A stretch of DNA of 64,000 nt from a virus (taxonomy: Duplodnaviria > Caudoviricetes): positions 7,139 to 71,138 of the IMG/VR virus record IMGVR_UViG_3300032219_001723, one strand, 5' to 3'. Both the position numbers and the translations under genes were made by a program. Below are positions 1-64,000 of the stretch, piece by piece. The notes beneath the pieces are model-generated. The model saw only the letters and a program-made list of their open reading frames with translations. It did not search any database and was not told the origin of the DNA. Within the stretch, counting starts at the first letter, position 1. Every line of letters begins with the position of its first letter.

Positions 1-211
1 TGTAGTCCCAATCAGAAATAACATCCAAAACGTTTAACCCACGTTTAGCAGCATAACTCTCCGCCATTCCTTGGGTGTCAAACTTTTCCTTAAACTTACC
101 GATAAAGGTAGTTACCGATGTTAGTTTTTTACCATCTGAGTAATACTCGTGTGGTTCATCAAAATACGTGATGTGATTGAACTTAGAAAGTTCCAAAAAA
201 ATATTTTCCAT
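1..211 (-). CDS. PD-(D/E)XK (Cas4-like) exonuclease, N-terminal part; runs off the left edge
   Basis: Not in the ORF track. Manual translation from ATG at 211 gives MENIFLELSKFNHITYFDEPHEYYSDGKKLTSVTTFIGKFKEKFD..., and the 'H.Y...SVTT.I..F...FD' start is typical of phage PD-(D/E)XK exonucleases. It starts 2 nt after the primase stop. Catalytic motifs lie outside the window. Confidence 0.5.
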   Translation of the reverse strand, partial: MENIFLELSKFNHITYFDEPHEYYSDGKKLTSVTTFIGKFKEKFDTQGMAESYAAKRGLNVLDVISDWDY

Positions 212-213
212 AT

Positions 214-1113
214 TTACTTAATTTCATAATAATACTCACCGATATTCCCTTGAAGTTCGGCAATGTCCTTATCTTCAGGTAGTTTCAGTATTTCAATACG
301 ACCAAATAGCTTACCACCATTTAATTCGTGGTACAAAGATAATGCATTTTTCCAAGCATCTCCATCTAATGCGATAATTATTTTTCCTTTCGCATCATTA
401 TATAGCCGGTCCATCAATTTTTGTGATAAATGTTTCCCTAACATAACAACAGCATTATCCAAGAATAACGCATCAAATACACCCTCAACCAAAAAAATAT
501 CCTTACCCCAATCAACTCTACTCTCATTGAAGATAATCTCGTCTTTAGGATAGTCCGGGTTTCTGTACTTACTCTTTGAGTGTTTGTTCCAAGATCTAGC
601 AATGTAGTAGTTCAATTGTCCGTCGTGATCGTAGGATGGGATAATAATTCTACCCATAAAGTCTCCCTTATCACAAAAACCAATATCATACTTCTCAATC
701 ATATCATCCGTAATAAAGCGACTTCTCAAATAATTCATCGCTTCTTTATAAACCGGATATCTCGGATTTGAATCCTTAAACTTAGTATAACTCGGTGGTA
801 ATTTAATTTTTGGTACTTTGGGTCTATCTGGTCTCACCTCTTCAGGTGCCAACATGGAATACGTTCTCTTTTGTTTCTTACTTCCCCAAGTATCAAATAA
901 CTTACCTAAAGGACCATGAGTCCCGTTATCATCTGAACAACTCCAACATTTATAAACATGTCGGAAATAATTAACCTCGAAATTTCCTTTATTCCTACCC
1001 TCATCACACGCAGGGCAATTGAATGAGATCTGTCCTTTACTCTCATAGTGAGCACGATGCTTACCAAGCACCTCCTCTAATAATTCAACCAATAACTCCG
1101 ACTCGTCATTCAT
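214..1113 (-). CDS. dnaG: DnaG-type DNA primase (Zn finger + TOPRIM)
   Basis: N-terminal CPAC...CWSC Zn finger, GRIIIP motif, TOPRIM motifs EGVFDAL, LDGDA and DIAE. Confidence 0.9.
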   Translation of the reverse strand: MNDESELLVELLEEVLGKHRAHYESKGQISFNCPACDEGRNKGNFEVNYFRHVYKCWSCSDDNGTHGPLGKLFDTWGSKKQKRTYSMLAPEEVRPDRPKVPKIKLPPSYTKFKDSNPRYPVYKEAMNYLRSRFITDDMIEKYDIGFCDKGDFMGRIIIPSYDHDGQLNYYIARSWNKHSKSKYRNPDYPKDEIIFNESRVDWGKDIFLVEGVFDALFLDNAVVMLGKHLSQKLMDRLYNDAKGKIIIALDGDAWKNALSLYHELNGGKLFGRIEILKLPEDKDIAELQGNIGEYYYEIK

Positions 1114-1118
1114 ACGAG

Positions 1119-1149
1119 CAAAGATAAATCATTTTTTTGACTTTACAAA
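1119..1149 (-). promoter_or_regulatory. Bacteroidota sigma70-type promoter upstream of primase
   Basis: Minus strand reads TTTG (1149-1146), 19 nt, TATCTTTG (1126-1119), an exact match to the -33 TTTG / -7 TAnnTTTG consensus; 5 nt before the ATG. Confidence 0.75.
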
Positions 1150-1217
1150 ATTTTTTATCAACATTGTTATTTTATGTGGTATGTAAAAAATAAAGAGTAA
1201 AGGGATGATTACCCACA

Positions 1218-1820
1218 TTAAGACCAAACACCCTCCTGTTTCATATATCCCAAAACACAACAATAAGCATCACTCATATCATAAACTTCTTTTTTCAAAG
1301 TGTTGTTTTTGGTATACTGCCAAGTAATCTGAGGTTCTCTCTTCGCAACCAATTCCCAAATAATATGTTTTTTGTCAATATCTTTAGGAAGACCACCGAA
1401 CAATACGAATTTCTTTTTATCGTTTTCTTTTACTAATTCAGGGAATGCTAATTTTCTTGAATTATAGGTCGTAATAAATTCAGGTACAATCCCTAAAACA
1501 TCGTGAATCAATTTAGTAATAAATGAGTTATATCTCAAAAGAGTACCAACAGTATAGATGTTATTACTATTCAATAATGGTTCCTCAATAACAACTTTTG
1601 TTATTCCTAAATTCTTATATTCGTCCAATTTAATTTTGAATATCTCCGCTTTAGCTAAAAGTTCTTCAATTTTATTTTCTGTTTTAAGTTTCGGTCTCGG
1701 TGATACATGTGTTAATTCCAATAATTCACCAGTCTGTATGTCAAAAAGAGACCATCCAATAGTTTTAGTGGATACGTCTAAACCTAACACCTTTGGTGTG
1801 TTTTTCAAATCTTTACTCAT
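1218..1820 (-). CDS. ruvC: RuvC-like Holliday junction resolvase
   Basis: RNase H-fold motifs LGLDVSTKTIGW, VVIEEPL and DMSDAYC. Confidence 0.8.
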   Translation of the reverse strand: MSKDLKNTPKVLGLDVSTKTIGWSLFDIQTGELLELTHVSPRPKLKTENKIEELLAKAEIFKIKLDEYKNLGITKVVIEEPLLNSNNIYTVGTLLRYNSFITKLIHDVLGIVPEFITTYNSRKLAFPELVKENDKKKFVLFGGLPKDIDKKHIIWELVAKREPQITWQYTKNNTLKKEVYDMSDAYCCVLGYMKQEGVWS

Positions 1821-1857
1821 AAAATATGTTTACTAAAATAAATGTGCTAAAAAAATG

Positions 1858-3999
1858 TTAAAAATCAAGCTTAATTAGATATTGTTGTAATCCAACTCGT
1901 CTAACAGGTGATTGTAACTTACTAATAACCATCAATTCTTTATTTGAATTATACAATCCAACCTCGGTAACATAAGGACTTGTTGTTGCGGTCCAAGTAG
2001 GATTAGAACTATTTAAGAATTGAGTTTCGGTTAAATTCACAGCATATTTCATTTCATATATGGTAGCCGCAATATCAGTACTTATTGTACCATAAAAGAA
2101 ATATTCATCACCAAAATTCATAGTTGTTGTATCACCATAGGATGGAATACTAATATAATCACTTAGTCGATATATTGAACCCGATGCATAATTTGTTTCA
2201 TCAATTACGAAAGTTGTTCCAGTTAATCCTGATATTGTTAAGTTACCATTCACCTTTGTTGATGCTAAATCCGAGGTTAAATCAATAACAATCCAATTAT
2301 TAGGATTTGGTGTAGCACCACTTTGTGTAATCTGAACTATAGCTTTAAACTGATTTGCAGTAAATCCACTTACACCGCTTGTGATCATAAATGGAAATTC
2401 GTTACCAAACTTAATTGAAACGTTACTTGCGGTATTGTCTGTAGTACCACTCACTCTACTATAATAATTACAATGTAATGAATTAGTGAATGAAGATCCG
2501 GTGTTACTTAAAATGTATGTAATATACATAGTCTGTGCCGAGGATGTTAAAACACCGGTAGAACCAATATTACCACCTTGACATACGTTAGGAATAATTC
2601 TTGATGTTTTTGGTGCCGGTAACGTCCAAGATCTATTTGACTTATATGACATCGCCGCAACAATTTCCTCATCATCAAAAATAATTATTTTACTATCAGG
2701 AAATACCTTACCAACCCTATTTGGATATCCATCAGAATTAGGATGGTTATCCCATAAATGGTAATATCTAATACCAGGATCGTTCATATCACTATTCTTA
2801 GTTGATTGAATATAATATGGTGTTAGTAAATCTAATGTGTTATATGTACCTGAAGGATCTGGATCAATATAGAATGTTTCACCAATAGTACCATTAGGAT
2901 TTTTGTGCCACATTAACCAAGGTATTGATACACTGAAATTTATTGCTAAGCCTGTTGTCTCTGCTTGAGGATCATAAGGTTCTGTTGCAAATTTTTCACC
3001 ATAAAAATTATCAATAGATTGATTAGTATAATGTACTATCGCAATTGCTTTTTGTTCACTCGGTAATACATTTATGATCTCTTGTAATGAGTTTCTATAA
3101 TATGTTGAAGATGTATCCGTTTGACCAGAATTGGTTTGATAACCCAAATACTCTTTGGTTCCGATATATGTTTGAGAACCGAAGGTCTCAAAAGTTGAAT
3201 CGTAGTTCGTTATCATGCCAGCAGGAGATTGACTCCAAGGTATGTTCATATTCCAAACCTTTACATCAAACGTTGATATGTCACACGCACTTTCAAAATT
3301 AAAAACATCAGAATCATAATAAGTATTAGGTGTTGCACTATCATAAAAAGGAACAAATGTACTCGGATAAACTTGAACTCTTGATGTTGTACCTGTAGCG
3401 TTTAATGTAGGTCTTTCCACATATAATTTATTATCACCAGGATCTGAAGTTACCTGATAAACAAATAACGGAGTCCTTGCCGTAATTGAACCACAACCAA
3501 CATTACCTAAATAAACAAATGCAAAATCACCATTCTCAACAGAATCATTACTTCCACAAGAATCGGTAGTGTAATTAAAATTAGTAGTACCTGAAAACCC
3601 TCTAGCTATCTTTCTTGAATTAACCGTATATGCCGTAGTAGTAAATGCGGTTGTACCTGTAAAAAATCCTCTTGGTTGTGCGGTATTAAATATTTCGGAA
3701 AAATCCGATTTCATATATGGAATACCATAAGTATTATTTGACGTACCACTTAAATAAAAAGGATATTTCACCTCATCTTTGTTTGATTGTGGTGATCCTG
3801 TATCATTTTGTGAATTGAAGTTAGGTTCTAATATATTAAGATTAGTTAATGTTAAACCATTCACACAATTATAACAAACTTCGCTATCACCTATTTGAAA
3901 ATATGATATGTTAAAGTTCCCTTGAGAAATTCTTCTTCTTCCCAAGTCAGTTAGTTTTGTGTTAATTAAGCCGGTTGTACTTTTAATATTGTATCCCAT
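1858..3999 (-). CDS. Virion structural protein, probable baseplate/fibre-attachment subunit
   Basis: 713 aa. The N-terminal LTDLGRRRISQGNFNISYFQIGDSEV and C-terminal VTEVGLYN...LMVISKL..P resemble phage tail-collar/baseplate attachment motifs; last gene of the structural operon. Confidence 0.55.
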   Translation of the reverse strand: MGYNIKSTTGLINTKLTDLGRRRISQGNFNISYFQIGDSEVCYNCVNGLTLTNLNILEPNFNSQNDTGSPQSNKDEVKYPFYLSGTSNNTYGIPYMKSDFSEIFNTAQPRGFFTGTTAFTTTAYTVNSRKIARGFSGTTNFNYTTDSCGSNDSVENGDFAFVYLGNVGCGSITARTPLFVYQVTSDPGDNKLYVERPTLNATGTTSRVQVYPSTFVPFYDSATPNTYYDSDVFNFESACDISTFDVKVWNMNIPWSQSPAGMITNYDSTFETFGSQTYIGTKEYLGYQTNSGQTDTSSTYYRNSLQEIINVLPSEQKAIAIVHYTNQSIDNFYGEKFATEPYDPQAETTGLAINFSVSIPWLMWHKNPNGTIGETFYIDPDPSGTYNTLDLLTPYYIQSTKNSDMNDPGIRYYHLWDNHPNSDGYPNRVGKVFPDSKIIIFDDEEIVAAMSYKSNRSWTLPAPKTSRIIPNVCQGGNIGSTGVLTSSAQTMYITYILSNTGSSFTNSLHCNYYSRVSGTTDNTASNVSIKFGNEFPFMITSGVSGFTANQFKAIVQITQSGATPNPNNWIVIDLTSDLASTKVNGNLTISGLTGTTFVIDETNYASGSIYRLSDYISIPSYGDTTTMNFGDEYFFYGTISTDIAATIYEMKYAVNLTETQFLNSSNPTWTATTSPYVTEVGLYNSNKELMVISKLQSPVRRVGLQQYLIKLDF

Positions 4000-4003
4000 A
4001 CTA

Positions 4004-6904
4004 TTAAATAGTGTTTAATGATAAATTTGGATTTAGAATAAATGGATTAGGTGCGGTTACCGTATTCACATCAGGTCTCTTACAATCCACTATTGTTGTT
4101 GTGTTATTTTTGAACGTAGCATTCACATTAAATATGAAATTAGATGGACATTGTGTTGTTGTTACAACAGGACCGTCGTTAACAATCACATTAGCGCCAC
4201 CAGGTAAATTATAACTATATTCTAATGTTATAACATCATCTTTAACAATTGTAAATGATGCGGTAGCAATTGTCTGACCTGTTGTTCCAAATGTTAGATT
4301 TGGTGTATATGTTTTACTACATGTCGTAGATATACTATTACTTACCGGTGATGTTGATGTTGTCGCTATTGGTGTTCCATTTTTACTTAAAGTTACAATA
4401 TAATCTGTAAAATCATATACATAACTATCGTTAGTTAAATTTCTAATTGTAAGTAAAGTATTGACACTAACTTCACAAGATAATGTTAAACCTGTTGGGA
4501 TGTTGTTCGTACCATTTAATGTGTATTTTTTATACAAACTTCCGAATATTGTCACATAAATACCTGATGTTCCCCCAAACGATGTTTGAGTGGTAACACT
4601 ATATTGATTTTGATTTGTAATCCAATTAAATGAATATTGAGTTACTTGAGATGCCGGCGCAACAATAGCAATTTGTTGACTTGTATTTAAGTTTCCATCT
4701 TTAACTTTAACAACATAGGTACCAGATGCAAGACCAACAAATACGGGACTAAATTGATATGACAATCCATTATTTATTGAATATTGGAATGGTCCTTGAC
4801 CTGTAGTAACACTGATAGATATTTGTCCGTAGTTTGTTGTTGGACTTGCTAAACAACTATTAGGTATTGTCGTTACTGTAAATGAAACGGGGACTGCCAC
4901 ACAAGCACTATTTGTTACAGTAATTGTATCATATGCAGAGCTACCATATAAATTCCAACCTGTTAATGGTGGGTTTGATGTTGATGTTGTAGTAATTTCA
5001 ACACCTGTACCCAAATTATTAGACATCTCCCAAGATTCACTATTCCAATAGATTACCCAAGTACTACCATTTACAGAACCGGTCCAAGATGGTAGTCCAT
5101 TTGTAAACCCTGTATAACTAAATGTTTGTTGAGTATTTTGTGATGGTGTAGAATTACTTATAAAACTAACACATAGATTATTTGTTACCGGAACTGATGG
5201 TGTTGGTGTTTGAGTTAATGTAGGCGTTGGTGATGGTGTAACATCTAAACCGACAGTACAAACAGTTGTAACTGAAAAATCATTATAAAAATCAGTTGTC
5301 GTTGCGGTATAGGTTCCTGCCGATAAATTAGTAATAATTGAACCTGACTTTCCATTAGACCAAGTAGTGTTGTATGGTGCCGTACCACCATAAATACCCA
5401 ATGTAACCGAACCATTTAACGTTCCATTATCATTGGTTGCAGTACAACTAACGTTCAACGGAATAACTGTTTGAACACCACATGGATTTGAAGTTTCAGG
5501 TCTTATAGAAGAAACTGATGGTGTTACTGTTGTTGTTGGTGTATTTGTAGGTGTTGTAGTTGGTGTCGGATTTGGTGTAGACCCCGGAGAACGAGTTACA
5601 GTAGGAGTAGGTGTACTTGTTGTAGTAACAGTAGGTGTTGGTGTTGGAGTTTTTGTTGGTGGCGGTGTTGCGGCAGGTGTCTTACTTGGTAATGGTGTTG
5701 GTGTTACAGTACTTGTAGGTGTTGGTGAAGGTGATGGAGGGTCTAACGATAATTGAGATGAGTTAGGAAGTGCCATACCCGTTGCGTTATCAATAAATGA
5801 AAATGTTAAACCACTAACATCTGTTGAATTCGCACCCGATAGACGATATAATTTATTAGCAACATCGGTTAATGATGTTGTTGGACTAGTTAAGAAATAT
5901 AAATTACCATCGGGTGCCCTTTGAATACCTAAAACTAATATTAAAGTACCATAATCAGGATCCGTTCTAACATCTGTGGGAAGTGTTACCGTAACCGCAG
6001 AACTTGGTAGTGTTTGAACTGTAGTTGTTGATGGTATTCCTGATAGTGTAGGGTAGGATGTTAACCCCGATAAATCAAACCTAAGTAAGTCATTACCCCC
6101 AACATAAACATATCTACCATTAGGTGAAAAATCCGCAGATATTAAATAATTTGCAGAAATATTGTTCCTTGTTGTTGATCCTGTATATGTTATTACATAA
6201 CTCCTATTGTAATTTAATAATATTTTTTCATTTGAGAATTGTCCGGTTGTTTTGTTGAAATCATAGACCGCAACGTTAACAGGTCCGTCATTGTTCTGAG
6301 TACCAACCGCCCAAACCATTTTATTACCACTCGGTGAGAATTTCATCTGACCATATCTATTTTGACCTGAGAACACAAACGATGTTAAAGTCTGTACAGG
6401 AGTTGCAGATATCGTTCCACCCGAAACTAAATATGAGTTGATATATTGTGAGTTTTTAGGTCTTAAAACTAACCAAAATTTGTCAATGTCACTATGTGAT
6501 GTAGTTGTTAATACCTCGGCATAACTACCACTAACAGTACCTGATGATTGAATAATACTATTTGAGTTTAATTTAACCCAACTCAAATTACTTGGAGCTA
6601 ACCAGTTTCTAATGCCGAAAACCCAATAATTGTTAGTATTATATGTGTCTTGTACAATATTACCTGATTGAAAGCTTTGATCACTTCCACCTAAATTAGA
6701 AACAACAGTCGTATTACCACTATTGTAAATGTTAATACCATCAGTGTAGTAAAGTAAATTACCATTATCATCCGATATTGAATCACTACCTTCACGGGTA
6801 TCTAACTGTGTATTGGTATTGATCTTTTGTATTGTTCCGCTACCGAAATAAAACCAATTATTTCTACCAAATATCCAGTTCCAACTATTTTTAATATTTG
6901 CCAT
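4004..6904 (-). CDS. Modular appendage protein: beta-propeller + PT linker + SprB-like repeats
   Basis: 966 aa. NWFYFG/EGSDSISDDNGNLLYYTDG/GQMKFSPSG/DFSPNG/QRAPDGNLY propeller (5761-6904), TPT linker (~5520-5750), and GGTAPYNTTWSNG and FQYSINNG...GLASGTYVVKVKD SprB-type units. Confidence 0.7.
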   Translation of the reverse strand: MANIKNSWNWIFGRNNWFYFGSGTIQKINTNTQLDTREGSDSISDDNGNLLYYTDGINIYNSGNTTVVSNLGGSDQSFQSGNIVQDTYNTNNYWVFGIRNWLAPSNLSWVKLNSNSIIQSSGTVSGSYAEVLTTTSHSDIDKFWLVLRPKNSQYINSYLVSGGTISATPVQTLTSFVFSGQNRYGQMKFSPSGNKMVWAVGTQNNDGPVNVAVYDFNKTTGQFSNEKILLNYNRSYVITYTGSTTRNNISANYLISADFSPNGRYVYVGGNDLLRFDLSGLTSYPTLSGIPSTTTVQTLPSSAVTVTLPTDVRTDPDYGTLILVLGIQRAPDGNLYFLTSPTTSLTDVANKLYRLSGANSTDVSGLTFSFIDNATGMALPNSSQLSLDPPSPSPTPTSTVTPTPLPSKTPAATPPPTKTPTPTPTVTTTSTPTPTVTRSPGSTPNPTPTTTPTNTPTTTVTPSVSSIRPETSNPCGVQTVIPLNVSCTATNDNGTLNGSVTLGIYGGTAPYNTTWSNGKSGSIITNLSAGTYTATTTDFYNDFSVTTVCTVGLDVTPSPTPTLTQTPTPSVPVTNNLCVSFISNSTPSQNTQQTFSYTGFTNGLPSWTGSVNGSTWVIYWNSESWEMSNNLGTGVEITTTSTSNPPLTGWNLYGSSAYDTITVTNSACVAVPVSFTVTTIPNSCLASPTTNYGQISISVTTGQGPFQYSINNGLSYQFSPVFVGLASGTYVVKVKDGNLNTSQQIAIVAPASQVTQYSFNWITNQNQYSVTTQTSFGGTSGIYVTIFGSLYKKYTLNGTNNIPTGLTLSCEVSVNTLLTIRNLTNDSYVYDFTDYIVTLSKNGTPIATTSTSPVSNSISTTCSKTYTPNLTFGTTGQTIATASFTIVKDDVITLEYSYNLPGGANVIVNDGPVVTTTQCPSNFIFNVNATFKNNTTTIVDCKRPDVNTVTAPNPFILNPNLSLNTI

Positions 6905-6905
6905 T

Positions 6906-7136
6906 TTAACTATTAAAACATTTTATAACTAATACTTTATGTCCCTCAATAATTTCCAAAAAATTGTTATAACTTATTGTATTAAATTTATTTACAAGAT
7001 CAGTTGGGAAACTAACAATGAAAAATTCATAATCCTCATCTAATGAAAATTGACACATTTCAACATTATCTTCAAAAACACAATAAACTAACTCTAAGTC
7101 TGAATATTGGTCATATAATAAATTTAACTTTTCCAT
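6906..7136 (-). CDS. Small acidic hypothetical protein
   Basis: 76 aa, fills the gap between flanking genes with 1 and 3 nt spacers. Confidence 0.6.
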   Translation of the reverse strand: MEKLNLLYDQYSDLELVYCVFEDNVEMCQFSLDEDYEFFIVSFPTDLVNKFNTISYNNFLEIIEGHKVLVIKCFNS

Positions 7137-7139
7137 ATC

Positions 7140-8576
7140 TTATGTATTTGAGGGTATTGATGGCATATTACCAAATTGTGAATAACCACCATCATATACT
7201 GATTGTTGTTGAGCACCAAACCAACCAACACAAGTATTTCCTGACAATGCAAAAGTATTGTTAATATTATTTTGTATTGTTAATATCGGTCTAATTCTGT
7301 TTGATTGACCACACGAAGCAGTGTAGAAATTATTACCAGTAGTAATACCTGAAAATCCTATAGCAGACCCTGATACTTCATAAGTAAGTCTTAATCTCAT
7401 ACCATTAGTAAACCCTATTTCAGGTGACTGAATCTGAGTTGAAATAAAGAATGTGGATTGATTAACACTGTTTGTTAATTGACAATATGCAGTATTACCT
7501 GTCAATCCTGTACAAGATGAATCAGTAAATCCTGTCAAACAAGAACCTGATAGTGGTAATGGATTCAAACTACCCGTCTGTTGATTTGTAAATGTTATCG
7601 TTCCACCGGATATAATCTCAGTGGTTGCGGTATATACTTTAACATCGCTAATACCAGAATACACACTTGACTTATTATCTCGGAAAGTAAGTGTTGGTGT
7701 TCCTGAAAATACTGCACCTGTCGGTACCGCACCTGATAATGGAATCTCAAAGATGTATCTATTATAACCGATATAATTGGCAAGTCCATAAGTAACACCT
7801 GACACAACAATTGGTGACAACCCAACCACTGAATTATTAGTTGATGATGTTATTGAATAGTTACTAAGGGCCGATTTTGTACTTGCAGATCCCGGTGATG
7901 GGTCAATTACAACCGATTGTGTTCCCGCACTTGTACTTTGAGTGACAGAACTTACAACAATACCATAAGTACCTGCACTTAAATTACTAAACGTGCTGTA
8001 ATTAGATGCAGTTCTACTTACAAATGTTTGACCACTATCAATTGAATATCTATAATTAGTTTGAACACCAGTTCCTCCCGTAGCATAAACAATAATTCTT
8101 CCGTCACTAACACTTCTTCCTGATGTAACACCATAAGACGCACAACTCAATCCTGAATATTCAACATAAAACCCAAGAGCAGGTAGTGATGTTGTTGGTG
8201 TAACTGTAGGAGTTCTTGTTGGTGTAATTGTTGGTGTGACAGTTCTTGTTGGTGTAATTGTTGGAGTTATAGTAGGAGTGATTGTCGGTGTAACTGTAGG
8301 TGTTGCAGTAACAGTAGGTGTAGGTGTGGGTGATGGTGGCGCATCGTCTTTAACAACCGTACATCCACTAGCATCGATAGTTGCCACAAACAAGTAAGGT
8401 AGTGAATCATATGGTGCCGGTGCCCTAAACGTAAATCCTGTTGAGGTTACCGCACTAATGAAAGTACACTGTGTCTCAATTGTTGATGGGTTAGGATTTA
8501 CCGGGCACAGGTAAACACTTACGGGTAGGTAACCCGTAATATTTGTCATCGTTATCGTAACCGCACTTGCTGCCAT
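7140..8576 (-). CDS. Modular appendage protein: Ig-like cap + PT linker + SprB-like repeat + beta-rich C-domain
   Basis: 478 aa. The N-terminal ~78 aa are paralogous to 8586-8804 and to the N-terminus of 32443-33396; TPT linker; ATGGTG..NYRYSIDSG..NLSAGTYGIVV. Confidence 0.65.
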   Translation of the reverse strand: MAASAVTITMTNITGYLPVSVYLCPVNPNPSTIETQCTFISAVTSTGFTFRAPAPYDSLPYLFVATIDASGCTVVKDDAPPSPTPTPTVTATPTVTPTITPTITPTITPTRTVTPTITPTRTPTVTPTTSLPALGFYVEYSGLSCASYGVTSGRSVSDGRIIVYATGGTGVQTNYRYSIDSGQTFVSRTASNYSTFSNLSAGTYGIVVSSVTQSTSAGTQSVVIDPSPGSASTKSALSNYSITSSTNNSVVGLSPIVVSGVTYGLANYIGYNRYIFEIPLSGAVPTGAVFSGTPTLTFRDNKSSVYSGISDVKVYTATTEIISGGTITFTNQQTGSLNPLPLSGSCLTGFTDSSCTGLTGNTAYCQLTNSVNQSTFFISTQIQSPEIGFTNGMRLRLTYEVSGSAIGFSGITTGNNFYTASCGQSNRIRPILTIQNNINNTFALSGNTCVGWFGAQQQSVYDGGYSQFGNMPSIPSNT

Positions 8577-8585
8577 ATATTATAA

Positions 8586-8804
8586 TTATTGATCTTCTAT
8601 AGTTTGACACCTATTTGCATCAACTATTTTTATTGAAACCGGATATAAGTTCTCAAATGGTGGTTGTAATACAAATGAGTATGACGTACCGGTAATTCTA
8701 GTAACATAATACCAAGTAGTATGTCCTGTATCGGATAGATAAATATCAAAAGGTTGTGACCCAACTATTGATGATATTGAAACTGTTGTTGAACTTGTTG
8801 CCAT
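8586..8804 (-). CDS. Stand-alone ~70 aa Ig-like cap domain protein
   Basis: 72 aa, ISSIVGSQPFDIYL...IKIVDANRC; same pattern as the N-termini of the 7140 and 32443 genes. Confidence 0.65.
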   Translation of the reverse strand: MATSSTTVSISSIVGSQPFDIYLSDTGHTTWYYVTRITGTSYSFVLQPPFENLYPVSIKIVDANRCQTIEDQ

Positions 8805-8816
8805 ATTTTATTTTTT

Positions 8817-11800
8817 TTAAGTAACGGTGTACGTTAAGAACACTTGTGATGGTGAAGTTATTGTTCTAGTTCCACTTATTGTTATACATTGACCACTAGA
8901 ACTTGCATATGTGTTGTTATTTGTCGGCAAACTAGCCGCTGTTGAGAAATACGCTGACAACAGATTAGTACTAACTGAAAGTGTTTGAGAACATCCTCCT
9001 GGTAGGTTTGGAACAGACAATACCGTACCTGAATAGGTTACTTGAAGTGATAACGTATCACCACTTTGGAATGTAAATGGTAAAAACCCAGCAGAACTCA
9101 CAGTTGTTGGTGCCAAATTAGCGGTTCTCCAACCAAAACCGTTATTATACCCCAATCTACTAGCTCGTCTAACCTGATTAAATATTGTTGATCCACTGTT
9201 AGTACAAGTACCACCTGACGGATCAATACCTGATGTTGTTCCCAAACTTCTAGTTGTTGATGTTACCGAAACACCATTTCTAATAATATTTGCGGTGACT
9301 TGCCATGGTTGTGTTGTCATACCTGAGAAGAAACCTGTTTGAGTGTCAAAATTCATACCCCACTGATCATTGAATGACCCATTCCACGTAACTCCTGAAG
9401 GAATATTATTTAATCCTCCTAACGTTGCGGTTCCTGAGTAGACGAACGTGATCGCACTACCCGGATATGTTGTACCTGTAATATCAACAGAATACGCGGT
9501 AGCTGCTGACGATACGAATGTCGGTACTTGTGACCAAGCAAAGGTTATAGCACTAAACGTATTTCCTGAATTAGGTCTTGTAATACTTACAGGTGTTACC
9601 GATGTTTGAGCACCTGTTGAATTATCTTTAACCACGACACCATATGTAGAACTAGAAAGTCCTGTGAATGTTGTTGTAGATGAGAATGTAACACCACTGT
9701 TTATTGAGTATCTATAATTAGATCCTGTAGCACCAGACCCAGTAACACTAATTGTTCCGAAAAATCTATTAGCTGTTCTTGCGGTTAAAGTATAACTTTC
9801 ACAAGTATCATTTGTTGATGATAAACTCAAAACACCGATGGCGGGTAATGACGTTGTTGGTGTAACTGTAACAGTAGGTGTCACGGTAGGTGTTGGTGTT
9901 TTCGTAGGTGTTGGTGTTTTCGTAGGTGTTGGTGTTTTCGTAGGTGTTGGGAAGAAAAGACACTGATGACATGTTGTTGCTGTCGATACAATCCCACCAA
10001 ATAAAACATCAGATGAACCATTTTTATATGTGTTAAATGATAGACATTTTGTAACCCCATTTATAACACCTTCAAATACCGATCCAGGTGTTAATAAAAC
10101 TCCATTATATAATAACGGATCACCAACCAAATAAGTTGTTGATGAATCCGAACAATCAATTAACTCAGCAACCAAACCACCACAAATAAAATTACTATCA
10201 ACAATATAATACACCGCAGATCCTGAAATAGGAACTTTTGTTGGTGCCGGTGTTGATGTCATAGATGGTGTAGGTGTTGGTGTGTTTTGAACCGTATTAA
10301 CACTTAGTGAAAAACTATTACCACCACAAGGATTTGTTGGTGTTATAGTTGGTGTAACACTTGGTGTCATTGTCGGTGTTGGGGTATTTGTTTTCGTAAC
10401 ACTTGGTGTTAATAACACATCACAATTAAAATACACATTAAAGTTTGTATTTTGTGATGAAGGTGTCGGTGTTGGTGTAGGTATATTACATGTTCCAACA
10501 GTCCATATATTTGAGTTTAGATTAGGACAATCTGAACTACATGGTGATGGTCCGAATACCAAACAATCACCACCTAATGATGTAGATAAACACCACTTAT
10601 TTGTTTTCCAAAATACAGTATATGTTGCGGATGAATAAACATCTTTACCACCATAAATACCATATTTCAAATACGTTCCATTGTATGTTGATAACGTTGG
10701 GTTTGTACTATAAAAACAATAATCGGTGTTGGAACATCCTGTTATTACTGTGGGAATACTAGCAAATAGTGGTATATTTGGTAAACCGTAATTAAAGACC
10801 GCAGTGGAAACATTACTCGTCATACTACTAACAGTAAATGACGCTGATGATACCGATAAATTTGGATAATTTATATAATATAAATTTCTTGTATTCCTAT
10901 CTGTAAAGTATATTTTCTCATCAACCGCTAAATGTAACGTACCAATACTAGTTCCTGAAGTTTGATAGAACATTACGTAATTAGTTGACGCAGTTACGGT
11001 AGATGCACTTACAGGTGGTGTTGTATTAAGATTAAACTGTAATACTTTTCCACCATTTGTACTTTGGAACTCAGAAACATATAAGTAATTCCCATCAGGT
11101 GAAAATTCACATCCAATTACGTCCCCAACATCAAATATTTCAGGACTTGATCCATTTTTATTGTAAATAGTGTATCCAGTATTCCCTAATAATACTGTTT
11201 CGTTTGTTAATTCACCAGTACTTCTATTGAAGTCAAAAATACTAACCGCAGGTCTATAAGCACTTCGTGATGGTACCGCATCTGAGTCCGCTAAAACCAT
11301 CGCTATTTTAGAATAATCTGGTGATGGTTTTATCTGCCCATAATTATTATAACCTTGTAAAACTTGAGATGTTGTAGAAGTAAATGGTGTTGATGACACC
11401 CCACTAGAATTGATTAGGAATGAGTGTATTTGATTTCTACCCCAGTTCGGAGTGATTACCCAAATATCTGTTTCGTTTTCGTGTAATGCGGTGGTTAAGA
11501 CCTCGGCATATCCATATCCCGCACCTCCAACAACCACAGGGTATGTTGCACTACCACCACTTATATTTCTATTACCAATTTCAACATTATAGTTAATTAC
11601 TTGAAAAAATGGTGATGTTCCTCCCGTGTATTTAAGGGTATTATATGTTAATGCTTGGTTTGTTTTACCATAACCACCCTCAGTACCTGCAGCACCCACA
11701 CCTAATGTGAAAACATAATAAGTATCAGAACTATATGGTGATTGTAAGATGGTTGCCGCTTGCATTGAAAAGGCACTTCCTGATAATCCTGTAACTATGT

Positions 11801-12020
11801 TTGTTCCACCTGATGTTTTAATTGTTGTTCCATCAGAAACTAACAATAAGTTACCATTATCATCTGAGAAACTAGAACCGCTTTCATTATTAGACACTGA
11901 AAAATCAATAGCACTTGACACAAACTGAGCGGTTCCACTACTAAACGTAATCCACGCGTTATTCCCACTTCCTACGTGTGATGCTATCCAATTCCAACCT
12001 TGTTTTGTATTTAACGCCAT
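8817..12020 (-). CDS. Modular appendage protein: beta-propeller + Cys-rich modules + PT linkers + SprB-like repeat
   Basis: 1067 aa. Propeller at 10770-12020 (ESGSSFSDDNGNLLLVSDG, GQIKPSPD, CEFSPDG, YGLPN); module 9950-10730 is shared with the next gene. Confidence 0.7.
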   Translation of the reverse strand: MALNTKQGWNWIASHVGSGNNAWITFSSGTAQFVSSAIDFSVSNNESGSSFSDDNGNLLLVSDGTTIKTSGGTNIVTGLSGSAFSMQAATILQSPYSSDTYYVFTLGVGAAGTEGGYGKTNQALTYNTLKYTGGTSPFFQVINYNVEIGNRNISGGSATYPVVVGGAGYGYAEVLTTALHENETDIWVITPNWGRNQIHSFLINSSGVSSTPFTSTTSQVLQGYNNYGQIKPSPDYSKIAMVLADSDAVPSRSAYRPAVSIFDFNRSTGELTNETVLLGNTGYTIYNKNGSSPEIFDVGDVIGCEFSPDGNYLYVSEFQSTNGGKVLQFNLNTTPPVSASTVTASTNYVMFYQTSGTSIGTLHLAVDEKIYFTDRNTRNLYYINYPNLSVSSASFTVSSMTSNVSTAVFNYGLPNIPLFASIPTVITGCSNTDYCFYSTNPTLSTYNGTYLKYGIYGGKDVYSSATYTVFWKTNKWCLSTSLGGDCLVFGPSPCSSDCPNLNSNIWTVGTCNIPTPTPTPSSQNTNFNVYFNCDVLLTPSVTKTNTPTPTMTPSVTPTITPTNPCGGNSFSLSVNTVQNTPTPTPSMTSTPAPTKVPISGSAVYYIVDSNFICGGLVAELIDCSDSSTTYLVGDPLLYNGVLLTPGSVFEGVINGVTKCLSFNTYKNGSSDVLFGGIVSTATTCHQCLFFPTPTKTPTPTKTPTPTKTPTPTVTPTVTVTPTTSLPAIGVLSLSSTNDTCESYTLTARTANRFFGTISVTGSGATGSNYRYSINSGVTFSSTTTFTGLSSSTYGVVVKDNSTGAQTSVTPVSITRPNSGNTFSAITFAWSQVPTFVSSAATAYSVDITGTTYPGSAITFVYSGTATLGGLNNIPSGVTWNGSFNDQWGMNFDTQTGFFSGMTTQPWQVTANIIRNGVSVTSTTRSLGTTSGIDPSGGTCTNSGSTIFNQVRRASRLGYNNGFGWRTANLAPTTVSSAGFLPFTFQSGDTLSLQVTYSGTVLSVPNLPGGCSQTLSVSTNLLSAYFSTAASLPTNNNTYASSSGQCITISGTRTITSPSQVFLTYTVT
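9886..9950. repeat. Perfect 18-nt tandem repeat x3.6 (encodes TPTKTP)
   Basis: gtaggtgttggtgttttc repeated exactly. Confidence 0.95.
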
Positions 12021-13200
12021 CTATATTATATTAACATATCGTAATACCCGGATTTACGGAAATACTTGTTATGGTTCTTGTAACCGCAGAACAGGTACCA
12101 CCCTGATCTTCCGTTCTTCTTGTATATATCGTTCCCAACTGATAAAGTAATTGACCTGAAGGTAACGTAAATGTTGTTGAATCAAAATAAGGTGATCCAC
12201 CTCCCGTTGTTTCAATATAATTTATAGTTACATCATACGATGTTGGTGATGTAACATTAGACCCACCACAACTATTTCTAGTCGCCGCACTTATAGTAAT
12301 ACCCGTATAAGGATAACTTACCGCATTACAAGTAGACGTTCCTGTTACTTGTGTTGTTGCCGTGAATAAAAAGTATGGTGTTGATGTTGTTGGGGTAACT
12401 GTAGGTGTTGGAGTAGGACTTGGAGGTAATAAACAAATAGTACAAGTACTAGCCGTGGAAACAACTCCACCCCAAAGAACGTTTGTTGATTGAGTAGTGT
12501 AAGTATTAAATGACACACACGTTTCAACGTTATCAATTAACGCTTTGAAAACAGAACCAGGTTGTAATGTTACACCATTATATGTTATAGTATCCCAAAC
12601 GTAATATGTGGTAACACCATCTGAACAATTTATAAGTTCTGCAGTATAACCAGGACACACAAACTTACTATCAACAACATAATATGTTGCAGATCCCGAT
12701 ACAGGTATCTTAGTCGGTTCAGGTGTTGACGTAACCGATGGTGTAGGTGTTGGAGTGTTCTGTTGTGTTGAGACACTCAAACTAAAACTATTCCCACCAC
12801 AAGGGTTTGTAGGTGTTACACTCGGTGTTACCGTTTTAGTAACCGTTGGTGTTACAGTCTTAGTTGGTGTAACTGATGGGGTTATCAAAATATCACAATC
12901 AAATACAACGTTAAAATTAGTAAAAGCTCTTGATGGTGTTGGTGTGGGTGTTGGTATATTACAAGAACCGACAGACCACAAATTATTATTTAAGTTAGGA
13001 CAAGTTGTAACACATGGTGACGGACCAAAAACCAAACAACTACCGTCTAACGCAGTTGATAAACACCACTTAGTCGTATCCCAATAAACATAATAAGAAC
13101 CACTTGTATAATAATTTTTACCGTTGTGTAATGATGGGTTTCTAGTGTAAGTCCCATTATAAGCACTTAATGTTGTATTAGTTGAATTAAAACAATAATA
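9950..13200. repeat. Dispersed ~0.78 kb direct duplication (9950-10730 vs 12420-13200)
   Basis: KWCLST.L.G.CLVFGPSPC...NPCGGNSFSLSV...AELI.CSD shared by two adjacent genes. Confidence 0.9.
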
Positions 13201-14064
13201 TTGATTATTACAGTTGATTATAGGAATTGTTGGGGTAACTGTGGGTGTTAAAGTCGGTGTTGGTGTTGGGGTCGGTGATGGACATTGTGTTATTGATGCA
13301 CCACTAGCACAATTAGAACAATCCCCATAACTTGTATATGTTATCGTTCCCGCAGTCAATGGATACGTTGGGTCATTAACAAAACTACCTGTATATTGTG
13401 ACACACAGGTCATACAATATGTTGTTGAATTTACTGTTACAGGATAAATATTCCCATCCGTCAAACTTTGTGGAATACCTGATGCATCATAAATTGTATA
13501 ATTTGAATCACCTAAACAACACGCCGAAAATTTATAAAATCTAAAATCATTACTTGATTGACAACTATCACAATCAACACTACTATCATATTGTACTGAA
13601 ACTTCAAATGCCGGTGTGTCGTCACAATATTCACCTGTGAATAGATAACAACCATCAGGTACACCATCCCCCGTTCTACCTGTTACGTGTATTGCCGTAG
13701 ACCCTGACGTATAACCACTAACGTATTGTAGTTGTAGTGAAAAAATAAATTCATTATTTAATAAACAATCTCTATAAACGTATGGGATATAACTTGTAGG
13801 TGATATGGTCGGTGTGGTAATACAATTACCATCTAAACAATCGGTCGCCAAACTAAGATTAACAGTACCCGTATGTTTATAATTTATAAATTCGGTAGTT
13901 TGAGTTGTGACTGTCCAACATTGATTTAAGTTATCGTACAGCACGTCGTTAATATTTGGTTCAAAACCTGAAATGGTACATGGTTTCGCAATGACATTAG
14001 GGTCATTACAAGAAACTAAAATCCAACTATTGTTAAAAAATGAACTACTGCAAGTACAACTCAT
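12031..14064 (-). CDS. Cys-rich modular appendage protein with PT linkers
   Basis: 677 aa. Three N-terminal Cys-rich modules, then a block paralogous to 9950-10730. Confidence 0.65.
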   Translation of the reverse strand: MSCTCSSSFFNNSWILVSCNDPNVIAKPCTISGFEPNINDVLYDNLNQCWTVTTQTTEFINYKHTGTVNLSLATDCLDGNCITTPTISPTSYIPYVYRDCLLNNEFIFSLQLQYVSGYTSGSTAIHVTGRTGDGVPDGCYLFTGEYCDDTPAFEVSVQYDSSVDCDSCQSSNDFRFYKFSACCLGDSNYTIYDASGIPQSLTDGNIYPVTVNSTTYCMTCVSQYTGSFVNDPTYPLTAGTITYTSYGDCSNCASGASITQCPSPTPTPTPTLTPTVTPTIPIINCNNQYYCFNSTNTTLSAYNGTYTRNPSLHNGKNYYTSGSYYVYWDTTKWCLSTALDGSCLVFGPSPCVTTCPNLNNNLWSVGSCNIPTPTPTPSRAFTNFNVVFDCDILITPSVTPTKTVTPTVTKTVTPSVTPTNPCGGNSFSLSVSTQQNTPTPTPSVTSTPEPTKIPVSGSATYYVVDSKFVCPGYTAELINCSDGVTTYYVWDTITYNGVTLQPGSVFKALIDNVETCVSFNTYTTQSTNVLWGGVVSTASTCTICLLPPSPTPTPTVTPTTSTPYFLFTATTQVTGTSTCNAVSYPYTGITISAATRNSCGGSNVTSPTSYDVTINYIETTGGGSPYFDSTTFTLPSGQLLYQLGTIYTRRTEDQGGTCSAVTRTITSISVNPGITIC

Positions 14065-14085
14065 TAAAATGTAAATGTTTTTATA

Positions 14086-14092
14086 ATAAATA
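14086..14092 (-). promoter_or_regulatory. TATTTAT candidate phage promoter element
   Basis: Recurrent intergenic motif, 21 nt upstream of the ATG at 14064. Confidence 0.45.
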
Positions 14093-14119
14093 ACATATTA
14101 TTCGTTTTTGTAACTATTT

Positions 14120-17100
14120 TTAACAACTAAATCCGCTATAAGATCCAACAACTGAAGATCCATTCCAATAAAACCCTTTAGATGTAGATGAACCACTAAT
14201 ACATGCGTAATAATAACCCGCATTTGCATTTAGATTTTGATCTCTATAAAGTTGTGTAATATTTTCACTATCTAAGGTTCCTGTAACCCAAAAATTCCTA
14301 CAATCAGTTTCATCTTTAGTTATAAGGTCATTTTCAAAGTTATTTTTTGCAACCAAAACACTTGTTGGGTTATAACCAAATCTATATAAATTATATCCTG
14401 TTGCAGAATTTGCCATTCCTCTAAAGAACGCAATTGATCTTGGTCTTGATAAATTTAATTTTAATTCACTAACAACAACATTTGTAACTCCTGACAGAAT
14501 TTCATCAAACATATCATCCATTTGAGTGTTTGAAGTTCCAACAATACCTCTAATACTGAATAAACTCAAAGAGGTTGGAGGGAATGGTACATACCTAAAT
14601 GGTATTGTTGGTGTAATTGTCAGAGTAGGCGTTGGACTTAATCCCGGTGTTGGACTTGCAGTTCTTGTTATCGTTGGAGTTATTGTTGGTGTATTTGTAG
14701 GTGTTACTGTTGATGTACGAGTAGGTGTTTGTGTATTGGTAGGCGTATTAGTAGGTGTTATAGTAGGTGTAATGGTTGGAGTAACAGTATTTGTTGGTGT
14801 CACACTAACGGTTCTTGTTGGTGTAACGGTATTGGTTGGTGTAACACTTGCGGTTCTAGTTGGTGTAATACTATTTGTTGGTGTTATTGTTGAAGTAATG
14901 GTTGGTGTGTTAGTAGGTGTTACAGAATTTGTTGGGGTAATAGTATTTGTTGGTGTTACAGTAATAGTATTTGTTGGCGTTACAGTTGGGGTTACTGTAC
15001 GTGTAGGTGTAATTGTTGGTGTTATTGTAGTTGTTGGTGTCGGTGTTGGTGATGGTATCGGACAAGGATAAAGTGCTGAAGTACAATATGAACAACTATT
15101 AACAAATGATATTGTTGAGGTAATTAAGGTGTATAAATTAGAAGACAATGTTGTACTATATGATCTAGCACATCCACTGAAATTATTAGAATATATTACA
15201 TAAACAGTGTTAATGTTAAACGTTCCATTATTTGTTAATGAAAAAATTGTACTACTATCACAACAAGCACTGAATGTCATATAGTTAGTTGTCGGTGTAA
15301 CTGTTGGAGTAATAGTTGATGTAGGAGTAATAGTTGTTGTAGGAGTGATTGTAGGTGTTGTAGTTGGAGTATTTGTAGGTGTTATAGTAGGTGTAACCGT
15401 TCTAGTTACCGTTGGTGTTGGTGTTGGAGAACTTGTTGGGTCGGGAGACGATCCTGGTGATCTTGTAACGGTTGGTGTAACAGTATTTGTTGGTGTAACA
15501 GTTTGTGTTGATGTTCTTGTTGGTGTGGTCGTAGGTGTTTGAGTTCTAGTTACTGTTGGTGTTATAGTATTTGTAGGTGTGTTAGTGGGTGTTATTGTTG
15601 GTGTAATAGTTGGGGTTGCAGTATTTGTAGGAGTAATCGTAGGAGTGACAGTATTGGTCGGTGTATTTGTAGGAGTTATAGTTGCAGTAATAGTAGGTGT
15701 TGCCGTAGGTGTTGGGGTTGGATCAGGTGATGAACCTGGTGATCTTGAAACCGTAATTGTTGGTGTAGGTGTTGGTGTTTCCAACGGACCTCTAGTGATT
15801 TGTAATGTAAAATCACTAAAACAACTAACTCTGTTAATTGATAAATTAAAATCACTAAAACAAGAAACTCGGTTAATTACAAGATCAAAATTACTAAAAC
15901 ATATATTAGTAACCGTTGGCGTTACAGTCTTTGTTGGTGTTATTGTCGGTGTTGGTGTTTTTGTTGATGGTGGTGTAGGATCTGGCGTTCTAGTTATTGT
16001 AGGTGTAATCGTAGATGTGGGAGTACTAGTAATTGTTGGTGTTACAGTATTTGTCGGTGTAACCGTATTACTTGGTGTTGTAGTATTTGTTGGTGTTGGT
16101 GATACACCCAAAGTTCTCGTTGGAGTTATCGTAGGGGTAACAGTTGATGTTATTGTAGGAGTTATAGTTGGTGTAACAGTCCTTGTTGGTGTTACCGATG
16201 GCGATGCAGGTGGTGATGGATTTGGTGTTCTAGTTATAGTTGGCGTAATTGTCGGAGTGACCGTATTTGTGGGTGTAATAGTATTGGTTGGTGTAATTGT
16301 AGGGGTTACTGTTGGAGTAATTCTTGATATATCAAAAAGTTTGGAAAAGAATATTACCACACCCTCAACATTGATATTATTTCTAATTTCGGTGTCTGTT
16401 TCAGTATAAAAAGACCCATTTGTTGGGTAAGACTGATTACCCACCCAAGAATTCCAAGAAGTAGAAACAGTATTCCCTGTAAAGTATGTACCCATAAAAT
16501 CCTCACTAGCGTCGGGGTCAACACTATTATAATTAACACCATTAAAACCTCCATTTCTGTTCCATTGAGCCAACTTACTTTCAACCGAATAAATTGGTAA
16601 AACCTTTGTTTTTGAAGTTGGGGTATAAGCTGTTGCAATGTTTTTCATTCTATACAATCCTGATGAGTCGCCCCTTGTGTCTGTATATAATTCTCCAACG
16701 ATGCTGGCTCTTGATGAGGACATATATGTTGATACAAACCATTTATCAACATTTGACGCTAAGCTTGTTGGGTCAGTTCCATAATAGTAATTTCCCTTAC
16801 CTAAGTAGACATTTACTTGTACTGATGGTGAGGTTAATGTCGATTTTGCATAATTCACACCATATACTACAGAATCAAAAACAGCTCTATCTGATGTTGT
16901 CCACCATTCAATTTCAGTTGTGATACTATCAAAGTAACCATTTGTAAAACCACTTGTTGTTGCCCAAGAATGGTAATCTCTTATCTGATTAATTTGAGTT
17001 TGTGAATTTCCAGTAGTTTCCCAACCCCTCGCCGCAGAAATGTGAGTAATACCCGACAATCTCGCCTTTTCTATGAAATTCTTTAACATAGTTTTACCCG

Positions 17101-19903
17101 GTGCTGATGTTGTTCCTGAACCATTTGTCGCCCAATCCATAAAATTCAAATCGTAGAATATCAAAGCATTGATTCCATTATTACTACATAATTGTAATAA
17201 TTGATTTTCATATACAGGATATCCTAAAATAGCTTGTTTTTGGTTAGCATAAACATTTACTTGTGCCGCAGTACCCCCCAGTGGTGTTGGAAATGTAACT
17301 GATATAGTGTTTGAGTAGTTATTTCCCCTATTGTATATGAAGGTACCAACCGCCCTTGTAGTACCGGTATCCACATTTAATATAATTCTACCACCAGTTC
17401 CACTACCACCGACAATTGTTGTTGCCGAAACAAAAGGAGTTGTATATCCACTACCAAAATTAACTAATTCAATATCCGCTAAAACACCATCATTCCTATC
17501 AATAAATGGACTAACATATAAATAATTAAGAGTATTTGCAGGTATTGATGTTGGAGTATTAGTTGGGGTATTAGTTGGGGTATTAGTTGGAGTATTAGTT
17601 GGGGTTAAGGTTCGTGTTGGAGTATTAGTATTTGTAGGTGTAGTACTTGGTGTTATAGTTCTTGTCGGTGTTATAGTTGGTGTAGATGTGGGACTAGCAC
17701 CGGGAGTTTGAGTTATCGTTGGTGTAACCGTTATTGTAGGCGTTACTGATGGAGTAATTGTCGGAGTATTTGTAGGTGTTGTTGTTGGTGTTATCGTAGG
17801 GGTTGATGTCTGAGTAGGAGTATTTGTAGGTGTTATGGTAGGGGTAACACTTGGGGTAATAGTATTTGTTGGTGTTGTAGTTGGAGTGATACTTGGAGTA
17901 ACGGTAGGTGTTATTGTTGGTGTTACAGTATTAGTTGGTGTTACGGTCTTTGTTGGCGTATTCGTAGGAGTAACACTAGGTGTTACAGGAGGTGTAGGGT
18001 CAGGAGTTCTAGTTATAGTTGGTGTAATTGTCGGAGTGATCGTAGGTGTTATCGTTGGTGTTGGGGTTGGTGTTGTAGTTGGTGTTGGGGTTTTTGTAGG
18101 TGTTATAGTAGATGTTCGTGTCGGTGTTATGGTTGGTGTTATAGTAGGAGTAATCGTTGATGTTGTTGTCGGTGTAATCGTAGGGGTTATAGTATTGGTT
18201 GGTGTCACTGATGGTGACGCAGGTGGTGAAGGGTTCGGTGTTCTAGTTGGTGTTGCTGTACGTGTAGGAGTAATCGTTGGTGTTGTTGTAGGTGTAATAC
18301 TTGGTGTAATAGTAGGTGTAACACTATTTGTCGGAGTTCTAGTCGGTGTTATAGTTGGTGTTATAGTGGCGGTTCTACTATTTGTAGGAGTTATAGTTGG
18401 ACTATTTGTTGGTGTAATAGTTGGTGTAATAGTTGGTGTTACCGTCTTAGTCGGAGTCGGTGAAGGTGATGCCGGTGGTGAAGGGGGTGGAGTTCTAGTC
18501 GGTGTTACAGTTGGAGTTCTAGTCGGTGTAACAGTTGGAGTTCTAGTCGGTGTTACTGTTGGAGTTCTAGTCGGTGTTACTGTATTTGTTGGCGTAATTG
18601 TTGGTGTTGGTGATGGACATATAATATTATTAAAAGTTAAACAAGAACTACAAAAACCAACACCATATGTATCACCAGCAATAACTGTTTTCAAATTACC
18701 ACTATTTGAATATGAACTTAAATAATAACAATTAAAGGTCCCATCGGAAAAAAACAATACCCAAACCTCACCAACAACAGGATTAGGTAAACCAATTCCC
18801 CTTGAGTCTTTCCAAAAAACACCCTCAACCGTTATCGTCTCATCCCCACAACATGAAACCCAAGTCGTATAAACTTTTGTTGGTGTTATCGTGGGTGTAA
18901 TTGTAGATGTAGTTGTCGGTGTTGGTGTTTTAGTTGTTGTTGGTGTCCTAGTTGGTGTTGGTGAAACCGGTGGTGAAGGTACTGGTGTTCTTGTGGTTGT
19001 TGGTGTGGGTGTTGGAGTTGAGGTCCTTGTTGGTGTTGGTGAAACCGCACAAGGATGTGCCTGAACACAACCAGAACCTTCAATAGGATCACTACAAACA
19101 TCGTAAAATCCTGAATGTGATATATAACCACACTGATTTTCAACAATTTCATCAGCAATAATAGTAACACAACTAGTAAAACAAGTTGTAGTCATATATG
19201 TGATGTCACCAACACTAAAAGGATTTGTACCACTTTCACCAAAAGTAATACTAAATTTAGTAAATGGTGAACAACATAATTGTATTGTTGCACTATATTG
19301 TGAGCAAGTCCTAATATCCGCAACCGCACTTTGGATAACACCTTTTGGTCCTAAATTTTGATTAGTAACGACTTTATAATACCCCGATACCGCACCACCT
19401 TCATTAAGGTTAATAACCATATAATAGAGTGTGTCTCCTACAGGATATGGGGTTCCACTCGTATCTCTTACTTGATAAAAATTAACACCACCACACTCTT
19501 GTATTTGAAAATAAACAAATGGTGATGTTGTAGGTGTTATTGTAGGTGTTGGTGTAGGGGTTTTTGTTGCCGTTGGGGTAATTGTGGGTGTTACTGTAGG
19601 TGTTGGTGTCGGACTTGGATCAACACAGGGGTGTGCTCCGGTACAACTAGCACAATCAGTATAACTAATACTACTACCGGGGGTTTCAGGTCCAACATAT
19701 GTTAATAACGTACCTACAGATGTTGGTGATATTGATACTAATCTAAAACATTTATTAAATGGTGTTCCTCCATTTGTCGTTCTAGTGTAGTAATACGATC
19801 CTATTAAATACGTTTGTCCTTGGGATTGTACCGCGTTCGGTGCTAACCAAGTGTATTGAGTATTCGTACAACAATCAACAACATTAAAAAATAAAAACGA
19901 CAT
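14120..19903 (-). CDS. Giant mucin-like protein: Cys-rich modules + long PT stalks + central glycoside-hydrolase-like domain
   Basis: 1927 aa, roughly half Pro/Thr repeats; five Cys-rich modules; non-repetitive domain at 16321-17540 containing FDSITTEIEWW. Confidence 0.7.
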   Translation of the reverse strand: MSFLFFNVVDCCTNTQYTWLAPNAVQSQGQTYLIGSYYYTRTTNGGTPFNKCFRLVSISPTSVGTLLTYVGPETPGSSISYTDCASCTGAHPCVDPSPTPTPTVTPTITPTATKTPTPTPTITPTTSPFVYFQIQECGGVNFYQVRDTSGTPYPVGDTLYYMVINLNEGGAVSGYYKVVTNQNLGPKGVIQSAVADIRTCSQYSATIQLCCSPFTKFSITFGESGTNPFSVGDITYMTTTCFTSCVTIIADEIVENQCGYISHSGFYDVCSDPIEGSGCVQAHPCAVSPTPTRTSTPTPTPTTTRTPVPSPPVSPTPTRTPTTTKTPTPTTTSTITPTITPTKVYTTWVSCCGDETITVEGVFWKDSRGIGLPNPVVGEVWVLFFSDGTFNCYYLSSYSNSGNLKTVIAGDTYGVGFCSSCLTFNNIICPSPTPTITPTNTVTPTRTPTVTPTRTPTVTPTRTPTVTPTRTPPPSPPASPSPTPTKTVTPTITPTITPTNSPTITPTNSRTATITPTITPTRTPTNSVTPTITPSITPTTTPTITPTRTATPTRTPNPSPPASPSVTPTNTITPTITPTTTSTITPTITPTITPTRTSTITPTKTPTPTTTPTPTPTITPTITPTITPTITRTPDPTPPVTPSVTPTNTPTKTVTPTNTVTPTITPTVTPSITPTTTPTNTITPSVTPTITPTNTPTQTSTPTITPTTTPTNTPTITPSVTPTITVTPTITQTPGASPTSTPTITPTRTITPSTTPTNTNTPTRTLTPTNTPTNTPTNTPTNTPTSIPANTLNYLYVSPFIDRNDGVLADIELVNFGSGYTTPFVSATTIVGGSGTGGRIILNVDTGTTRAVGTFIYNRGNNYSNTISVTFPTPLGGTAAQVNVYANQKQAILGYPVYENQLLQLCSNNGINALIFYDLNFMDWATNGSGTTSAPGKTMLKNFIEKARLSGITHISAARGWETTGNSQTQINQIRDYHSWATTSGFTNGYFDSITTEIEWWTTSDRAVFDSVVYGVNYAKSTLTSPSVQVNVYLGKGNYYYGTDPTSLASNVDKWFVSTYMSSSRASIVGELYTDTRGDSSGLYRMKNIATAYTPTSKTKVLPIYSVESKLAQWNRNGGFNGVNYNSVDPDASEDFMGTYFTGNTVSTSWNSWVGNQSYPTNGSFYTETDTEIRNNINVEGVVIFFSKLFDISRITPTVTPTITPTNTITPTNTVTPTITPTITRTPNPSPPASPSVTPTRTVTPTITPTITSTVTPTITPTRTLGVSPTPTNTTTPSNTVTPTNTVTPTITSTPTSTITPTITRTPDPTPPSTKTPTPTITPTKTVTPTVTNICFSNFDLVINRVSCFSDFNLSINRVSCFSDFTLQITRGPLETPTPTPTITVSRSPGSSPDPTPTPTATPTITATITPTNTPTNTVTPTITPTNTATPTITPTITPTNTPTNTITPTVTRTQTPTTTPTRTSTQTVTPTNTVTPTVTRSPGSSPDPTSSPTPTPTVTRTVTPTITPTNTPTTTPTITPTTTITPTSTITPTVTPTTNYMTFSACCDSSTIFSLTNNGTFNINTVYVIYSNNFSGCARSYSTTLSSNLYTLITSTISFVNSCSYCTSALYPCPIPSPTPTPTTTITPTITPTRTVTPTVTPTNTITVTPTNTITPTNSVTPTNTPTITSTITPTNSITPTRTASVTPTNTVTPTRTVSVTPTNTVTPTITPTITPTNTPTNTQTPTRTSTVTPTNTPTITPTITRTASPTPGLSPTPTLTITPTIPFRYVPFPPTSLSLFSIRGIVGTSNTQMDDMFDEILSGVTNVVVSELKLNLSRPRSIAFFRGMANSATGYNLYRFGYNPTSVLVAKNNFENDLITKDETDCRNFWVTGTLDSENITQLYRDQNLNANAGYYYACISGSSTSKGFYWNGSSVVGSYSGFSC
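15791..15901. repeat. 36-nt / 12-aa repeat x3 (CFSxFxLxIxRVS)
   Basis: CFSNFDLVINRVS-CFSDFNLSINRVS-CFSDFTLQITR. Confidence 0.9.
17550..17604. repeat. 12-nt tandem repeat x4.5 (encodes TPTN)
   Basis: gttggRgtatta units. Confidence 0.9.
18489..18582. repeat. 24-nt tandem repeat x4 (encodes TPTRTPTV)
   Basis: ggagttctagtcggtgtWacWgtt units. Confidence 0.9.
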
Positions 19904-19918
19904 TTATCAGTACCCCCT

Positions 19919-22900
19919 TTATTTATTATCTATCATCAACTTCAATTCTTTCACAGACTCAATCAATAAAGATATTAAGTTTCCATAGGCAACTGATTTC
20001 ATACCATCTAAATTTTCATAAACAACTTCGGGTAAAACTTTTTCAACCTCTTGTGCAATAACACCAGCCATTCTTCTTCCTTTTTCAACATCCAACCTTT
20101 CAAAAGTAACACCATTAAGTTTCATTACTTTTTCTAATGCGTTTTCAATCTTTTCTATTTTTGTCTTAACTCTTTCATCAGAAAACGCAACGATATCGGT
20201 TTGAGCCCAAATTGAGGTTCCACTATTTGCCGGATCATAAACTTCAAAAACACCATTACCACTCCAACTTGTTGTGTTGATACCTAATGTGTGATAAGAT
20301 CTACTTGTTGATGCTGAGAACGTACCATATAACATAGGGGTTCCTGAGAAGTTTGCCAACCAAAATACAGAATTAATACTAGCTAAAGGTCCCGCGTAGT
20401 TACCAATAATTACGTTATTATCACTATTTGAATTATATTCACCTGAAAAAGTATTTCTACCTATGAGTATATTATTATTAGATGGTCCTGAATTACCTAA
20501 ATTATAACCAGAATTATAACCAATAACAGTATTACCACTTGATCCAACTGCTCGGTACATTGAGTTAATACCCATAACCGTATTATATTTAGAATCATCA
20601 ATATAATACATTGAATCGTGACCTATCGCCACGTTATTAGTTGACCCTGAACTTGAGCTATAGAAAACCCTATTACCTAACCCAACATTACCATTATCAC
20701 CCTTAAATTCACCACCAAAATTACCAATATAAATATTTTCAGATGATGATGTCATAGTTGACCTAACTTGAGAACCTATAATAATACTATTATTAAATTC
20801 AGTTATTACATTACCACCCACATTATTTCCTATAATCAATGAGTCCCTAACGGTGTTAGTTATACCTGACAATACATTATTACCAATCATCAGGACATCA
20901 TATACACTTAGATTTCTATAGTCAGTATTAAGGGTTGTTAAAATATCATTACCAATAGTTAAGAAATTATAGGTTGAAATTACATTAGATAATACATTAT
21001 TACCAATTGATGTCACACCATTTATTATAGTATTGACATTCGTATAACTTTCGTGTCCAATAATAACAGAATCATTATTCTCAGTAGCATTTCTTAAAAT
21101 ATTATTACCTATAGTTATTGCATTGATCGATCCTTCACCACCACCACTATTTAAGTTACCTATGTTAATCACATTATCCAAGGTACCCGAACCACCATTA
21201 TTAAAATTATTTCCTATATTAATAATTTCACTCAAATTTGGAGAACTTAACGAGTTTGAACCTATCGTAATAATTTCAACAGGTTCACCAATTCCTGACA
21301 AATTACTATTACCAATAACAACGTTATTATTTGATGAAAATGCAGCAGGACTATTTGACGATCCCAATATAACATCATTAGTTGAACTTGAGTTTTCTAA
21401 AAATTGTGTCCCTCCTAAAATAATACTATTAGAACCTGATGATAAGTTTTTACCTGTATTATTACCAATTAAAATCATTTCACCACCAAGTGTTGTTGCT
21501 GTTGTAGCAATATTATTACCTAATATAACATTGTTATTACCAATAGTTGTGACGTTATTTAATGAAGTGTTAGCAAGTATGATATTATTATTAGAACCAT
21601 TACTTAAATCATCCAACAAATAAGAACCAAGTATTATATTATTTTCAACCGCAGAACTAAAATTAGTTTTTAATATTTCACTACCAATAATTAAATTGGT
21701 ATTTGAATTGCCGGTTAACCCTAAACCAATTTGATTACCAATAAAAACATTTCGTGTTAATGACGGATTTAATGTACCACCGACAGTATTACCAATTAAA
21801 ACAGTAGGATTAGCACTACCTTTATCAAACGTAATCTTTGGACTGTTATTGTAATTTATAGTATTAGTTGTACTTGTGAAATATAAATTACCTCTAATAC
21901 TAACATCACCATTAACATCAAACTTACGACCAGGAACCGTACCGACTCCAATATTACCACTATTTTGTTGAATTACGGAATCACCTAATGATGTTGTCGC
22001 AGTCCATAAAGGAACAAAGTTTATTGTTCCCGCACCACCTGTTGTTCCTGTAGGTAAACCAGTAATATTAGATAATGAACCACTACCACTTAATGTGATA
22101 ACACCATTTGAATATGACCCTCCTGTTGCAGCATTTATTGTAACCGCAGTTGATGATCCCAAATTATTTCTCAGAGTTAATGTATTCCCCGTTGAGGTAA
22201 CCCCACTTAAGTATGACCAAGTTTGATTTACCGCAACCGGTGATGAGTTTGCAACCCCTAAAAATAAAGTTCCCGTAGATGCCGTATAAGTCACACCCGT
22301 TAAAGTACCCGAACTACTTGTTCCTGCCGTAATTCCACTAATAGTTCCTAACACACCACTACCTAACAAGGTAATAACACCTGTGTTTGAATTATAGGTT
22401 CCACCCGTCGCGGCATTTATTGTTCCAACAGTAACTTCAGGTTGTAGTGTGAAATTATTTTTAGTTTTAATTATATTATTAGTTAATGTAACTGCGGTAA
22501 TATAATCAAACGCATCTGTCACATTATAAGAATACGAGTCAGGACCATTTAATTGTAAAATACCTATACCTGAGTTATATGTGGCACCTGTGACCATATT
22601 TTGTGTCACACCTGTTCTAAAACTTAAAAACCCGTTTGAATCACTGACAATAAATCTTGTTAATGATTGAGTATTTGATAGGCCATTTATCGTTACTGAG
22701 GATAATGAAACAGAACCTCCGGTAAATGATATTGTATTACCATTAAGATTTACTCTCCTATTTTCACTTAACGTTCCATTTGAATTGTATAATGTTGATG
22801 ATGATATACTTAATTGTGTTGTTGAATTAAATAGAACACTCGTACCATTAAAACCACTAACAGTTATTGGATAATTCGTTGCACCGACACTATATCTGAT

Positions 22901-24370
22901 AACCGGATTTATACCACCATTATCATTAGATAATGTAAAATTAGTATCAAATGTTAAACCTGTAAAATATCTAACAGTAGGATCTGTAGGTGTTGTAAAT
23001 AAAAATCTTGAGGTCTGATTAGGTGTTCCAATTGATGGTGTAATTCTTAGTGATGCATTAGTTCCCGTAATAGACACAGGACCACCACTTAATGATAAAT
23101 TATTATTATTAAGATTTACATTCCTACTTGACGATAATGTTCCATCTGATGTGTATAATGTTTGTGTAGATATTGTTAATCCAGTAGAACTACTTCTAAC
23201 AACGGTAACCCCACTTGTACCACTTATACTAACCGCCGAAGTGGTTCCGCTATTTCCTGAATAAGTAATATTCGTAGTATTAACAGGCACTGTTAAAGTG
23301 AAAGATTCAGTGTTTATATTGTTTATAAATTTAACAAATCCACTATCGTCTATAACTAGTATCTTATTAGATGTAGATCCAATGCTAACACCACTAATCC
23401 TTAGAGGATTTGTTGTTGCTGAAACAAATAAAGGTGTAGTATTATTTATAAATGAAGTTTGATTACCACTAAAATTTAAGGTATATGGTCCTAAAGTAAC
23501 ATTTCTATTAGACGTTAATGATCCATCAGAATTGTATATATTAACACCACCAGATGACGCACCTGTGAATTTAACAGTACCATCACTATCAATGGTTAAA
23601 TAATTAACACCACCCTGTGTTATTCCTGAAAGTTTTATTGGACTATCTCCTGAAAATATTGTTTGTCCCCCACTAAATGTTAGAGTATATCCTGAAAGAT
23701 TTACACTTCTATTTGAATATAGAGATCCGTTTGAATTGTAAAAATTAGTAACTCCTGTAATTTGTACCGTATTACCCGAATTTGAAAATAGGTTAAGGGT
23801 TGCCGAGCTTACACTATATGATCCACCCGTTACTTGCCAATCGGTACCCCAAAATATTCTCCATCTTGCATTTTCTCGAGTTACACCATTGTAACCTTCA
23901 ATTGTTGATCCTGTCCACGCACTTATAAAATTCAAACCAGCCGAACTATTACCGTTAACTGTTGTTTGATATTGACTAATAGATATGGTACCCGTAGATG
24001 CTGTAGCCGCATCCCAAAGAGAATCATAATTAGGTATGGTATATTGATATACCGTATCATTTTCATATACGTAAACTAACATACCTAATCTTCGTCTACC
24101 CGAAGATATATTATCAGAATTTAATGTTAATACAGGTGGTATAGGACCTAGTGGTAATTTAAATTGTATAGGTATTGTATTACCAGAATATTCTACAGTA
24201 CTACCCGCAGATCCAACTAACGAATATTCTAAGTCTGAAAGTCTATATACTTCCATATACCCACCAATATTACTAACACTAAATGTCCCACCGAAAACCG
24301 CAGTTCTTGCAACTGTTTCAGCACCTGTTAATTGTGCGGATGTAATTGGATTTATATAATTTAAACTCAT
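19919..24370 (-). CDS. Tail fibre/spike with C-terminal intramolecular chaperone (Peptidase S74-like)
   Basis: 1483 aa. C-terminal SDERVKTKI...GVIAQEVEKVLPEVV...VAYGNLISLLIESVKEL; N..IG Asn-ladder repeats at 20390-21810; GNIGVGT...FDVNG shaft motif. Confidence 0.85.
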   Translation of the reverse strand: MSLNYINPITSAQLTGAETVARTAVFGGTFSVSNIGGYMEVYRLSDLEYSLVGSAGSTVEYSGNTIPIQFKLPLGPIPPVLTLNSDNISSGRRRLGMLVYVYENDTVYQYTIPNYDSLWDAATASTGTISISQYQTTVNGNSSAGLNFISAWTGSTIEGYNGVTRENARWRIFWGTDWQVTGGSYSVSSATLNLFSNSGNTVQITGVTNFYNSNGSLYSNRSVNLSGYTLTFSGGQTIFSGDSPIKLSGITQGGVNYLTIDSDGTVKFTGASSGGVNIYNSDGSLTSNRNVTLGPYTLNFSGNQTSFINNTTPLFVSATTNPLRISGVSIGSTSNKILVIDDSGFVKFINNINTESFTLTVPVNTTNITYSGNSGTTSAVSISGTSGVTVVRSSSTGLTISTQTLYTSDGTLSSSRNVNLNNNNLSLSGGPVSITGTNASLRITPSIGTPNQTSRFLFTTPTDPTVRYFTGLTFDTNFTLSNDNGGINPVIRYSVGATNYPITVSGFNGTSVLFNSTTQLSISSSTLYNSNGTLSENRRVNLNGNTISFTGGSVSLSSVTINGLSNTQSLTRFIVSDSNGFLSFRTGVTQNMVTGATYNSGIGILQLNGPDSYSYNVTDAFDYITAVTLTNNIIKTKNNFTLQPEVTVGTINAATGGTYNSNTGVITLLGSGVLGTISGITAGTSSSGTLTGVTYTASTGTLFLGVANSSPVAVNQTWSYLSGVTSTGNTLTLRNNLGSSTAVTINAATGGSYSNGVITLSGSGSLSNITGLPTGTTGGAGTINFVPLWTATTSLGDSVIQQNSGNIGVGTVPGRKFDVNGDVSIRGNLYFTSTTNTINYNNSPKITFDKGSANPTVLIGNTVGGTLNPSLTRNVFIGNQIGLGLTGNSNTNLIIGSEILKTNFSSAVENNIILGSYLLDDLSNGSNNNIILANTSLNNVTTIGNNNVILGNNIATTATTLGGEMILIGNNTGKNLSSGSNSIILGGTQFLENSSSTNDVILGSSNSPAAFSSNNNVVIGNSNLSGIGEPVEIITIGSNSLSSPNLSEIINIGNNFNNGGSGTLDNVINIGNLNSGGGEGSINAITIGNNILRNATENNDSVIIGHESYTNVNTIINGVTSIGNNVLSNVISTYNFLTIGNDILTTLNTDYRNLSVYDVLMIGNNVLSGITNTVRDSLIIGNNVGGNVITEFNNSIIIGSQVRSTMTSSSENIYIGNFGGEFKGDNGNVGLGNRVFYSSSSGSTNNVAIGHDSMYYIDDSKYNTVMGINSMYRAVGSSGNTVIGYNSGYNLGNSGPSNNNILIGRNTFSGEYNSNSDNNVIIGNYAGPLASINSVFWLANFSGTPMLYGTFSASTSRSYHTLGINTTSWSGNGVFEVYDPANSGTSIWAQTDIVAFSDERVKTKIEKIENALEKVMKLNGVTFERLDVEKGRRMAGVIAQEVEKVLPEVVYENLDGMKSVAYGNLISLLIESVKELKLMIDNK

Positions 24371-26670
24371 AATAATCTTTAAGTTTTAGAAATACCTCTA
24401 AAATAAATAGAGGATGATCTTGGTGGTGAGGTCGGTAATGCGAAATTTGTACCAACACCACCGGTAGAATATACATAATACACACCATCAGGGATTGATG
24501 CTGATCCTGAATTTATAGTTATTTCCTGAACTATCAACCCACTATCAACCGTTGATATAACATCAGTACTACAAGGAACTGATGGGAAACTAACACCAAC
24601 TTGAGCACTTGAGATTGAACCTCCTACCGCGTTTTTAGGTACCCATATAGTATATACATATGTTATATTAGTATTTCCAACACCTGTTGGTACTTCAACC
24701 GTGTAAAATGAATATCTAGGAACAGAACATCCATTATTATCTGTACAACCACCAACCAGTTGACAAATCTGAGTCTGAATTGGTTGTATGAAATTTCCAC
24801 TACCATTAACAAACCCAGAATACTCAGCATATGATGATAAATTATTTGAATAATTACTTGATGGAACATTACTAATATTAAATCCAAACCAATCCAAACC
24901 TAAACCATTCATATAATTGTACATATCTAACGCAGATGTTGAATCTGTAGGCTCACCAAAAACATAAGCGTATTGAAGTGTTGGTGGCGTTTGAGTAACT
25001 GTAGGTGTTACTGTTGGTGTTCTAGTCGGATCCGGTGAAGCACCAGGTGTTTTAGTAACAGTACGTGTAGGTGTTGGTGATTTTGTTAATGTTGGTGTAA
25101 CACTATTAGTTGGTGTTACTGTTGGAGTAATAGTTGGTGTTACTGTTGGTGTAGTAGTTGGTGTAGTAGTTGGTGCTATGGATGGCGTTATTGATGGTGT
25201 TGGTGTCATTGTTCTGGTTACTGTAGGTGTTACAGTATTTGTGGGTGTAATTGTTGGTGTAGGACTATTTGTTGGTGTTGGAAATAACACTACTTGAAAA
25301 GTTCCTCCGATGTTGTTTGTAAAGGTTAATGTACCATCGTTGTAAGTACCACCGGTAACCCTAACGTCTAACTGATGTCTAACAACACCACCATCATCAA
25401 TAGTAAGATATTTTGTATTACCCGTTGACTCAATAACATTTTTAAGTATTATGGGATCCTGTGTTTGCGCCGAAATAGTAACACCAGAACTCTGTGATAT
25501 GAAATTTAATTTATTACCTGAAGTAATATTAACATTTCTATCACTACTAATAGTTCCATCAGAATTATACAAAGTTTGAGAACTAATACTAAGTCCTGAA
25601 GAGTTTATAAAATTAATATTAGTACCACTAACCCCACTGAAAAGTAATGGGTAAATTGTAGTACCTACAGAATATTTTAGAACAGGATTTATACCACCGT
25701 TATCATTTGACAATAAAAAATTAGTAGATAGTGTAACACCTGTGGCGTATTTAACAGTTCTTGTCGGATCAGAAGGATTAACAAATAATATTCTAGATGT
25801 ACTATTTGGTACATCAAAATCAGGATTTACTCTTAGTGATGAATTACTACCTGTTATTGATACTGCACCACCATTTAATATTAAAATATTACCATTTAGG
25901 TTTACATTCCTATTTGATAAAAGTGTTCCGTCTGATGTATATAATGTTTGTGCGGATATTGTTAATCCAGTAGAACTACTTCTAAAAACGGTAACCCCAC
26001 TTGTACCACTTAGATTAACAGATGATGTCGTCCCACTATTCCCTGAATAAGTGATATTCGTAGTATTAACAGGTACTGTTAGAATAAACGATTCCGTACT
26101 TATGCTGTTAATGAATTTTACAAAACCACTATCATCAATGACTAATATTTTATTTGAAGATGATCCAATGCTAACACCACTAATCCTTAGAGGATTTGTT
26201 GTTGCGGAAACAAATAAAGGTGTTGTATTACTAACAAAGGACGTTTGATTACCACTAAAATTTAATGTAAAAGAACCTAAACTAACATTCCTGTTAGATG
26301 TTAATGATCCATCTGAGTTGTAAATGTTTACACTACCACCTGGAGTAACTCCGGTAAATCTTACAATACCACTACTATCTATGGTTAGATAATTACCACC
26401 CCCTTGAGATAACCCCGATATAACAACGGGATTACTTCCTGAAAATATTGTTTGTCCTCCGCTAAACGTTAGAGTATATCCTGAAAGATTTACACTTCTG
26501 TTTGAATACAAAGACCCATTTGAATTGTAAAAATTAGTAACACCCGTAATTTGGACGGTATTACCTGAATTTGAGAACAAATTAAGGGTTGCAGAACTTA
26601 CAGTATATGATCCGCCTGTAACTTGCCAATCAGTTCCCCAAAATATTCTCCATCTTGCATTATCTCTAGT
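22755..26670. repeat. Dispersed ~1.1 kb direct duplication (22755-23880 vs 25535-26670)
   Basis: Near-identical protein with mostly third-position differences; one exact 44-nt block (gatccaatgctaacacc...). Confidence 0.9.
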
Positions 26671-27156
26671 TACACCACTTTGTCCCTCAACTGTTGACGC
26701 GGTCCAAGAATTGACCAATAAAGTACCATTGGGGTTTGATGGTGATGATGTTACAATGTAATATGGTGCAGAAAACTGTATAGACCCTTCGTTTTCCGCA
26801 TTATTCCACAACGTTTCATAATTAGGGACTACAAATTGATAAACCTGATCTGTTTGATGTACATAAACTAATTGACCAATTCTTCTTCTACCACTTGATA
26901 CACCATCACTCCAAAGATACGCTTGTACATTACCATTAACTTGTTTATTGATGTATGGTGGTATAGTGTTTGCCGATAACTGAACAAACCCTGATGAAGA
27001 CGATGCACTAAAATTTAGATCAGAAACTGACCAAACTTCCATATAACCACCAATATTATAAACACTAAAATTAGTACCTAACGGATTTGTTAAGGTACCA
27101 ATACTTTCAGGTATTGTGATTACGGAAGCACCTATTGGATTTCTATAATTAAACAT
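24379..27156 (-). CDS. Fibre paralog: shared N-domain + LYNSDG repeats + PT linker + shared C-domain
   Basis: 925 aa. GGYMEV...[14 protein letters not shown]-domain and AYVFGEP...YSGF...YTIWVP C-domain. Confidence 0.7.
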
Positions 27157-30100
27157 TAGGCAACCGCTCCTCCTCTAGCATAAACATCATTATTAAATTG
27201 ATCTGATATTGACAACAAAGAAGTTGTTAAATACGCTCGGTAATTACCTTGTGTCCAAGTATTCCCCGTGTAATTTATTAAAACAGAATTATATCCTGAT
27301 ACCACATCGGTTTGATTTGTCACGGCATTTGATGCTGAACCAATTCCGTATCCTAATTTAGTATATTGTACTGCGTCGTTATTCATTCTCCTTGTTGGTA
27401 CAAACGCAACATATGTTGCCGCGTTTCCATTATAAATATTATTCTGTGGAAACTTTACAGTTTGAAATACATAAATTGTATTAGCATTTCCTTGACTATC
27501 CGTACCACTACTACTCTGAGAAATAGTGCTAGTGTATGCCGTTGATCCATTACCTCTATTATTTGTAAATCCTGACCAATCCATATATCTATTTGCCGCA
27601 GCATCATTAAATCCTGTTGTTGTTACACCATTATTACTGAATGTAACCCATGTTGAAAATCCTCCATCTGACATCCAACGATATAGATCACCAGCGTTAT
27701 TTTGATTGTCATTAGCGGTTTCAACAAAAATAACCGCAGGTCTCAAAGGTTCTGAAGTTGATGGTGTTATTGAAGGTGTCACTGTTGGAGTTCTGGTTAA
27801 TGTCGGAGTTATTGTCGGTGTTGGTGTTATAGTTGCGGTTGGTGTCAAAGTCGGAGTAATACTTGGAGTAATAGATGGTGTTGGTGTCATTGTTCTAGTT
27901 ACCGTTGGTGTTACAGTATTCGTAGGTGTAATTGTTGGTGTAGGACTATTTGTAGGTGTTGGAAACAATAAAACACTGAATGTCCCACCTGAATTATTTG
28001 TAAAAATCAATTCTCCGTCTTGGTATGTCGCGCCGGTAACTCTAACGTCAATTTGATGTCTAATAACCCCATTATCATCAATTGTTAAATATTTTGTGTT
28101 ATTATCACCTTGTACAACATTTTTAAGGATTAACGGGTCTTGTGTTTGTGCAGAAATTGTGAAGCCACTATTTGGTCCAACAAAACTAATCGTTTTTCCA
28201 TCTTGATTTATAGTTCTATTAGAACTTAAAACACCATCTTCAGTATAAATGGTTTTAGCTGATATGGTTAATCCGCTAGAGTTAACCCTACTAACAGTAA
28301 CACCACTACTCCCACTGATATTAACCACTGAGGTTGTACCTGAAGATCCTGAAAGTCTTATAGTAGTACTACTCTGATCAACAGATAACGTATAATTTTC
28401 AGAATTCTGTGATGGTAAATTTAAGTATGTTGTTGCGGATATAGTATTAGCAGTTAAACCACCATTCACTGTTAATCCCGTGACAGAATTAAACGACACT
28501 CCAAAAGTACCACCCGTGTTATTGGTAAATGTAAAGGTATTACTTGAATATGTAGCGCCGGTTATAGTAATATCCGTTGGTAAGTTTTGATAAGTTGTTG
28601 CCGATATAGTATTGGCTGTTAATCCTGTAACAGTATTAAATAATACACTGAATGATCCACCTGTACTATTTGTAAATGTGAAAGTATTACTTGAGTATGT
28701 TGCACCGGTCACATTAACATCCGTTGGTAAGTTCAAATAGGTTGTTGCAGATATTGTATTAGCCGTTAAGCCACCATTAACCGTTAGTCCTGTAACAGTA
28801 TTAAATAATACACTGAATGACCCACCTGTACTATTTGTAAATGTGAAAGTATTACTTGAGTATGTTGCTCCCGTTACATTGACATCTGAAGGTAAGTTCA
28901 AATAAGTTGTTGCCGATATCGTATTTGCCGATAACCCACCATTAACAGTTAGTCCCGTTACCGTGTTAAATATCACACTGAAAGTTCCTCCTGTGTTATT
29001 GGTATATGTAAAGGTATTATTAGAATATGTCGCACCTGTTACAAAAACATCCGTACCACCCGTAAAAAACCCACTAACATTAAAAGTACCACCCGTATTG
29101 TTAGTAAATGTTGCAACTCCGTTTGAGTATGTACCACCAGTAACTCTAATATCTGTTGGTAAATTTTGATACGTTGTTGCTGAAATAGTTGTCGCAGAAA
29201 TTGTTGTTGCAGATAATGAACCATTAACAGTTAATCCTGTTAAAGTGTTAAATAAAACACTAAAGGTACCACCCGTGTTATTCCTAAATGTAAATGTGTT
29301 GTTTGAATATGTTGCACCCGTAACAAATACATCCGTACTACCCGAAAATAACCCTGTAACATTAAACGTTTGACCTAAATTATTTGTAAAAGTAATTGTA
29401 CCATTTGAGTAGGTACCACCAGTTACTTTAACGTCCGCTTGATGATGTACAATACCATCATCATCAATTGTTAGATATTTAACATCACTTGATCCTTGTT
29501 GAACCCCTTTAACAATTAAAGGGTCTGTAACCGCAGATATTGTAACCGCAGAAACACTATTTGAAAATGTGGTTTGTCCGTCACTAAATCTTAACGTATT
29601 ACCATTAAGACCAACAATTCGGTTGGAAAATAAAACACCATCCGAATTATAAATTGTTGCCGATGAAAATGTTAAACCACTAACACTATTTCTAACAACT
29701 GATGTCCCTGAAACACCAGTAAAACTAACAAAAGACTCCACCCCTGCCGGTGTTGAGAATAATCTAATGTTCGTTGTACTTGCAGGAATTTGTATCTGAT
29801 ATGAACTACTAACTGTTGTTGTTTGAAATGTTACAGTCCCATCATCCTCTAAAGTAAGATATTTAGATCCAACAACTGTAGAACTAGCACTAACACCGGA
29901 TAGTTTAATTGGACTATTACCTGAGAAGATGGTTTGACCACCACTAAACGTAAGACTATTACCACTTAAATTAACAGATCTATTACCCAGCAATGTCCCA
30001 TTTGAATTATATAAATTAGTAACACCGGTAATTGTTATCGGCGATCCTGAATTAGTATTAAGTGATATTGTTGCCGAAGACAAGGTATAGGTACCTGAAG

Positions 30101-30617
30101 TAACTTGCCAATCAGTACCCCAAAATATTTTCCATCTGGCGGTTTCTCTCGTTGCACCACCATACCCTTCAACTGAAGAATCTAACCAAGCGTTAATAAA
30201 ATCTAATCCTTCAGTTGTCGCACCAAGAACACTTATTGAGTAATTACTCGATACCGTTACCGCACTTGCGTTATTATATAATGTCTCATAATTTGGAATA
30301 ACATACTGATATACAGTATCGGTTTCATAAACATAAACCAACATACCAAGTCTTCTACGACCTGATGATATTCCATCTTTATTTAATACAATTTGTTTAG
30401 TTGTTGAATTAACGAATTGTATTGGTATAGTATTTGCAGTTGATTGTATGGTACCTGTACCCGCAGAATAAAAATTCAAATCATCAATATTCCAAACCTC
30501 CATATAACCACCAATACTGAGAACTGAAAAGTTTGTACCATAAGTTACATTACTAGCAACCGAATCCGGTCCTGTTAATTGTACTGATGTTATTGGATTT
30601 CTATATTGAAAACTCAT
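27156..30617 (-). CDS. Fibre paralog with tandem VTGATY repeats + PT linker + shared C-domain
   Basis: 1153 aa. Same N- and C-domains as its neighbours; seven tandem VTG[AG]TY units. Confidence 0.7.
28411..29435. repeat. Tandem VTG[AG]TY...FTNxxGGxF units (7 copies; full unit 55 aa / 165 nt)
   Basis: Copies at 28623 and 28788 are near-identical in DNA, with exact runs of 32 and 47 nt. Confidence 0.9.
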
Positions 30618-30621
30618 TATA

Positions 30622-32439
30622 TTATATTGTTACTTGGTTTATTTGGAAATAATATGTTTGTGTTCTAGGTGTTGAAGATGGTTTAGTTTGCCAAAACGGA
30701 CTACCTGTCCAATAAACTCTGTAATCACCTGCCGGTAATATACCACCTGATGGAACAGTAATGACATTACTAAAACAAGCACTATCCATAATTAAAGGAT
30801 TGTTTACGATACCATCTATTTTTGACGCACCGTTAACCGAAGATGGTGTTACAGAATCATTAACAAAAATTTCGTTGTCCACCCAAATAGTATATGAATA
30901 ACTATAATTCGGATCGTTATCTGATGTACTTACCGTAAAGGTTGGAACACCATATTTTGTAATTGTTGCACTTAACCCTTGGACACTACCCGTTGAATCC
31001 GCACATCCACTAGATGTTTTACACATATTTTTTGTCAATGGTTGTCTTAACACACCCGTAGATGCTGTCCATCCTGAAAATAAAGCATAATATGAAAGAT
31101 TAGTCCTAACACCTGAAATACTAGTATCCACAGTTGGGTAATTATTAAAATTATACCATAGTCCATATCCTGAATTTGCAGAAATATAATTTTGTATATT
31201 AGTTAATATCGTACCATCATTAGGTTCCATAAATAAGTAAGCTTTATATTGGATAGGTGGTGTTGAAGTAGGTGTTCTAGTAATTGTAGGAGTAGGTGTT
31301 AAAGTCCTCGTTACTGTAGGTGTAACCGTAACACTCGGTGTTAATGTCGGAGTTATTGTTGGTGTCGGAGTAATACTTTTTGTTGGTGTTGGTGTTCTAG
31401 TAACTGAAGGTGTAACCGTATTTGTTGGTGTAGGTGTTGGTGACCCTACTAATTGGACACTAACAATCTGACCTCGATTATCATAGAGATATAATGTACC
31501 ATCAACATATGTTGCACCTGTAGTGTGTTGATCCGGTTGCCACTCAACCTTACCATCCGCATTAGCAATTGTTAAATATTTTGTGTTAATTGTTGATTCT
31601 TGAACCCCTTCCAAAAATAACGGATCTGCCGCCGCAGAAAACGTCGTTGATCCACCTGTGAATTTTAAGGTATATGACCCTAAATCAACAACACGATTAC
31701 CAAGTAAAATACCATTACTATTATAGATATTAACACCGGAACCTCCTCCACCTCCACCACCACCTGATGCGAGTTCAATCCATTGACCACCATCCTGGTC
31801 ATAAATCCAAACAAATTCACTACCAATAGTTGTATTAAACCATCTGTCACCATTATTATGTATAACAACATTCGGTGTAGTTGCTGAAACATAATAATTT
31901 AGAGTACTTCCTGAAGTATCTGTTCTAAAAACTTTCCAATTCGCAATACTTGGTGAAACCGAATCAACATCTTCAATGGTTGATCCTGTCCAATATGTCA
32001 TTAAATTTTGACCACCAACTGTTTGATTATCTAAAATATAACCTGTTGATGTTTGAACTAACGAACCATCAGTTGTTGCACTTTGAAATAATGTTTGATA
32101 ATTTGGTATTTGATACTGATATAATGTTGTTGCAGTAATTACATAAACCAACATCCCTAATTTTCTTCTACCCGAAGAAATTCCATCACGTTCTAAATTC
32201 AACCAAGCATCACCATTTGGTGCTGTTGCCATTGAAATAGGTATTGTGTTTGCGGTTGATAATACGGGTCCGACATTCCCCGGTGGAATAATAAATCTCA
32301 GGTCTTGGTGCGACCAAACCTCCATATAACCACCAACTGCAAGAACGGAATAATTACTTCCGAAATCAGAATTTGACGGTACAGAATTTGGTCCAGATAA
32401 CTGAACGGGTGATATAGGATTCTTATAATTGTATGCCAT
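30622..32439 (-). CDS. Fibre paralog: shared N-domain + poly-Gly hinge + PT linker + shared C-domain
   Basis: 605 aa. GGYMEV...SSGRRKLGMLVYV; GDRWFN...QWIE phage fibre motif; ASGGGGGGGSG hinge. Confidence 0.7.
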   Translation of the reverse strand: MAYNYKNPISPVQLSGPNSVPSNSDFGSNYSVLAVGGYMEVWSHQDLRFIIPPGNVGPVLSTANTIPISMATAPNGDAWLNLERDGISSGRRKLGMLVYVITATTLYQYQIPNYQTLFQSATTDGSLVQTSTGYILDNQTVGGQNLMTYWTGSTIEDVDSVSPSIANWKVFRTDTSGSTLNYYVSATTPNVVIHNNGDRWFNTTIGSEFVWIYDQDGGQWIELASGGGGGGGGSGVNIYNSNGILLGNRVVDLGSYTLKFTGGSTTFSAAADPLFLEGVQESTINTKYLTIANADGKVEWQPDQHTTGATYVDGTLYLYDNRGQIVSVQLVGSPTPTPTNTVTPSVTRTPTPTKSITPTPTITPTLTPSVTVTPTVTRTLTPTPTITRTPTSTPPIQYKAYLFMEPNDGTILTNIQNYISANSGYGLWYNFNNYPTVDTSISGVRTNLSYYALFSGWTASTGVLRQPLTKNMCKTSSGCADSTGSVQGLSATITKYGVPTFTVSTSDNDPNYSYSYTIWVDNEIFVNDSVTPSSVNGASKIDGIVNNPLIMDSACFSNVITVPSGGILPAGDYRVYWTGSPFWQTKPSSTPRTQTYYFQINQVTI

Positions 32440-32442
32440 TTT

Positions 32443-33396
32443 TTACGATACTGTAATACCTTTAAAATAAATATCTAAATTGTTATTTAATCTAAAGTGG
32501 GGTTGACGAGAAGTTGTATAAACTCTGTAAATCCCTTTAGGAATTGTATTACCAGTATAGTTAAAAGTGTAGTCATACACAGTATTTTCCATATTCGCAA
32601 CAACTAAACTTAATGGATCCGATTGATAATTAAATCCAATTTGAGTTTGTTTTAGATTATTTGTGGCATTTGGTGGAATTACCCAAGTGTACCAAGCATA
32701 TTGAGACCCTGTAGGACCTGTTCCCGAAGGTACTCTATGTGTTGTAAAATTATACGCAAAAATTTCGTTACCATAAGCGTCAAAACCTCCACTGACTTGT
32801 GGTATTGTTTGTGTTCTAACCGCTGGCATTGTACCCGCAGTCCAACCACTGAAGCTAACATAAGTATTAAATTGAGTATTAAATGTTGTTTGGTTTTGTG
32901 TTGGATTACTAAAGTTGAATCCGTACCAAGTTTGACTCTGACTATTCATCCAATTGTAAATTGATGTGGACGCACTTACAGGTTCAATAAACAAATAAGC
33001 AAAGTCAGGTGGTGGACACGGTGTTGAAGTTACTGACGGTGTTGGTGTATAAGTTGGTGTAACACTTGGTGTGACCGGTGTTCGTGTTATCGTAGGAGTA
33101 ACACTTGGTGTTAATGTTTTTGTAGGAGTTACTGTTGGTGTTAATGTTTTTGTAGGAGTTACTGTTGGTGTTGGTATCAAATCAGAACACTGAACAATTT
33201 GTATTTGTTGATTACCTGCACCATTAACAATTGTAACAACAAGAAACGCAGTATTTACAGGACAACCAGTAACTGAGAAAGTTTGTGGTGTTCCCGTCAA
33301 TTGTCCAACGTACTGTGAATTTTCACCAAATTCATCCGCAACATAAACACTTGCCGGTAATAATCCTGTAACACTACTAATTGTTATATTTGCCAT
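32443..33396 (-). CDS. Appendage protein: Ig-like cap + PT linker + shared C-domain
   Basis: 317 aa. ISSVTGLLPASVYV cap and AYLFIEP...FSGW...YTWVIP C-domain. Confidence 0.7.
   Translation of the reverse strand: MANITISSVTGLLPASVYVADEFGENSQYVGQLTGTPQTFSVTGCPVNTAFLVVTIVNGAGNQQIQIVQCSDLIPTPTVTPTKTLTPTVTPTKTLTPSVTPTITRTPVTPSVTPTYTPTPSVTSTPCPPPDFAYLFIEPVSASTSIYNWMNSQSQTWYGFNFSNPTQNQTTFNTQFNTYVSFSGWTAGTMPAVRTQTIPQVSGGFDAYGNEIFAYNFTTHRVPSGTGPTGSQYAWYTWVIPPNATNNLKQTQIGFNYQSDPLSLVVANMENTVYDYTFNYTGNTIPKGIYRVYTTSRQPHFRLNNNLDIYFKGITVS
33105..33172. repeat. Perfect 30-nt tandem duplication (encodes TPTVTPTKTL)
   Basis: ttggtgttaatgtttttgtaggagttactg x2 plus a partial copy. Confidence 0.95.
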
Positions 33397-35510
33397 TAAA
33401 AATTACAATTAACATTAAAATTGATAGATAAATTAACATCAAAGTTTTTACCTAATAAATTATCATTTTTATCTGATTTAACTGTAATCTCACCCGTAGT
33501 TTCATCAATAGTAACGTCTGATATGTCAGGATTATTAAATAATAAGTTTCTAACCGTTGCAAAATATACATTATCAGGCATAATATCAGTGAGACTTGTT
33601 GAGTAATAAGCAACTGTTGATCCTGTAGTTGTATCCACAACAACCTCAACAGTGTAATACATAGAGGATAAAACACACCCCGAATATCCATCGGTTACTC
33701 CACTGTAACCCTCATACGTCATAATATCAATACCTAACTTAGATCCACCTGTTTTTGTCATAACACCACTACAATAGTTGTATGTTATTGCAGAAGTATT
33801 TGTAGACCTACATGTGATTGTGGTGGTTTGTGTTTGACTACATCCACTAGCATCGGTAACTAAAACGGAATAAGTACCCGCAGTTAAACCCGTAACCTCA
33901 AATTTTGTGGTTCCTGTTTTACCACTACAATTAGAAGACCACTGAACCGTAAATGGCGGAACACCTGAACTAATATATAGATCAATACCCCCATTAGATC
34001 CTGTACCACAATTTGTAGGGTACAAGAAATAATTCAAATTATTTGATGTTGATACTACAGCATATCGGTTTATTGTACACCCATCATCATCAGAAATACT
34101 AACTGTATAATACCCATCAGGTATTCCATTGAAAGTAACCGCAGATGTTGATTGATTTAGAAATGATTGTGTGAAATTATCATTTGTTATTCTATAATCA
34201 TATGGTGGTGTACCTCCAGATGTTTTAGTAACCAAAACATATCCATTAGCATAACCACAAGTCGTTGCCGTTACACTAGTGGTAGATGAAAATGGTTGTG
34301 TATTTGTGATCGTAAACGTATCACTATATGAACAACTAGTTGTATCTATTATACGAGCAGTATAATTACCTGAACCTAAACTATCATAAGTTACTGATGT
34401 TGAGAATGTTGTTGTTGCACTTATTAGTGTTGTTCCCGCGGACAATCTATATGTGTATGGTGGAGTACCACCAACTATTGATAAATTAACGGATCCGTTA
34501 TTATTACCACAACTTGAATTAGTCGGTAAAATCGTAACACTATTTATCGTTCCTGGTGCTTGTAATGGGGTTGAAAATGTTGCATTACACAATGAACCAT
34601 CTTGAACATAGACTGAAAATATACCATTTGGTATGTCTTCAAAAGTATATGAGGTTAAATACGAACATACAACAACACCTGTACTTGAAGAGTAGTAATA
34701 TGGTCCTGTACCTCCACTAATTGTTAATGTTGCAATCCCGTCACTTGCAAAACAAGAAGGTTGTACCACATTCCATCCACCTAAACTTAATTGTGGTTGT
34801 ACTCCAACCGTTGCATTTTTAACCACAGAACAACCATTAAAAGATGTTGCAGTAACACTGTAACTACCCGCAGTTAATCCTGTAATATATGATTGAGAAC
34901 TACCATTACTCCAATTATAAGTAAATGGTGCGGTTCCCGTTATTCCTGTTATATATAGACGACCAAATGTTGTATCACAACTTGTAGTATTTACCACATA
35001 AAATCCAAAATTAACAGCTGTTGATGATGAAATAACAAATGTCTCAGTACTAGCACTACAACCACCACCGTCAACCGCATCAATATAATAAATCCCTTGA
35101 GGAATGTTATTAAATGTTGTTGTTGCAAAGCTACTTGAGTTTGAATTTATAACATTATTAGTTAAATCTTTTAAGTAATATGTAACATCACTAGTATAAG
35201 AATTTCCAGTAATGGTAACAGAACCATTATCACCACCGCAAGATGTCCCTGATAATGAAGTTATTGTTAAACAAAAACCTGATGATACGTATATACCTAT
35301 AGTAAATTCATTATTTACAGGTGAAGTACTATCATTAACCCTAACATCATAATTACCCGCACACAATCCCGTTCTAAAATCATCATATATACAATTACCC
35401 CAATCAAAATAATATGGTGGAGTACCACCACTTGCGGTTAGTCTAACCGCACCTGAACAGGTATTACTACAATCCCCCGTTAAAAATATATTATATCCAA
35501 ATGCCGCCAT
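33396..35510 (-). CDS. SprB-repeat virion protein
   Basis: 704 aa. About seven units of C..NG.I.L...GGT.PY.Y.W...GL.AG.Y.V.V.D..GC; no signal peptide or T9SS C-terminal domain apparent. Confidence 0.75.
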   Translation of the reverse strand: MAAFGYNIFLTGDCSNTCSGAVRLTASGGTPPYYFDWGNCIYDDFRTGLCAGNYDVRVNDSTSPVNNEFTIGIYVSSGFCLTITSLSGTSCGGDNGSVTITGNSYTSDVTYYLKDLTNNVINSNSSSFATTTFNNIPQGIYYIDAVDGGGCSASTETFVISSSTAVNFGFYVVNTTSCDTTFGRLYITGITGTAPFTYNWSNGSSQSYITGLTAGSYSVTATSFNGCSVVKNATVGVQPQLSLGGWNVVQPSCFASDGIATLTISGGTGPYYYSSSTGVVVCSYLTSYTFEDIPNGIFSVYVQDGSLCNATFSTPLQAPGTINSVTILPTNSSCGNNNGSVNLSIVGGTPPYTYRLSAGTTLISATTTFSTSVTYDSLGSGNYTARIIDTTSCSYSDTFTITNTQPFSSTTSVTATTCGYANGYVLVTKTSGGTPPYDYRITNDNFTQSFLNQSTSAVTFNGIPDGYYTVSISDDDGCTINRYAVVSTSNNLNYFLYPTNCGTGSNGGIDLYISSGVPPFTVQWSSNCSGKTGTTKFEVTGLTAGTYSVLVTDASGCSQTQTTTITCRSTNTSAITYNYCSGVMTKTGGSKLGIDIMTYEGYSGVTDGYSGCVLSSMYYTVEVVVDTTTGSTVAYYSTSLTDIMPDNVYFATVRNLLFNNPDISDVTIDETTGEITVKSDKNDNLLGKNFDVNLSINFNVNCNF

Positions 35511-38446
35511 TAGTTACAACTTATATTCAAATCTATCGCTATGTTTATGTTAAATGTAATATCTTCATCATTACAAGTAACTCTTTTTATAGTAATTGTA
35601 TCATCACTAATAGAATAATTAAATCCATCTTGATAAATCATATCCAAACCACTAATTATTGCTGAATTCCAAATAGTATTAGTCGGTACTGATGTAATAC
35701 CAGCACTTGTATAAAAACTTTCATTATAAATTTCAGTATTATTATATTCCATAACTAAATACCAAGTAGCAAATAATGAATTAGAAACACAATCAGACAA
35801 TGTTTTACCAATTGATGTTAAATATTGATTCAAAACTTCATTTAATATTTGTGAAAAAGTAACAGTAGGATAGAGTGGACAAGTTGTCGTTTTACTAATA
35901 CACTCATAACTAAATAAATTACCAATAGCAGGACAATTTGTCTTCTCAATAGGAACTATTTGACAACCTCTTTGTCTTCTATAAACAAACTTCTGTCTAT
36001 GAAAAATAGAGTTTTCAAATCTAACACCTGTAGTCCATAATGTAGAAGCAGGAACAACTTGTTCAACTAATCGTATCCAATATTGACCTAAATTATCAAC
36101 ATAGTCAATAAGATTAGTATAGTTGAAATTATCGTTAGGAATGTTCACATTTTCAGATTCTAACCAGTTCCAAAAAATGCTTGATAGTGTTGGATATCCT
36201 CCGGTTTTACCATCTGTAATAAATTGTCTATTTCTAACGTTAATCGTATTAAACCAAAAAGTCTGAGCAAATTCAAAAAATGATTTAACTTTTGGTTTTG
36301 GATTTATAAAAGTCCAATCTTTATCACCAGGACTTGGGTATGGTGGAGTTAATCCTGAATTTGGTATCGGATAGTTATATCTTCTAGACATAGACCAAAC
36401 ATCATATACGATACCTTGTGAAGGATTCAAGAATACCTCTAAATTTTTTCTATTAAGTACTAATTTGTCTGATGGTGTATAGTAATAAGCATTATAATCA
36501 CCACCGGTTTCTCTTCTTAAACCAATATCATTAACTGCCCAACTTTTTCTATTGTCAACATATTCTGTCAATCTATAACCACCACCAATATAAGGGAATG
36601 TTCTATATCTATCAAAATATTCCTCACCATAAGTAAATGGAGCCAATGAAGTTTGGACAGATGGGTTGTTACCCGTAAATACTGATTGTGTTAAATCAAT
36701 AACTTCATTACTTCTATGTTTTGGAGTACTTTCAAACCAACCCGATCCCATTTGAAAAAAGTAATCAGGTGTTTGTGTTGGTGCCTTAGGATAACCTTCA
36801 TCATCCACCGGAAAATCAGCCCTCGTACTAGTTACTGTTTCCACCTCATAGGTATTTGTAAATGCGGTATAAGTCTCACCAAATAAAAGATACGTATAAT
36901 TAGAATCTAATGATGGGTATTGATTTAAGTAAGTACCACTTTCAATTTGAAGATATTGGGTATCAAAATTACTTATATTGATCTTTTGATCTGCCAAGTA
37001 AATAAATTCGTTAATCTCAACTAACGCATCAGGTGCCCCCGCCAATCTTAACATAAATTCAATAGATCTTCTTGTACCTTTTGATTTGAACAAATACGAC
37101 GCGTTCAAGATTAAATTCCTATAGAATTGGAAATTCAACTCCGAAGGTGTCATTTGTCTTGAATACCCCGAATAAACCGGAGCAGCACCTGTACCAAAAA
37201 TAGAATTTAAGAAATCATCATTAGTTATCGGTGATACGTTAATTTGAAATCCTAATGTTTGTGCTAAATTTTTTAATAACTGAGAAGGTATATCATTACC
37301 AATATTGTAATGAACTGAGTTCATATAAGCTAACGCGTCTATAAACTTTTTAACATCATCAAAACTACGTCCATAAATTTGTAAAACACTCTCAATCTTC
37401 TGATCTTGTGTGTCAAATTCTTTGAAAGCATCAGTTACATAAAATCTTGAAATTAAATTCGTTTTGTAATCATCAAAATCAATACCTATCGTTGATAGAT
37501 TAGCAATATAGTCTTCAAAGTTAGGTGTTCTAATATCCAAGTTCCAAGGACCATCCAATGGCCAAGTAACTTGTTGTTGGACCACAGTAACCGCACCTGT
37601 ATCTGATTGTACAGGAACTTGGAATGTCGCTGTGTAAATAGGATTTGATAATCTATTTAGTAAAAATTGTTCAACCTCATCAAACGGTTCTTTGAAATTG
37701 ATCTCAGTATAATATGTTGATGGTTTAATATAAAAACTTTGGCTAGTCGCACTTGTTGCACTATACTCATAAAACGGATTGCCACTAACTGTAAAATACA
37801 AGGTACCCTCACTTGAGGTATTAGATGGTGTGAAAAATAATACAGGGTATTCAGAACCACTAAAAAATAATGAATATCTTTTATAAAAAGATGTTATATC
37901 TCTTAAATAAGATACTGGGGTTTCTCTAACTAATAGGTTAGCCGCAGCATTTACTGTGAAATCAATATTAAATGGATTCTTAATTCTTTCAACATTTACC
38001 GAAAATGTGGTATATTGTTCTTGACTCTCATATAAAATATCAAAAGCGGTATAACCTGTTGTGAAATCATAATAAGTTTCATCAAGTTGTAACGCTGCCG
38101 GAAAATAGTTTAACACTTTAGTTACCGAAACTTCTAACCTTTTTGATAACGAACCATAAAGTGTAAAATTAGTAATTTCACTTAAATCATAATTCGGATA
38201 AACTCGATAGTCTTGTGATAACGCATCTCTAGATTGATTTATGGTATCTATTGATAGATTTTCCAACGATATTGGATCGGAGAATGATCCAATACTAAAT
38301 TGACGGTTAACTTTTTCACTAACCGATGTTGTAAACTCAAAGTTACCATTAGTTAAACCACCCCCTGTTACTAGTTGTACACCAACCAGATTATCAAACG
38401 GGGTATCTGCTCCGCTACCTTGAGGTGGAATTATAGTATTAGCCAT
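35510..38446 (-). CDS. Probable baseplate wedge subunit (P2 gpI / T4 gp7-like motifs)
   Basis: 978 aa. IPSQLLKNLAQTLG and LFKSKGTRRSIEFML resemble gpI/gp7-type wedge motifs; lies in the baseplate operon. Confidence 0.5.
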   Translation of the reverse strand: MANTIIPPQGSGADTPFDNLVGVQLVTGGGLTNGNFEFTTSVSEKVNRQFSIGSFSDPISLENLSIDTINQSRDALSQDYRVYPNYDLSEITNFTLYGSLSKRLEVSVTKVLNYFPAALQLDETYYDFTTGYTAFDILYESQEQYTTFSVNVERIKNPFNIDFTVNAAANLLVRETPVSYLRDITSFYKRYSLFFSGSEYPVLFFTPSNTSSEGTLYFTVSGNPFYEYSATSATSQSFYIKPSTYYTEINFKEPFDEVEQFLLNRLSNPIYTATFQVPVQSDTGAVTVVQQQVTWPLDGPWNLDIRTPNFEDYIANLSTIGIDFDDYKTNLISRFYVTDAFKEFDTQDQKIESVLQIYGRSFDDVKKFIDALAYMNSVHYNIGNDIPSQLLKNLAQTLGFQINVSPITNDDFLNSIFGTGAAPVYSGYSRQMTPSELNFQFYRNLILNASYLFKSKGTRRSIEFMLRLAGAPDALVEINEFIYLADQKINISNFDTQYLQIESGTYLNQYPSLDSNYTYLLFGETYTAFTNTYEVETVTSTRADFPVDDEGYPKAPTQTPDYFFQMGSGWFESTPKHRSNEVIDLTQSVFTGNNPSVQTSLAPFTYGEEYFDRYRTFPYIGGGYRLTEYVDNRKSWAVNDIGLRRETGGDYNAYYYTPSDKLVLNRKNLEVFLNPSQGIVYDVWSMSRRYNYPIPNSGLTPPYPSPGDKDWTFINPKPKVKSFFEFAQTFWFNTINVRNRQFITDGKTGGYPTLSSIFWNWLESENVNIPNDNFNYTNLIDYVDNLGQYWIRLVEQVVPASTLWTTGVRFENSIFHRQKFVYRRQRGCQIVPIEKTNCPAIGNLFSYECISKTTTCPLYPTVTFSQILNEVLNQYLTSIGKTLSDCVSNSLFATWYLVMEYNNTEIYNESFYTSAGITSVPTNTIWNSAIISGLDMIYQDGFNYSISDDTITIKRVTCNDEDITFNINIAIDLNISCN

Positions 38447-39347
38447 TAGTTATGGTTGTAAAGTTTTTACTGAAATCAATATTATCGCCTCTATTTTGAC
38501 GTACTTCAAACAATAAATTATTATACTGATCTTTGATCTCATATAGATTATATTGTCTGAATATGTTATTATCACTATCGTACATTGTGTAAATACCATC
38601 CTCAATTGACTTGGTTTGATTACCAAACAACGCAATTGACAATGTTCTAATATCATCTGAAACTACCTCAATGTTCAAAACCACAGGATTAAAGAATGTG
38701 TTTGAAATATTGATGTTTTGACCTGGTTGACCAATATATGGTGTAGCGTTTGGTTTGTTTGTTGGTGTAGAACTTGGTGATAACGTGCAGAAGATTAAAT
38801 TAGTCTGTCCATCAACATATCTATATCTAACAGATTTTGATGTCGTATTTACCAAATTTTCAACAACCGCTTCACAATAAAAATTAGACGTAATCAATCT
38901 AAAAAAGTTAGGAATTTTACTCCCATATGAATTTTGATATTCAACTCTAAAACCAACCAAACCTTGTGGAACAAATTTATTTCTTGATTCCGTTGGAACA
39001 TTACTAATGTCTATAATAATCCCTTTAACGTTAGGTAATGCGGATAAAACTCCACAATCGGTTATACTAGTTCTAATCGCCAAGGGTCTCACTAATAGTG
39101 TGTAAATTCCTAAATTTGTAAATTCTGATGCCGGAAGTCTTAAATTATATAATCCACCCAATAATTCATTGGTATTACCACCCGTTGACGCATTATTAAA
39201 ATAAGGTCTTAATATTGATGCTGCGTCTAATTTTTTCAAAGTAAAATTGTCAGTAGCATCCCTACTAGGTGTATAATTAAGAATGATCTCAACATCTTCA
39301 GGACTTACATCCGCAGGTCTTAAGGTTCCGTATGTTCCTGTTGCCAT
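38439..39347 (-). CDS. Virion structural protein, unknown function
   Basis: 302 aa, overlaps the next gene by 8 nt, preceded by a TATTTAT motif. Confidence 0.55.
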   Translation of the reverse strand: MATGTYGTLRPADVSPEDVEIILNYTPSRDATDNFTLKKLDAASILRPYFNNASTGGNTNELLGGLYNLRLPASEFTNLGIYTLLVRPLAIRTSITDCGVLSALPNVKGIIIDISNVPTESRNKFVPQGLVGFRVEYQNSYGSKIPNFFRLITSNFYCEAVVENLVNTTSKSVRYRYVDGQTNLIFCTLSPSSTPTNKPNATPYIGQPGQNINISNTFFNPVVLNIEVVSDDIRTLSIALFGNQTKSIEDGIYTMYDSDNNIFRQYNLYEIKDQYNNLLFEVRQNRGDNIDFSKNFTTITNG

Positions 39348-39367
39348 TTTTTTATTTCTTTATATTC

Positions 39368-39374
39368 ATAAATA
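39368..39374 (-). promoter_or_regulatory. TATTTAT candidate phage promoter element
   Basis: 20 nt upstream of the ATG at 39347; heads a ~25 kb run of genes with no gap over ~15 nt. Confidence 0.45.
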
Positions 39375-39379
39375 GTTTA

Positions 39380-40462
39380 TTATACGTTTTCAACATTGAA
39401 AAACTTATATCCATATTTTTCTAATGTCCCAACACTATTAACTTCTCCCAACCTTTCAATTCTTTCAAGTGCCGAATTCTTACCTCTATCAATAAAAACG
39501 TCACTATATGCGGTCGGTTCCCCGTTAATACCTATCAAAAATTCTTCTTTTACTAACGGTTCTGAAACCATAAAATCAGAAGTGAAACCACTACTCTGAA
39601 TAAAATAGTTAGTCTCACCATCAGAAAAATCAACATAATTTATATTTTGTATAGTGTAAGCGGTGTAAGTATCTGTAATTTCAGTAACAACACCAAAAAC
39701 ATCACCATTTTTTATTATCGGAACACCTACCAAGTACTTAGTAGTTCCATACCTTTCCAATTCCAATAAATTACTAAAACAAGTTCCTGAAACTGAGAAT
39801 GGTGTAGGAACATAAGATGAAGATACTTGTTCCGATACCGAGTTATTACTATCCCCCGTAAAAATATAATCATATGATACAGGTGTTGCACTCCAAGATC
39901 CAATATTAGATGTGAAAATAATTTCACCATTAGGATCTGTATTCCAATTAGTAACAAAAGGTAATACTATTTTTTTACTATTTAATGTTGTACCAAAAGG
40001 TCCTGTGTTTTTAATTGTTATTGTGTAACCCGTGTCCGCCGTTGGATAGGTGTGACTAACATACTCGGGTGCCAGTTTTGTAATAACTTCTAATTCTGAA
40101 TTATCTCCCCAATCTATCGTGAATGTTGTCTCTTGTAAATAAGAAACATATTCCATATCAGACGTATTATAAACATATAATGTATATGGTGATCCTGTTG
40201 TCGCACTATAAACAAAATTATTTGATATATTGATTTGTGACAATTCCCCATCAAAGGTTGAGAAGTATCCTAAATCATTAACGTCTTGGGTTAGTAATAT
40301 AGGTAGAGTTAATCCTGTAAATAAACTTGTGTTTCCGGTTCCTCCTGATAACATTTGTGTCATAGAAGAATATACACCAACGTTAGTTCCGCTATAATCT
40401 ATAGTATGAACCAAAGTGTTTAATACCAATGGTGATATTTGATAGTCGTAAGTTTGTATCAT
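39380..40462 (-). CDS. Virion structural protein, unknown function (PKD-like TIDWGD strand)
   Basis: 360 aa, FTIDWGDNS...SHTY PKD-like motif, ATGA overlap with the upstream gene. Confidence 0.5.
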   Translation of the reverse strand: MIQTYDYQISPLVLNTLVHTIDYSGTNVGVYSSMTQMLSGGTGNTSLFTGLTLPILLTQDVNDLGYFSTFDGELSQINISNNFVYSATTGSPYTLYVYNTSDMEYVSYLQETTFTIDWGDNSELEVITKLAPEYVSHTYPTADTGYTITIKNTGPFGTTLNSKKIVLPFVTNWNTDPNGEIIFTSNIGSWSATPVSYDYIFTGDSNNSVSEQVSSSYVPTPFSVSGTCFSNLLELERYGTTKYLVGVPIIKNGDVFGVVTEITDTYTAYTIQNINYVDFSDGETNYFIQSSGFTSDFMVSEPLVKEEFLIGINGEPTAYSDVFIDRGKNSALERIERLGEVNSVGTLEKYGYKFFNVENV

Positions 40463-41256
40463 GGATTTACATATTCATACCATTTTATCGGTGATCCACT
40501 ATAACCTGTTCTTACATCACCGGGATAAGTACTAATCGTATAGGTCTGAGATGAGTAACTTAAATTAACTTTATAATAAAAATAATCAGTATTATTAAAG
40601 CTAAAATTATTACCAATCAAACATTGTGGTGTATTTGTCATCCTAATAAATTGACCAAATCTACCATCAAAAAATTTGGCAGACATATAAAATGTATCAA
40701 TATTAAGAAAATCTCTTTTCTTTAACCAATAAATATAAAAACCTTCCTGATCACCAACATAATCTAATGTAAAGTTAGGTGTTTTAATATTCTGTGAGAA
40801 AGTGGTTGAGGTGTACGCGCTTACACTACCCTGACTTGTTGGTATAATAATTGTCAAATACAACGTTTGATTATTAGAATCCGGTGTGTCATATAAATCC
40901 AATTTGAAAAAACTATTCTCAAATGGTTTATCAAAATAATATATTTGTGTAGGTGTGAATTTTTGAAGATATGAATTATTCCATAACGTTGTGGATGTAA
41001 CAGTAGTTGCCGTAACCGGAATACTTTGTTCAATGTTGTAAAAATAGAAACTATAATTTATATCAGTAGATCCATTGTATTCCGAATGTTCAAATCTATT
41101 AACCTCAAAGTCGTCATTTGTTGGTATTATTTCATCCAAAATTTGTTCTTCAAACTTCAAATAACCCTGTTCAATTCCACCCCAATCCCAATCATTAGAT
41201 AATGGTATTATAATATTTTGATCAATATTTGTTCTTAAGTATTCTAAATTATTCAC
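40459..41256 (-). CDS. Hypothetical structural protein
   Basis: 265 aa, GTG start overlapping the upstream stop. Confidence 0.55.
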   Translation of the reverse strand: MNNLEYLRTNIDQNIIIPLSNDWDWGGIEQGYLKFEEQILDEIIPTNDDFEVNRFEHSEYNGSTDINYSFYFYNIEQSIPVTATTVTSTTLWNNSYLQKFTPTQIYYFDKPFENSFFKLDLYDTPDSNNQTLYLTIIIPTSQGSVSAYTSTTFSQNIKTPNFTLDYVGDQEGFYIYWLKKRDFLNIDTFYMSAKFFDGRFGQFIRMTNTPQCLIGNNFSFNNTDYFYYKVNLSYSSQTYTISTYPGDVRTGYSGSPIKWYEYVNP

Positions 41257-42943
41257 AATCGTCAGATGTTGGTTGTTGGATTATAGTAGTCATTGTATTA
41301 TAATTACCACCTTCAGGTACTAATCTGAAAATAATATTTGAATATGGGTAATGTGCAAAGTTTGTAAATGGAAAATCAACACCAACACCATTTGAATCAA
41401 TAAACCCGTAAGTATATAAATCCCTCCATCGCCATTGTTGATCTTTCTCGGAAAAATAAGAATAATCAGGTTGTCCCGCAGTTAATTTATCACCAGTCTC
41501 AATACTACTTGAGTACGCTCTAATTGTCATAGGAGTATGAACTTTATAATAATATCCTCTTGGTTTTGTTGTGTTATCAATCTCCGAATCAAAAACATTT
41601 TCGTTAAATAATATCTTATGATAATACTCAGAAACAACCCTTTCTGTTTGATTATATTTTGAATATTCACAAATATCCCCATAGATTGTATCACCAGAAC
41701 TTAAATAAGTATTATAATAAAAAGTATAAGTATTTGCACCATCTGTTTGGGTGTATGAACTTAATGGGATGGTTTCAACACACTTATTATTAAGTTTATC
41801 CCACCAATTATTTACCCCGTTGTTTGAATTTATATTATAATCCCAACCTCTCATTAACCCATAATTTGCATTAAACGGATTATTAAAAATCCCACTATAA
41901 CCTCTGAATATAGATGTTAAGTGTAATTCGGATATCGGTAATTTATTATTATCAATTAGACCAATAATATTTATATCATCTTTTGGCGTAACACTATATG
42001 TGTTTGTAAAATTTTTAACAGCAACTCTTGCAACACCATTTGGTGTTAATGTGGTTGAAAAGTATTTTGATTTTTTATTGAATGATGATTCCTCAAAACC
42101 AACCTTTGTCACTGTTAATTGATCAGGTGTTAATATTATTTTATTTTTTCTAATATAATATGTTGAGATTGTTTCACCGCTATTGTTTGGATCTATCACT
42201 TTTTTGAATGTTCCGATAACACCATCGTTAAATGTTCCACCAGTATATCCAACATCAATAATATTAAACATATATTCATCACTATTGAACGTTCCATTAC
42301 CCAACGATGAAACCTGAAATAATTTTTTACCATTATAATCTATTGATAGATATACATAATCATTAGTACTTAATCCGTGTTTAAGTGGTGTGAAAAACTG
42401 AATATAGTTTAACCCATTAAAATTATAGTTTCTAACATTAAATGGTAACCCGTCCGATATGTTCCAATCAATTTGAGTATCACCTGAATAGTAAGTCAAG
42501 TTCTCGTTTATTACCGAACTATTAGGATATGAAATATAAAAAGACCAATTGTATTTTGACGCTTGTTTTGGTTTATAATTTATATGCGTATTATCAGTGT
42601 CGTTTCTAATTATATCAAATTCATAATGTTGGGGATAACCACTCCATAAATTATTAACTAATGAAATTTCGGGATTCACATAGTATAGGTTGTTTTTGAA
42701 ATAGGAATATAACCCTAACCCAATTATATTATTATCATAAATGTATGATAACTTAAACGTGGGTCTAAATGCGGTACCACTCTGTCTTTCATTATCCGCA
42801 AGGGTTGCTAAGTTAATATCAACTATTCTATCACCCTCATTTAGTTCCCTAAAAGTTTGGTTGAATTCATTTGGTACCGTATAATCATTATTCGGAGCTC
42901 CCTTAAATCTTTGTTCTGATTGTAATATGTTAATACTTCTCAT
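41249..42943 (-). CDS. Hypothetical structural protein
   Basis: 564 aa, Tyr/Asn-rich, TAATG coupling with the upstream gene. Confidence 0.55.
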   Translation of the reverse strand: MRSINILQSEQRFKGAPNNDYTVPNEFNQTFRELNEGDRIVDINLATLADNERQSGTAFRPTFKLSYIYDNNIIGLGLYSYFKNNLYYVNPEISLVNNLWSGYPQHYEFDIIRNDTDNTHINYKPKQASKYNWSFYISYPNSSVINENLTYYSGDTQIDWNISDGLPFNVRNYNFNGLNYIQFFTPLKHGLSTNDYVYLSIDYNGKKLFQVSSLGNGTFNSDEYMFNIIDVGYTGGTFNDGVIGTFKKVIDPNNSGETISTYYIRKNKIILTPDQLTVTKVGFEESSFNKKSKYFSTTLTPNGVARVAVKNFTNTYSVTPKDDINIIGLIDNNKLPISELHLTSIFRGYSGIFNNPFNANYGLMRGWDYNINSNNGVNNWWDKLNNKCVETIPLSSYTQTDGANTYTFYYNTYLSSGDTIYGDICEYSKYNQTERVVSEYYHKILFNENVFDSEIDNTTKPRGYYYKVHTPMTIRAYSSSIETGDKLTAGQPDYSYFSEKDQQWRWRDLYTYGFIDSNGVGVDFPFTNFAHYPYSNIIFRLVPEGGNYNTMTTIIQQPTSDDCE

Positions 42944-45900
42944 TATAATTCTTCAACCGGTTTTATATATTTTGTGATAAATCTATCCATAGCACTTTTA
43001 CCTCTTTTAAGACCAAAGTAAAAATAAAATGGAGATCCTTGCAAAATTTTATCATTGTTCATATTATAAATAATCGGATCATACCCTCCTTGATTATTTA
43101 ATTTGAAAATATATCCAAGATTTGTCAATGGGTTATCAGGATTTGGTTGGAAATATGGTGTTTCCATTCTATCCAACTCTTGGAAATTAGTACCACTTAA
43201 TGATATATTCTGAGTTGTAGCTGGTTCCCAATTGTTATTTTCCAAACCAAATATCACATTATTAGAGACACCAGTATCTGTATCGTCATTATATATTTTC
43301 CAATAATAATATGGTACTTTTTGTGAATATGTCGGGATATTATCAGAAATAATACGACTACTGTCTTGTAATCTAACAACTCGTTTAGGACTAATTAGAT
43401 CACGAAGTGTGGTATTTCCTGTATAAAAAATACCCATAACATTTTCATCCAAATAAATCGGATTTGATGTAGTTCCTGTAACACTATAATTATCAAAATC
43501 AAATCCATTAACCCCAAACATTGAATTTATTTGTAACATCTGTGCAAAGTCCCCATCAACTCGGTCACCTTCTCTTGAGAAGAACGCTTGTATGTTACCT
43601 CTTTGCCAGAAGTTTTTATTGATCAATCTAGAAATTAAAAATAACGATAGTAGATCAGAAGTGTCCGAAAAACTAGTAACGGGTAATTGGTCCATAACAT
43701 ACCCTTCATATTCTAAATTCAAAACAACCTCTTTAATCCAACTTTCTCTAGGTCCTAAATCCATAATAGTTGTTGGAAATAGATAATCCGCCTGATTACC
43801 AACACTCTGTGTTTGAGACTGTACCGTTGAGTTTATATTAAAATCCCATGAAGTTTGATGTTGTGTTTTACCTATGAATAAATTAGTGGTATCATTATAT
43901 GGTGCGGACCTATAATAGTAGGTATTTGACGCATCGTGTAATACAACTAAATCCTTACAATATCTTGAATACGGATTATTATTTGAATCAAAGAATCTAT
44001 CGTTCTGAATGGTAAATGCGAATAAATTACCATTAACCCAACTATTAGTAAACGTTTGTCCAAATATACCTCTACAAGATGCAAATGTAATTCTAAATCT
44101 TGTTAACCAATCACCCACTAACTTAAAATCGTTATTTCTACCAAATAAAGATCTAATTGGCGGATTTACTAACTTATAACACCCATTATCTAATATTTCA
44201 CGATCCGCAGCATTTGTATAACAATCATTTGGTTTTGGATTAACACCAAAATTAAATCCTGAACCACTATAACAATCAAAATTAGTCATAGTAGAACAAG
44301 CAAAAGCATTAACTACTGAATTTTGTAAAGTACCACCACTATAATCAGCCGCAGAATTTGTATTATCAGGTTCGGTAGTTGTTAAACTTGTCTGAACTAT
44401 AGTACCATTGTCCGAAAAAACTGAAAAATTAAAAGATCTACTTTGATGTAAAACAAAACTATTATTGTTATATCTCTCTTCTGTTGAAGATGTTGGTAAA
44501 CGGTCGGTTCTCATAACAATTCTTGAAGCGTCATTAACCAATGTTCCGAAATTAAGGTTGTTCGCCTCAATCAAATATGAATACCCATAAGAATAATATC
44601 TTGGTTTGTCAAAATTATCAATAAACATAAATGAAGCACCTTCAATATATTCACCAGGATAATATGGTCGTCCTCTTAAAACTCCGGTAGGTGTATTTGG
44701 ATTATATAATACAAATTTATTATTAACATTATACATACCCATATAACGGTTTATTAAAATAACTTCACCATTAACAGTTAAATCAAATGCCGATTTGTCA
44801 CCAACAATACTATTATCAGGGAAACTATTTGTAGTAACACTACTATCCATAGCACTATAATACTTCAAATTATCAGTATTATATGTTTGGAAATCATTAC
44901 CGGGTAGGATACTATAACTGGGATAAAATACATACTTACCCTCACTACCCGCACCATTAGAAGTTATGTTTTGGTGTCTAGGTAATACTAAATTGTGATT
45001 AGAATTAACCGTGAATTCACTATTTCTAATAGGAATGTTAAGTTTGTAATTTCCAGTCACTACGTGTTGACCCCAATTTTGTTTACCTAAAATCCTACTA
45101 ATATCATAAGATATATTCATTCTTTCGGAATTAGGATCAACACCCCTAACCAAAATTATGATTTCCTGTGATAAATAATCTTGTACGTTAGCTAAAGTAT
45201 ATTGTGGAGAACCAGGAACCGATGATGGGTTGTTCCAAGTACCTGAACCCTCATTTGAATAAACATATGTTGGTGTTGCTAAAAACCCTGTTTTTAATGA
45301 GTTGTTCCATGAACCATCCGCCAAATATTGTATGTCCCCATAAGTGTATCCTGTGATAACTTGGAAATATTCAATATCTGTTGGGAATTTAATTTGTTTA
45401 AGTCCACTTGATTGTGATACAGCATAAGTCGTGATGTTATTACCACCAAATTGTGTGGTAGGATCCGCCCAAGTAACATTTATGGATGATGTGTTAATTG
45501 ATGTTCCTGTAACACCAGAATCACCTAAATCGGTATATGTCTTACTAGGGTTTGGATCTTTTGAAAATTTAGGATCAACAAAAGATACTATCGTACCTGC
45601 CGATAATATAGATAATGTTCCAGATTCAACCATAAGAACCATAACATTATCATAGTGGTATTTACCAACGTTACTTGTTATATCAGGTCTAACACTAACT
45701 TTAATTCTATTAGGTGCCGGACCACCTCTATAAGATGAAGCGATATCATAATCATAATACTTTGACTTAGTATTGAATAAGTTTAACCTCTCAGGTAAGT
45801 TGATGTCGTATGACCAAAAACTAACATCAGTACCATCTGTTTTTTCAACGATACCATAAGAACACTTAAACCCAGCACCTTCATTAGCATCACCAGTATA

Positions 45901-47838
45901 TCCACCAAATACTTGAGTTATCGCTTCTTTTTGATAATCCAACAAATATGTTGGAGCATCATACCCTGAAGGCATCATAATATTACTTAACGCACTATCA
46001 CCCGCAGTTGAGATGAAATCCTGATACTCAGTAGCCTCGGTATCTTCAACATCAAAACTATTACAATTACAAACCTCACAATCAGGGTATGATAAATTAG
46101 GTAATGTAATACCTTTAAGTAATTGTTTGGGTATATCTTTTAACTTTAATGGTTGTGGGCAAGTTAAATTAACTCCCGGTATTTTATTAACCGCAAAACA
46201 TAATGATCTTAATATAAAAACAATAGTAGCCAACACAGGAAAAAGAACAATTCTCAATAATGGCCAAATAAATGAAAGAATATGAACAACAATAATCAGT
46301 GGATAAAATATTATTGAAAGTAATGGTAACAAAATATTTATGATCGTAAAAAATAAATCAAAGTTCCTTACAGCGTCTGTTGCAGGATATTTGTAATTTT
46401 CACTCTCACAATCCGTACTTGTAATCTCTTTAATACCAATAAATCTACCCCTCACTTGTCCATTTTGGTATCCATCCATAAGTTGTGATACCGTATAAAC
46501 TTTATTATATTTGAACAGATAAAATGTGTCTTCACAATTTACCGCACTATCATAATCATAATAATCATCCCAACTTAAACTAAATGCGTATGATTTTTGA
46601 ACCGCATCATATTCAGTACTACCCGATACATAATAATTAGGATCATTATTACCTGTAGTCCAACCGTGTTCCCTAATATTAGGAACTAAAAAATATGCTC
46701 GTTTAGGACCATCATCTAAATTGTTTGATTGTTGCCATTTAACTTTAAATCTATTTCTGGATGTGGTAGGAACACCAACTTTAGGATCTGCACTTATAAT
46801 CTGATCCCCAAACTCATTGGTGGTTACATAATCCATATTCATTGGGAGGTCAACTAACCAAGTACCATTATCATCAATTACTTTACCATTATTATCTAAT
46901 TCAAAGGATTCTAAGATTGGCTTACCATCACTATCAACTTGTATTGTTTGTCTAATTGTTGATATTGATCCGGGTCCAACAACTAATCCACATAGATCAC
47001 CACCTTCAGTTGTTGGTTTACAATTTCTTTTAATCTTTCTATTCTCTTGGGTTGAAACTAAAGATCCCATAAAAACCGCAGTGGGTTGTATGTTAATATC
47101 CGCTTCTTCCCTTAAATCAAAATCAACTCTTTGAATTCTTGTTAAACATAAATCAGGTGATCCCCAAAATGGTTGTACATCAATAACCTTACTAATACTT
47201 ATGATTTGTGGTAAAGTTGATAGATCGGTAGATGCTTTGAATTGTGAACCATTAACTTGTGCATCAGTTGCCCTTCCAACACGAATTAAGTCTTGAGGTG
47301 AAAAAGAAAATGGGCCCATATCACTCAAATCTAAATCCATAAAGACAACTTGTTGTCCAAGTGGTACACCCATAATCATAAAGTCACCACTCTCATTCGT
47401 TTTTACTACAAATTTATAATATTTGTCATAAACCTCAATCACCGAACTATCGGTTAATACATCAGTTTCAGTTGGAAATGTTCCTGTTGGAACGTGATTA
47501 GTATATGATGATACATATGGTAATAAATTATATCTATAACCATCCTCATTTTTATCTGTAACACTTTTATATGGATATAGGGTTGAGATAACCGGATCTT
47601 CTTCGTCTTGTTGTGATAGTGGTATGAAAACAGAAATTTTAGCGTTTGGTACACCATAACCCCCATTAGCAACAACTCTACCAACAATTACTCCATAATC
47701 GGAACATAATCTAGAATAAACCTCAGACTTAGTAATTTTTAGTGATAAAATCTCTAAAAAATCATAATCTTGTTCTAAATTAACAACTACTTGATTATCT
47801 ACACCTACCTGTGTTCGTATTCTATATGAATTTGACAT
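42943..47838 (-). CDS. Large baseplate-associated protein with an internal hydrophobic (transmembrane-like) segment
   Basis: 1631 aa. Carboxypeptidase-regulatory-like beta-sandwich start (GVIVGRVVANGG..VPNAKISVF) and an apolar stretch at 46190-46360. Confidence 0.55.
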   Translation of the reverse strand: MSNSYRIRTQVGVDNQVVVNLEQDYDFLEILSLKITKSEVYSRLCSDYGVIVGRVVANGGYGVPNAKISVFIPLSQQDEEDPVISTLYPYKSVTDKNEDGYRYNLLPYVSSYTNHVPTGTFPTETDVLTDSSVIEVYDKYYKFVVKTNESGDFMIMGVPLGQQVVFMDLDLSDMGPFSFSPQDLIRVGRATDAQVNGSQFKASTDLSTLPQIISISKVIDVQPFWGSPDLCLTRIQRVDFDLREEADINIQPTAVFMGSLVSTQENRKIKRNCKPTTEGGDLCGLVVGPGSISTIRQTIQVDSDGKPILESFELDNNGKVIDDNGTWLVDLPMNMDYVTTNEFGDQIISADPKVGVPTTSRNRFKVKWQQSNNLDDGPKRAYFLVPNIREHGWTTGNNDPNYYVSGSTEYDAVQKSYAFSLSWDDYYDYDSAVNCEDTFYLFKYNKVYTVSQLMDGYQNGQVRGRFIGIKEITSTDCESENYKYPATDAVRNFDLFFTIINILLPLLSIIFYPLIIVVHILSFIWPLLRIVLFPVLATIVFILRSLCFAVNKIPGVNLTCPQPLKLKDIPKQLLKGITLPNLSYPDCEVCNCNSFDVEDTEATEYQDFISTAGDSALSNIMMPSGYDAPTYLLDYQKEAITQVFGGYTGDANEGAGFKCSYGIVEKTDGTDVSFWSYDINLPERLNLFNTKSKYYDYDIASSYRGGPAPNRIKVSVRPDITSNVGKYHYDNVMVLMVESGTLSILSAGTIVSFVDPKFSKDPNPSKTYTDLGDSGVTGTSINTSSINVTWADPTTQFGGNNITTYAVSQSSGLKQIKFPTDIEYFQVITGYTYGDIQYLADGSWNNSLKTGFLATPTYVYSNEGSGTWNNPSSVPGSPQYTLANVQDYLSQEIIILVRGVDPNSERMNISYDISRILGKQNWGQHVVTGNYKLNIPIRNSEFTVNSNHNLVLPRHQNITSNGAGSEGKYVFYPSYSILPGNDFQTYNTDNLKYYSAMDSSVTTNSFPDNSIVGDKSAFDLTVNGEVILINRYMGMYNVNNKFVLYNPNTPTGVLRGRPYYPGEYIEGASFMFIDNFDKPRYYSYGYSYLIEANNLNFGTLVNDASRIVMRTDRLPTSSTEERYNNNSFVLHQSRSFNFSVFSDNGTIVQTSLTTTEPDNTNSAADYSGGTLQNSVVNAFACSTMTNFDCYSGSGFNFGVNPKPNDCYTNAADREILDNGCYKLVNPPIRSLFGRNNDFKLVGDWLTRFRITFASCRGIFGQTFTNSWVNGNLFAFTIQNDRFFDSNNNPYSRYCKDLVVLHDASNTYYYRSAPYNDTTNLFIGKTQHQTSWDFNINSTVQSQTQSVGNQADYLFPTTIMDLGPRESWIKEVVLNLEYEGYVMDQLPVTSFSDTSDLLSLFLISRLINKNFWQRGNIQAFFSREGDRVDGDFAQMLQINSMFGVNGFDFDNYSVTGTTSNPIYLDENVMGIFYTGNTTLRDLISPKRVVRLQDSSRIISDNIPTYSQKVPYYYWKIYNDDTDTGVSNNVIFGLENNNWEPATTQNISLSGTNFQELDRMETPYFQPNPDNPLTNLGYIFKLNNQGGYDPIIYNMNNDKILQGSPFYFYFGLKRGKSAMDRFITKYIKPVEEL

Positions 47839-47849
47839 ACTCTTTTTGA

Positions 47850-47856
47850 ATAAATA
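47850..47856 (-). promoter_or_regulatory. TATTTAT candidate phage promoter element
   Basis: 11 nt upstream of the ATG at 47838. Confidence 0.45.
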
Positions 47857-47905
47857 CTTAATTTAGTATTTTCAAAAGATAAGATTAAAGATATAAAAAT
47901 AAATC

Positions 47906-49741
47906 TTACGAGAAACTAACCGTCTTAAAGTCTTTAACTCTAACGGTAATATCTTTATTTGGGAATCTAATTTGATAAATTTGGTTTGGTTCCGCAAATA
48001 AAGTACCATCAATCTGTTGGATCTCTTTTGTCACATTATCTAAATATGGTTGAGATGTTTGAGATGAACTATACTCACCACCTACCTTATTAAATACAGA
48101 AATATTTGGTACAGATATTACACCATTTTGTTGTTGAATTAACCTTGTTAAATCAGAAATATAAATATTTTGTCCCATCTCTCTAAGAGCCGGACTAAAG
48201 AATGTTGAAACCTGATCAATAACATTTGCAATAACATTACCTCTGTTTTGTGACGCATCTAATACCACTGACACATCAATAGACACGTCAATAACGTTTG
48301 CAACGTCAATACTAACATAATCATTTATCATTCTATAATTTGATAAATAATTGGCTAAATTAACTTTCAAAGTATTGGATACTTGTTGTGTCAACGCACC
48401 ATTATTATCGTATGATAATATTTGCACGATTATTTTATTATTTTGTTCAGTAATTGCCACTTTAGCCGGTGCCCCGAATGTTGATGGCATTTTCCTAATT
48501 AAACTCTCATAATCGTTAATAGTTACCGCTCTGTTTTGAGATGCAAAATTAAATCCAACATAATTCCTAACCTCATCAACAGTTGGAAAATTGGACCCCC
48601 CAATAGCCGCAGTTACGTTATTACATACCAATGAATTTATCACCGTTTGATTTGTAGATTGTGATGGACCTGTAATATAAAAATCAACAGCACCGAATTG
48701 TGTAATAGTATTTACCCCAATATTTGATTGTAAACCACCACCAATTCTATATTGAACAAACAATGTTGTATTCGCCTTTAACGCAGAACCTAATGAAAAA
48801 TTATTTTGATATTTTTGTAAATCTAAAGGTGTTCCCAATCTTGTAAATTCACGAAGTTGGTCTTCGGCAGAATTAGTACCACCCCCAAATGTCATCTTCA
48901 AAAATCCTTCAGGTGTAAATTCAGTAATATATCTGTTTTGTGTTTGGATGTACTTACCAACTTTGGTACCCGGATTGTCTGATACTTTGGTAGGATCTTC
49001 AACAAATACTCTATCTTCCGCAAGTGCCGATACCTCATACCAACGACCCTCTAATGTTAAGAAATCTTGATTTGACGGAACATTGACAAAGTTAGTACCA
49101 TCTTTAACAATAACAGAAGAAACCCCTAAAACGTTTCTTTCAGGTAAAAACAATTCAAAAAATGGTCTAACATCCGCAGGTGTTATTACTCGCTTAAATA
49201 CTTTTGTAATACCATTAACAACAACTTCTCTTTTTGTTATCGTATAGTTAGTTAAATTATTATTGGCATCAAAATTTGGTATTTTCAATCTATTTGGATA
49301 TCCTTCGGCATTGAATGGTGATGAGAAATCACAATCATTAACCAACTCAAATACTTGTCCCGCACCTACCACTTGACTACCTCGTCTCATAATTCCCAAA
49401 TATCTAACATCCTCCTTGTCACCAAAAACAGGTACTGTTATTGAGATCTCAACTAAAGAAACTGAAGGTCTATATCCCGGTATTTTAAGACCGTATGTTC
49501 TGGCAATATTATATACTGAAGATCTTTGCTGTGCCGATTGGAGAACAGTTTCCTGAATACTTCTATCAATATGGTAATGTAAGTTATCCGCAATCGCCGC
49601 GTTTAAATCCATCAACACTGAGAATGTTGAAGCATCATTAAAATTCTGAATTAAATCGGGGTAATACGTTTTTGTAAAATTTACAAGTTCGTCTCTTAAA
49701 CCTGCAAAGTCCCTCGGAGTGTATGATATTTTTTTAGCCAT
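47906..49741 (-). CDS. Baseplate wedge subunit (T4 gp6 / baseplate J-like)
   Basis: RDFAGLRDEL...LMDLNAAIADNL...ETVLQSAQQRSSVYNIARTYG and SQNRAVTINDY motifs; directly follows gp25. Confidence 0.85.
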   Translation of the reverse strand: MAKKISYTPRDFAGLRDELVNFTKTYYPDLIQNFNDASTFSVLMDLNAAIADNLHYHIDRSIQETVLQSAQQRSSVYNIARTYGLKIPGYRPSVSLVEISITVPVFGDKEDVRYLGIMRRGSQVVGAGQVFELVNDCDFSSPFNAEGYPNRLKIPNFDANNNLTNYTITKREVVVNGITKVFKRVITPADVRPFFELFLPERNVLGVSSVIVKDGTNFVNVPSNQDFLTLEGRWYEVSALAEDRVFVEDPTKVSDNPGTKVGKYIQTQNRYITEFTPEGFLKMTFGGGTNSAEDQLREFTRLGTPLDLQKYQNNFSLGSALKANTTLFVQYRIGGGLQSNIGVNTITQFGAVDFYITGPSQSTNQTVINSLVCNNVTAAIGGSNFPTVDEVRNYVGFNFASQNRAVTINDYESLIRKMPSTFGAPAKVAITEQNNKIIVQILSYDNNGALTQQVSNTLKVNLANYLSNYRMINDYVSIDVANVIDVSIDVSVVLDASQNRGNVIANVIDQVSTFFSPALREMGQNIYISDLTRLIQQQNGVISVPNISVFNKVGGEYSSSQTSQPYLDNVTKEIQQIDGTLFAEPNQIYQIRFPNKDITVRVKDFKTVSFS

Positions 49742-49746
49742 ATAAA

Positions 49747-50208
49747 TTAAATATTGATGATAACAAAGTCAGGTGAATTAAAAACACTGTTCGTATTTAC
49801 ATAATCAATTCTTACTTTCGCAGTGTATTCTGATACATTCTGATTAGGGAGGTATAATTGTTGATTATCTATATTTTGTTGGTTTGAAACTAATTGAGTT
49901 TCTTCTTCACCGGTCAATGCGGTTATTGTTATATTTGTGATTTTTAAGTTAGGTAAATATTGTTCACAACTTTCTCTAATATCACTTTCAATCCCATCAA
50001 AAGTAGGACCATCTAATGGTTCAAAAATATATTCATATAATCTAGTACCAAAATTAGGTAAAAAATACCTACTACCCTTACGTGTTAATAGTAAGTGAAT
50101 TAAGTTTGATCGGATTTCTTCATCCGCATAATCAGTTAAATCCAAATAAGTACCACTAAATGAATCCCTAAAAGGAAAAGTTATACCGTATGTTCTACCA
50201 TTTGCCAT
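49747..50208 (-). CDS. gp25: Baseplate wedge protein gp25/GPW family
   Basis: GITFPF...IRSNLIHLLLTRKGSRYFLPNFGTRLYEYIFEP. Confidence 0.9.
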   Translation of the reverse strand: MANGRTYGITFPFRDSFSGTYLDLTDYADEEIRSNLIHLLLTRKGSRYFLPNFGTRLYEYIFEPLDGPTFDGIESDIRESCEQYLPNLKITNITITALTGEEETQLVSNQQNIDNQQLYLPNQNVSEYTAKVRIDYVNTNSVFNSPDFVIINI

Positions 50209-50213
50209 ATTTT

Positions 50214-50220
50214 ATAAATA
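50214..50220 (-). promoter_or_regulatory. TATTTAT candidate phage promoter element
   Basis: 5 nt upstream of the gp25 ATG. Confidence 0.45.
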
Positions 50221-50238
50221 CACCACTTACGAAAAGTA

Positions 50239-50457
<219 letters not shown>

Positions 50458-50460
50458 TTA

Positions 50461-50468
50461 CTCCTCCT
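50461..50468 (-). promoter_or_regulatory. Strong Shine-Dalgarno AGGAGGAG
   Basis: 6 nt upstream of the ATG at 50454; the only canonical SD among the gene starts in the window. Confidence 0.4.
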
Positions 50469-50603
50469 AAATAAAACCACTCATGGGTTATACAATTAAA
50501 GTTTAGATAAACGGCTACATGCCAGTTATATAAATAATATACAATAAAAGGTAATATTAAAACTCTAAAAATTGTACCTATCATAAACATAAATATTTTA
50601 GAT

Positions 50604-50629
50604 AAAAAAAGGGTGGTCTCCCACCCTTT
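50604..50629 (-). terminator. Intrinsic terminator after nrdJ
   Basis: AAAGGGTGG-GAGA-CCACCCTTT followed by a U-run: 9 bp stem with a GNRA loop. Confidence 0.85.
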
Positions 50630-50647
50630 GTTAATTGGTTTAATAAA

Positions 50648-52507
50648 TTATTTAATTTCACAACCTGAAGCACCACACGCAATTTCACCACTTAAATCGG
50701 TATTATCTTGGGTTTCAATAACCTTTGATAAATCAATTGTATGTAGTTTTTCAAACATTGCCTCATATTCTTCTTTCGTACAATCGGAAAAAGGTGCCTG
50801 AATGTAACTGCCCCCATCATAAGGTAGGACCGATAATCCGTTATAGAATTTTCTATTTTCCCACATCCATTCACCTGCAAGTTCCCATTCTTCTTCTTTC
50901 AATGAAATAGTTGCGGATACGTTGTGTGAATTAGATCCTGTTCTGTGACCCGGTTTAATCCACTCTTGGGAAACCCTTTTAACACGATCCAAAATTTGGA
51001 ATGGACTTTCTGTTCTCAAGATCGCCCCTTCAGGTGCTTTTTGTGGAACGGAAATTACCGCAGTATCGTGTGGTCTGAAAAATTCATCTTCAACCAACTC
51101 AGGGTGATTTTCAGATAAGTAAGAATAAATAGGTTCATTCTTTCCTACACGAATACGACGAACATAATAATCATTATGCCAAGCGTGAATACCTGATGAA
51201 GTACCAAGAGTTAATGAGGTTGTTCCCGCAGGTTTTACCGTAGTGGCTCTTGCCGCAGGATTGATACCGATCATATTTGCAACTCTTTCGTTTTCTTCCT
51301 TTACGATATTAGCCGCTTCTGTCATATCATAACCCAATACAGTTCCTGATCCAATACCTGTCATTGATACTCCGATCAACGCATCTTTCTCAGTTGTTTT
51401 CTTCCACACATCACGTAGATAGTGGAAATCAGTATAACCCGCCTGTAACGTTCCAATAAAAGACGCCGCCTTTACTCGTTTGTTAAAATCTTCTTGTGAT
51501 TCAATATCCGAAACATTAACCTCACATAAATTACAGAACTGATATGGACGAAGTGCAATTTCACAACAAGGATTTGTCCCCCAATCTTTATCATTTGTGA
51601 AATAAATACCGGGTTCGCCAGCACCTGATAATTCAACTCGTTTCCAAAGTTCCATAAAGAATTCTTTGGTGATCTTATGACGAAGAAGAACCGCTGAGTT
51701 ATTCGCTCTACCACGTTGTGGATTGTTCTCCCACCAAGAACCTGATTTACAAGCAATCATCTCATCATCATCCGCACTGAACAATGAAATCAATGCCGCT
51801 CTACGAATTCCACCCGCTAATACCGCATCCGCAATATGACAAACGATATCATGTACTTCAATTGGACTTAATCTATCACCATCCTCTTTTGAATCCAAAA
51901 CCTTTGTAATGTTATGAACACAATCTTTTAATGGTTGCGGTCCTGGTGCTTTACCACCTGATGTTACCAACGCAGCCCCTTTTGGACGAATATCTGAAAA
52001 ATCAAAATCAGGTGTTGATGTATTTTGACCAAAATATGACTTCATCAATACTTTAATCGCGTCAGCCCATCCTTCAATACTGTCACCAACCAAATATCTT
52101 CTCTTTCTAGTTGCCGATGGTTTTCTAATTTCAGGTAATTTATCTACGTGATGTTTCTGTACCGAATACCCTACACCTGTTCCACCTAACAATAAAAACA
52201 TACACTCAGCAAAACTATCCAAGTGATCTATTGGTAAGTAAGAACAATTATATACTCGATTTGGTGATATTTCAATTGGTCTTCCCCCAAATTGAAGTGA
52301 TCTCATTGATGGTAATACTTTCTTATCGTAAACCAACTTATATACTTCTCTAATTTCTGATTCTAAGGTAGGATATTTCTTAATATGCATATCCATATTC
52401 CTTGTAACCAGTTCGTCCCATGTTTCTCTTCTATTTAACTCGGGAACGTATTTGGCGTATTTCATATACACCGTTAACTCTGACAAAATCTTCTGTGAAG
52501 CATCCAT
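50648..52507 (-). CDS. nrdJ: Class II (adenosylcobalamin-dependent) ribonucleotide reductase, monomeric RTPR type
   Basis: PSMRSLQFGG, NCSY, GGTGVGYSV, TNPCCEI, TTVKPAGT and C-terminal CASGCEI. True start taken as MDASQKIL at 52507; the track's 52615 start overlaps the helicase. Confidence 0.92.
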   Translation of the reverse strand: MDASQKILSELTVYMKYAKYVPELNRRETWDELVTRNMDMHIKKYPTLESEIREVYKLVYDKKVLPSMRSLQFGGRPIEISPNRVYNCSYLPIDHLDSFAECMFLLLGGTGVGYSVQKHHVDKLPEIRKPSATRKRRYLVGDSIEGWADAIKVLMKSYFGQNTSTPDFDFSDIRPKGAALVTSGGKAPGPQPLKDCVHNITKVLDSKEDGDRLSPIEVHDIVCHIADAVLAGGIRRAALISLFSADDDEMIACKSGSWWENNPQRGRANNSAVLLRHKITKEFFMELWKRVELSGAGEPGIYFTNDKDWGTNPCCEIALRPYQFCNLCEVNVSDIESQEDFNKRVKAASFIGTLQAGYTDFHYLRDVWKKTTEKDALIGVSMTGIGSGTVLGYDMTEAANIVKEENERVANMIGINPAARATTVKPAGTTSLTLGTSSGIHAWHNDYYVRRIRVGKNEPIYSYLSENHPELVEDEFFRPHDTAVISVPQKAPEGAILRTESPFQILDRVKRVSQEWIKPGHRTGSNSHNVSATISLKEEEWELAGEWMWENRKFYNGLSVLPYDGGSYIQAPFSDCTKEEYEAMFEKLHTIDLSKVIETQDNTDLSGEIACGASGCEIK

Positions 52508-52517
52508 TTTTCTTTTT

Positions 52518-53912
52518 TTAATTGTTACTATTCTGTTTATTTTCATCTCGAGACTTACGTTTTTCCATAAGCTCTTTGATCCTATCTCTTTGCTTTTCTT
52601 CTTTCTTTTCCTCAAAGCCTAGGAACGTAACTGAACTCTCAGTATCAATCTCCATCATCTTGTTATTAAACTTACAGTTCTCAAACACCACACCATCTTT
52701 ACCCAATCGCGACTTGGTGATAGCAATAGTTGCCAAATCCATCTCCTTTTGTTGGAGAGTTTTAGCGATTGAAATAATTACGTGACCAACTTGTGCTTTT
52801 TTAATGGATCCACCCATTTGATCTGTCGTAACAACCTCTGATGAAATAGATGATCTATTACCTTGTGTTGCTGTCCAACCAGCAATGTTTAATTCGTGAC
52901 ACATTGCTTCAAATCCTCTCATCACTGAACCCTCACTTTTCCATTCATCACCAAGATTCTTGTCCGGAACGACACAATCAATATAATCTAATAATATGAT
53001 GTCAATTTTTATTCCGTCAGCAATTAATTTTCTAACTTGGTTTTTTATTTGGTTCATTGTTAAAGTATCAGATGGTAATTTCTTCAAAATTAATTTATTC
53101 GGCATCGAATTTTGAACATCACGTACCTTTTCTAATACCTCATCCTTTCTATCAGACAATTCATCAGGACTGATGCCGGTCCATATCGTGAAATGTTTCC
53201 TCTGAATAATTTTAGGATTATCTTCAAAGAAGATTTGTAAAACATTATTTCCGAAAGCAAACGCTGTATTGGCCATTTTAGTTAAGATTGTACTCTTACC
53301 CACACCTGTCGGTGCAAGAATTACTCCAATCTCACCCTTAGCTAAACCTCCATTCAATAAGTTGTCAATACCGGCAATACCCATAGGGATAGGATGTCTG
53401 AAATCATCATTTAGAACCTCATCAAGGTTACCAAATACATCAGACAACCCTTCTTCCCGTTCACCGACTTGTAACGCCTCACGAACAAGTTCTTCCAATT
53501 GATCATAGTTTTCAAACTCACCATTATCAATTACCTTTTGTGCTTTGGACATTACCTTTTGAAGTTCCTGTTGTTTACAAAACTTCAAAGCCTTTTCCTG
53601 AACGAATTGACTACCTTCAAAAGGACTATTTTTTACCTGTCCAATTGTATCCATAAGGATTTTTAACATAGTTTCATTCGGAAATTCACTCTTGGTCTGT
53701 TGTTCCAATGTATCAAAAGACGGAGTACATTCATACTTCTTATAATATTCTTTAATAAGTTGTATTAACGTCTTGAAATACTTGTTATCAAAATACGAGG
53801 GTTCAATTACGTCTAAAATACTATGAGAGAATTCTTTGTCAACGATAATCTGATTTAATAATTGTAACTGAAATGTTTGACCTAGATACTCAAAATTTTT
53901 TACTTTAGACAT
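52518..53912 (-). CDS. dnaB: Replicative DNA helicase (DnaB / T4 gp41-like)
   Basis: Walker A APTGVGKST, DYID Walker B, ATQGNR and KSRLG motifs. Confidence 0.92.
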   Translation of the reverse strand: MSKVKNFEYLGQTFQLQLLNQIIVDKEFSHSILDVIEPSYFDNKYFKTLIQLIKEYYKKYECTPSFDTLEQQTKSEFPNETMLKILMDTIGQVKNSPFEGSQFVQEKALKFCKQQELQKVMSKAQKVIDNGEFENYDQLEELVREALQVGEREEGLSDVFGNLDEVLNDDFRHPIPMGIAGIDNLLNGGLAKGEIGVILAPTGVGKSTILTKMANTAFAFGNNVLQIFFEDNPKIIQRKHFTIWTGISPDELSDRKDEVLEKVRDVQNSMPNKLILKKLPSDTLTMNQIKNQVRKLIADGIKIDIILLDYIDCVVPDKNLGDEWKSEGSVMRGFEAMCHELNIAGWTATQGNRSSISSEVVTTDQMGGSIKKAQVGHVIISIAKTLQQKEMDLATIAITKSRLGKDGVVFENCKFNNKMMEIDTESSVTFLGFEEKKEEKQRDRIKELMEKRKSRDENKQNSNN

Positions 53913-53935
53913 ACGATTTTTTTTTAGCTGTTTTG

Positions 53936-53942
53936 ATAAATA
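53936..53942 (-). promoter_or_regulatory. TATTTAT candidate phage promoter element
   Basis: 23 nt upstream of the helicase ATG. Confidence 0.4.
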
Positions 53943-53948
53943 TACACG

Positions 53949-54401
53949 TTATAGACTAATGTTCAAATATTGGGTAGTTAAATTTTCAGATGAAAAAATG
54001 TCAGTCAATTCTTTTAACACCGCTTTAATTTCCGGACGTACATCCACAGTATATCTAACCTTAGGCGGGTACACTTTGGCATCAAAATTTCTATGACAAA
54101 TTGCGTGATCGCCCACTTTTACATACATACTAAACACTTCTTCACCATCCGTGTAAGAGGTATTCATAACATTTGGATCTTCTTCAATAATATGTTTATT
54201 ATCCAATAGGTAAATTACACTCTTCATCTTCAAATCATATTGAAGTTTTTCACCCAATCCCTTAAAATAATCATAAAACTCCATTGAATTTTTAGCTTTA
54301 GGATTATAGTTTCTTACATTGAAAAATCGTTGAACTACGATGTTATCATTCAATGTCATTAGAAATTCCATCTTGGTAATTTCTTGTTCTTTTGTACTCA
54401 T
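53949..54401 (-). CDS. Hypothetical protein
   Basis: 150 aa, ATGA-coupled to the exonuclease gene. Confidence 0.65.
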   Translation of the reverse strand: MSTKEQEITKMEFLMTLNDNIVVQRFFNVRNYNPKAKNSMEFYDYFKGLGEKLQYDLKMKSVIYLLDNKHIIEEDPNVMNTSYTDGEEVFSMYVKVGDHAICHRNFDAKVYPPKVRYTVDVRPEIKAVLKELTDIFSSENLTTQYLNISL

Positions 54402-55408
54402 TTTGTTTGATTTTTTTTGTGATACATTTTTTCTTTTCTCGTAAGTTTCATAAAGGGTCTTACAAAATCAACCCATGCGTCGTCCTTTTTGGGTAAGAAC
54501 TTAAAAAACCCATCTTCCGTCATCATTCGGATCAAATTCCTATAACCCCGATCCTCGGGATCCAATGACTCTTCATAATAAGACAATACTAATTCTTTCG
54601 CATCTTCAGTAATTAAAGGATTTGACAAATCTATTATCTGTTCATTGATTTGATAATATTCTTCCCCAAAGATACCAGATTTTGTCTTACCAGTCAAAAT
54701 ATTTTTTAATGTATTATTGTCCTTAAATTCTTTCAACAACTCCTCACTTTTTTCTAAAATATACTTAACACTAACAATATCTGTTTGAACTTCAGGAAAG
54801 AATTTTACCAAAGTTTTTTCTCCAAGTCCGTAAATACCACTGATATTATCTGACTTGTCTCCCATCAAAATTTTAAGAGTTTTTGTGTTTTCTACAGGAA
54901 CTTCAATGTCTTGTAAGCTTACCCTATCATTCTCCACAAAAAATTTTCGGTGAGATGGGTTATAAACCCTTACTTTTTTATTAACTAATTGTAAATAATC
55001 TTTGTCTGCCGAAAAAATTGTCTTGTCCTCGTTTTCTGAAATCAAACAATAATACGCAATCAAATCATCGGACTCGTTGTTGGAAACCTCCAACTGACGT
55101 ACAAAAACCTCCTCCAAATAAGACTTAACTCTCATCTTCTGATCCTCGTACGACTGATACTTCTCATCCGTCATCGTATTACGTCTGTTCTCCTTATACT
55201 GAGGGTAAATTTTCTTACGAGTAGATGAATTATTCTCCCCGTCCCAAAACACAATTACCTTATCGTAATTGTTATCCTCTAAAAATTTTCTGATAGTATT
55301 CAAAAAGTGAAAAACCCCACCAATATGTTTACCATTATGATAAAATTCTCTAACACCATGAAATCCAATCTTAAATAGATTGTTGCCGTCAATAAGTAGG
55401 GTCTTCAC
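54398..55408 (-). CDS. 5'-3' exonuclease / flap endonuclease (T4 RNase H / Pol I N-domain-like)
   Basis: LLIDGNNL, ESDDLIAY, SADKDYLQL and GDKSDNISGIYGLGEKT motifs. Confidence 0.9.
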   Translation of the reverse strand: MKTLLIDGNNLFKIGFHGVREFYHNGKHIGGVFHFLNTIRKFLEDNNYDKVIVFWDGENNSSTRKKIYPQYKENRRNTMTDEKYQSYEDQKMRVKSYLEEVFVRQLEVSNNESDDLIAYYCLISENEDKTIFSADKDYLQLVNKKVRVYNPSHRKFFVENDRVSLQDIEVPVENTKTLKILMGDKSDNISGIYGLGEKTLVKFFPEVQTDIVSVKYILEKSEELLKEFKDNNTLKNILTGKTKSGIFGEEYYQINEQIIDLSNPLITEDAKELVLSYYEESLDPEDRGYRNLIRMMTEDGFFKFLPKKDDAWVDFVRPFMKLTRKEKMYHKKNQTK

Positions 55409-55415
55409 AAATAAA

Positions 55416-56423
55416 TTAGTTTAATGTTTCCTTCTCTTCTTTCAAATCAAAATCACCTTCAGAACCGATAACGTCCTTCCAATACTCAGCATACTCCTTC
55501 TTGTATCTTTCAACGGATGCCTTTTCTTCAGTACTATCCTTACCTGATAAAAATCCGTGTGGTGTAACGATAATCTTACCGTCATCATAACCCAATCCAT
55601 TGATGTGGTTTTTCAATACAGAGATTTTACTACGAATTGCAAACTTAACAGTTCTCTTGTCTTTAGTTGCCGTAATCTTAGTAGTACCCGCACCTTTCTG
55701 ATTACCAAATAAGAACACCAATGATGAATTCAACCATACCGCATTACCACCTTTAGCCATAATCTTAGGTTGACCAAATGGATTGTCAGGTAATTCCACC
55801 CAAGGTTGGTTAACAATAACCAATGAATTTTGATATTTTGAATCAGTCTTTCTTGAACCTGAAATTTTTTGGTTAATACCCATACCAATTTTATCTGATA
55901 GAACCGAAGCGTTGTGTTGTTTACCACCCTTACCATCAAATGTCATTTTACAAGGTACAGAACCCACGGAATCCCACAAGAATAATAAATCATATTCAAT
56001 ATCACCTTTCTCTTGTGCATCTAACATCTCATTGATGTAATCGGTTATTTGTTCAATGTATTCAAAGTTATTGTTGAAGATGAAAAATCCGTCCCAATCA
56101 ACTTCACCAGTTTCCTCATCAACCACTTCTTCACATTCAAAACCCATCAAACGAGCATGTTCAAATGACCATTTCTGTTCGGTAATAATGAATACCGGAA
56201 GAATACCTTTTTTCTGAGCGTCAACCGCAGTCTTAACCAAAGCCGTTGTTTTACCTGTGTCAGAGTGACCCAAGAACATATTGATGTGACCCATAGCAGG
56301 GCCAGGAACACCAACAGCGTCCAAGAAATCTGAACCTAAATCAAAATAACTTTGAGTTTTGTACTTAGCTGACGTAGAAAATTTCTCTTTTACTTTTTTG
56401 AAATCTGCTTTCTTAATCGCCAT
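55416..56423 (-). CDS. recA: RecA/UvsX-like recombinase
   Basis: Walker A GHSDTGKTT and WDSVGS. Start reassigned to MAIKK at 56423 because the track's 56465 start lies inside a hairpin. Confidence 0.88.
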   Translation of the reverse strand: MAIKKADFKKVKEKFSTSAKYKTQSYFDLGSDFLDAVGVPGPAMGHINMFLGHSDTGKTTALVKTAVDAQKKGILPVFIITEQKWSFEHARLMGFECEEVVDEETGEVDWDGFFIFNNNFEYIEQITDYINEMLDAQEKGDIEYDLLFLWDSVGSVPCKMTFDGKGGKQHNASVLSDKIGMGINQKISGSRKTDSKYQNSLVIVNQPWVELPDNPFGQPKIMAKGGNAVWLNSSLVFLFGNQKGAGTTKITATKDKRTVKFAIRSKISVLKNHINGLGYDDGKIIVTPHGFLSGKDSTEEKASVERYKKEYAEYWKDVIGSEGDFDLKEEKETLN

Positions 56424-56452
56424 TTTTTCTTTTTTAATAATTAAACAAAATA

Positions 56453-56487
56453 AGCATGGACACATTGTCTGTACAAGTGTCCATGCT
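56453..56487 (-). terminator. Long hairpin between ssb and recA (terminator/attenuator or processing site)
   Basis: agcatggacac...gtgtccatgct 11 bp stem plus a 4 bp inner stem (ttgt/acaa), followed by TATTTTGTTT on the minus strand. Confidence 0.65.
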
Positions 56488-56495
56488 CCTTAACT

Positions 56496-57341
56496 TTAGA
56501 ACGGCATATCTCCGCTCGCTTCATCAAATGCTTGTGGATCAGAATATGATACCGATTTACCACCCATAGATGTTGTGGATTCAGTTGAATCACCATAAAC
56601 GTACTTACCCAAATCGTTATCCCAACGTGGAGTTTCTCCGTTTGCAATCGCCTCTAAATACTCAATTGGTTTCTTAGAGTAAACATTAGCCCAAGTTAAC
56701 TCGTCGTTTAACCACTCCTTAGCCATGTCAGCGTTCTCGTGAAGAAGTGCTGGATCATCATACATAATAGTTTGAACATTGGTATATTCCTTACCATTAC
56801 CTGTCTTAGCTTTGTTCATCTGAATGATCAAATCACGTCCCTTCTCAGGATCTGTAATATCACCCTTAGCTCTCCAAATAGGAATAATCTTATCCAAGAT
56901 ACCCTCATTCTTAAAGTTGTGTTTGAATCTCCAAAACTTAACACCATCTTCTTCGTGATCACGATCTACAACCTTAACGATGTAGAACTTACGTGAACGA
57001 TACTGTTTAGCCAACTCCTTATCGGAATCTTTACCCGTTGACATCAATTCTTCGTACAACTCGTTCAACGGAGAACGTTCGTTGTCGTTTTTACCCGGAT
57101 CAAAAAACTTCTGCCATTTTCCACCAACTTGGATTTCGTGGAACCATACCTCTTTAAAAGGTGTAGAACCATCAGGTGTTGGTAGAATACGGATTCTAGC
57201 TTGACCTTCTTTTGATTTTTCAGGAAGAAGACATGTGAAATACTTCTTCATTCGCTCTTCCTGTGACATCCCAGAACTAGAGGATGTGCCCGTTTGCGTG
57301 TTTTTTTCGTATTGTGACAATACTGCGTCTAATGAACTCAT
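56496..57341 (-). CDS. ssb: Single-stranded DNA-binding protein (T4 gp32-like)
   Basis: RIRILP...PFKEVWFH, KFYIVKVVDR, acidic tail ending DEASGDMPF; adjacent to recA. Confidence 0.8.
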   Translation of the reverse strand: MSSLDAVLSQYEKNTQTGTSSSSGMSQEERMKKYFTCLLPEKSKEGQARIRILPTPDGSTPFKEVWFHEIQVGGKWQKFFDPGKNDNERSPLNELYEELMSTGKDSDKELAKQYRSRKFYIVKVVDRDHEEDGVKFWRFKHNFKNEGILDKIIPIWRAKGDITDPEKGRDLIIQMNKAKTGNGKEYTNVQTIMYDDPALLHENADMAKEWLNDELTWANVYSKKPIEYLEAIANGETPRWDNDLGKYVYGDSTESTTSMGGKSVSYSDPQAFDEASGDMPF

Positions 57342-57366
57342 ATAAAAAAATTTAGTGTTTACAATT

Positions 57367-57397
57367 CAATAATAAAACAAAAATGGATATAGTCAAA
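57367..57397 (-). promoter_or_regulatory. Bacteroidota-type promoter upstream of ssb
   Basis: TTTG (57397-57394), 19 nt, TATTATTG: one mismatch to TAnnTTTG, same spacing as the primase promoter. Confidence 0.55.
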
Positions 57398-57399
57398 TT

Positions 57400-57422
57400 A
57401 AAAAAGGGATCCGAAGACCCCT
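57400..57422 (-). terminator. Intrinsic terminator with cUUCGg loop
   Basis: AGGGGTC-TTCG-GATCCCT followed by a U-run. Confidence 0.85.
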
Positions 57423-57427
57423 ATATT

Positions 57428-58057
57428 TTAACGATAAAATTCTTCTGTGTCAATTCCGTCGTTAAAACTATCTTTAACGTCGGATGCTGTGAAGTTATCA
57501 ACCTCATCAGAAGTTAATACATATTCTTTACCTGTCTTTTCAAAATCTTCTTCTTTATCTTCAAAAAAATCAGTGAGTTTTTGATTAAATGGGTAAGAAT
57601 CTAAACTTCTTAATTCTAATTTTTCTTCAGCTGTTTTTGGTCTATACTTCTCAATCTTAGCCTCCATAGAATTAAGTTTTTCAGAAATGTTATCCATTTC
57701 TGCCAACTTAGTTTGAAGTTGTTCTAATTGTTTAAATAAATTATCAAAATATTCTTCTTGTTTGGTTTCAATATTTTTTTGAGAATCTACTAAATCAGTA
57801 ATATCTAACTCTTCAGTTTCTTCGTTACCCTCACTATCTACTTTTTCAACCTCAGTATCTGTTTCAATATCAATAGGTTCTGCGGTAATTTCATCAGGTG
57901 CCGGTGTTTCAGGTTGTACCGGTTCTTGACCAGGTTCAGGGGTTAAAGGTGGTGCCGCTTCAGGTGCTGTTCCTCCAAGCGCTACCTGTTCTTGGATATA
58001 ATTGTTAATTCTATTATATCTACTAATTTCATGTAAAAGTTTTCTCTCTAAACTCAT
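57428..58057 (-). CDS. Acidic coiled-coil hypothetical protein
   Basis: 209 aa, Pro/Glu-rich linker then a heptad-rich helix. Confidence 0.65.
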   Translation of the reverse strand: MSLERKLLHEISRYNRINNYIQEQVALGGTAPEAAPPLTPEPGQEPVQPETPAPDEITAEPIDIETDTEVEKVDSEGNEETEELDITDLVDSQKNIETKQEEYFDNLFKQLEQLQTKLAEMDNISEKLNSMEAKIEKYRPKTAEEKLELRSLDSYPFNQKLTDFFEDKEEDFEKTGKEYVLTSDEVDNFTASDVKDSFNDGIDTEEFYR

Positions 58058-58060
58058 TGT

Positions 58061-58285
58061 TTAACCGTTTAATAATTGCTTTATCCCTGTAGCCGTTTCC
58101 ACAGTAACTTTTCTATTTAGTGATCGAGTGTTATCTACTCTTTCAATCAAACCATCTCTCATACTGATTTGGTAACAATCACCTGTATCCAAATCACAAA
58201 CTTCAGTATAACCATTACCAACATCTTTTGATGTTATTCTAGTATTTTTACCTAAGTAGTTATTTAATGTTTCTTGAATATTCAT
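58061..58285 (-). CDS. Small hypothetical protein
   Basis: 74 aa, A-rich leader, TATTTAT upstream. Confidence 0.65.
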   Translation of the reverse strand: MNIQETLNNYLGKNTRITSKDVGNGYTEVCDLDTGDCYQISMRDGLIERVDNTRSLNRKVTVETATGIKQLLNG

Positions 58286-58293
58286 ACTTTTTT

Positions 58294-58305
58294 TATTTAT
58301 AAATA
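58294..58305. promoter_or_regulatory. Palindrome TATTTATAAATA containing the recurrent motif on both strands
   Basis: Perfect 12 bp palindrome in a 28 nt intergenic gap. Confidence 0.4.
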
Positions 58306-58313
58306 TACTGATA

Positions 58314-61300
58314 TTACGAATTATTCAATGTTGAACTTGATAGACTTGGTAATAAATTTTGTTCTATGAGTTTATTTATTGCCTTTTCAATCAAAATTAA
58401 ATAAAATTGTTTGTCCTTATCACTTATTTTAGAATAAAAATCAATCCAACTATTATCGTTAGTAAATAATCCTCTATTCGGCCAATACCTCAATATCTTT
58501 TTAAGAATAATTTCAATGTTTGCACTTGTTTTATCTAAACTAAAGTCGTTGAGGTCGTTTGCCCAAAACTTGTTTATAAAGTTTATGTGTGTCTGAACAT
58601 CCGAAAACACCGCGAATGGGCTTATATTACCATTCTTATTTTTACTACAAAAATAGTTTTTCTTAAAGGAATCACTTAATGATCCCCCATAAGGAATATT
58701 CAAAGTAACCTTACCAAAATTATTATTTAATGTTGTTAAATTATTTATCGGTTCAGTGTTCTGTGTTAAATATAAAGTTGCTAATATCATTATTCTAGAT
58801 CTTTCAACTGTTGTTGTCTCACCAATGATCTTACACACCCCACTTAAACTAATTGTTGAATTAACAGATTCATCTAAACTTAGGTAGGTATTAAATCTAT
58901 TATCTAGTTTATCAATACATGATGAATCACTTTCAACTGTTAACGTATTATTACTCAATACACTTTTTGAAGTATTAGTAACATTGGTCGTCGTTGTTGT
59001 CTGTAAATTAGCGTCCGCCCTTTTTGTTTTTAATTCTGAAATAATTGACTTATAATAGGTCTCATTTATTGTCATTATTTGTTTGTCAGGAATTGGAAGT
59101 GCCGTAACCGGTAATCTAACACCATTAAACGTTGTTGAGAATACCCCATTAGCTTCAATACTGTGATTAACCTCTTGTATTTGATAAGCCCCATTAAACA
59201 TTGGGGTATGTTTCAAATTAAAATACATTGTTGGTTGGATCATTGCGTTACCAATAGATGTCACATCTACTGTGTATGATCTGTTTTTATATAAATTATA
59301 CAAAGATATTGATTGTGAATTAGATCTAACACCGCCAGCACCGTTAATCATATCAACAGTCGCCTTTATGGATTCAGCAGTACTCAATGATGAACCTTGC
59401 TTAATCGTCATACTCTTGAACATTCCTTGATTTCTTGTACCGAAATCAACGTTAAACCCAACAACTCTATTTGATGTCGCCCAATCCGTTTTGTTTTGTG
59501 TCTCAACAACTAAAGGATTATCCGTTGGTTCTTCAAAATCAAAACCATCATTACCAAATCTAACATCCTTATTATTTGACATATCAGGATTACTTGATGG
59601 TTTTCCCGCATAATGACAAATTATTTTAGGTCTTGACGCTCTATAATCAACATTAGTGTGAGTACCAAATAAGGTATCCGCAACATCATAAACGGTTTGT
59701 TGTTCAGGTAATTCATTTGGGTCTATATTACCTTTACCCCAAAAGTTGATATATGATCCCATCGGCATCATAACAAATTGGTTCTTTGATATTAAACTAC
59801 TAAATAAATCAATAACACGTCCTTTTGGATTAAGTGATTTTAATAATGTTAATAAACCAGATATATCAACTAAGATTAAATCACCAACGTCTCTACAAGC
59901 CCTGTCTATAAACAAAACATCTTGGAATATGGTTCTAGATTGGAAGTCAGTTCCGGCAATCCACTTATCATTTAACGTCTTAAAAGATTCCCAAAGTTCA
60001 ATTTTAACTACATTACTATCCGTAACAGTTCCTTTATTATTGTTATTAACTTCAGAAACCGTAGGTAACTCTTTTGAGATATTAGCAAAAAGTAATGACA
60101 TTATATCATTTGAAAAAGAGAAATTCTCACTATAAAACTCATTTAAGTCTGTTGTAAAGGTCTGTGGTGTATAAACCCCACTATTCAAACTTTTCTGTGT
60201 AGCATACACCTTAATAAGTGGTGCTAATAAATTAACATTTGTTTGAGTGAATTCAATATTGTTGTCAACAAAGAAATCAGTAATATATGATCCATTATTG
60301 GAATAAGATAATCCGTCAATTGATGAAAACCCTACACTTGTTCTCAACGCGTTCCAAGCATCCGGATAACTATCAATTGACCCTTGTAATGTCGTTGCTC
60401 CACCATTTGTTGGTAAACTATCAACACTATATGGGTTGAACGTATAACTATCAACAACCTTGTTAGTGATAAAGGACCCCCATAACTTTCTATCAAATTT
60501 ACCAGGATTACCTATCTTTAGGATTATTGATTTTTTTAAGAAACTGTTTAATATATTGAACTTAACACTACTTTGTTTTTGATATAAATTATTGATATAA
60601 TCACCATTGTTAAGTGATGAAAACTGATTTACAAACATCATATTTGAAAACATAGTTTGGAAATTACCATAATCTGATGTTATACTAGAATCAGTAATTG
60701 TGAAATCATCTTTTCTCTTACTAAAATTCAAAAATTCAGTTTCAAACCCATCTAAAATATCTTTAGTAAAAACTCCAAATATATCCTCAATTTTACTATA
60801 TGTTAATCCCAAGTTAACTTGTGATTGTTCATTTTTTGTCACCGTTATAGTTTTTAGATACTCATCATATGATGGTTTTACAATATTTTTAGTATTAAAA
60901 TAACCAAATGTTGGATCATCCAAGAACATCCTAACGGATCCATTAAACGTTGATTGTCCTGTGTATATGTCAGTTGATGTTACAACACCGGAATTTAATA
61001 AGTTTTCATAATCTGTTTCTGTCGCACCAAAAGATGGAAAAACTAAAATTTTATTATGGTTTGTTGTGGAAAACGCCGCGTTTTGATTTGTCTCCATAGT
61101 AACCGTAAATGTTTTAATATTTACACCACCATTAGTGTTAACATCAATATCTCTAACTTGAACTATGTTTTTAGTAACCGCACTAACATCGGAATTGGTA
61201 TATCCTGTCATTAGATTTAATCCTGTTGTAAACCAAGCAAAATTATTTAATACTTTAGGATAAAATCCAACTCTTAGTGTTTGTTGATTACCACCATCTG

Positions 61301-64000
61301 TTTTCAAAACAATTTTGAAATCAGTACTTTGGGTGTCATCAATCTTCCTAATGTCATAAGTTTTAGTACTTGAAGAGGTTACAGGATCGTAATACTCAAC
61401 AGCGTTAAAATCTTTCCATACACTATCTAAAATATCAACACCATCGTTGATATATTTTTTATATCTATACCATATTGATCCATATTTAAGTACCCAAGAA
61501 TACGGTACTCTATGTACCGCACCAAATTTGTTTAAGGTCGCAAAAATATAATTCTCATATTTTCCTGAATTATTTATTTTTTCACTTAAAGTTGATAACG
61601 GTAATGAGTTTAAGAAAAGATAAGCTGCCGTTGTGTAAGGGTTACTATTTCCTGATTTATCATTTTCAATACCTTCGTTAAGTGCATTTATAAAATATGG
61701 TGTGTTTACCATTGAGAAGTAGTTGGTCCCGTTCGTAACAATACTGTCAGCAGTTCCAACTGTAGCACCTAAAGAGGGTGTGGAACCCACCGATTGTGTT
61801 GTAAAATTATAATTCGTATAATAACCGATATTACTTTTTATATCTTGACTAGTTGTTATTTCACCAGTCATATTTGTAATATATTTTAACTGATTACTAT
61901 AGATCAGACTTGTGTTTGTTCTATTCGCATCTAAGAAATTAGTCACTGAATTACCATATGAAACATTTTTAGACAACCATTTATTATTAACAAATGGAAA
62001 TGTGTCTGAAATATTAGTAAAGTTACTCGAACTCCCACTCAAATAATTTTGTAGGTTTTTTGTACTATCATCCGACACTTGTAGTTTTGAAAACTCAGAT
62101 AATGAGTTAGTATTTAATATTGCCCAATCTTTATTTGTTTCAGTCTTTAATAAACTATTAGTGTAAATACCTCTAATAAAAAGTTGCCACGAAGGACCTA
62201 AACCCGAGTTTGAAATGTGTTGTAAAAAAGTAACAATGTTACCCGGTCTAAATGCATAATCCTTCAAAAGTTTCTGTAAGCTTGGATTATCAGCACCGAG
62301 TGATTGTATAATATTTCTTGTTTCAAAATCTGAAATTGATTTATAAACTGAGAAATTTTTACTACCGACATTACTTAATCTATCATAGAACGCCGCACTA
62401 AAAACTCTTTCATAGATTTCATAAAAAAATGAAACCTCATCTTTATTTGAGTAACTATTATTTGATGTTGGAAAATCAAACGCGTTTACCGATATTCTAT
62501 TTATCTGAGATGATTGTGCAACATTCTGTACAGTGTTGTCGTATTCATTTCTAGTACTTAATCCTTTAAGATATTCTTCAACGAACTCAACTTCAGGCCA
62601 TATATCATAACGATATGCCTTTGTTTTAGAAACAACACTACTATCAGCAGGATAGGTTAAGACAAATTTTTCACCTTTATCATCATTCTTTTCCACATAG
62701 TATTGTGGCCAAGGATATACTGGTATTTTTTCTTGAGTCCCACCAACGACATTATCTTTGGTTTCAGTACCAACCGCCGAGTTAGTATTATCTAAGATAC
62801 TCGCCTGTCTAATTTTATCATATCTCTTATCCCAAGCCGAGGTATGAACATCATCCATTAACATGAAGAACGCTTCTAAATGTGCAAATATAACCGCAGA
62901 TACATTTCTAATTGATGGTTTAAACCCTAAACCATTTTCACCCTCAATTTGTTGTTGTAAAAGTCTAGTAATCTCATTTTCAGCGATTGATCTAACCTCA
63001 TTAGCGTCTGAAATCATTATATTTGTTAAATCAATAAACTCATTCTGACCTTCAAAAACCCATGTTGTTTCAGGTACTTGTTCGTCACGATCATTAACAA
63101 TTATTCTAGACGTTATTAGTGATTTTTCATTCCTAAACGCCAATAATTCCGCAGTGGTAGGATTTCTTTTTAATCTCGTAAAAAGAGTTGCATTATCATC
63201 AATCTCCTCAGAATTAAACTCACCCTTAAAAATATTAAGTGTTATCTTATTATTTATTGTGGTTCTCTTATTTATCTTACCAACTTTTAGTCTTCCATTA
63301 TCACCGAGTGTTTTATTTTTAGATAAACTATTTCTGTATTTTTTAATGATTGAATCTAAATTATTTTCAGATTCAATTTTAGAATCAATTGAATTACGAT
63401 ACTCTTGTTTCAACAAAAACACTTTATCTTGACTATCTTTAAGGATGTAAAAATTAGTAGTGTCAATATACTTTTTATACCAAGAATTTTTAGTGTCGTA
63501 AAACACCTCCGACTGCATTTTTTTTACGGTCTCAACATATTCATCAACATCACTAAGTGATGACATATCTATCTTACCAAAATTTGTAGTTAAAACTTTT
63601 TGTAAATTTTCCAACTTTAATTTTAATTGTGAAAATGTAATATCAGGAAAATTTTCAGGTATAAGTTTTAATTCTCTGTATTTAGAATAAACTTGTTTAA
63701 GTTTATCAAATCCTTTAGATGAATTTAACGTCGTCACATTTTGAAATTCATCACCATTGGATATTAGAGATTGTTGAATTTGTGTTGTTTGTGATGGTGT
63801 TATTGTATATGTGGTGTTGTACATATATGGAAGAGCCAATAAATGTGATATCTGTGTTTCCGCCAAAATGGAATACTTGTATGAATAAAACTTTAATGAA
63901 ATATCATAGTTACCATTTGAGTTTAATGTACTTGTGAAATTTTGTAAAACCAATTCATACCTAATTGCTTTACCATAAAAACCTTTTAATGAGATCGGAA
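58314..64000 (-). CDS. Giant virion protein, probable baseplate hub/tail-associated; N-terminus beyond the window
   Basis: Frame is open to the edge (PISLKGFYGKAIRYELVLQNF...), >=1894 aa; hub-like GNAMIQPTMYF...NGAYQIQEVNHSI....FSTTFNGVR motif near the C-terminus. Confidence 0.6.
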   Translation of the reverse strand, partial: PISLKGFYGKAIRYELVLQNFTSTLNSNGNYDISLKFYSYKYSILAETQISHLLALPYMYNTTYTITPSQTTQIQQSLISNGDEFQNVTTLNSSKGFDKLKQVYSKYRELKLIPENFPDITFSQLKLKLENLQKVLTTNFGKIDMSSLSDVDEYVETVKKMQSEVFYDTKNSWYKKYIDTTNFYILKDSQDKVFLLKQEYRNSIDSKIESENNLDSIIKKYRNSLSKNKTLGDNGRLKVGKINKRTTINNKITLNIFKGEFNSEEIDDNATLFTRLKRNPTTAELLAFRNEKSLITSRIIVNDRDEQVPETTWVFEGQNEFIDLTNIMISDANEVRSIAENEITRLLQQQIEGENGLGFKPSIRNVSAVIFAHLEAFFMLMDDVHTSAWDKRYDKIRQASILDNTNSAVGTETKDNVVGGTQEKIPVYPWPQYYVEKNDDKGEKFVLTYPADSSVVSKTKAYRYDIWPEVEFVEEYLKGLSTRNEYDNTVQNVAQSSQINRISVNAFDFPTSNNSYSNKDEVSFFYEIYERVFSAAFYDRLSNVGSKNFSVYKSISDFETRNIIQSLGADNPSLQKLLKDYAFRPGNIVTFLQHISNSGLGPSWQLFIRGIYTNSLLKTETNKDWAILNTNSLSEFSKLQVSDDSTKNLQNYLSGSSSNFTNISDTFPFVNNKWLSKNVSYGNSVTNFLDANRTNTSLIYSNQLKYITNMTGEITTSQDIKSNIGYYTNYNFTTQSVGSTPSLGATVGTADSIVTNGTNYFSMVNTPYFINALNEGIENDKSGNSNPYTTAAYLFLNSLPLSTLSEKINNSGKYENYIFATLNKFGAVHRVPYSWVLKYGSIWYRYKKYINDGVDILDSVWKDFNAVEYYDPVTSSSTKTYDIRKIDDTQSTDFKIVLKTDGGNQQTLRVGFYPKVLNNFAWFTTGLNLMTGYTNSDVSAVTKNIVQVRDIDVNTNGGVNIKTFTVTMETNQNAAFSTTNHNKILVFPSFGATETDYENLLNSGVVTSTDIYTGQSTFNGSVRMFLDDPTFGYFNTKNIVKPSYDEYLKTITVTKNEQSQVNLGLTYSKIEDIFGVFTKDILDGFETEFLNFSKRKDDFTITDSSITSDYGNFQTMFSNMMFVNQFSSLNNGDYINNLYQKQSSVKFNILNSFLKKSIILKIGNPGKFDRKLWGSFITNKVVDSYTFNPYSVDSLPTNGGATTLQGSIDSYPDAWNALRTSVGFSSIDGLSYSNNGSYITDFFVDNNIEFTQTNVNLLAPLIKVYATQKSLNSGVYTPQTFTTDLNEFYSENFSFSNDIMSLLFANISKELPTVSEVNNNNKGTVTDSNVVKIELWESFKTLNDKWIAGTDFQSRTIFQDVLFIDRACRDVGDLILVDISGLLTLLKSLNPKGRVIDLFSSLISKNQFVMMPMGSYINFWGKGNIDPNELPEQQTVYDVADTLFGTHTNVDYRASRPKIICHYAGKPSSNPDMSNNKDVRFGNDGFDFEEPTDNPLVVETQNKTDWATSNRVVGFNVDFGTRNQGMFKSMTIKQGSSLSTAESIKATVDMINGAGGVRSNSQSISLYNLYKNRSYTVDVTSIGNAMIQPTMYFNLKHTPMFNGAYQIQEVNHSIEANGVFSTTFNGVRLPVTALPIPDKQIMTINETYYKSIISELKTKRADANLQTTTTTNVTNTSKSVLSNNTLTVESDSSCIDKLDNRFNTYLSLDESVNSTISLSGVCKIIGETTTVERSRIMILATLYLTQNTEPINNLTTLNNNFGKVTLNIPYGGSLSDSFKKNYFCSKNKNGNISPFAVFSDVQTHINFINKFWANDLNDFSLDKTSANIEIILKKILRYWPNRGLFTNDNSWIDFYSKISDKDKQFYLILIEKAINKLIEQNLLPSLSSSTLNNS

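What the first reader, a model, noticed from the sequence alone, without database searches (positions are those of the whole stretch)
4004..35510. A 31 kb combinatorial cluster of mucin-like (Pro/Thr-stalked) virion appendage genes
Seen: 13 co-oriented, tightly coupled genes directly downstream of the baseplate genes. Nine carry Pro/Thr stalks (TPT[IVN], TPTNT[IV]) punctuated by kinks such as SPPASPS and SPGSSPDPT. A small parts list is reshuffled across them: Ig-like cap (3 genes), [17 protein letters not shown]-domain (4), AYxFxEP C-domain (4), beta-propeller (2), SprB repeat (4), Cys-rich module (3) and a GH-like barrel (1). Established: PT linkers are typical of secreted cellulases/chitinases, and PTS-plus-Cys-domain architecture is typical of animal mucins. 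Neither is the usual trimeric phage fibre build. Inference: the phage carries a coat or brush of flexible tethers, possibly O-glycosylated, that present many different binding or degrading heads, for example to search polysaccharide particles, gels or biofilm for Bacteroidota hosts. I do not recognise this as a described system.
Basis: partly seen in the sequence, partly recalled or inferred. Interest (0 to 1): 0.85.

Follow-up and report, generated by a model that had tools for sequence, protein, structure and literature searches.

The report
Pro-Thr-tethered modular phage tail fibres
A fragment of an uncultured jumbo phage carries an expanded 29 kb set of tail-fibre genes whose binding or sugar-cutting heads hang on long, probably flexible Pro-Thr tethers. 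Related phages also encode a protist-type enzyme that could sugar-coat those tethers, and I found no paper describing such a fibre design.

Summary
Thirteen co-oriented genes lie at 4004-35510. Nine of them carry Pro/Thr tracts: 1,524 of 10,450 residues in the cluster, against 0 of 10,399 elsewhere in the window. The shared modules are real.

- The window is about 23% of a roughly 300 kb myovirus.
- The cluster is the variable cassette of a conserved tail module found in at least 235 uncultured relatives.
- Four genes share an N-terminal anchor. In relatives this anchor is fused to collagen repeats or an S74 chaperone, so the proximal parts look like ordinary trimeric fibres.
- The unusual part is distal. 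Strict (Thr-x)n tethers, predicted disordered, carry a conserved alpha/beta head with no PDB match, a TIM-barrel glycosidase-like domain, SprB-type units and Cys-rich modules.
- None of the 13 proteins has an export signal.

The sugar-coating idea gains indirect support. Seven of nine related records encode a soluble GT60 (mucin-type initiating) transferase. In one complete genome it lies next to two Pro-Thr proteins. This fragment ends about 31 kb before the place where synteny predicts that gene.

I found no paper on such fibres. This scan has noted Pro-Thr-linker phage fibres before, in at least 48 other genomes. I class it as a new variant of a known kind. No biochemistry exists.

The parts
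47906..50208 (-). Context: gp6-like (47906-49741) and gp25-like (49747-50208) baseplate wedge genes. The six conserved unknown genes 35510-47838 follow them.
   Evidence: PHROG 219 (3e-21) and PHROG 261/43 (7e-15). The six genes are syntenic in relatives.
33396..35510 (-). 704-aa protein of about 7 SprB-type repeats with no Pro/Thr tract. It is a conserved core gene that precedes the variable cassette.
   Evidence: Pfam SprB 6.9e-22. Orthologues at 32-39% identity in 73 of 80 related loci.
32443..33396 (-). 317-aa protein: N-terminal beta-sandwich ('cap', 33187-33396), Pro/Thr tether (33004-33186) and conserved alpha/beta C-domain (32446-33003). This is the ancestral, clade-wide member.
   Evidence: AlphaFold2 pLDDT about 90, 46 and 95 for the three parts. 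A one-copy orthologue lies directly upstream of the anchor gene in 76 of 80 loci. 84 metagenomic homologues, all named 'hypothetical'.
30622..32439 (-). 605-aa fibre: N-anchor (31840-32439), short shaft, Pro/Thr tether, C-domain (30625-31245).
   Evidence: BLASTP with Pro/Thr masked; alignments A1 and A2.
27156..30617 (-). 1153-aa fibre: N-anchor (30018-30617), shaft with 55-aa tandem units (about 28413-29400), Pro/Thr tether, C-domain (27159-27752).
   Evidence: 165-nt period, 2.6 copies; families D8 and D9.
24379..27156 (-). 925-aa fibre: N-anchor (26557-27156), shaft 63% identical to that of the S74 fibre, Pro/Thr tether, C-domain (24382-24969). The tether segment 25177-25284 is identical in protein to 27858-27965.
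   Evidence: In one search, 36 aa are identical with 13 nt differences in 11 codons, all synonymous.
19919..24370 (-). 1483-aa classical tail fibre: N-anchor (23771-24370), long beta-rich shaft, C-terminal intramolecular chaperone (20018-20182). No Pro/Thr tract.
   Evidence: Pfam Peptidase_S74 1.4e-16. Eleven tail-fibre PHROGs. PDB 6f45, a long tail fibre distal subunit.
14120..19903 (-). 1927-aa protein: Cys-rich modules, 812 aa of Pro/Thr tethers (main tracts 17531-18625, 15290-16324, 14594-15073), a central beta-sandwich plus (beta/alpha)8 barrel (16325-17530), and a 157-aa C-terminal domain.
   Evidence: AlphaFold2 pLDDT 88, pTM 0.86. Foldseek matches to GH66, GH18, GH84 and GH13 at E about 3e-6. 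VIA-align best match Cwp19 at Z 16.4. 17 homologues among 1.84 billion representatives.
12031..14064 (-). 677-aa protein of Cys-rich modules joined by short Pro/Thr tracts. Block 12442-13212 is shared with the next gene.
   Evidence: 70% identity over 257 aa to 9963-10736. CC...CxxC...C module.
8817..12020 (-). 1067-aa protein: propeller-like N-domain (10737-12020), shared Cys block (9963-10736), Pro/Thr tether, weak SprB-like unit and C-terminal domain (8820-9842).
   Evidence: WD40/Utp9 hints are below threshold.
8586..8804 (-). 72-aa stand-alone copy of the N-terminal beta-sandwich ('cap').
7140..8576 (-). 478-aa protein: cap (8352-8576), Pro/Thr tether, weak SprB-like unit, C-terminal domain.
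   Evidence: A cap-plus-tether homologue occurs in the relatives L040 and G001.
6906..7136 (-). 76-aa acidic protein with no Pro/Thr tract and no homologue found. Possibly an assembly factor (a guess).
   Evidence: No Pfam or PHROG match. No hit in related loci.
4004..6904 (-). 966-aa protein: propeller-like N-domain (5750-6904), Pro/Thr tether, two SprB-type units (5249-5515, 4625-4942), C-terminal domain. It is the last gene of the cassette, followed by the conserved 713-aa gene 1858-3999.
   Evidence: Distant homologues of the N-domain occur in bacterial PKD/CHU_C/Por_Secre_tail proteins. Orthologous tail end of the cassette in G001.

Best explanation
The region is the host-recognition cassette of an uncultured jumbo myovirus with a genome of about 300 kb, probably infecting Bacteroidota. 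It lies between a conserved baseplate module and a conserved 713-aa gene followed by RuvC.

Anchoring (inferred): each protein is fixed to the virion by an N-terminal domain. This is either the roughly 200-aa fibre anchor followed by a trimeric shaft, a roughly 70-aa beta-sandwich, or a propeller-like domain.

Tethers and heads (inferred): each protein carries one or more globular heads on extended, flexible (Thr-x)n tethers of 60 to more than 360 residues. At an assumed 0.3 nm per residue, my own rough figure and not a measurement, that is about 20 to over 100 nm. The heads are the conserved alpha/beta C-domain, SprB-type and Cys-rich modules (probably adhesive) and one TIM-barrel glycosidase-like enzyme. 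The tethers would widen the search radius and allow many heads to bind at once on a polysaccharide-rich cell surface.

Module exchange (inferred): because any in-register join within (Thr-x)n still gives a working linker, the tracts would also serve as the joints at which modules are exchanged.

Glycosylation (inferred): the tethers are probably O-glycosylated in the cytoplasm by a phage-encoded soluble GT60 transferase and extending glycosyltransferases that the clade carries.

Shown: gene order, module sharing, tract composition, predicted folds, clade-wide synteny, and GT60 in relatives. Inferred: virion location, flexibility, binding, enzyme activity and glycosylation.
For: Tail-module context:
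- gp25-like and gp6-like genes lie upstream.
- The same gene order occurs in relatives, with the variable cassette bounded by the SprB gene and the 713-aa gene plus RuvC.

Fibre identity:
- One anchor paralogue ends in Peptidase_S74 and matches tail-fibre PHROGs.
- The anchor family has more than 336 members. Some are fused to Collagen (6e-41), Gly_rich_2 or S74.
- The 925-aa Pro/Thr fibre is 63% identical over 600 aa to the S74 fibre.

Tethers:
- The Pro/Thr tract of the 317-aa protein has pLDDT about 46, between two domains at about 90-95.
- The tracts follow a strict alternate-Thr grammar and occur only in the cassette.
- Stalk length runs from 55 to about 860 aa among orthologues. One pair with identical end domains differs by a 58-aa indel.
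- A 36-aa tether segment is under purifying selection: 13 differences, all synonymous.

Cytoplasmic assembly: no signal peptide or transmembrane segment in any of the 13 proteins.

Joints: 3 of 4 borders of the shared Cys block abut Pro/Thr tracts, and every C-domain follows one. The barrel also occurs, at 93% identity, behind a short Pro/Thr linker on a different N-domain (P0001).

Enzyme head: TIM barrel with nearly invariant E208 and E317 after strands 4 and 7.

Glycosylation:
- PF11397 (GT60) at E 1e-55 to 1e-66 in 7 of 9 related records and 0 of 14 control bacteria.
- The G001 copy has no transmembrane segment. It sits among GT25, HtrL and GT2/GT4 genes and directly beside two Pro/Thr proteins.
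- GT60 is the family that starts mucin-type O-GlcNAc chains in protists, and it has a soluble cytoplasmic member (PMC8724618).

Host: SprB repeats. The N-domain has distant homologues in CHU_C and Por_Secre_tail (T9SS cargo) proteins. The nearest cultured gp6 homologues are in Flavobacterium phages.
Against: - There is no experimental datum of any kind and no cultured relative. The 605-aa fibre has no match in the phage collection.
- No glycosyltransferase lies in this 71 kb record. Its presence is an extrapolation from synteny.
- The C-domain has no match in the PDB, so 'binding head' is a guess. Its conservation of about 50% between phages is high for a receptor-binding tip.
- The oligomeric state beyond the shaft is unknown.
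- The barrel's family, substrate and activity are unresolved. Matches at Z 14-16 are spread over many glycoside hydrolase families.
- The T4 late-promoter octamer is not enriched, so late expression is inferred from operon position only.
- Length differences between near-identical orthologues could be assembly errors in repeats.
Confidence: 0.7

Rival explanations
1. The Pro/Thr-stalked proteins are particle decoration, placed on the capsid, neck or sheath like Hoc or whiskers. They would make the virion stick to environmental gels, particles or biofilm matrix, and would not be baseplate fibres that recognise the host receptor.
For: - The roughly 70-aa N-terminal domain is a generic Ig/FN3-type beta-sandwich, as in decoration proteins.
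- The C-domain is as conserved as structural proteins, not hypervariable like receptor tips.
- The complete relative G001 has Pro/Thr proteins outside the fibre cassette, at about 69-70 kb and about 182 kb.
Against: - All 13 genes lie inside the baseplate-to-fibre module.
- Three of the four C-domains sit on proteins with the tail-fibre anchor.
- No head genes lie nearby.
Confidence: 0.15
2. The proteins are not virion parts. They would be soluble or host-surface factors made late and released at lysis, for example free depolymerase and adhesin modules that condition neighbouring cells or the matrix.
For: - Pro/Thr linkers are otherwise typical of free secreted glycanases (established knowledge).
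- The barrel is glycosidase-like.
- There is no direct evidence of incorporation into virions.
Against: - No export signal on any of the 13 proteins.
- Tight operon coupling with baseplate genes.
- Anchor shared with an S74 fibre.
- The cassette keeps its position across the clade.
Confidence: 0.07
3. The Pro/Thr tracts have no mechanical or glycan-carrying role of their own. They would be neutral by-products of slippage and recombination, tolerated as spacers, and the GT60 enzymes of the clade would act on something else, such as other proteins or host glycans.
For: - Some perfect short tandem arrays show recent slippage, for example 9886-9950 and 18488-18580.
- Stalk length varies widely between orthologues.
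- In most relatives GT60 lies about 63 kb from the fibre cassette.
Against: - Most tract DNA is degenerate (60-78% identity) while the protein grammar stays strict.
- A 36-aa segment shows only synonymous change.
- A 2.4 kb strain-level contig at 96.9% nt identity has only 2 gaps across the tracts.
- In G001, GT60 is adjacent to two Pro/Thr proteins.
Confidence: 0.1

Closest known systems
Multi-receptor-binding-protein tail fibre or tailspike clusters, in which paralogues share a conserved N-terminal attachment domain and carry different distal parts. Examples recalled from memory: the Kuttervirus CBA120 TSP1-4 set and the Klebsiella phage PhiK64-1 depolymerase set. A branched-fibre paper on T5-like phages appears in the reference list seen.
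   Same: Several adjacent paralogous genes downstream of baseplate genes. One shared N-terminal anchor with swapped distal modules. One member has an S74 chaperone. One carries an enzyme-like head.
   Different: Distal modules hang on long disordered (Thr-x)n tethers and are not part of a rigid trimeric beta-helix. Heads include SprB-type, Cys-rich and unmatched alpha/beta domains. No sequence homology to those systems was found.
Collagen-like (Gly-X-Y) and other low-complexity repeats in phage tail fibres (cyanophage P-SSM2, PMC1079782)
   Same: A low-complexity, length-variable repeat segment between the conserved anchor and the variable distal parts. Relatives of this very anchor carry collagen repeats.
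   Different: Collagen repeats form an obligate rigid triple helix. (TPTx)n lacks Gly, is predicted disordered, and resembles polyproline-II-type linkers.
Pro/Thr linkers of secreted bacterial and fungal glycanases and of Bacteroidota surface proteins (established knowledge)
   Same: Composition, interdomain position, extended-spacer role, association with carbohydrate-active and binding modules, frequent O-glycosylation.
   Different: Here the proteins have no signal peptide and are encoded in a phage tail module. Any glycosylation must take place in the cytoplasm.
Mucin-type O-glycosylation started by GT60 polypeptide alpha-GlcNAc-transferases of protists, including the soluble cytoplasmic Skp1 enzyme (PMC8724618)
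   Same: Thr/Pro-rich acceptor tracts. A PF11397 enzyme at E 1e-55 to 1e-66 in 7 of 9 related phage records. It is soluble and is followed by other glycosyltransferases.
   Different: Bacterial-virus context. The enzyme was not found in this 71 kb fragment. No chemistry has been done. The Cys-rich modules show no relation to mucin VWD or cystine-knot domains.
Virion O-glycosylation of mycobacteriophages by phage-encoded glycosyltransferases (Freeman et al. 2023, as cited in PMC11256854)
   Same: Precedent that tailed phages glycosylate their own structural proteins in the cytoplasm with their own enzymes.
   Different: There the capsid proteins are modified, as cited in PMC11256854, not long dedicated Pro/Thr stalks in fibres. 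As far as I recall, other glycosyltransferase families and other hosts are involved.

Membership tests
Phage tail fibre with C-terminal intramolecular chaperone (Peptidase_S74) | S74 chaperone domain at the C-terminus | tested here: met
   Gene 19919-24370: PF13884, 61 bits against a cut-off of 22, residues 1397-1451. The nine Pro/Thr proteins do not have it.
Phage tail fibre with C-terminal intramolecular chaperone (Peptidase_S74) | Trimeric shaft and autoproteolytic release of the chaperone | not testable with these tools
   Needs multimer modelling or biochemistry. Indirect support only: relatives of the anchor carry collagen repeats.
T4-type contractile-tail baseplate module | gp25-like and gp6-like wedge genes next to the fibre genes | tested here: met
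   PHROG 261/43 and PHROG 219. Six further conserved genes remain unassigned.
SprB repeat proteins (Pfam PF13573) | Score above the Pfam gathering threshold | tested here: met
   33396-35510: 77.2 bits against a cut-off of 28. The 4004 gene scores only 16.9 bits in Pfam, but phmmer against 33396-35510 gives 1e-9 and 2e-5. Genes 7140 and 8817 give weak matches only.
Glycoside hydrolase with (beta/alpha)8 barrel | TIM-barrel fold matching solved glycoside hydrolases | tested here: met
   AlphaFold2 pLDDT 88. Foldseek gives 445 PDB matches at E <= 0.001, led by GH66, GH18, GH13 and GH84. VIA-align Z 14-16.4.
Glycoside hydrolase with (beta/alpha)8 barrel | Assignment to one CAZy family, and catalytic acids in place | tested here: inconclusive
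   No Pfam or PDB sequence match. Matches are tied across many families. The nearly invariant E208 and E317 follow strands 4 and 7 by secondary-structure order only.
Secreted Pro/Thr-linker glycanase or adhesin architecture | Pro/Thr-rich linker between folded modules | tested here: met
Secreted Pro/Thr-linker glycanase or adhesin architecture | N-terminal export signal (or a T9SS C-terminal domain) | tested here: not met
   Highest 12-aa Kyte-Doolittle mean in the first 40 residues is at most 1.64, and there are no transmembrane-like windows. No Por_Secre_tail or CHU_C hit. This was a crude hydropathy test, not a dedicated predictor.
Animal gel-forming mucins | PTS tandem-repeat domains | tested here: met
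   In composition only: T 40.6%, P 25.1%, S 6.7%.
Animal gel-forming mucins | VWD, C8 or cystine-knot Cys-rich domains and secretion | tested here: not met
   No such Pfam family at E <= 1 on the Cys-rich pieces. No signal peptides.
GT60-dependent mucin-type O-glycosylation system | A GT60 (PF11397) gene in the same genome as the Thr/Pro acceptor proteins | tested here: inconclusive
   Absent from the 71 kb record, which is 23% of the genome. Present in 7 of 9 related records. Synteny places it about 31 kb beyond the record's end.
GT60-dependent mucin-type O-glycosylation system | Sugar attached to Thr (or Hyp) of the tracts | not testable with these tools
   Needs mass spectrometry or an enzyme assay.

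The most novel reading that the evidence does not exclude
An abundant clade of uncultured jumbo phages builds part of its host-recognition apparatus as mucin-like glycoprotein tentacles. Trimeric fibre shafts or small anchors would split into long (Thr-x)n tethers. A phage-encoded, protist-type soluble GT60 transferase and extending enzymes would O-glycosylate these tethers in the bacterial cytoplasm. The tethers would present interchangeable adhesin and glycosidase heads. This would be a fibre design and a virion modification not described for bacterial viruses.
Probability: 0.4. Interest if true: 0.85.

Novelty: new variant of a known kind. Interest (0 to 1): 0.66.

Why it matters
Host recognition by tailed phages is understood almost entirely through rigid trimeric fibres and spikes. 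If these long flexible Pro/Thr tethers are real virion parts, they add a different physical principle: polymer-like reach, multivalent binding, and enzyme heads on leashes.

They also offer a simple genetic way to shuffle heads, because any in-register join within the tether is tolerated. The link to a GT60 enzyme gives a directly testable route to a second, sequence-predictable kind of phage virion glycosylation, after the mycobacteriophage case.

The clade is large: at least 235 relatives in IMG/VR and more than 336 anchor proteins in metagenomes. The result would therefore bear on how abundant environmental phages find polysaccharide-coated hosts. Contigs of this clade tend to end in these genes, so the region is under-represented in assemblies.

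Tried and rejected
- Pfam and PHROGs on all 13 proteins and on excised domains gave only SprB, S74 and tail-fibre PHROGs. The hits to phrog_15511 and phrog_38031 match mainly the Pro/Thr tracts.
- PDB sequence searches with the barrel, the anchor profile, the C-domain profile and the propeller-like domain found nothing significant.
- Foldseek against the PDB found no match for the C-domain. The wide VIA-align search was filled by the beta-sandwich cap, so the C-domain was barely tested. BFVD returned only an uncharacterised homologue. The ESM Atlas gave no usable hit.
- The cap's top match to T9SS C-terminal domains (Z 7.0) is tied with many FN3/Ig domains, so I do not read it as T9SS-related.
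- I tested whether the cap is a single SprB unit. It is not supported (hmmsearch E = 4).
- The T4 late promoter TATAAATA gives 11 matches against 15.9 expected, so it is not enriched.
- A cultured relative was sought with the 605-aa fibre. None was found.
- Near relatives were sought in viral contigs with the propeller-like domain. None was found. The one metagenome scan returned only a 2.4 kb contig.
The 292 kb contig holding a 92%-identical copy of the 966-aa protein could therefore not be read.
- The search for related loci with the C-domain alignment failed for lack of a conserved stretch.
- Literature searches for Pro-Thr linkers in phage fibres and for GT60 in phages found nothing relevant.
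- 2OG-Fe(II) oxygenases occur in 2 of 5 records. They are common in phages, so I do not take them as evidence of hydroxylation.


Full report
**What the window is**

All large ORFs lie on the minus strand. The window is bases 7139-71138 of a 71,138-bp IMG/VR virus record that CheckV rates 23% complete, which implies a genome of about 300 kb.

PHROG searches identify these genes:
- a primase, a RuvC-like resolvase, a DnaB helicase, an exonuclease, a UvsX-like recombinase, an SSB and a ribonucleotide reductase;
- a gp25-like wedge gene (49747-50208) and a gp6-like wedge gene (47906-49741).

The nearest deposited relatives of the gp6-like protein are only 26-28% identical. They are a 484 kb uncultured phage, Flavobacterium phage immuto and a Microcystis phage. 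The phage therefore has no close cultured relative.

**Checking the observation**

Thirteen tightly packed minus-strand ORFs fill 4004-35510.

I used a simple rule for a Pro/Thr tract: 12-aa windows with at least 58% P+T and at least 3 P. By this rule nine ORFs have tracts of at least 20 aa.
- The tracts total 1,524 of 10,450 residues in the cluster. The other 19 ORFs of the window have 0 of 10,399 residues.
- Composition is 40.6% Thr and 25.1% Pro. The tracts carry a net positive charge.
- The grammar is strict. Given Thr at position i, Thr is at i+2 in 82.5% of cases. Pro-Pro spacing is 2, 4, 6 or 8 in 317 of 350 cases.
- The sequence is thus (Thr-x)n, with x = Pro, Ile, Val, Asn or Arg.

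At the DNA level most tracts are degenerate, with copies 60-78% identical. A few are perfect short arrays. The protein pattern is therefore maintained, not merely generated by recent slippage.

BLASTP with the tracts masked confirms the shared parts:
- a roughly 200-aa N-terminal domain in four consecutive genes;
- a roughly 190-aa C-terminal domain in four genes;
- an N-terminal domain shared by the 966-aa and 1067-aa proteins;
- a 257-aa Cys-rich block, 70% identical, shared by two genes.

A CC...C...CxxC...C module recurs four times. The three 'caps' align at 28-29% identity. SprB repeats are certain in the 704-aa protein and in two units of the 966-aa protein. They are only weak in two others. 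The 'beta-propeller' label remains unverified.

**Relatives and synteny**

The anchor alignment found 235 relatives in IMG/VR, and 80 loci were fetched. In 76 of 80 loci there is exactly one gene with the C-domain, directly upstream of exactly one anchor gene.

The gene order is conserved:
- six unassigned genes that follow gp6;
- the SprB-repeat gene;
- the cap-tether-C-domain gene;
- the anchor fibre gene;
- a variable stretch;
- a 713-aa gene, then RuvC and the primase.

In the relatives whose contigs reach the 713-aa gene (L040, L065, L078, L072), the variable stretch holds zero to three genes. Here, counted from the cap gene at 33396 to the last cassette gene at 4004, it is 12 genes and 29 kb. 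The finding is thus an expanded copy of a clade-wide cassette. Its first gene, the SprB protein, belongs to the conserved core.

The complete 317 kb relative G001 has the same tail end of the cassette. In order it carries a Cys-block Pro/Thr protein, a cap-plus-tether protein, a protein like the 966-aa one, the 713-aa gene and RuvC. It has at least seven Pro/Thr proteins in all.

Forty-eight of 78 related contigs end within 3 kb of the start of the fibre gene. Assemblies usually break here, and this record is a rare complete view.

**Fibre identity**

One anchor paralogue (1483 aa) ends in a Peptidase_S74 intramolecular chaperone and matches eleven tail-fibre PHROGs. It also matches the S16 long-tail-fibre tip weakly.

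The anchor family has more than 336 metagenomic members, all unnamed. Some are fused to collagen triple-helix repeats (6e-41), Gly_rich_2 or S74. Those partners mark trimeric tail fibres.

The 925-aa Pro/Thr protein is 63% identical to the S74 fibre over its first 600 residues. Its proximal part must therefore have the same build.

I infer that a trimeric shaft there frays into three tethers, each with a head. This was not tested.

**The clade-wide member**

AlphaFold2 was run on the 317-aa protein with a 35-sequence alignment (mean pLDDT 84.9). It gives three parts:
- a 7-strand beta-sandwich at residues 1-70 (pLDDT about 90);
- an unstructured tract at residues 75-130 (pLDDT about 46);
- a compact alpha/beta domain at residues 132-317 (pLDDT about 95).

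The sandwich matches generic Ig/FN3 folds. T9SS C-terminal domains come top at Z 7.0 but are tied with many others. The C-domain has no match in the PDB by Foldseek or by sequence profile. Its only relatives are uncharacterised metagenomic proteins.

The sandwich is N-terminal in all three genes that have it, and fibres attach by their N-termini. I therefore read it as an anchor, not a cap. That is inference.

Among orthologues the stretch between sandwich and C-domain ranges from 55 to about 860 aa. One pair with 100% identical end domains differs by 58 aa, although an assembly error cannot be excluded.

At strain level (96.9% nt identity) the tracts are stable, with 2 gaps in 2.4 kb. A 36-aa stretch at the start of the tether is identical in the 925-aa and 1153-aa paralogues, although 11 codons differ, all synonymously. 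The tether sequence is therefore constrained, at least in part.

**The enzyme-like head**

Residues 792-1193 of the 1927-aa protein have only 17 homologues among 1.84 billion representative proteins.
- One homologue, 93% identical, has a different N-domain and a short Pro/Thr linker.
- Others sit inside fibre-like proteins with SHAEG-type repeats.

AlphaFold2 (pLDDT 88, pTM 0.86) gives an N-terminal beta-sandwich plus eight beta/alpha units. Foldseek returns 445 PDB matches at E <= 0.001. The top-ranked ones are nearly all glycoside hydrolases. VIA-align puts the Clostridium difficile Cwp19 functional region first (Z 16.4), followed by many glycoside hydrolase families at Z 14-15.

Two nearly invariant glutamates, E208 and E317, follow the fourth and seventh strands by secondary-structure order. 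This is the classical arrangement in clan GH-A, by established knowledge. The family and the substrate remain open.

**Export and glycosylation**

None of the 13 proteins has a signal-peptide-like or transmembrane segment. Assembly, and any modification, must therefore be cytoplasmic.

Earlier notes of this scan on other genomes reported GT60 genes beside Pro/Thr-linker fibres, so I tested that here.
- PF11397 is absent from this 71 kb record.
- It is present at E 1e-55 to 1e-66 in 7 of 9 related records, and in 0 of 14 control bacterial genomes.
- The two related records without it are fragments rated 43% and 29% complete.
- In three records whose contig begins in the fibre gene, GT60 lies at 66-67 kb. 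That is about 63 kb upstream of the anchor gene, or about 31 kb beyond the end of this record.
- In G001 the enzyme has no transmembrane segment.
- The G001 copy sits with GT25-like, HtrL_YibB-like and GT2/GT4 genes. It lies directly beside two modular Pro/Thr proteins of 364 and 372 aa.

GT60 is the family of protist polypeptide alpha-GlcNAc-transferases that start mucin-type chains. It includes a soluble cytoplasmic member (PMC8724618). Virion glycosylation by phage enzymes has a precedent in mycobacteriophages (Freeman et al. 2023, as cited in PMC11256854).

Glycosylation of the tethers is thus a reasonable inference, but an untested one. I put it at roughly even odds for this phage.

**Host**

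Three indirect lines point to Bacteroidota:
- SprB repeats are present.
- The N-domain of the 966-aa protein has distant homologues (25-29% identity, E 1e-7 to 4e-9) in bacterial proteins with PKD plus CHU_C or Por_Secre_tail domains, which are T9SS cargo.
- The nearest cultured gp6 homologues are in Flavobacterium phages.

No direct host link was made.

**Literature and earlier notes**

Five searches found no paper on Pro-Thr linkers in phage fibres or on GT60 in phages. The nearest published feature is the collagen-like repeat of phage fibres (PMC1079782).

Within this scan, 57 earlier notes in at least 48 genomes describe Pro/Thr-linker phage fibres. The phenomenon therefore recurs, and this window is one large, well-resolved example.

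**Verdict**

The region is best described as an expanded modular tail-fibre cassette. Its proximal parts are canonical. Its distal parts are heads on (Thr-x)n tethers, probably glycosylated.

I class it as a new variant of a known kind. Everything beyond sequence, predicted fold and synteny is inference.

This prevented reading the near-identical 292 kb contig.

Noticed in passing
L094:4839-8459 (= G001:C1:66838-70458): In the complete 317 kb relative, a soluble GT60 (PF11397, 1e-66) gene is directly preceded on the same strand by two modular Cys-containing Pro/Thr proteins (364 and 372 aa). It is followed by GT25-like and HtrL_YibB-like genes.
   Followed up: partly
window 25177-25284 and 27858-27965: A 36-aa stretch of Pro/Thr tether is identical in two paralogues, with 13 nucleotide differences in 11 codons, all synonymous. 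It is better conserved than the folded shaft next to it (55% aa identity).
   Followed up: yes
L009-L088 (related IMG/VR loci): 48 of 78 related contigs end within 3 kb after the start of the anchor fibre gene. Assemblies of this clade usually break in the cassette.
   Followed up: partly
L059:8143-9966 versus L060:7969-9966: Two orthologues with 100% identical N-terminal sandwich and C-domain differ by a 58-aa indel in the Pro/Thr stalk. This is either rapid length change or an assembly artefact.
   Followed up: no
window 6906-7136: A 76-aa acidic ORF between fibre genes has no homologue in Pfam, PHROGs or the related loci. It may be a fibre assembly factor.
   Followed up: no
window 28413-29400: The shaft of the 1153-aa fibre contains about five tandem 55-aa (165-nt) units at 64-84% nt identity.
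   Followed up: no
window 58314-63998: A minus-strand ORF of at least 1879 aa runs off the window end. It has no PHROG match and sits upstream of the replication genes.
   Followed up: no
window 52518-52615: The listed ORFs for the DnaB-like helicase and the ribonucleotide reductase overlap by 98 nt. The TTG start listed for the reductase is probably too far upstream.
   Followed up: no
L098:552-2714 (G001 at about 181-183 kb): A 721-aa protein with 154 aa of Pro/Thr tract lies far from the fibre cassette in the complete relative. Its neighbourhood was not annotated.
   Followed up: no
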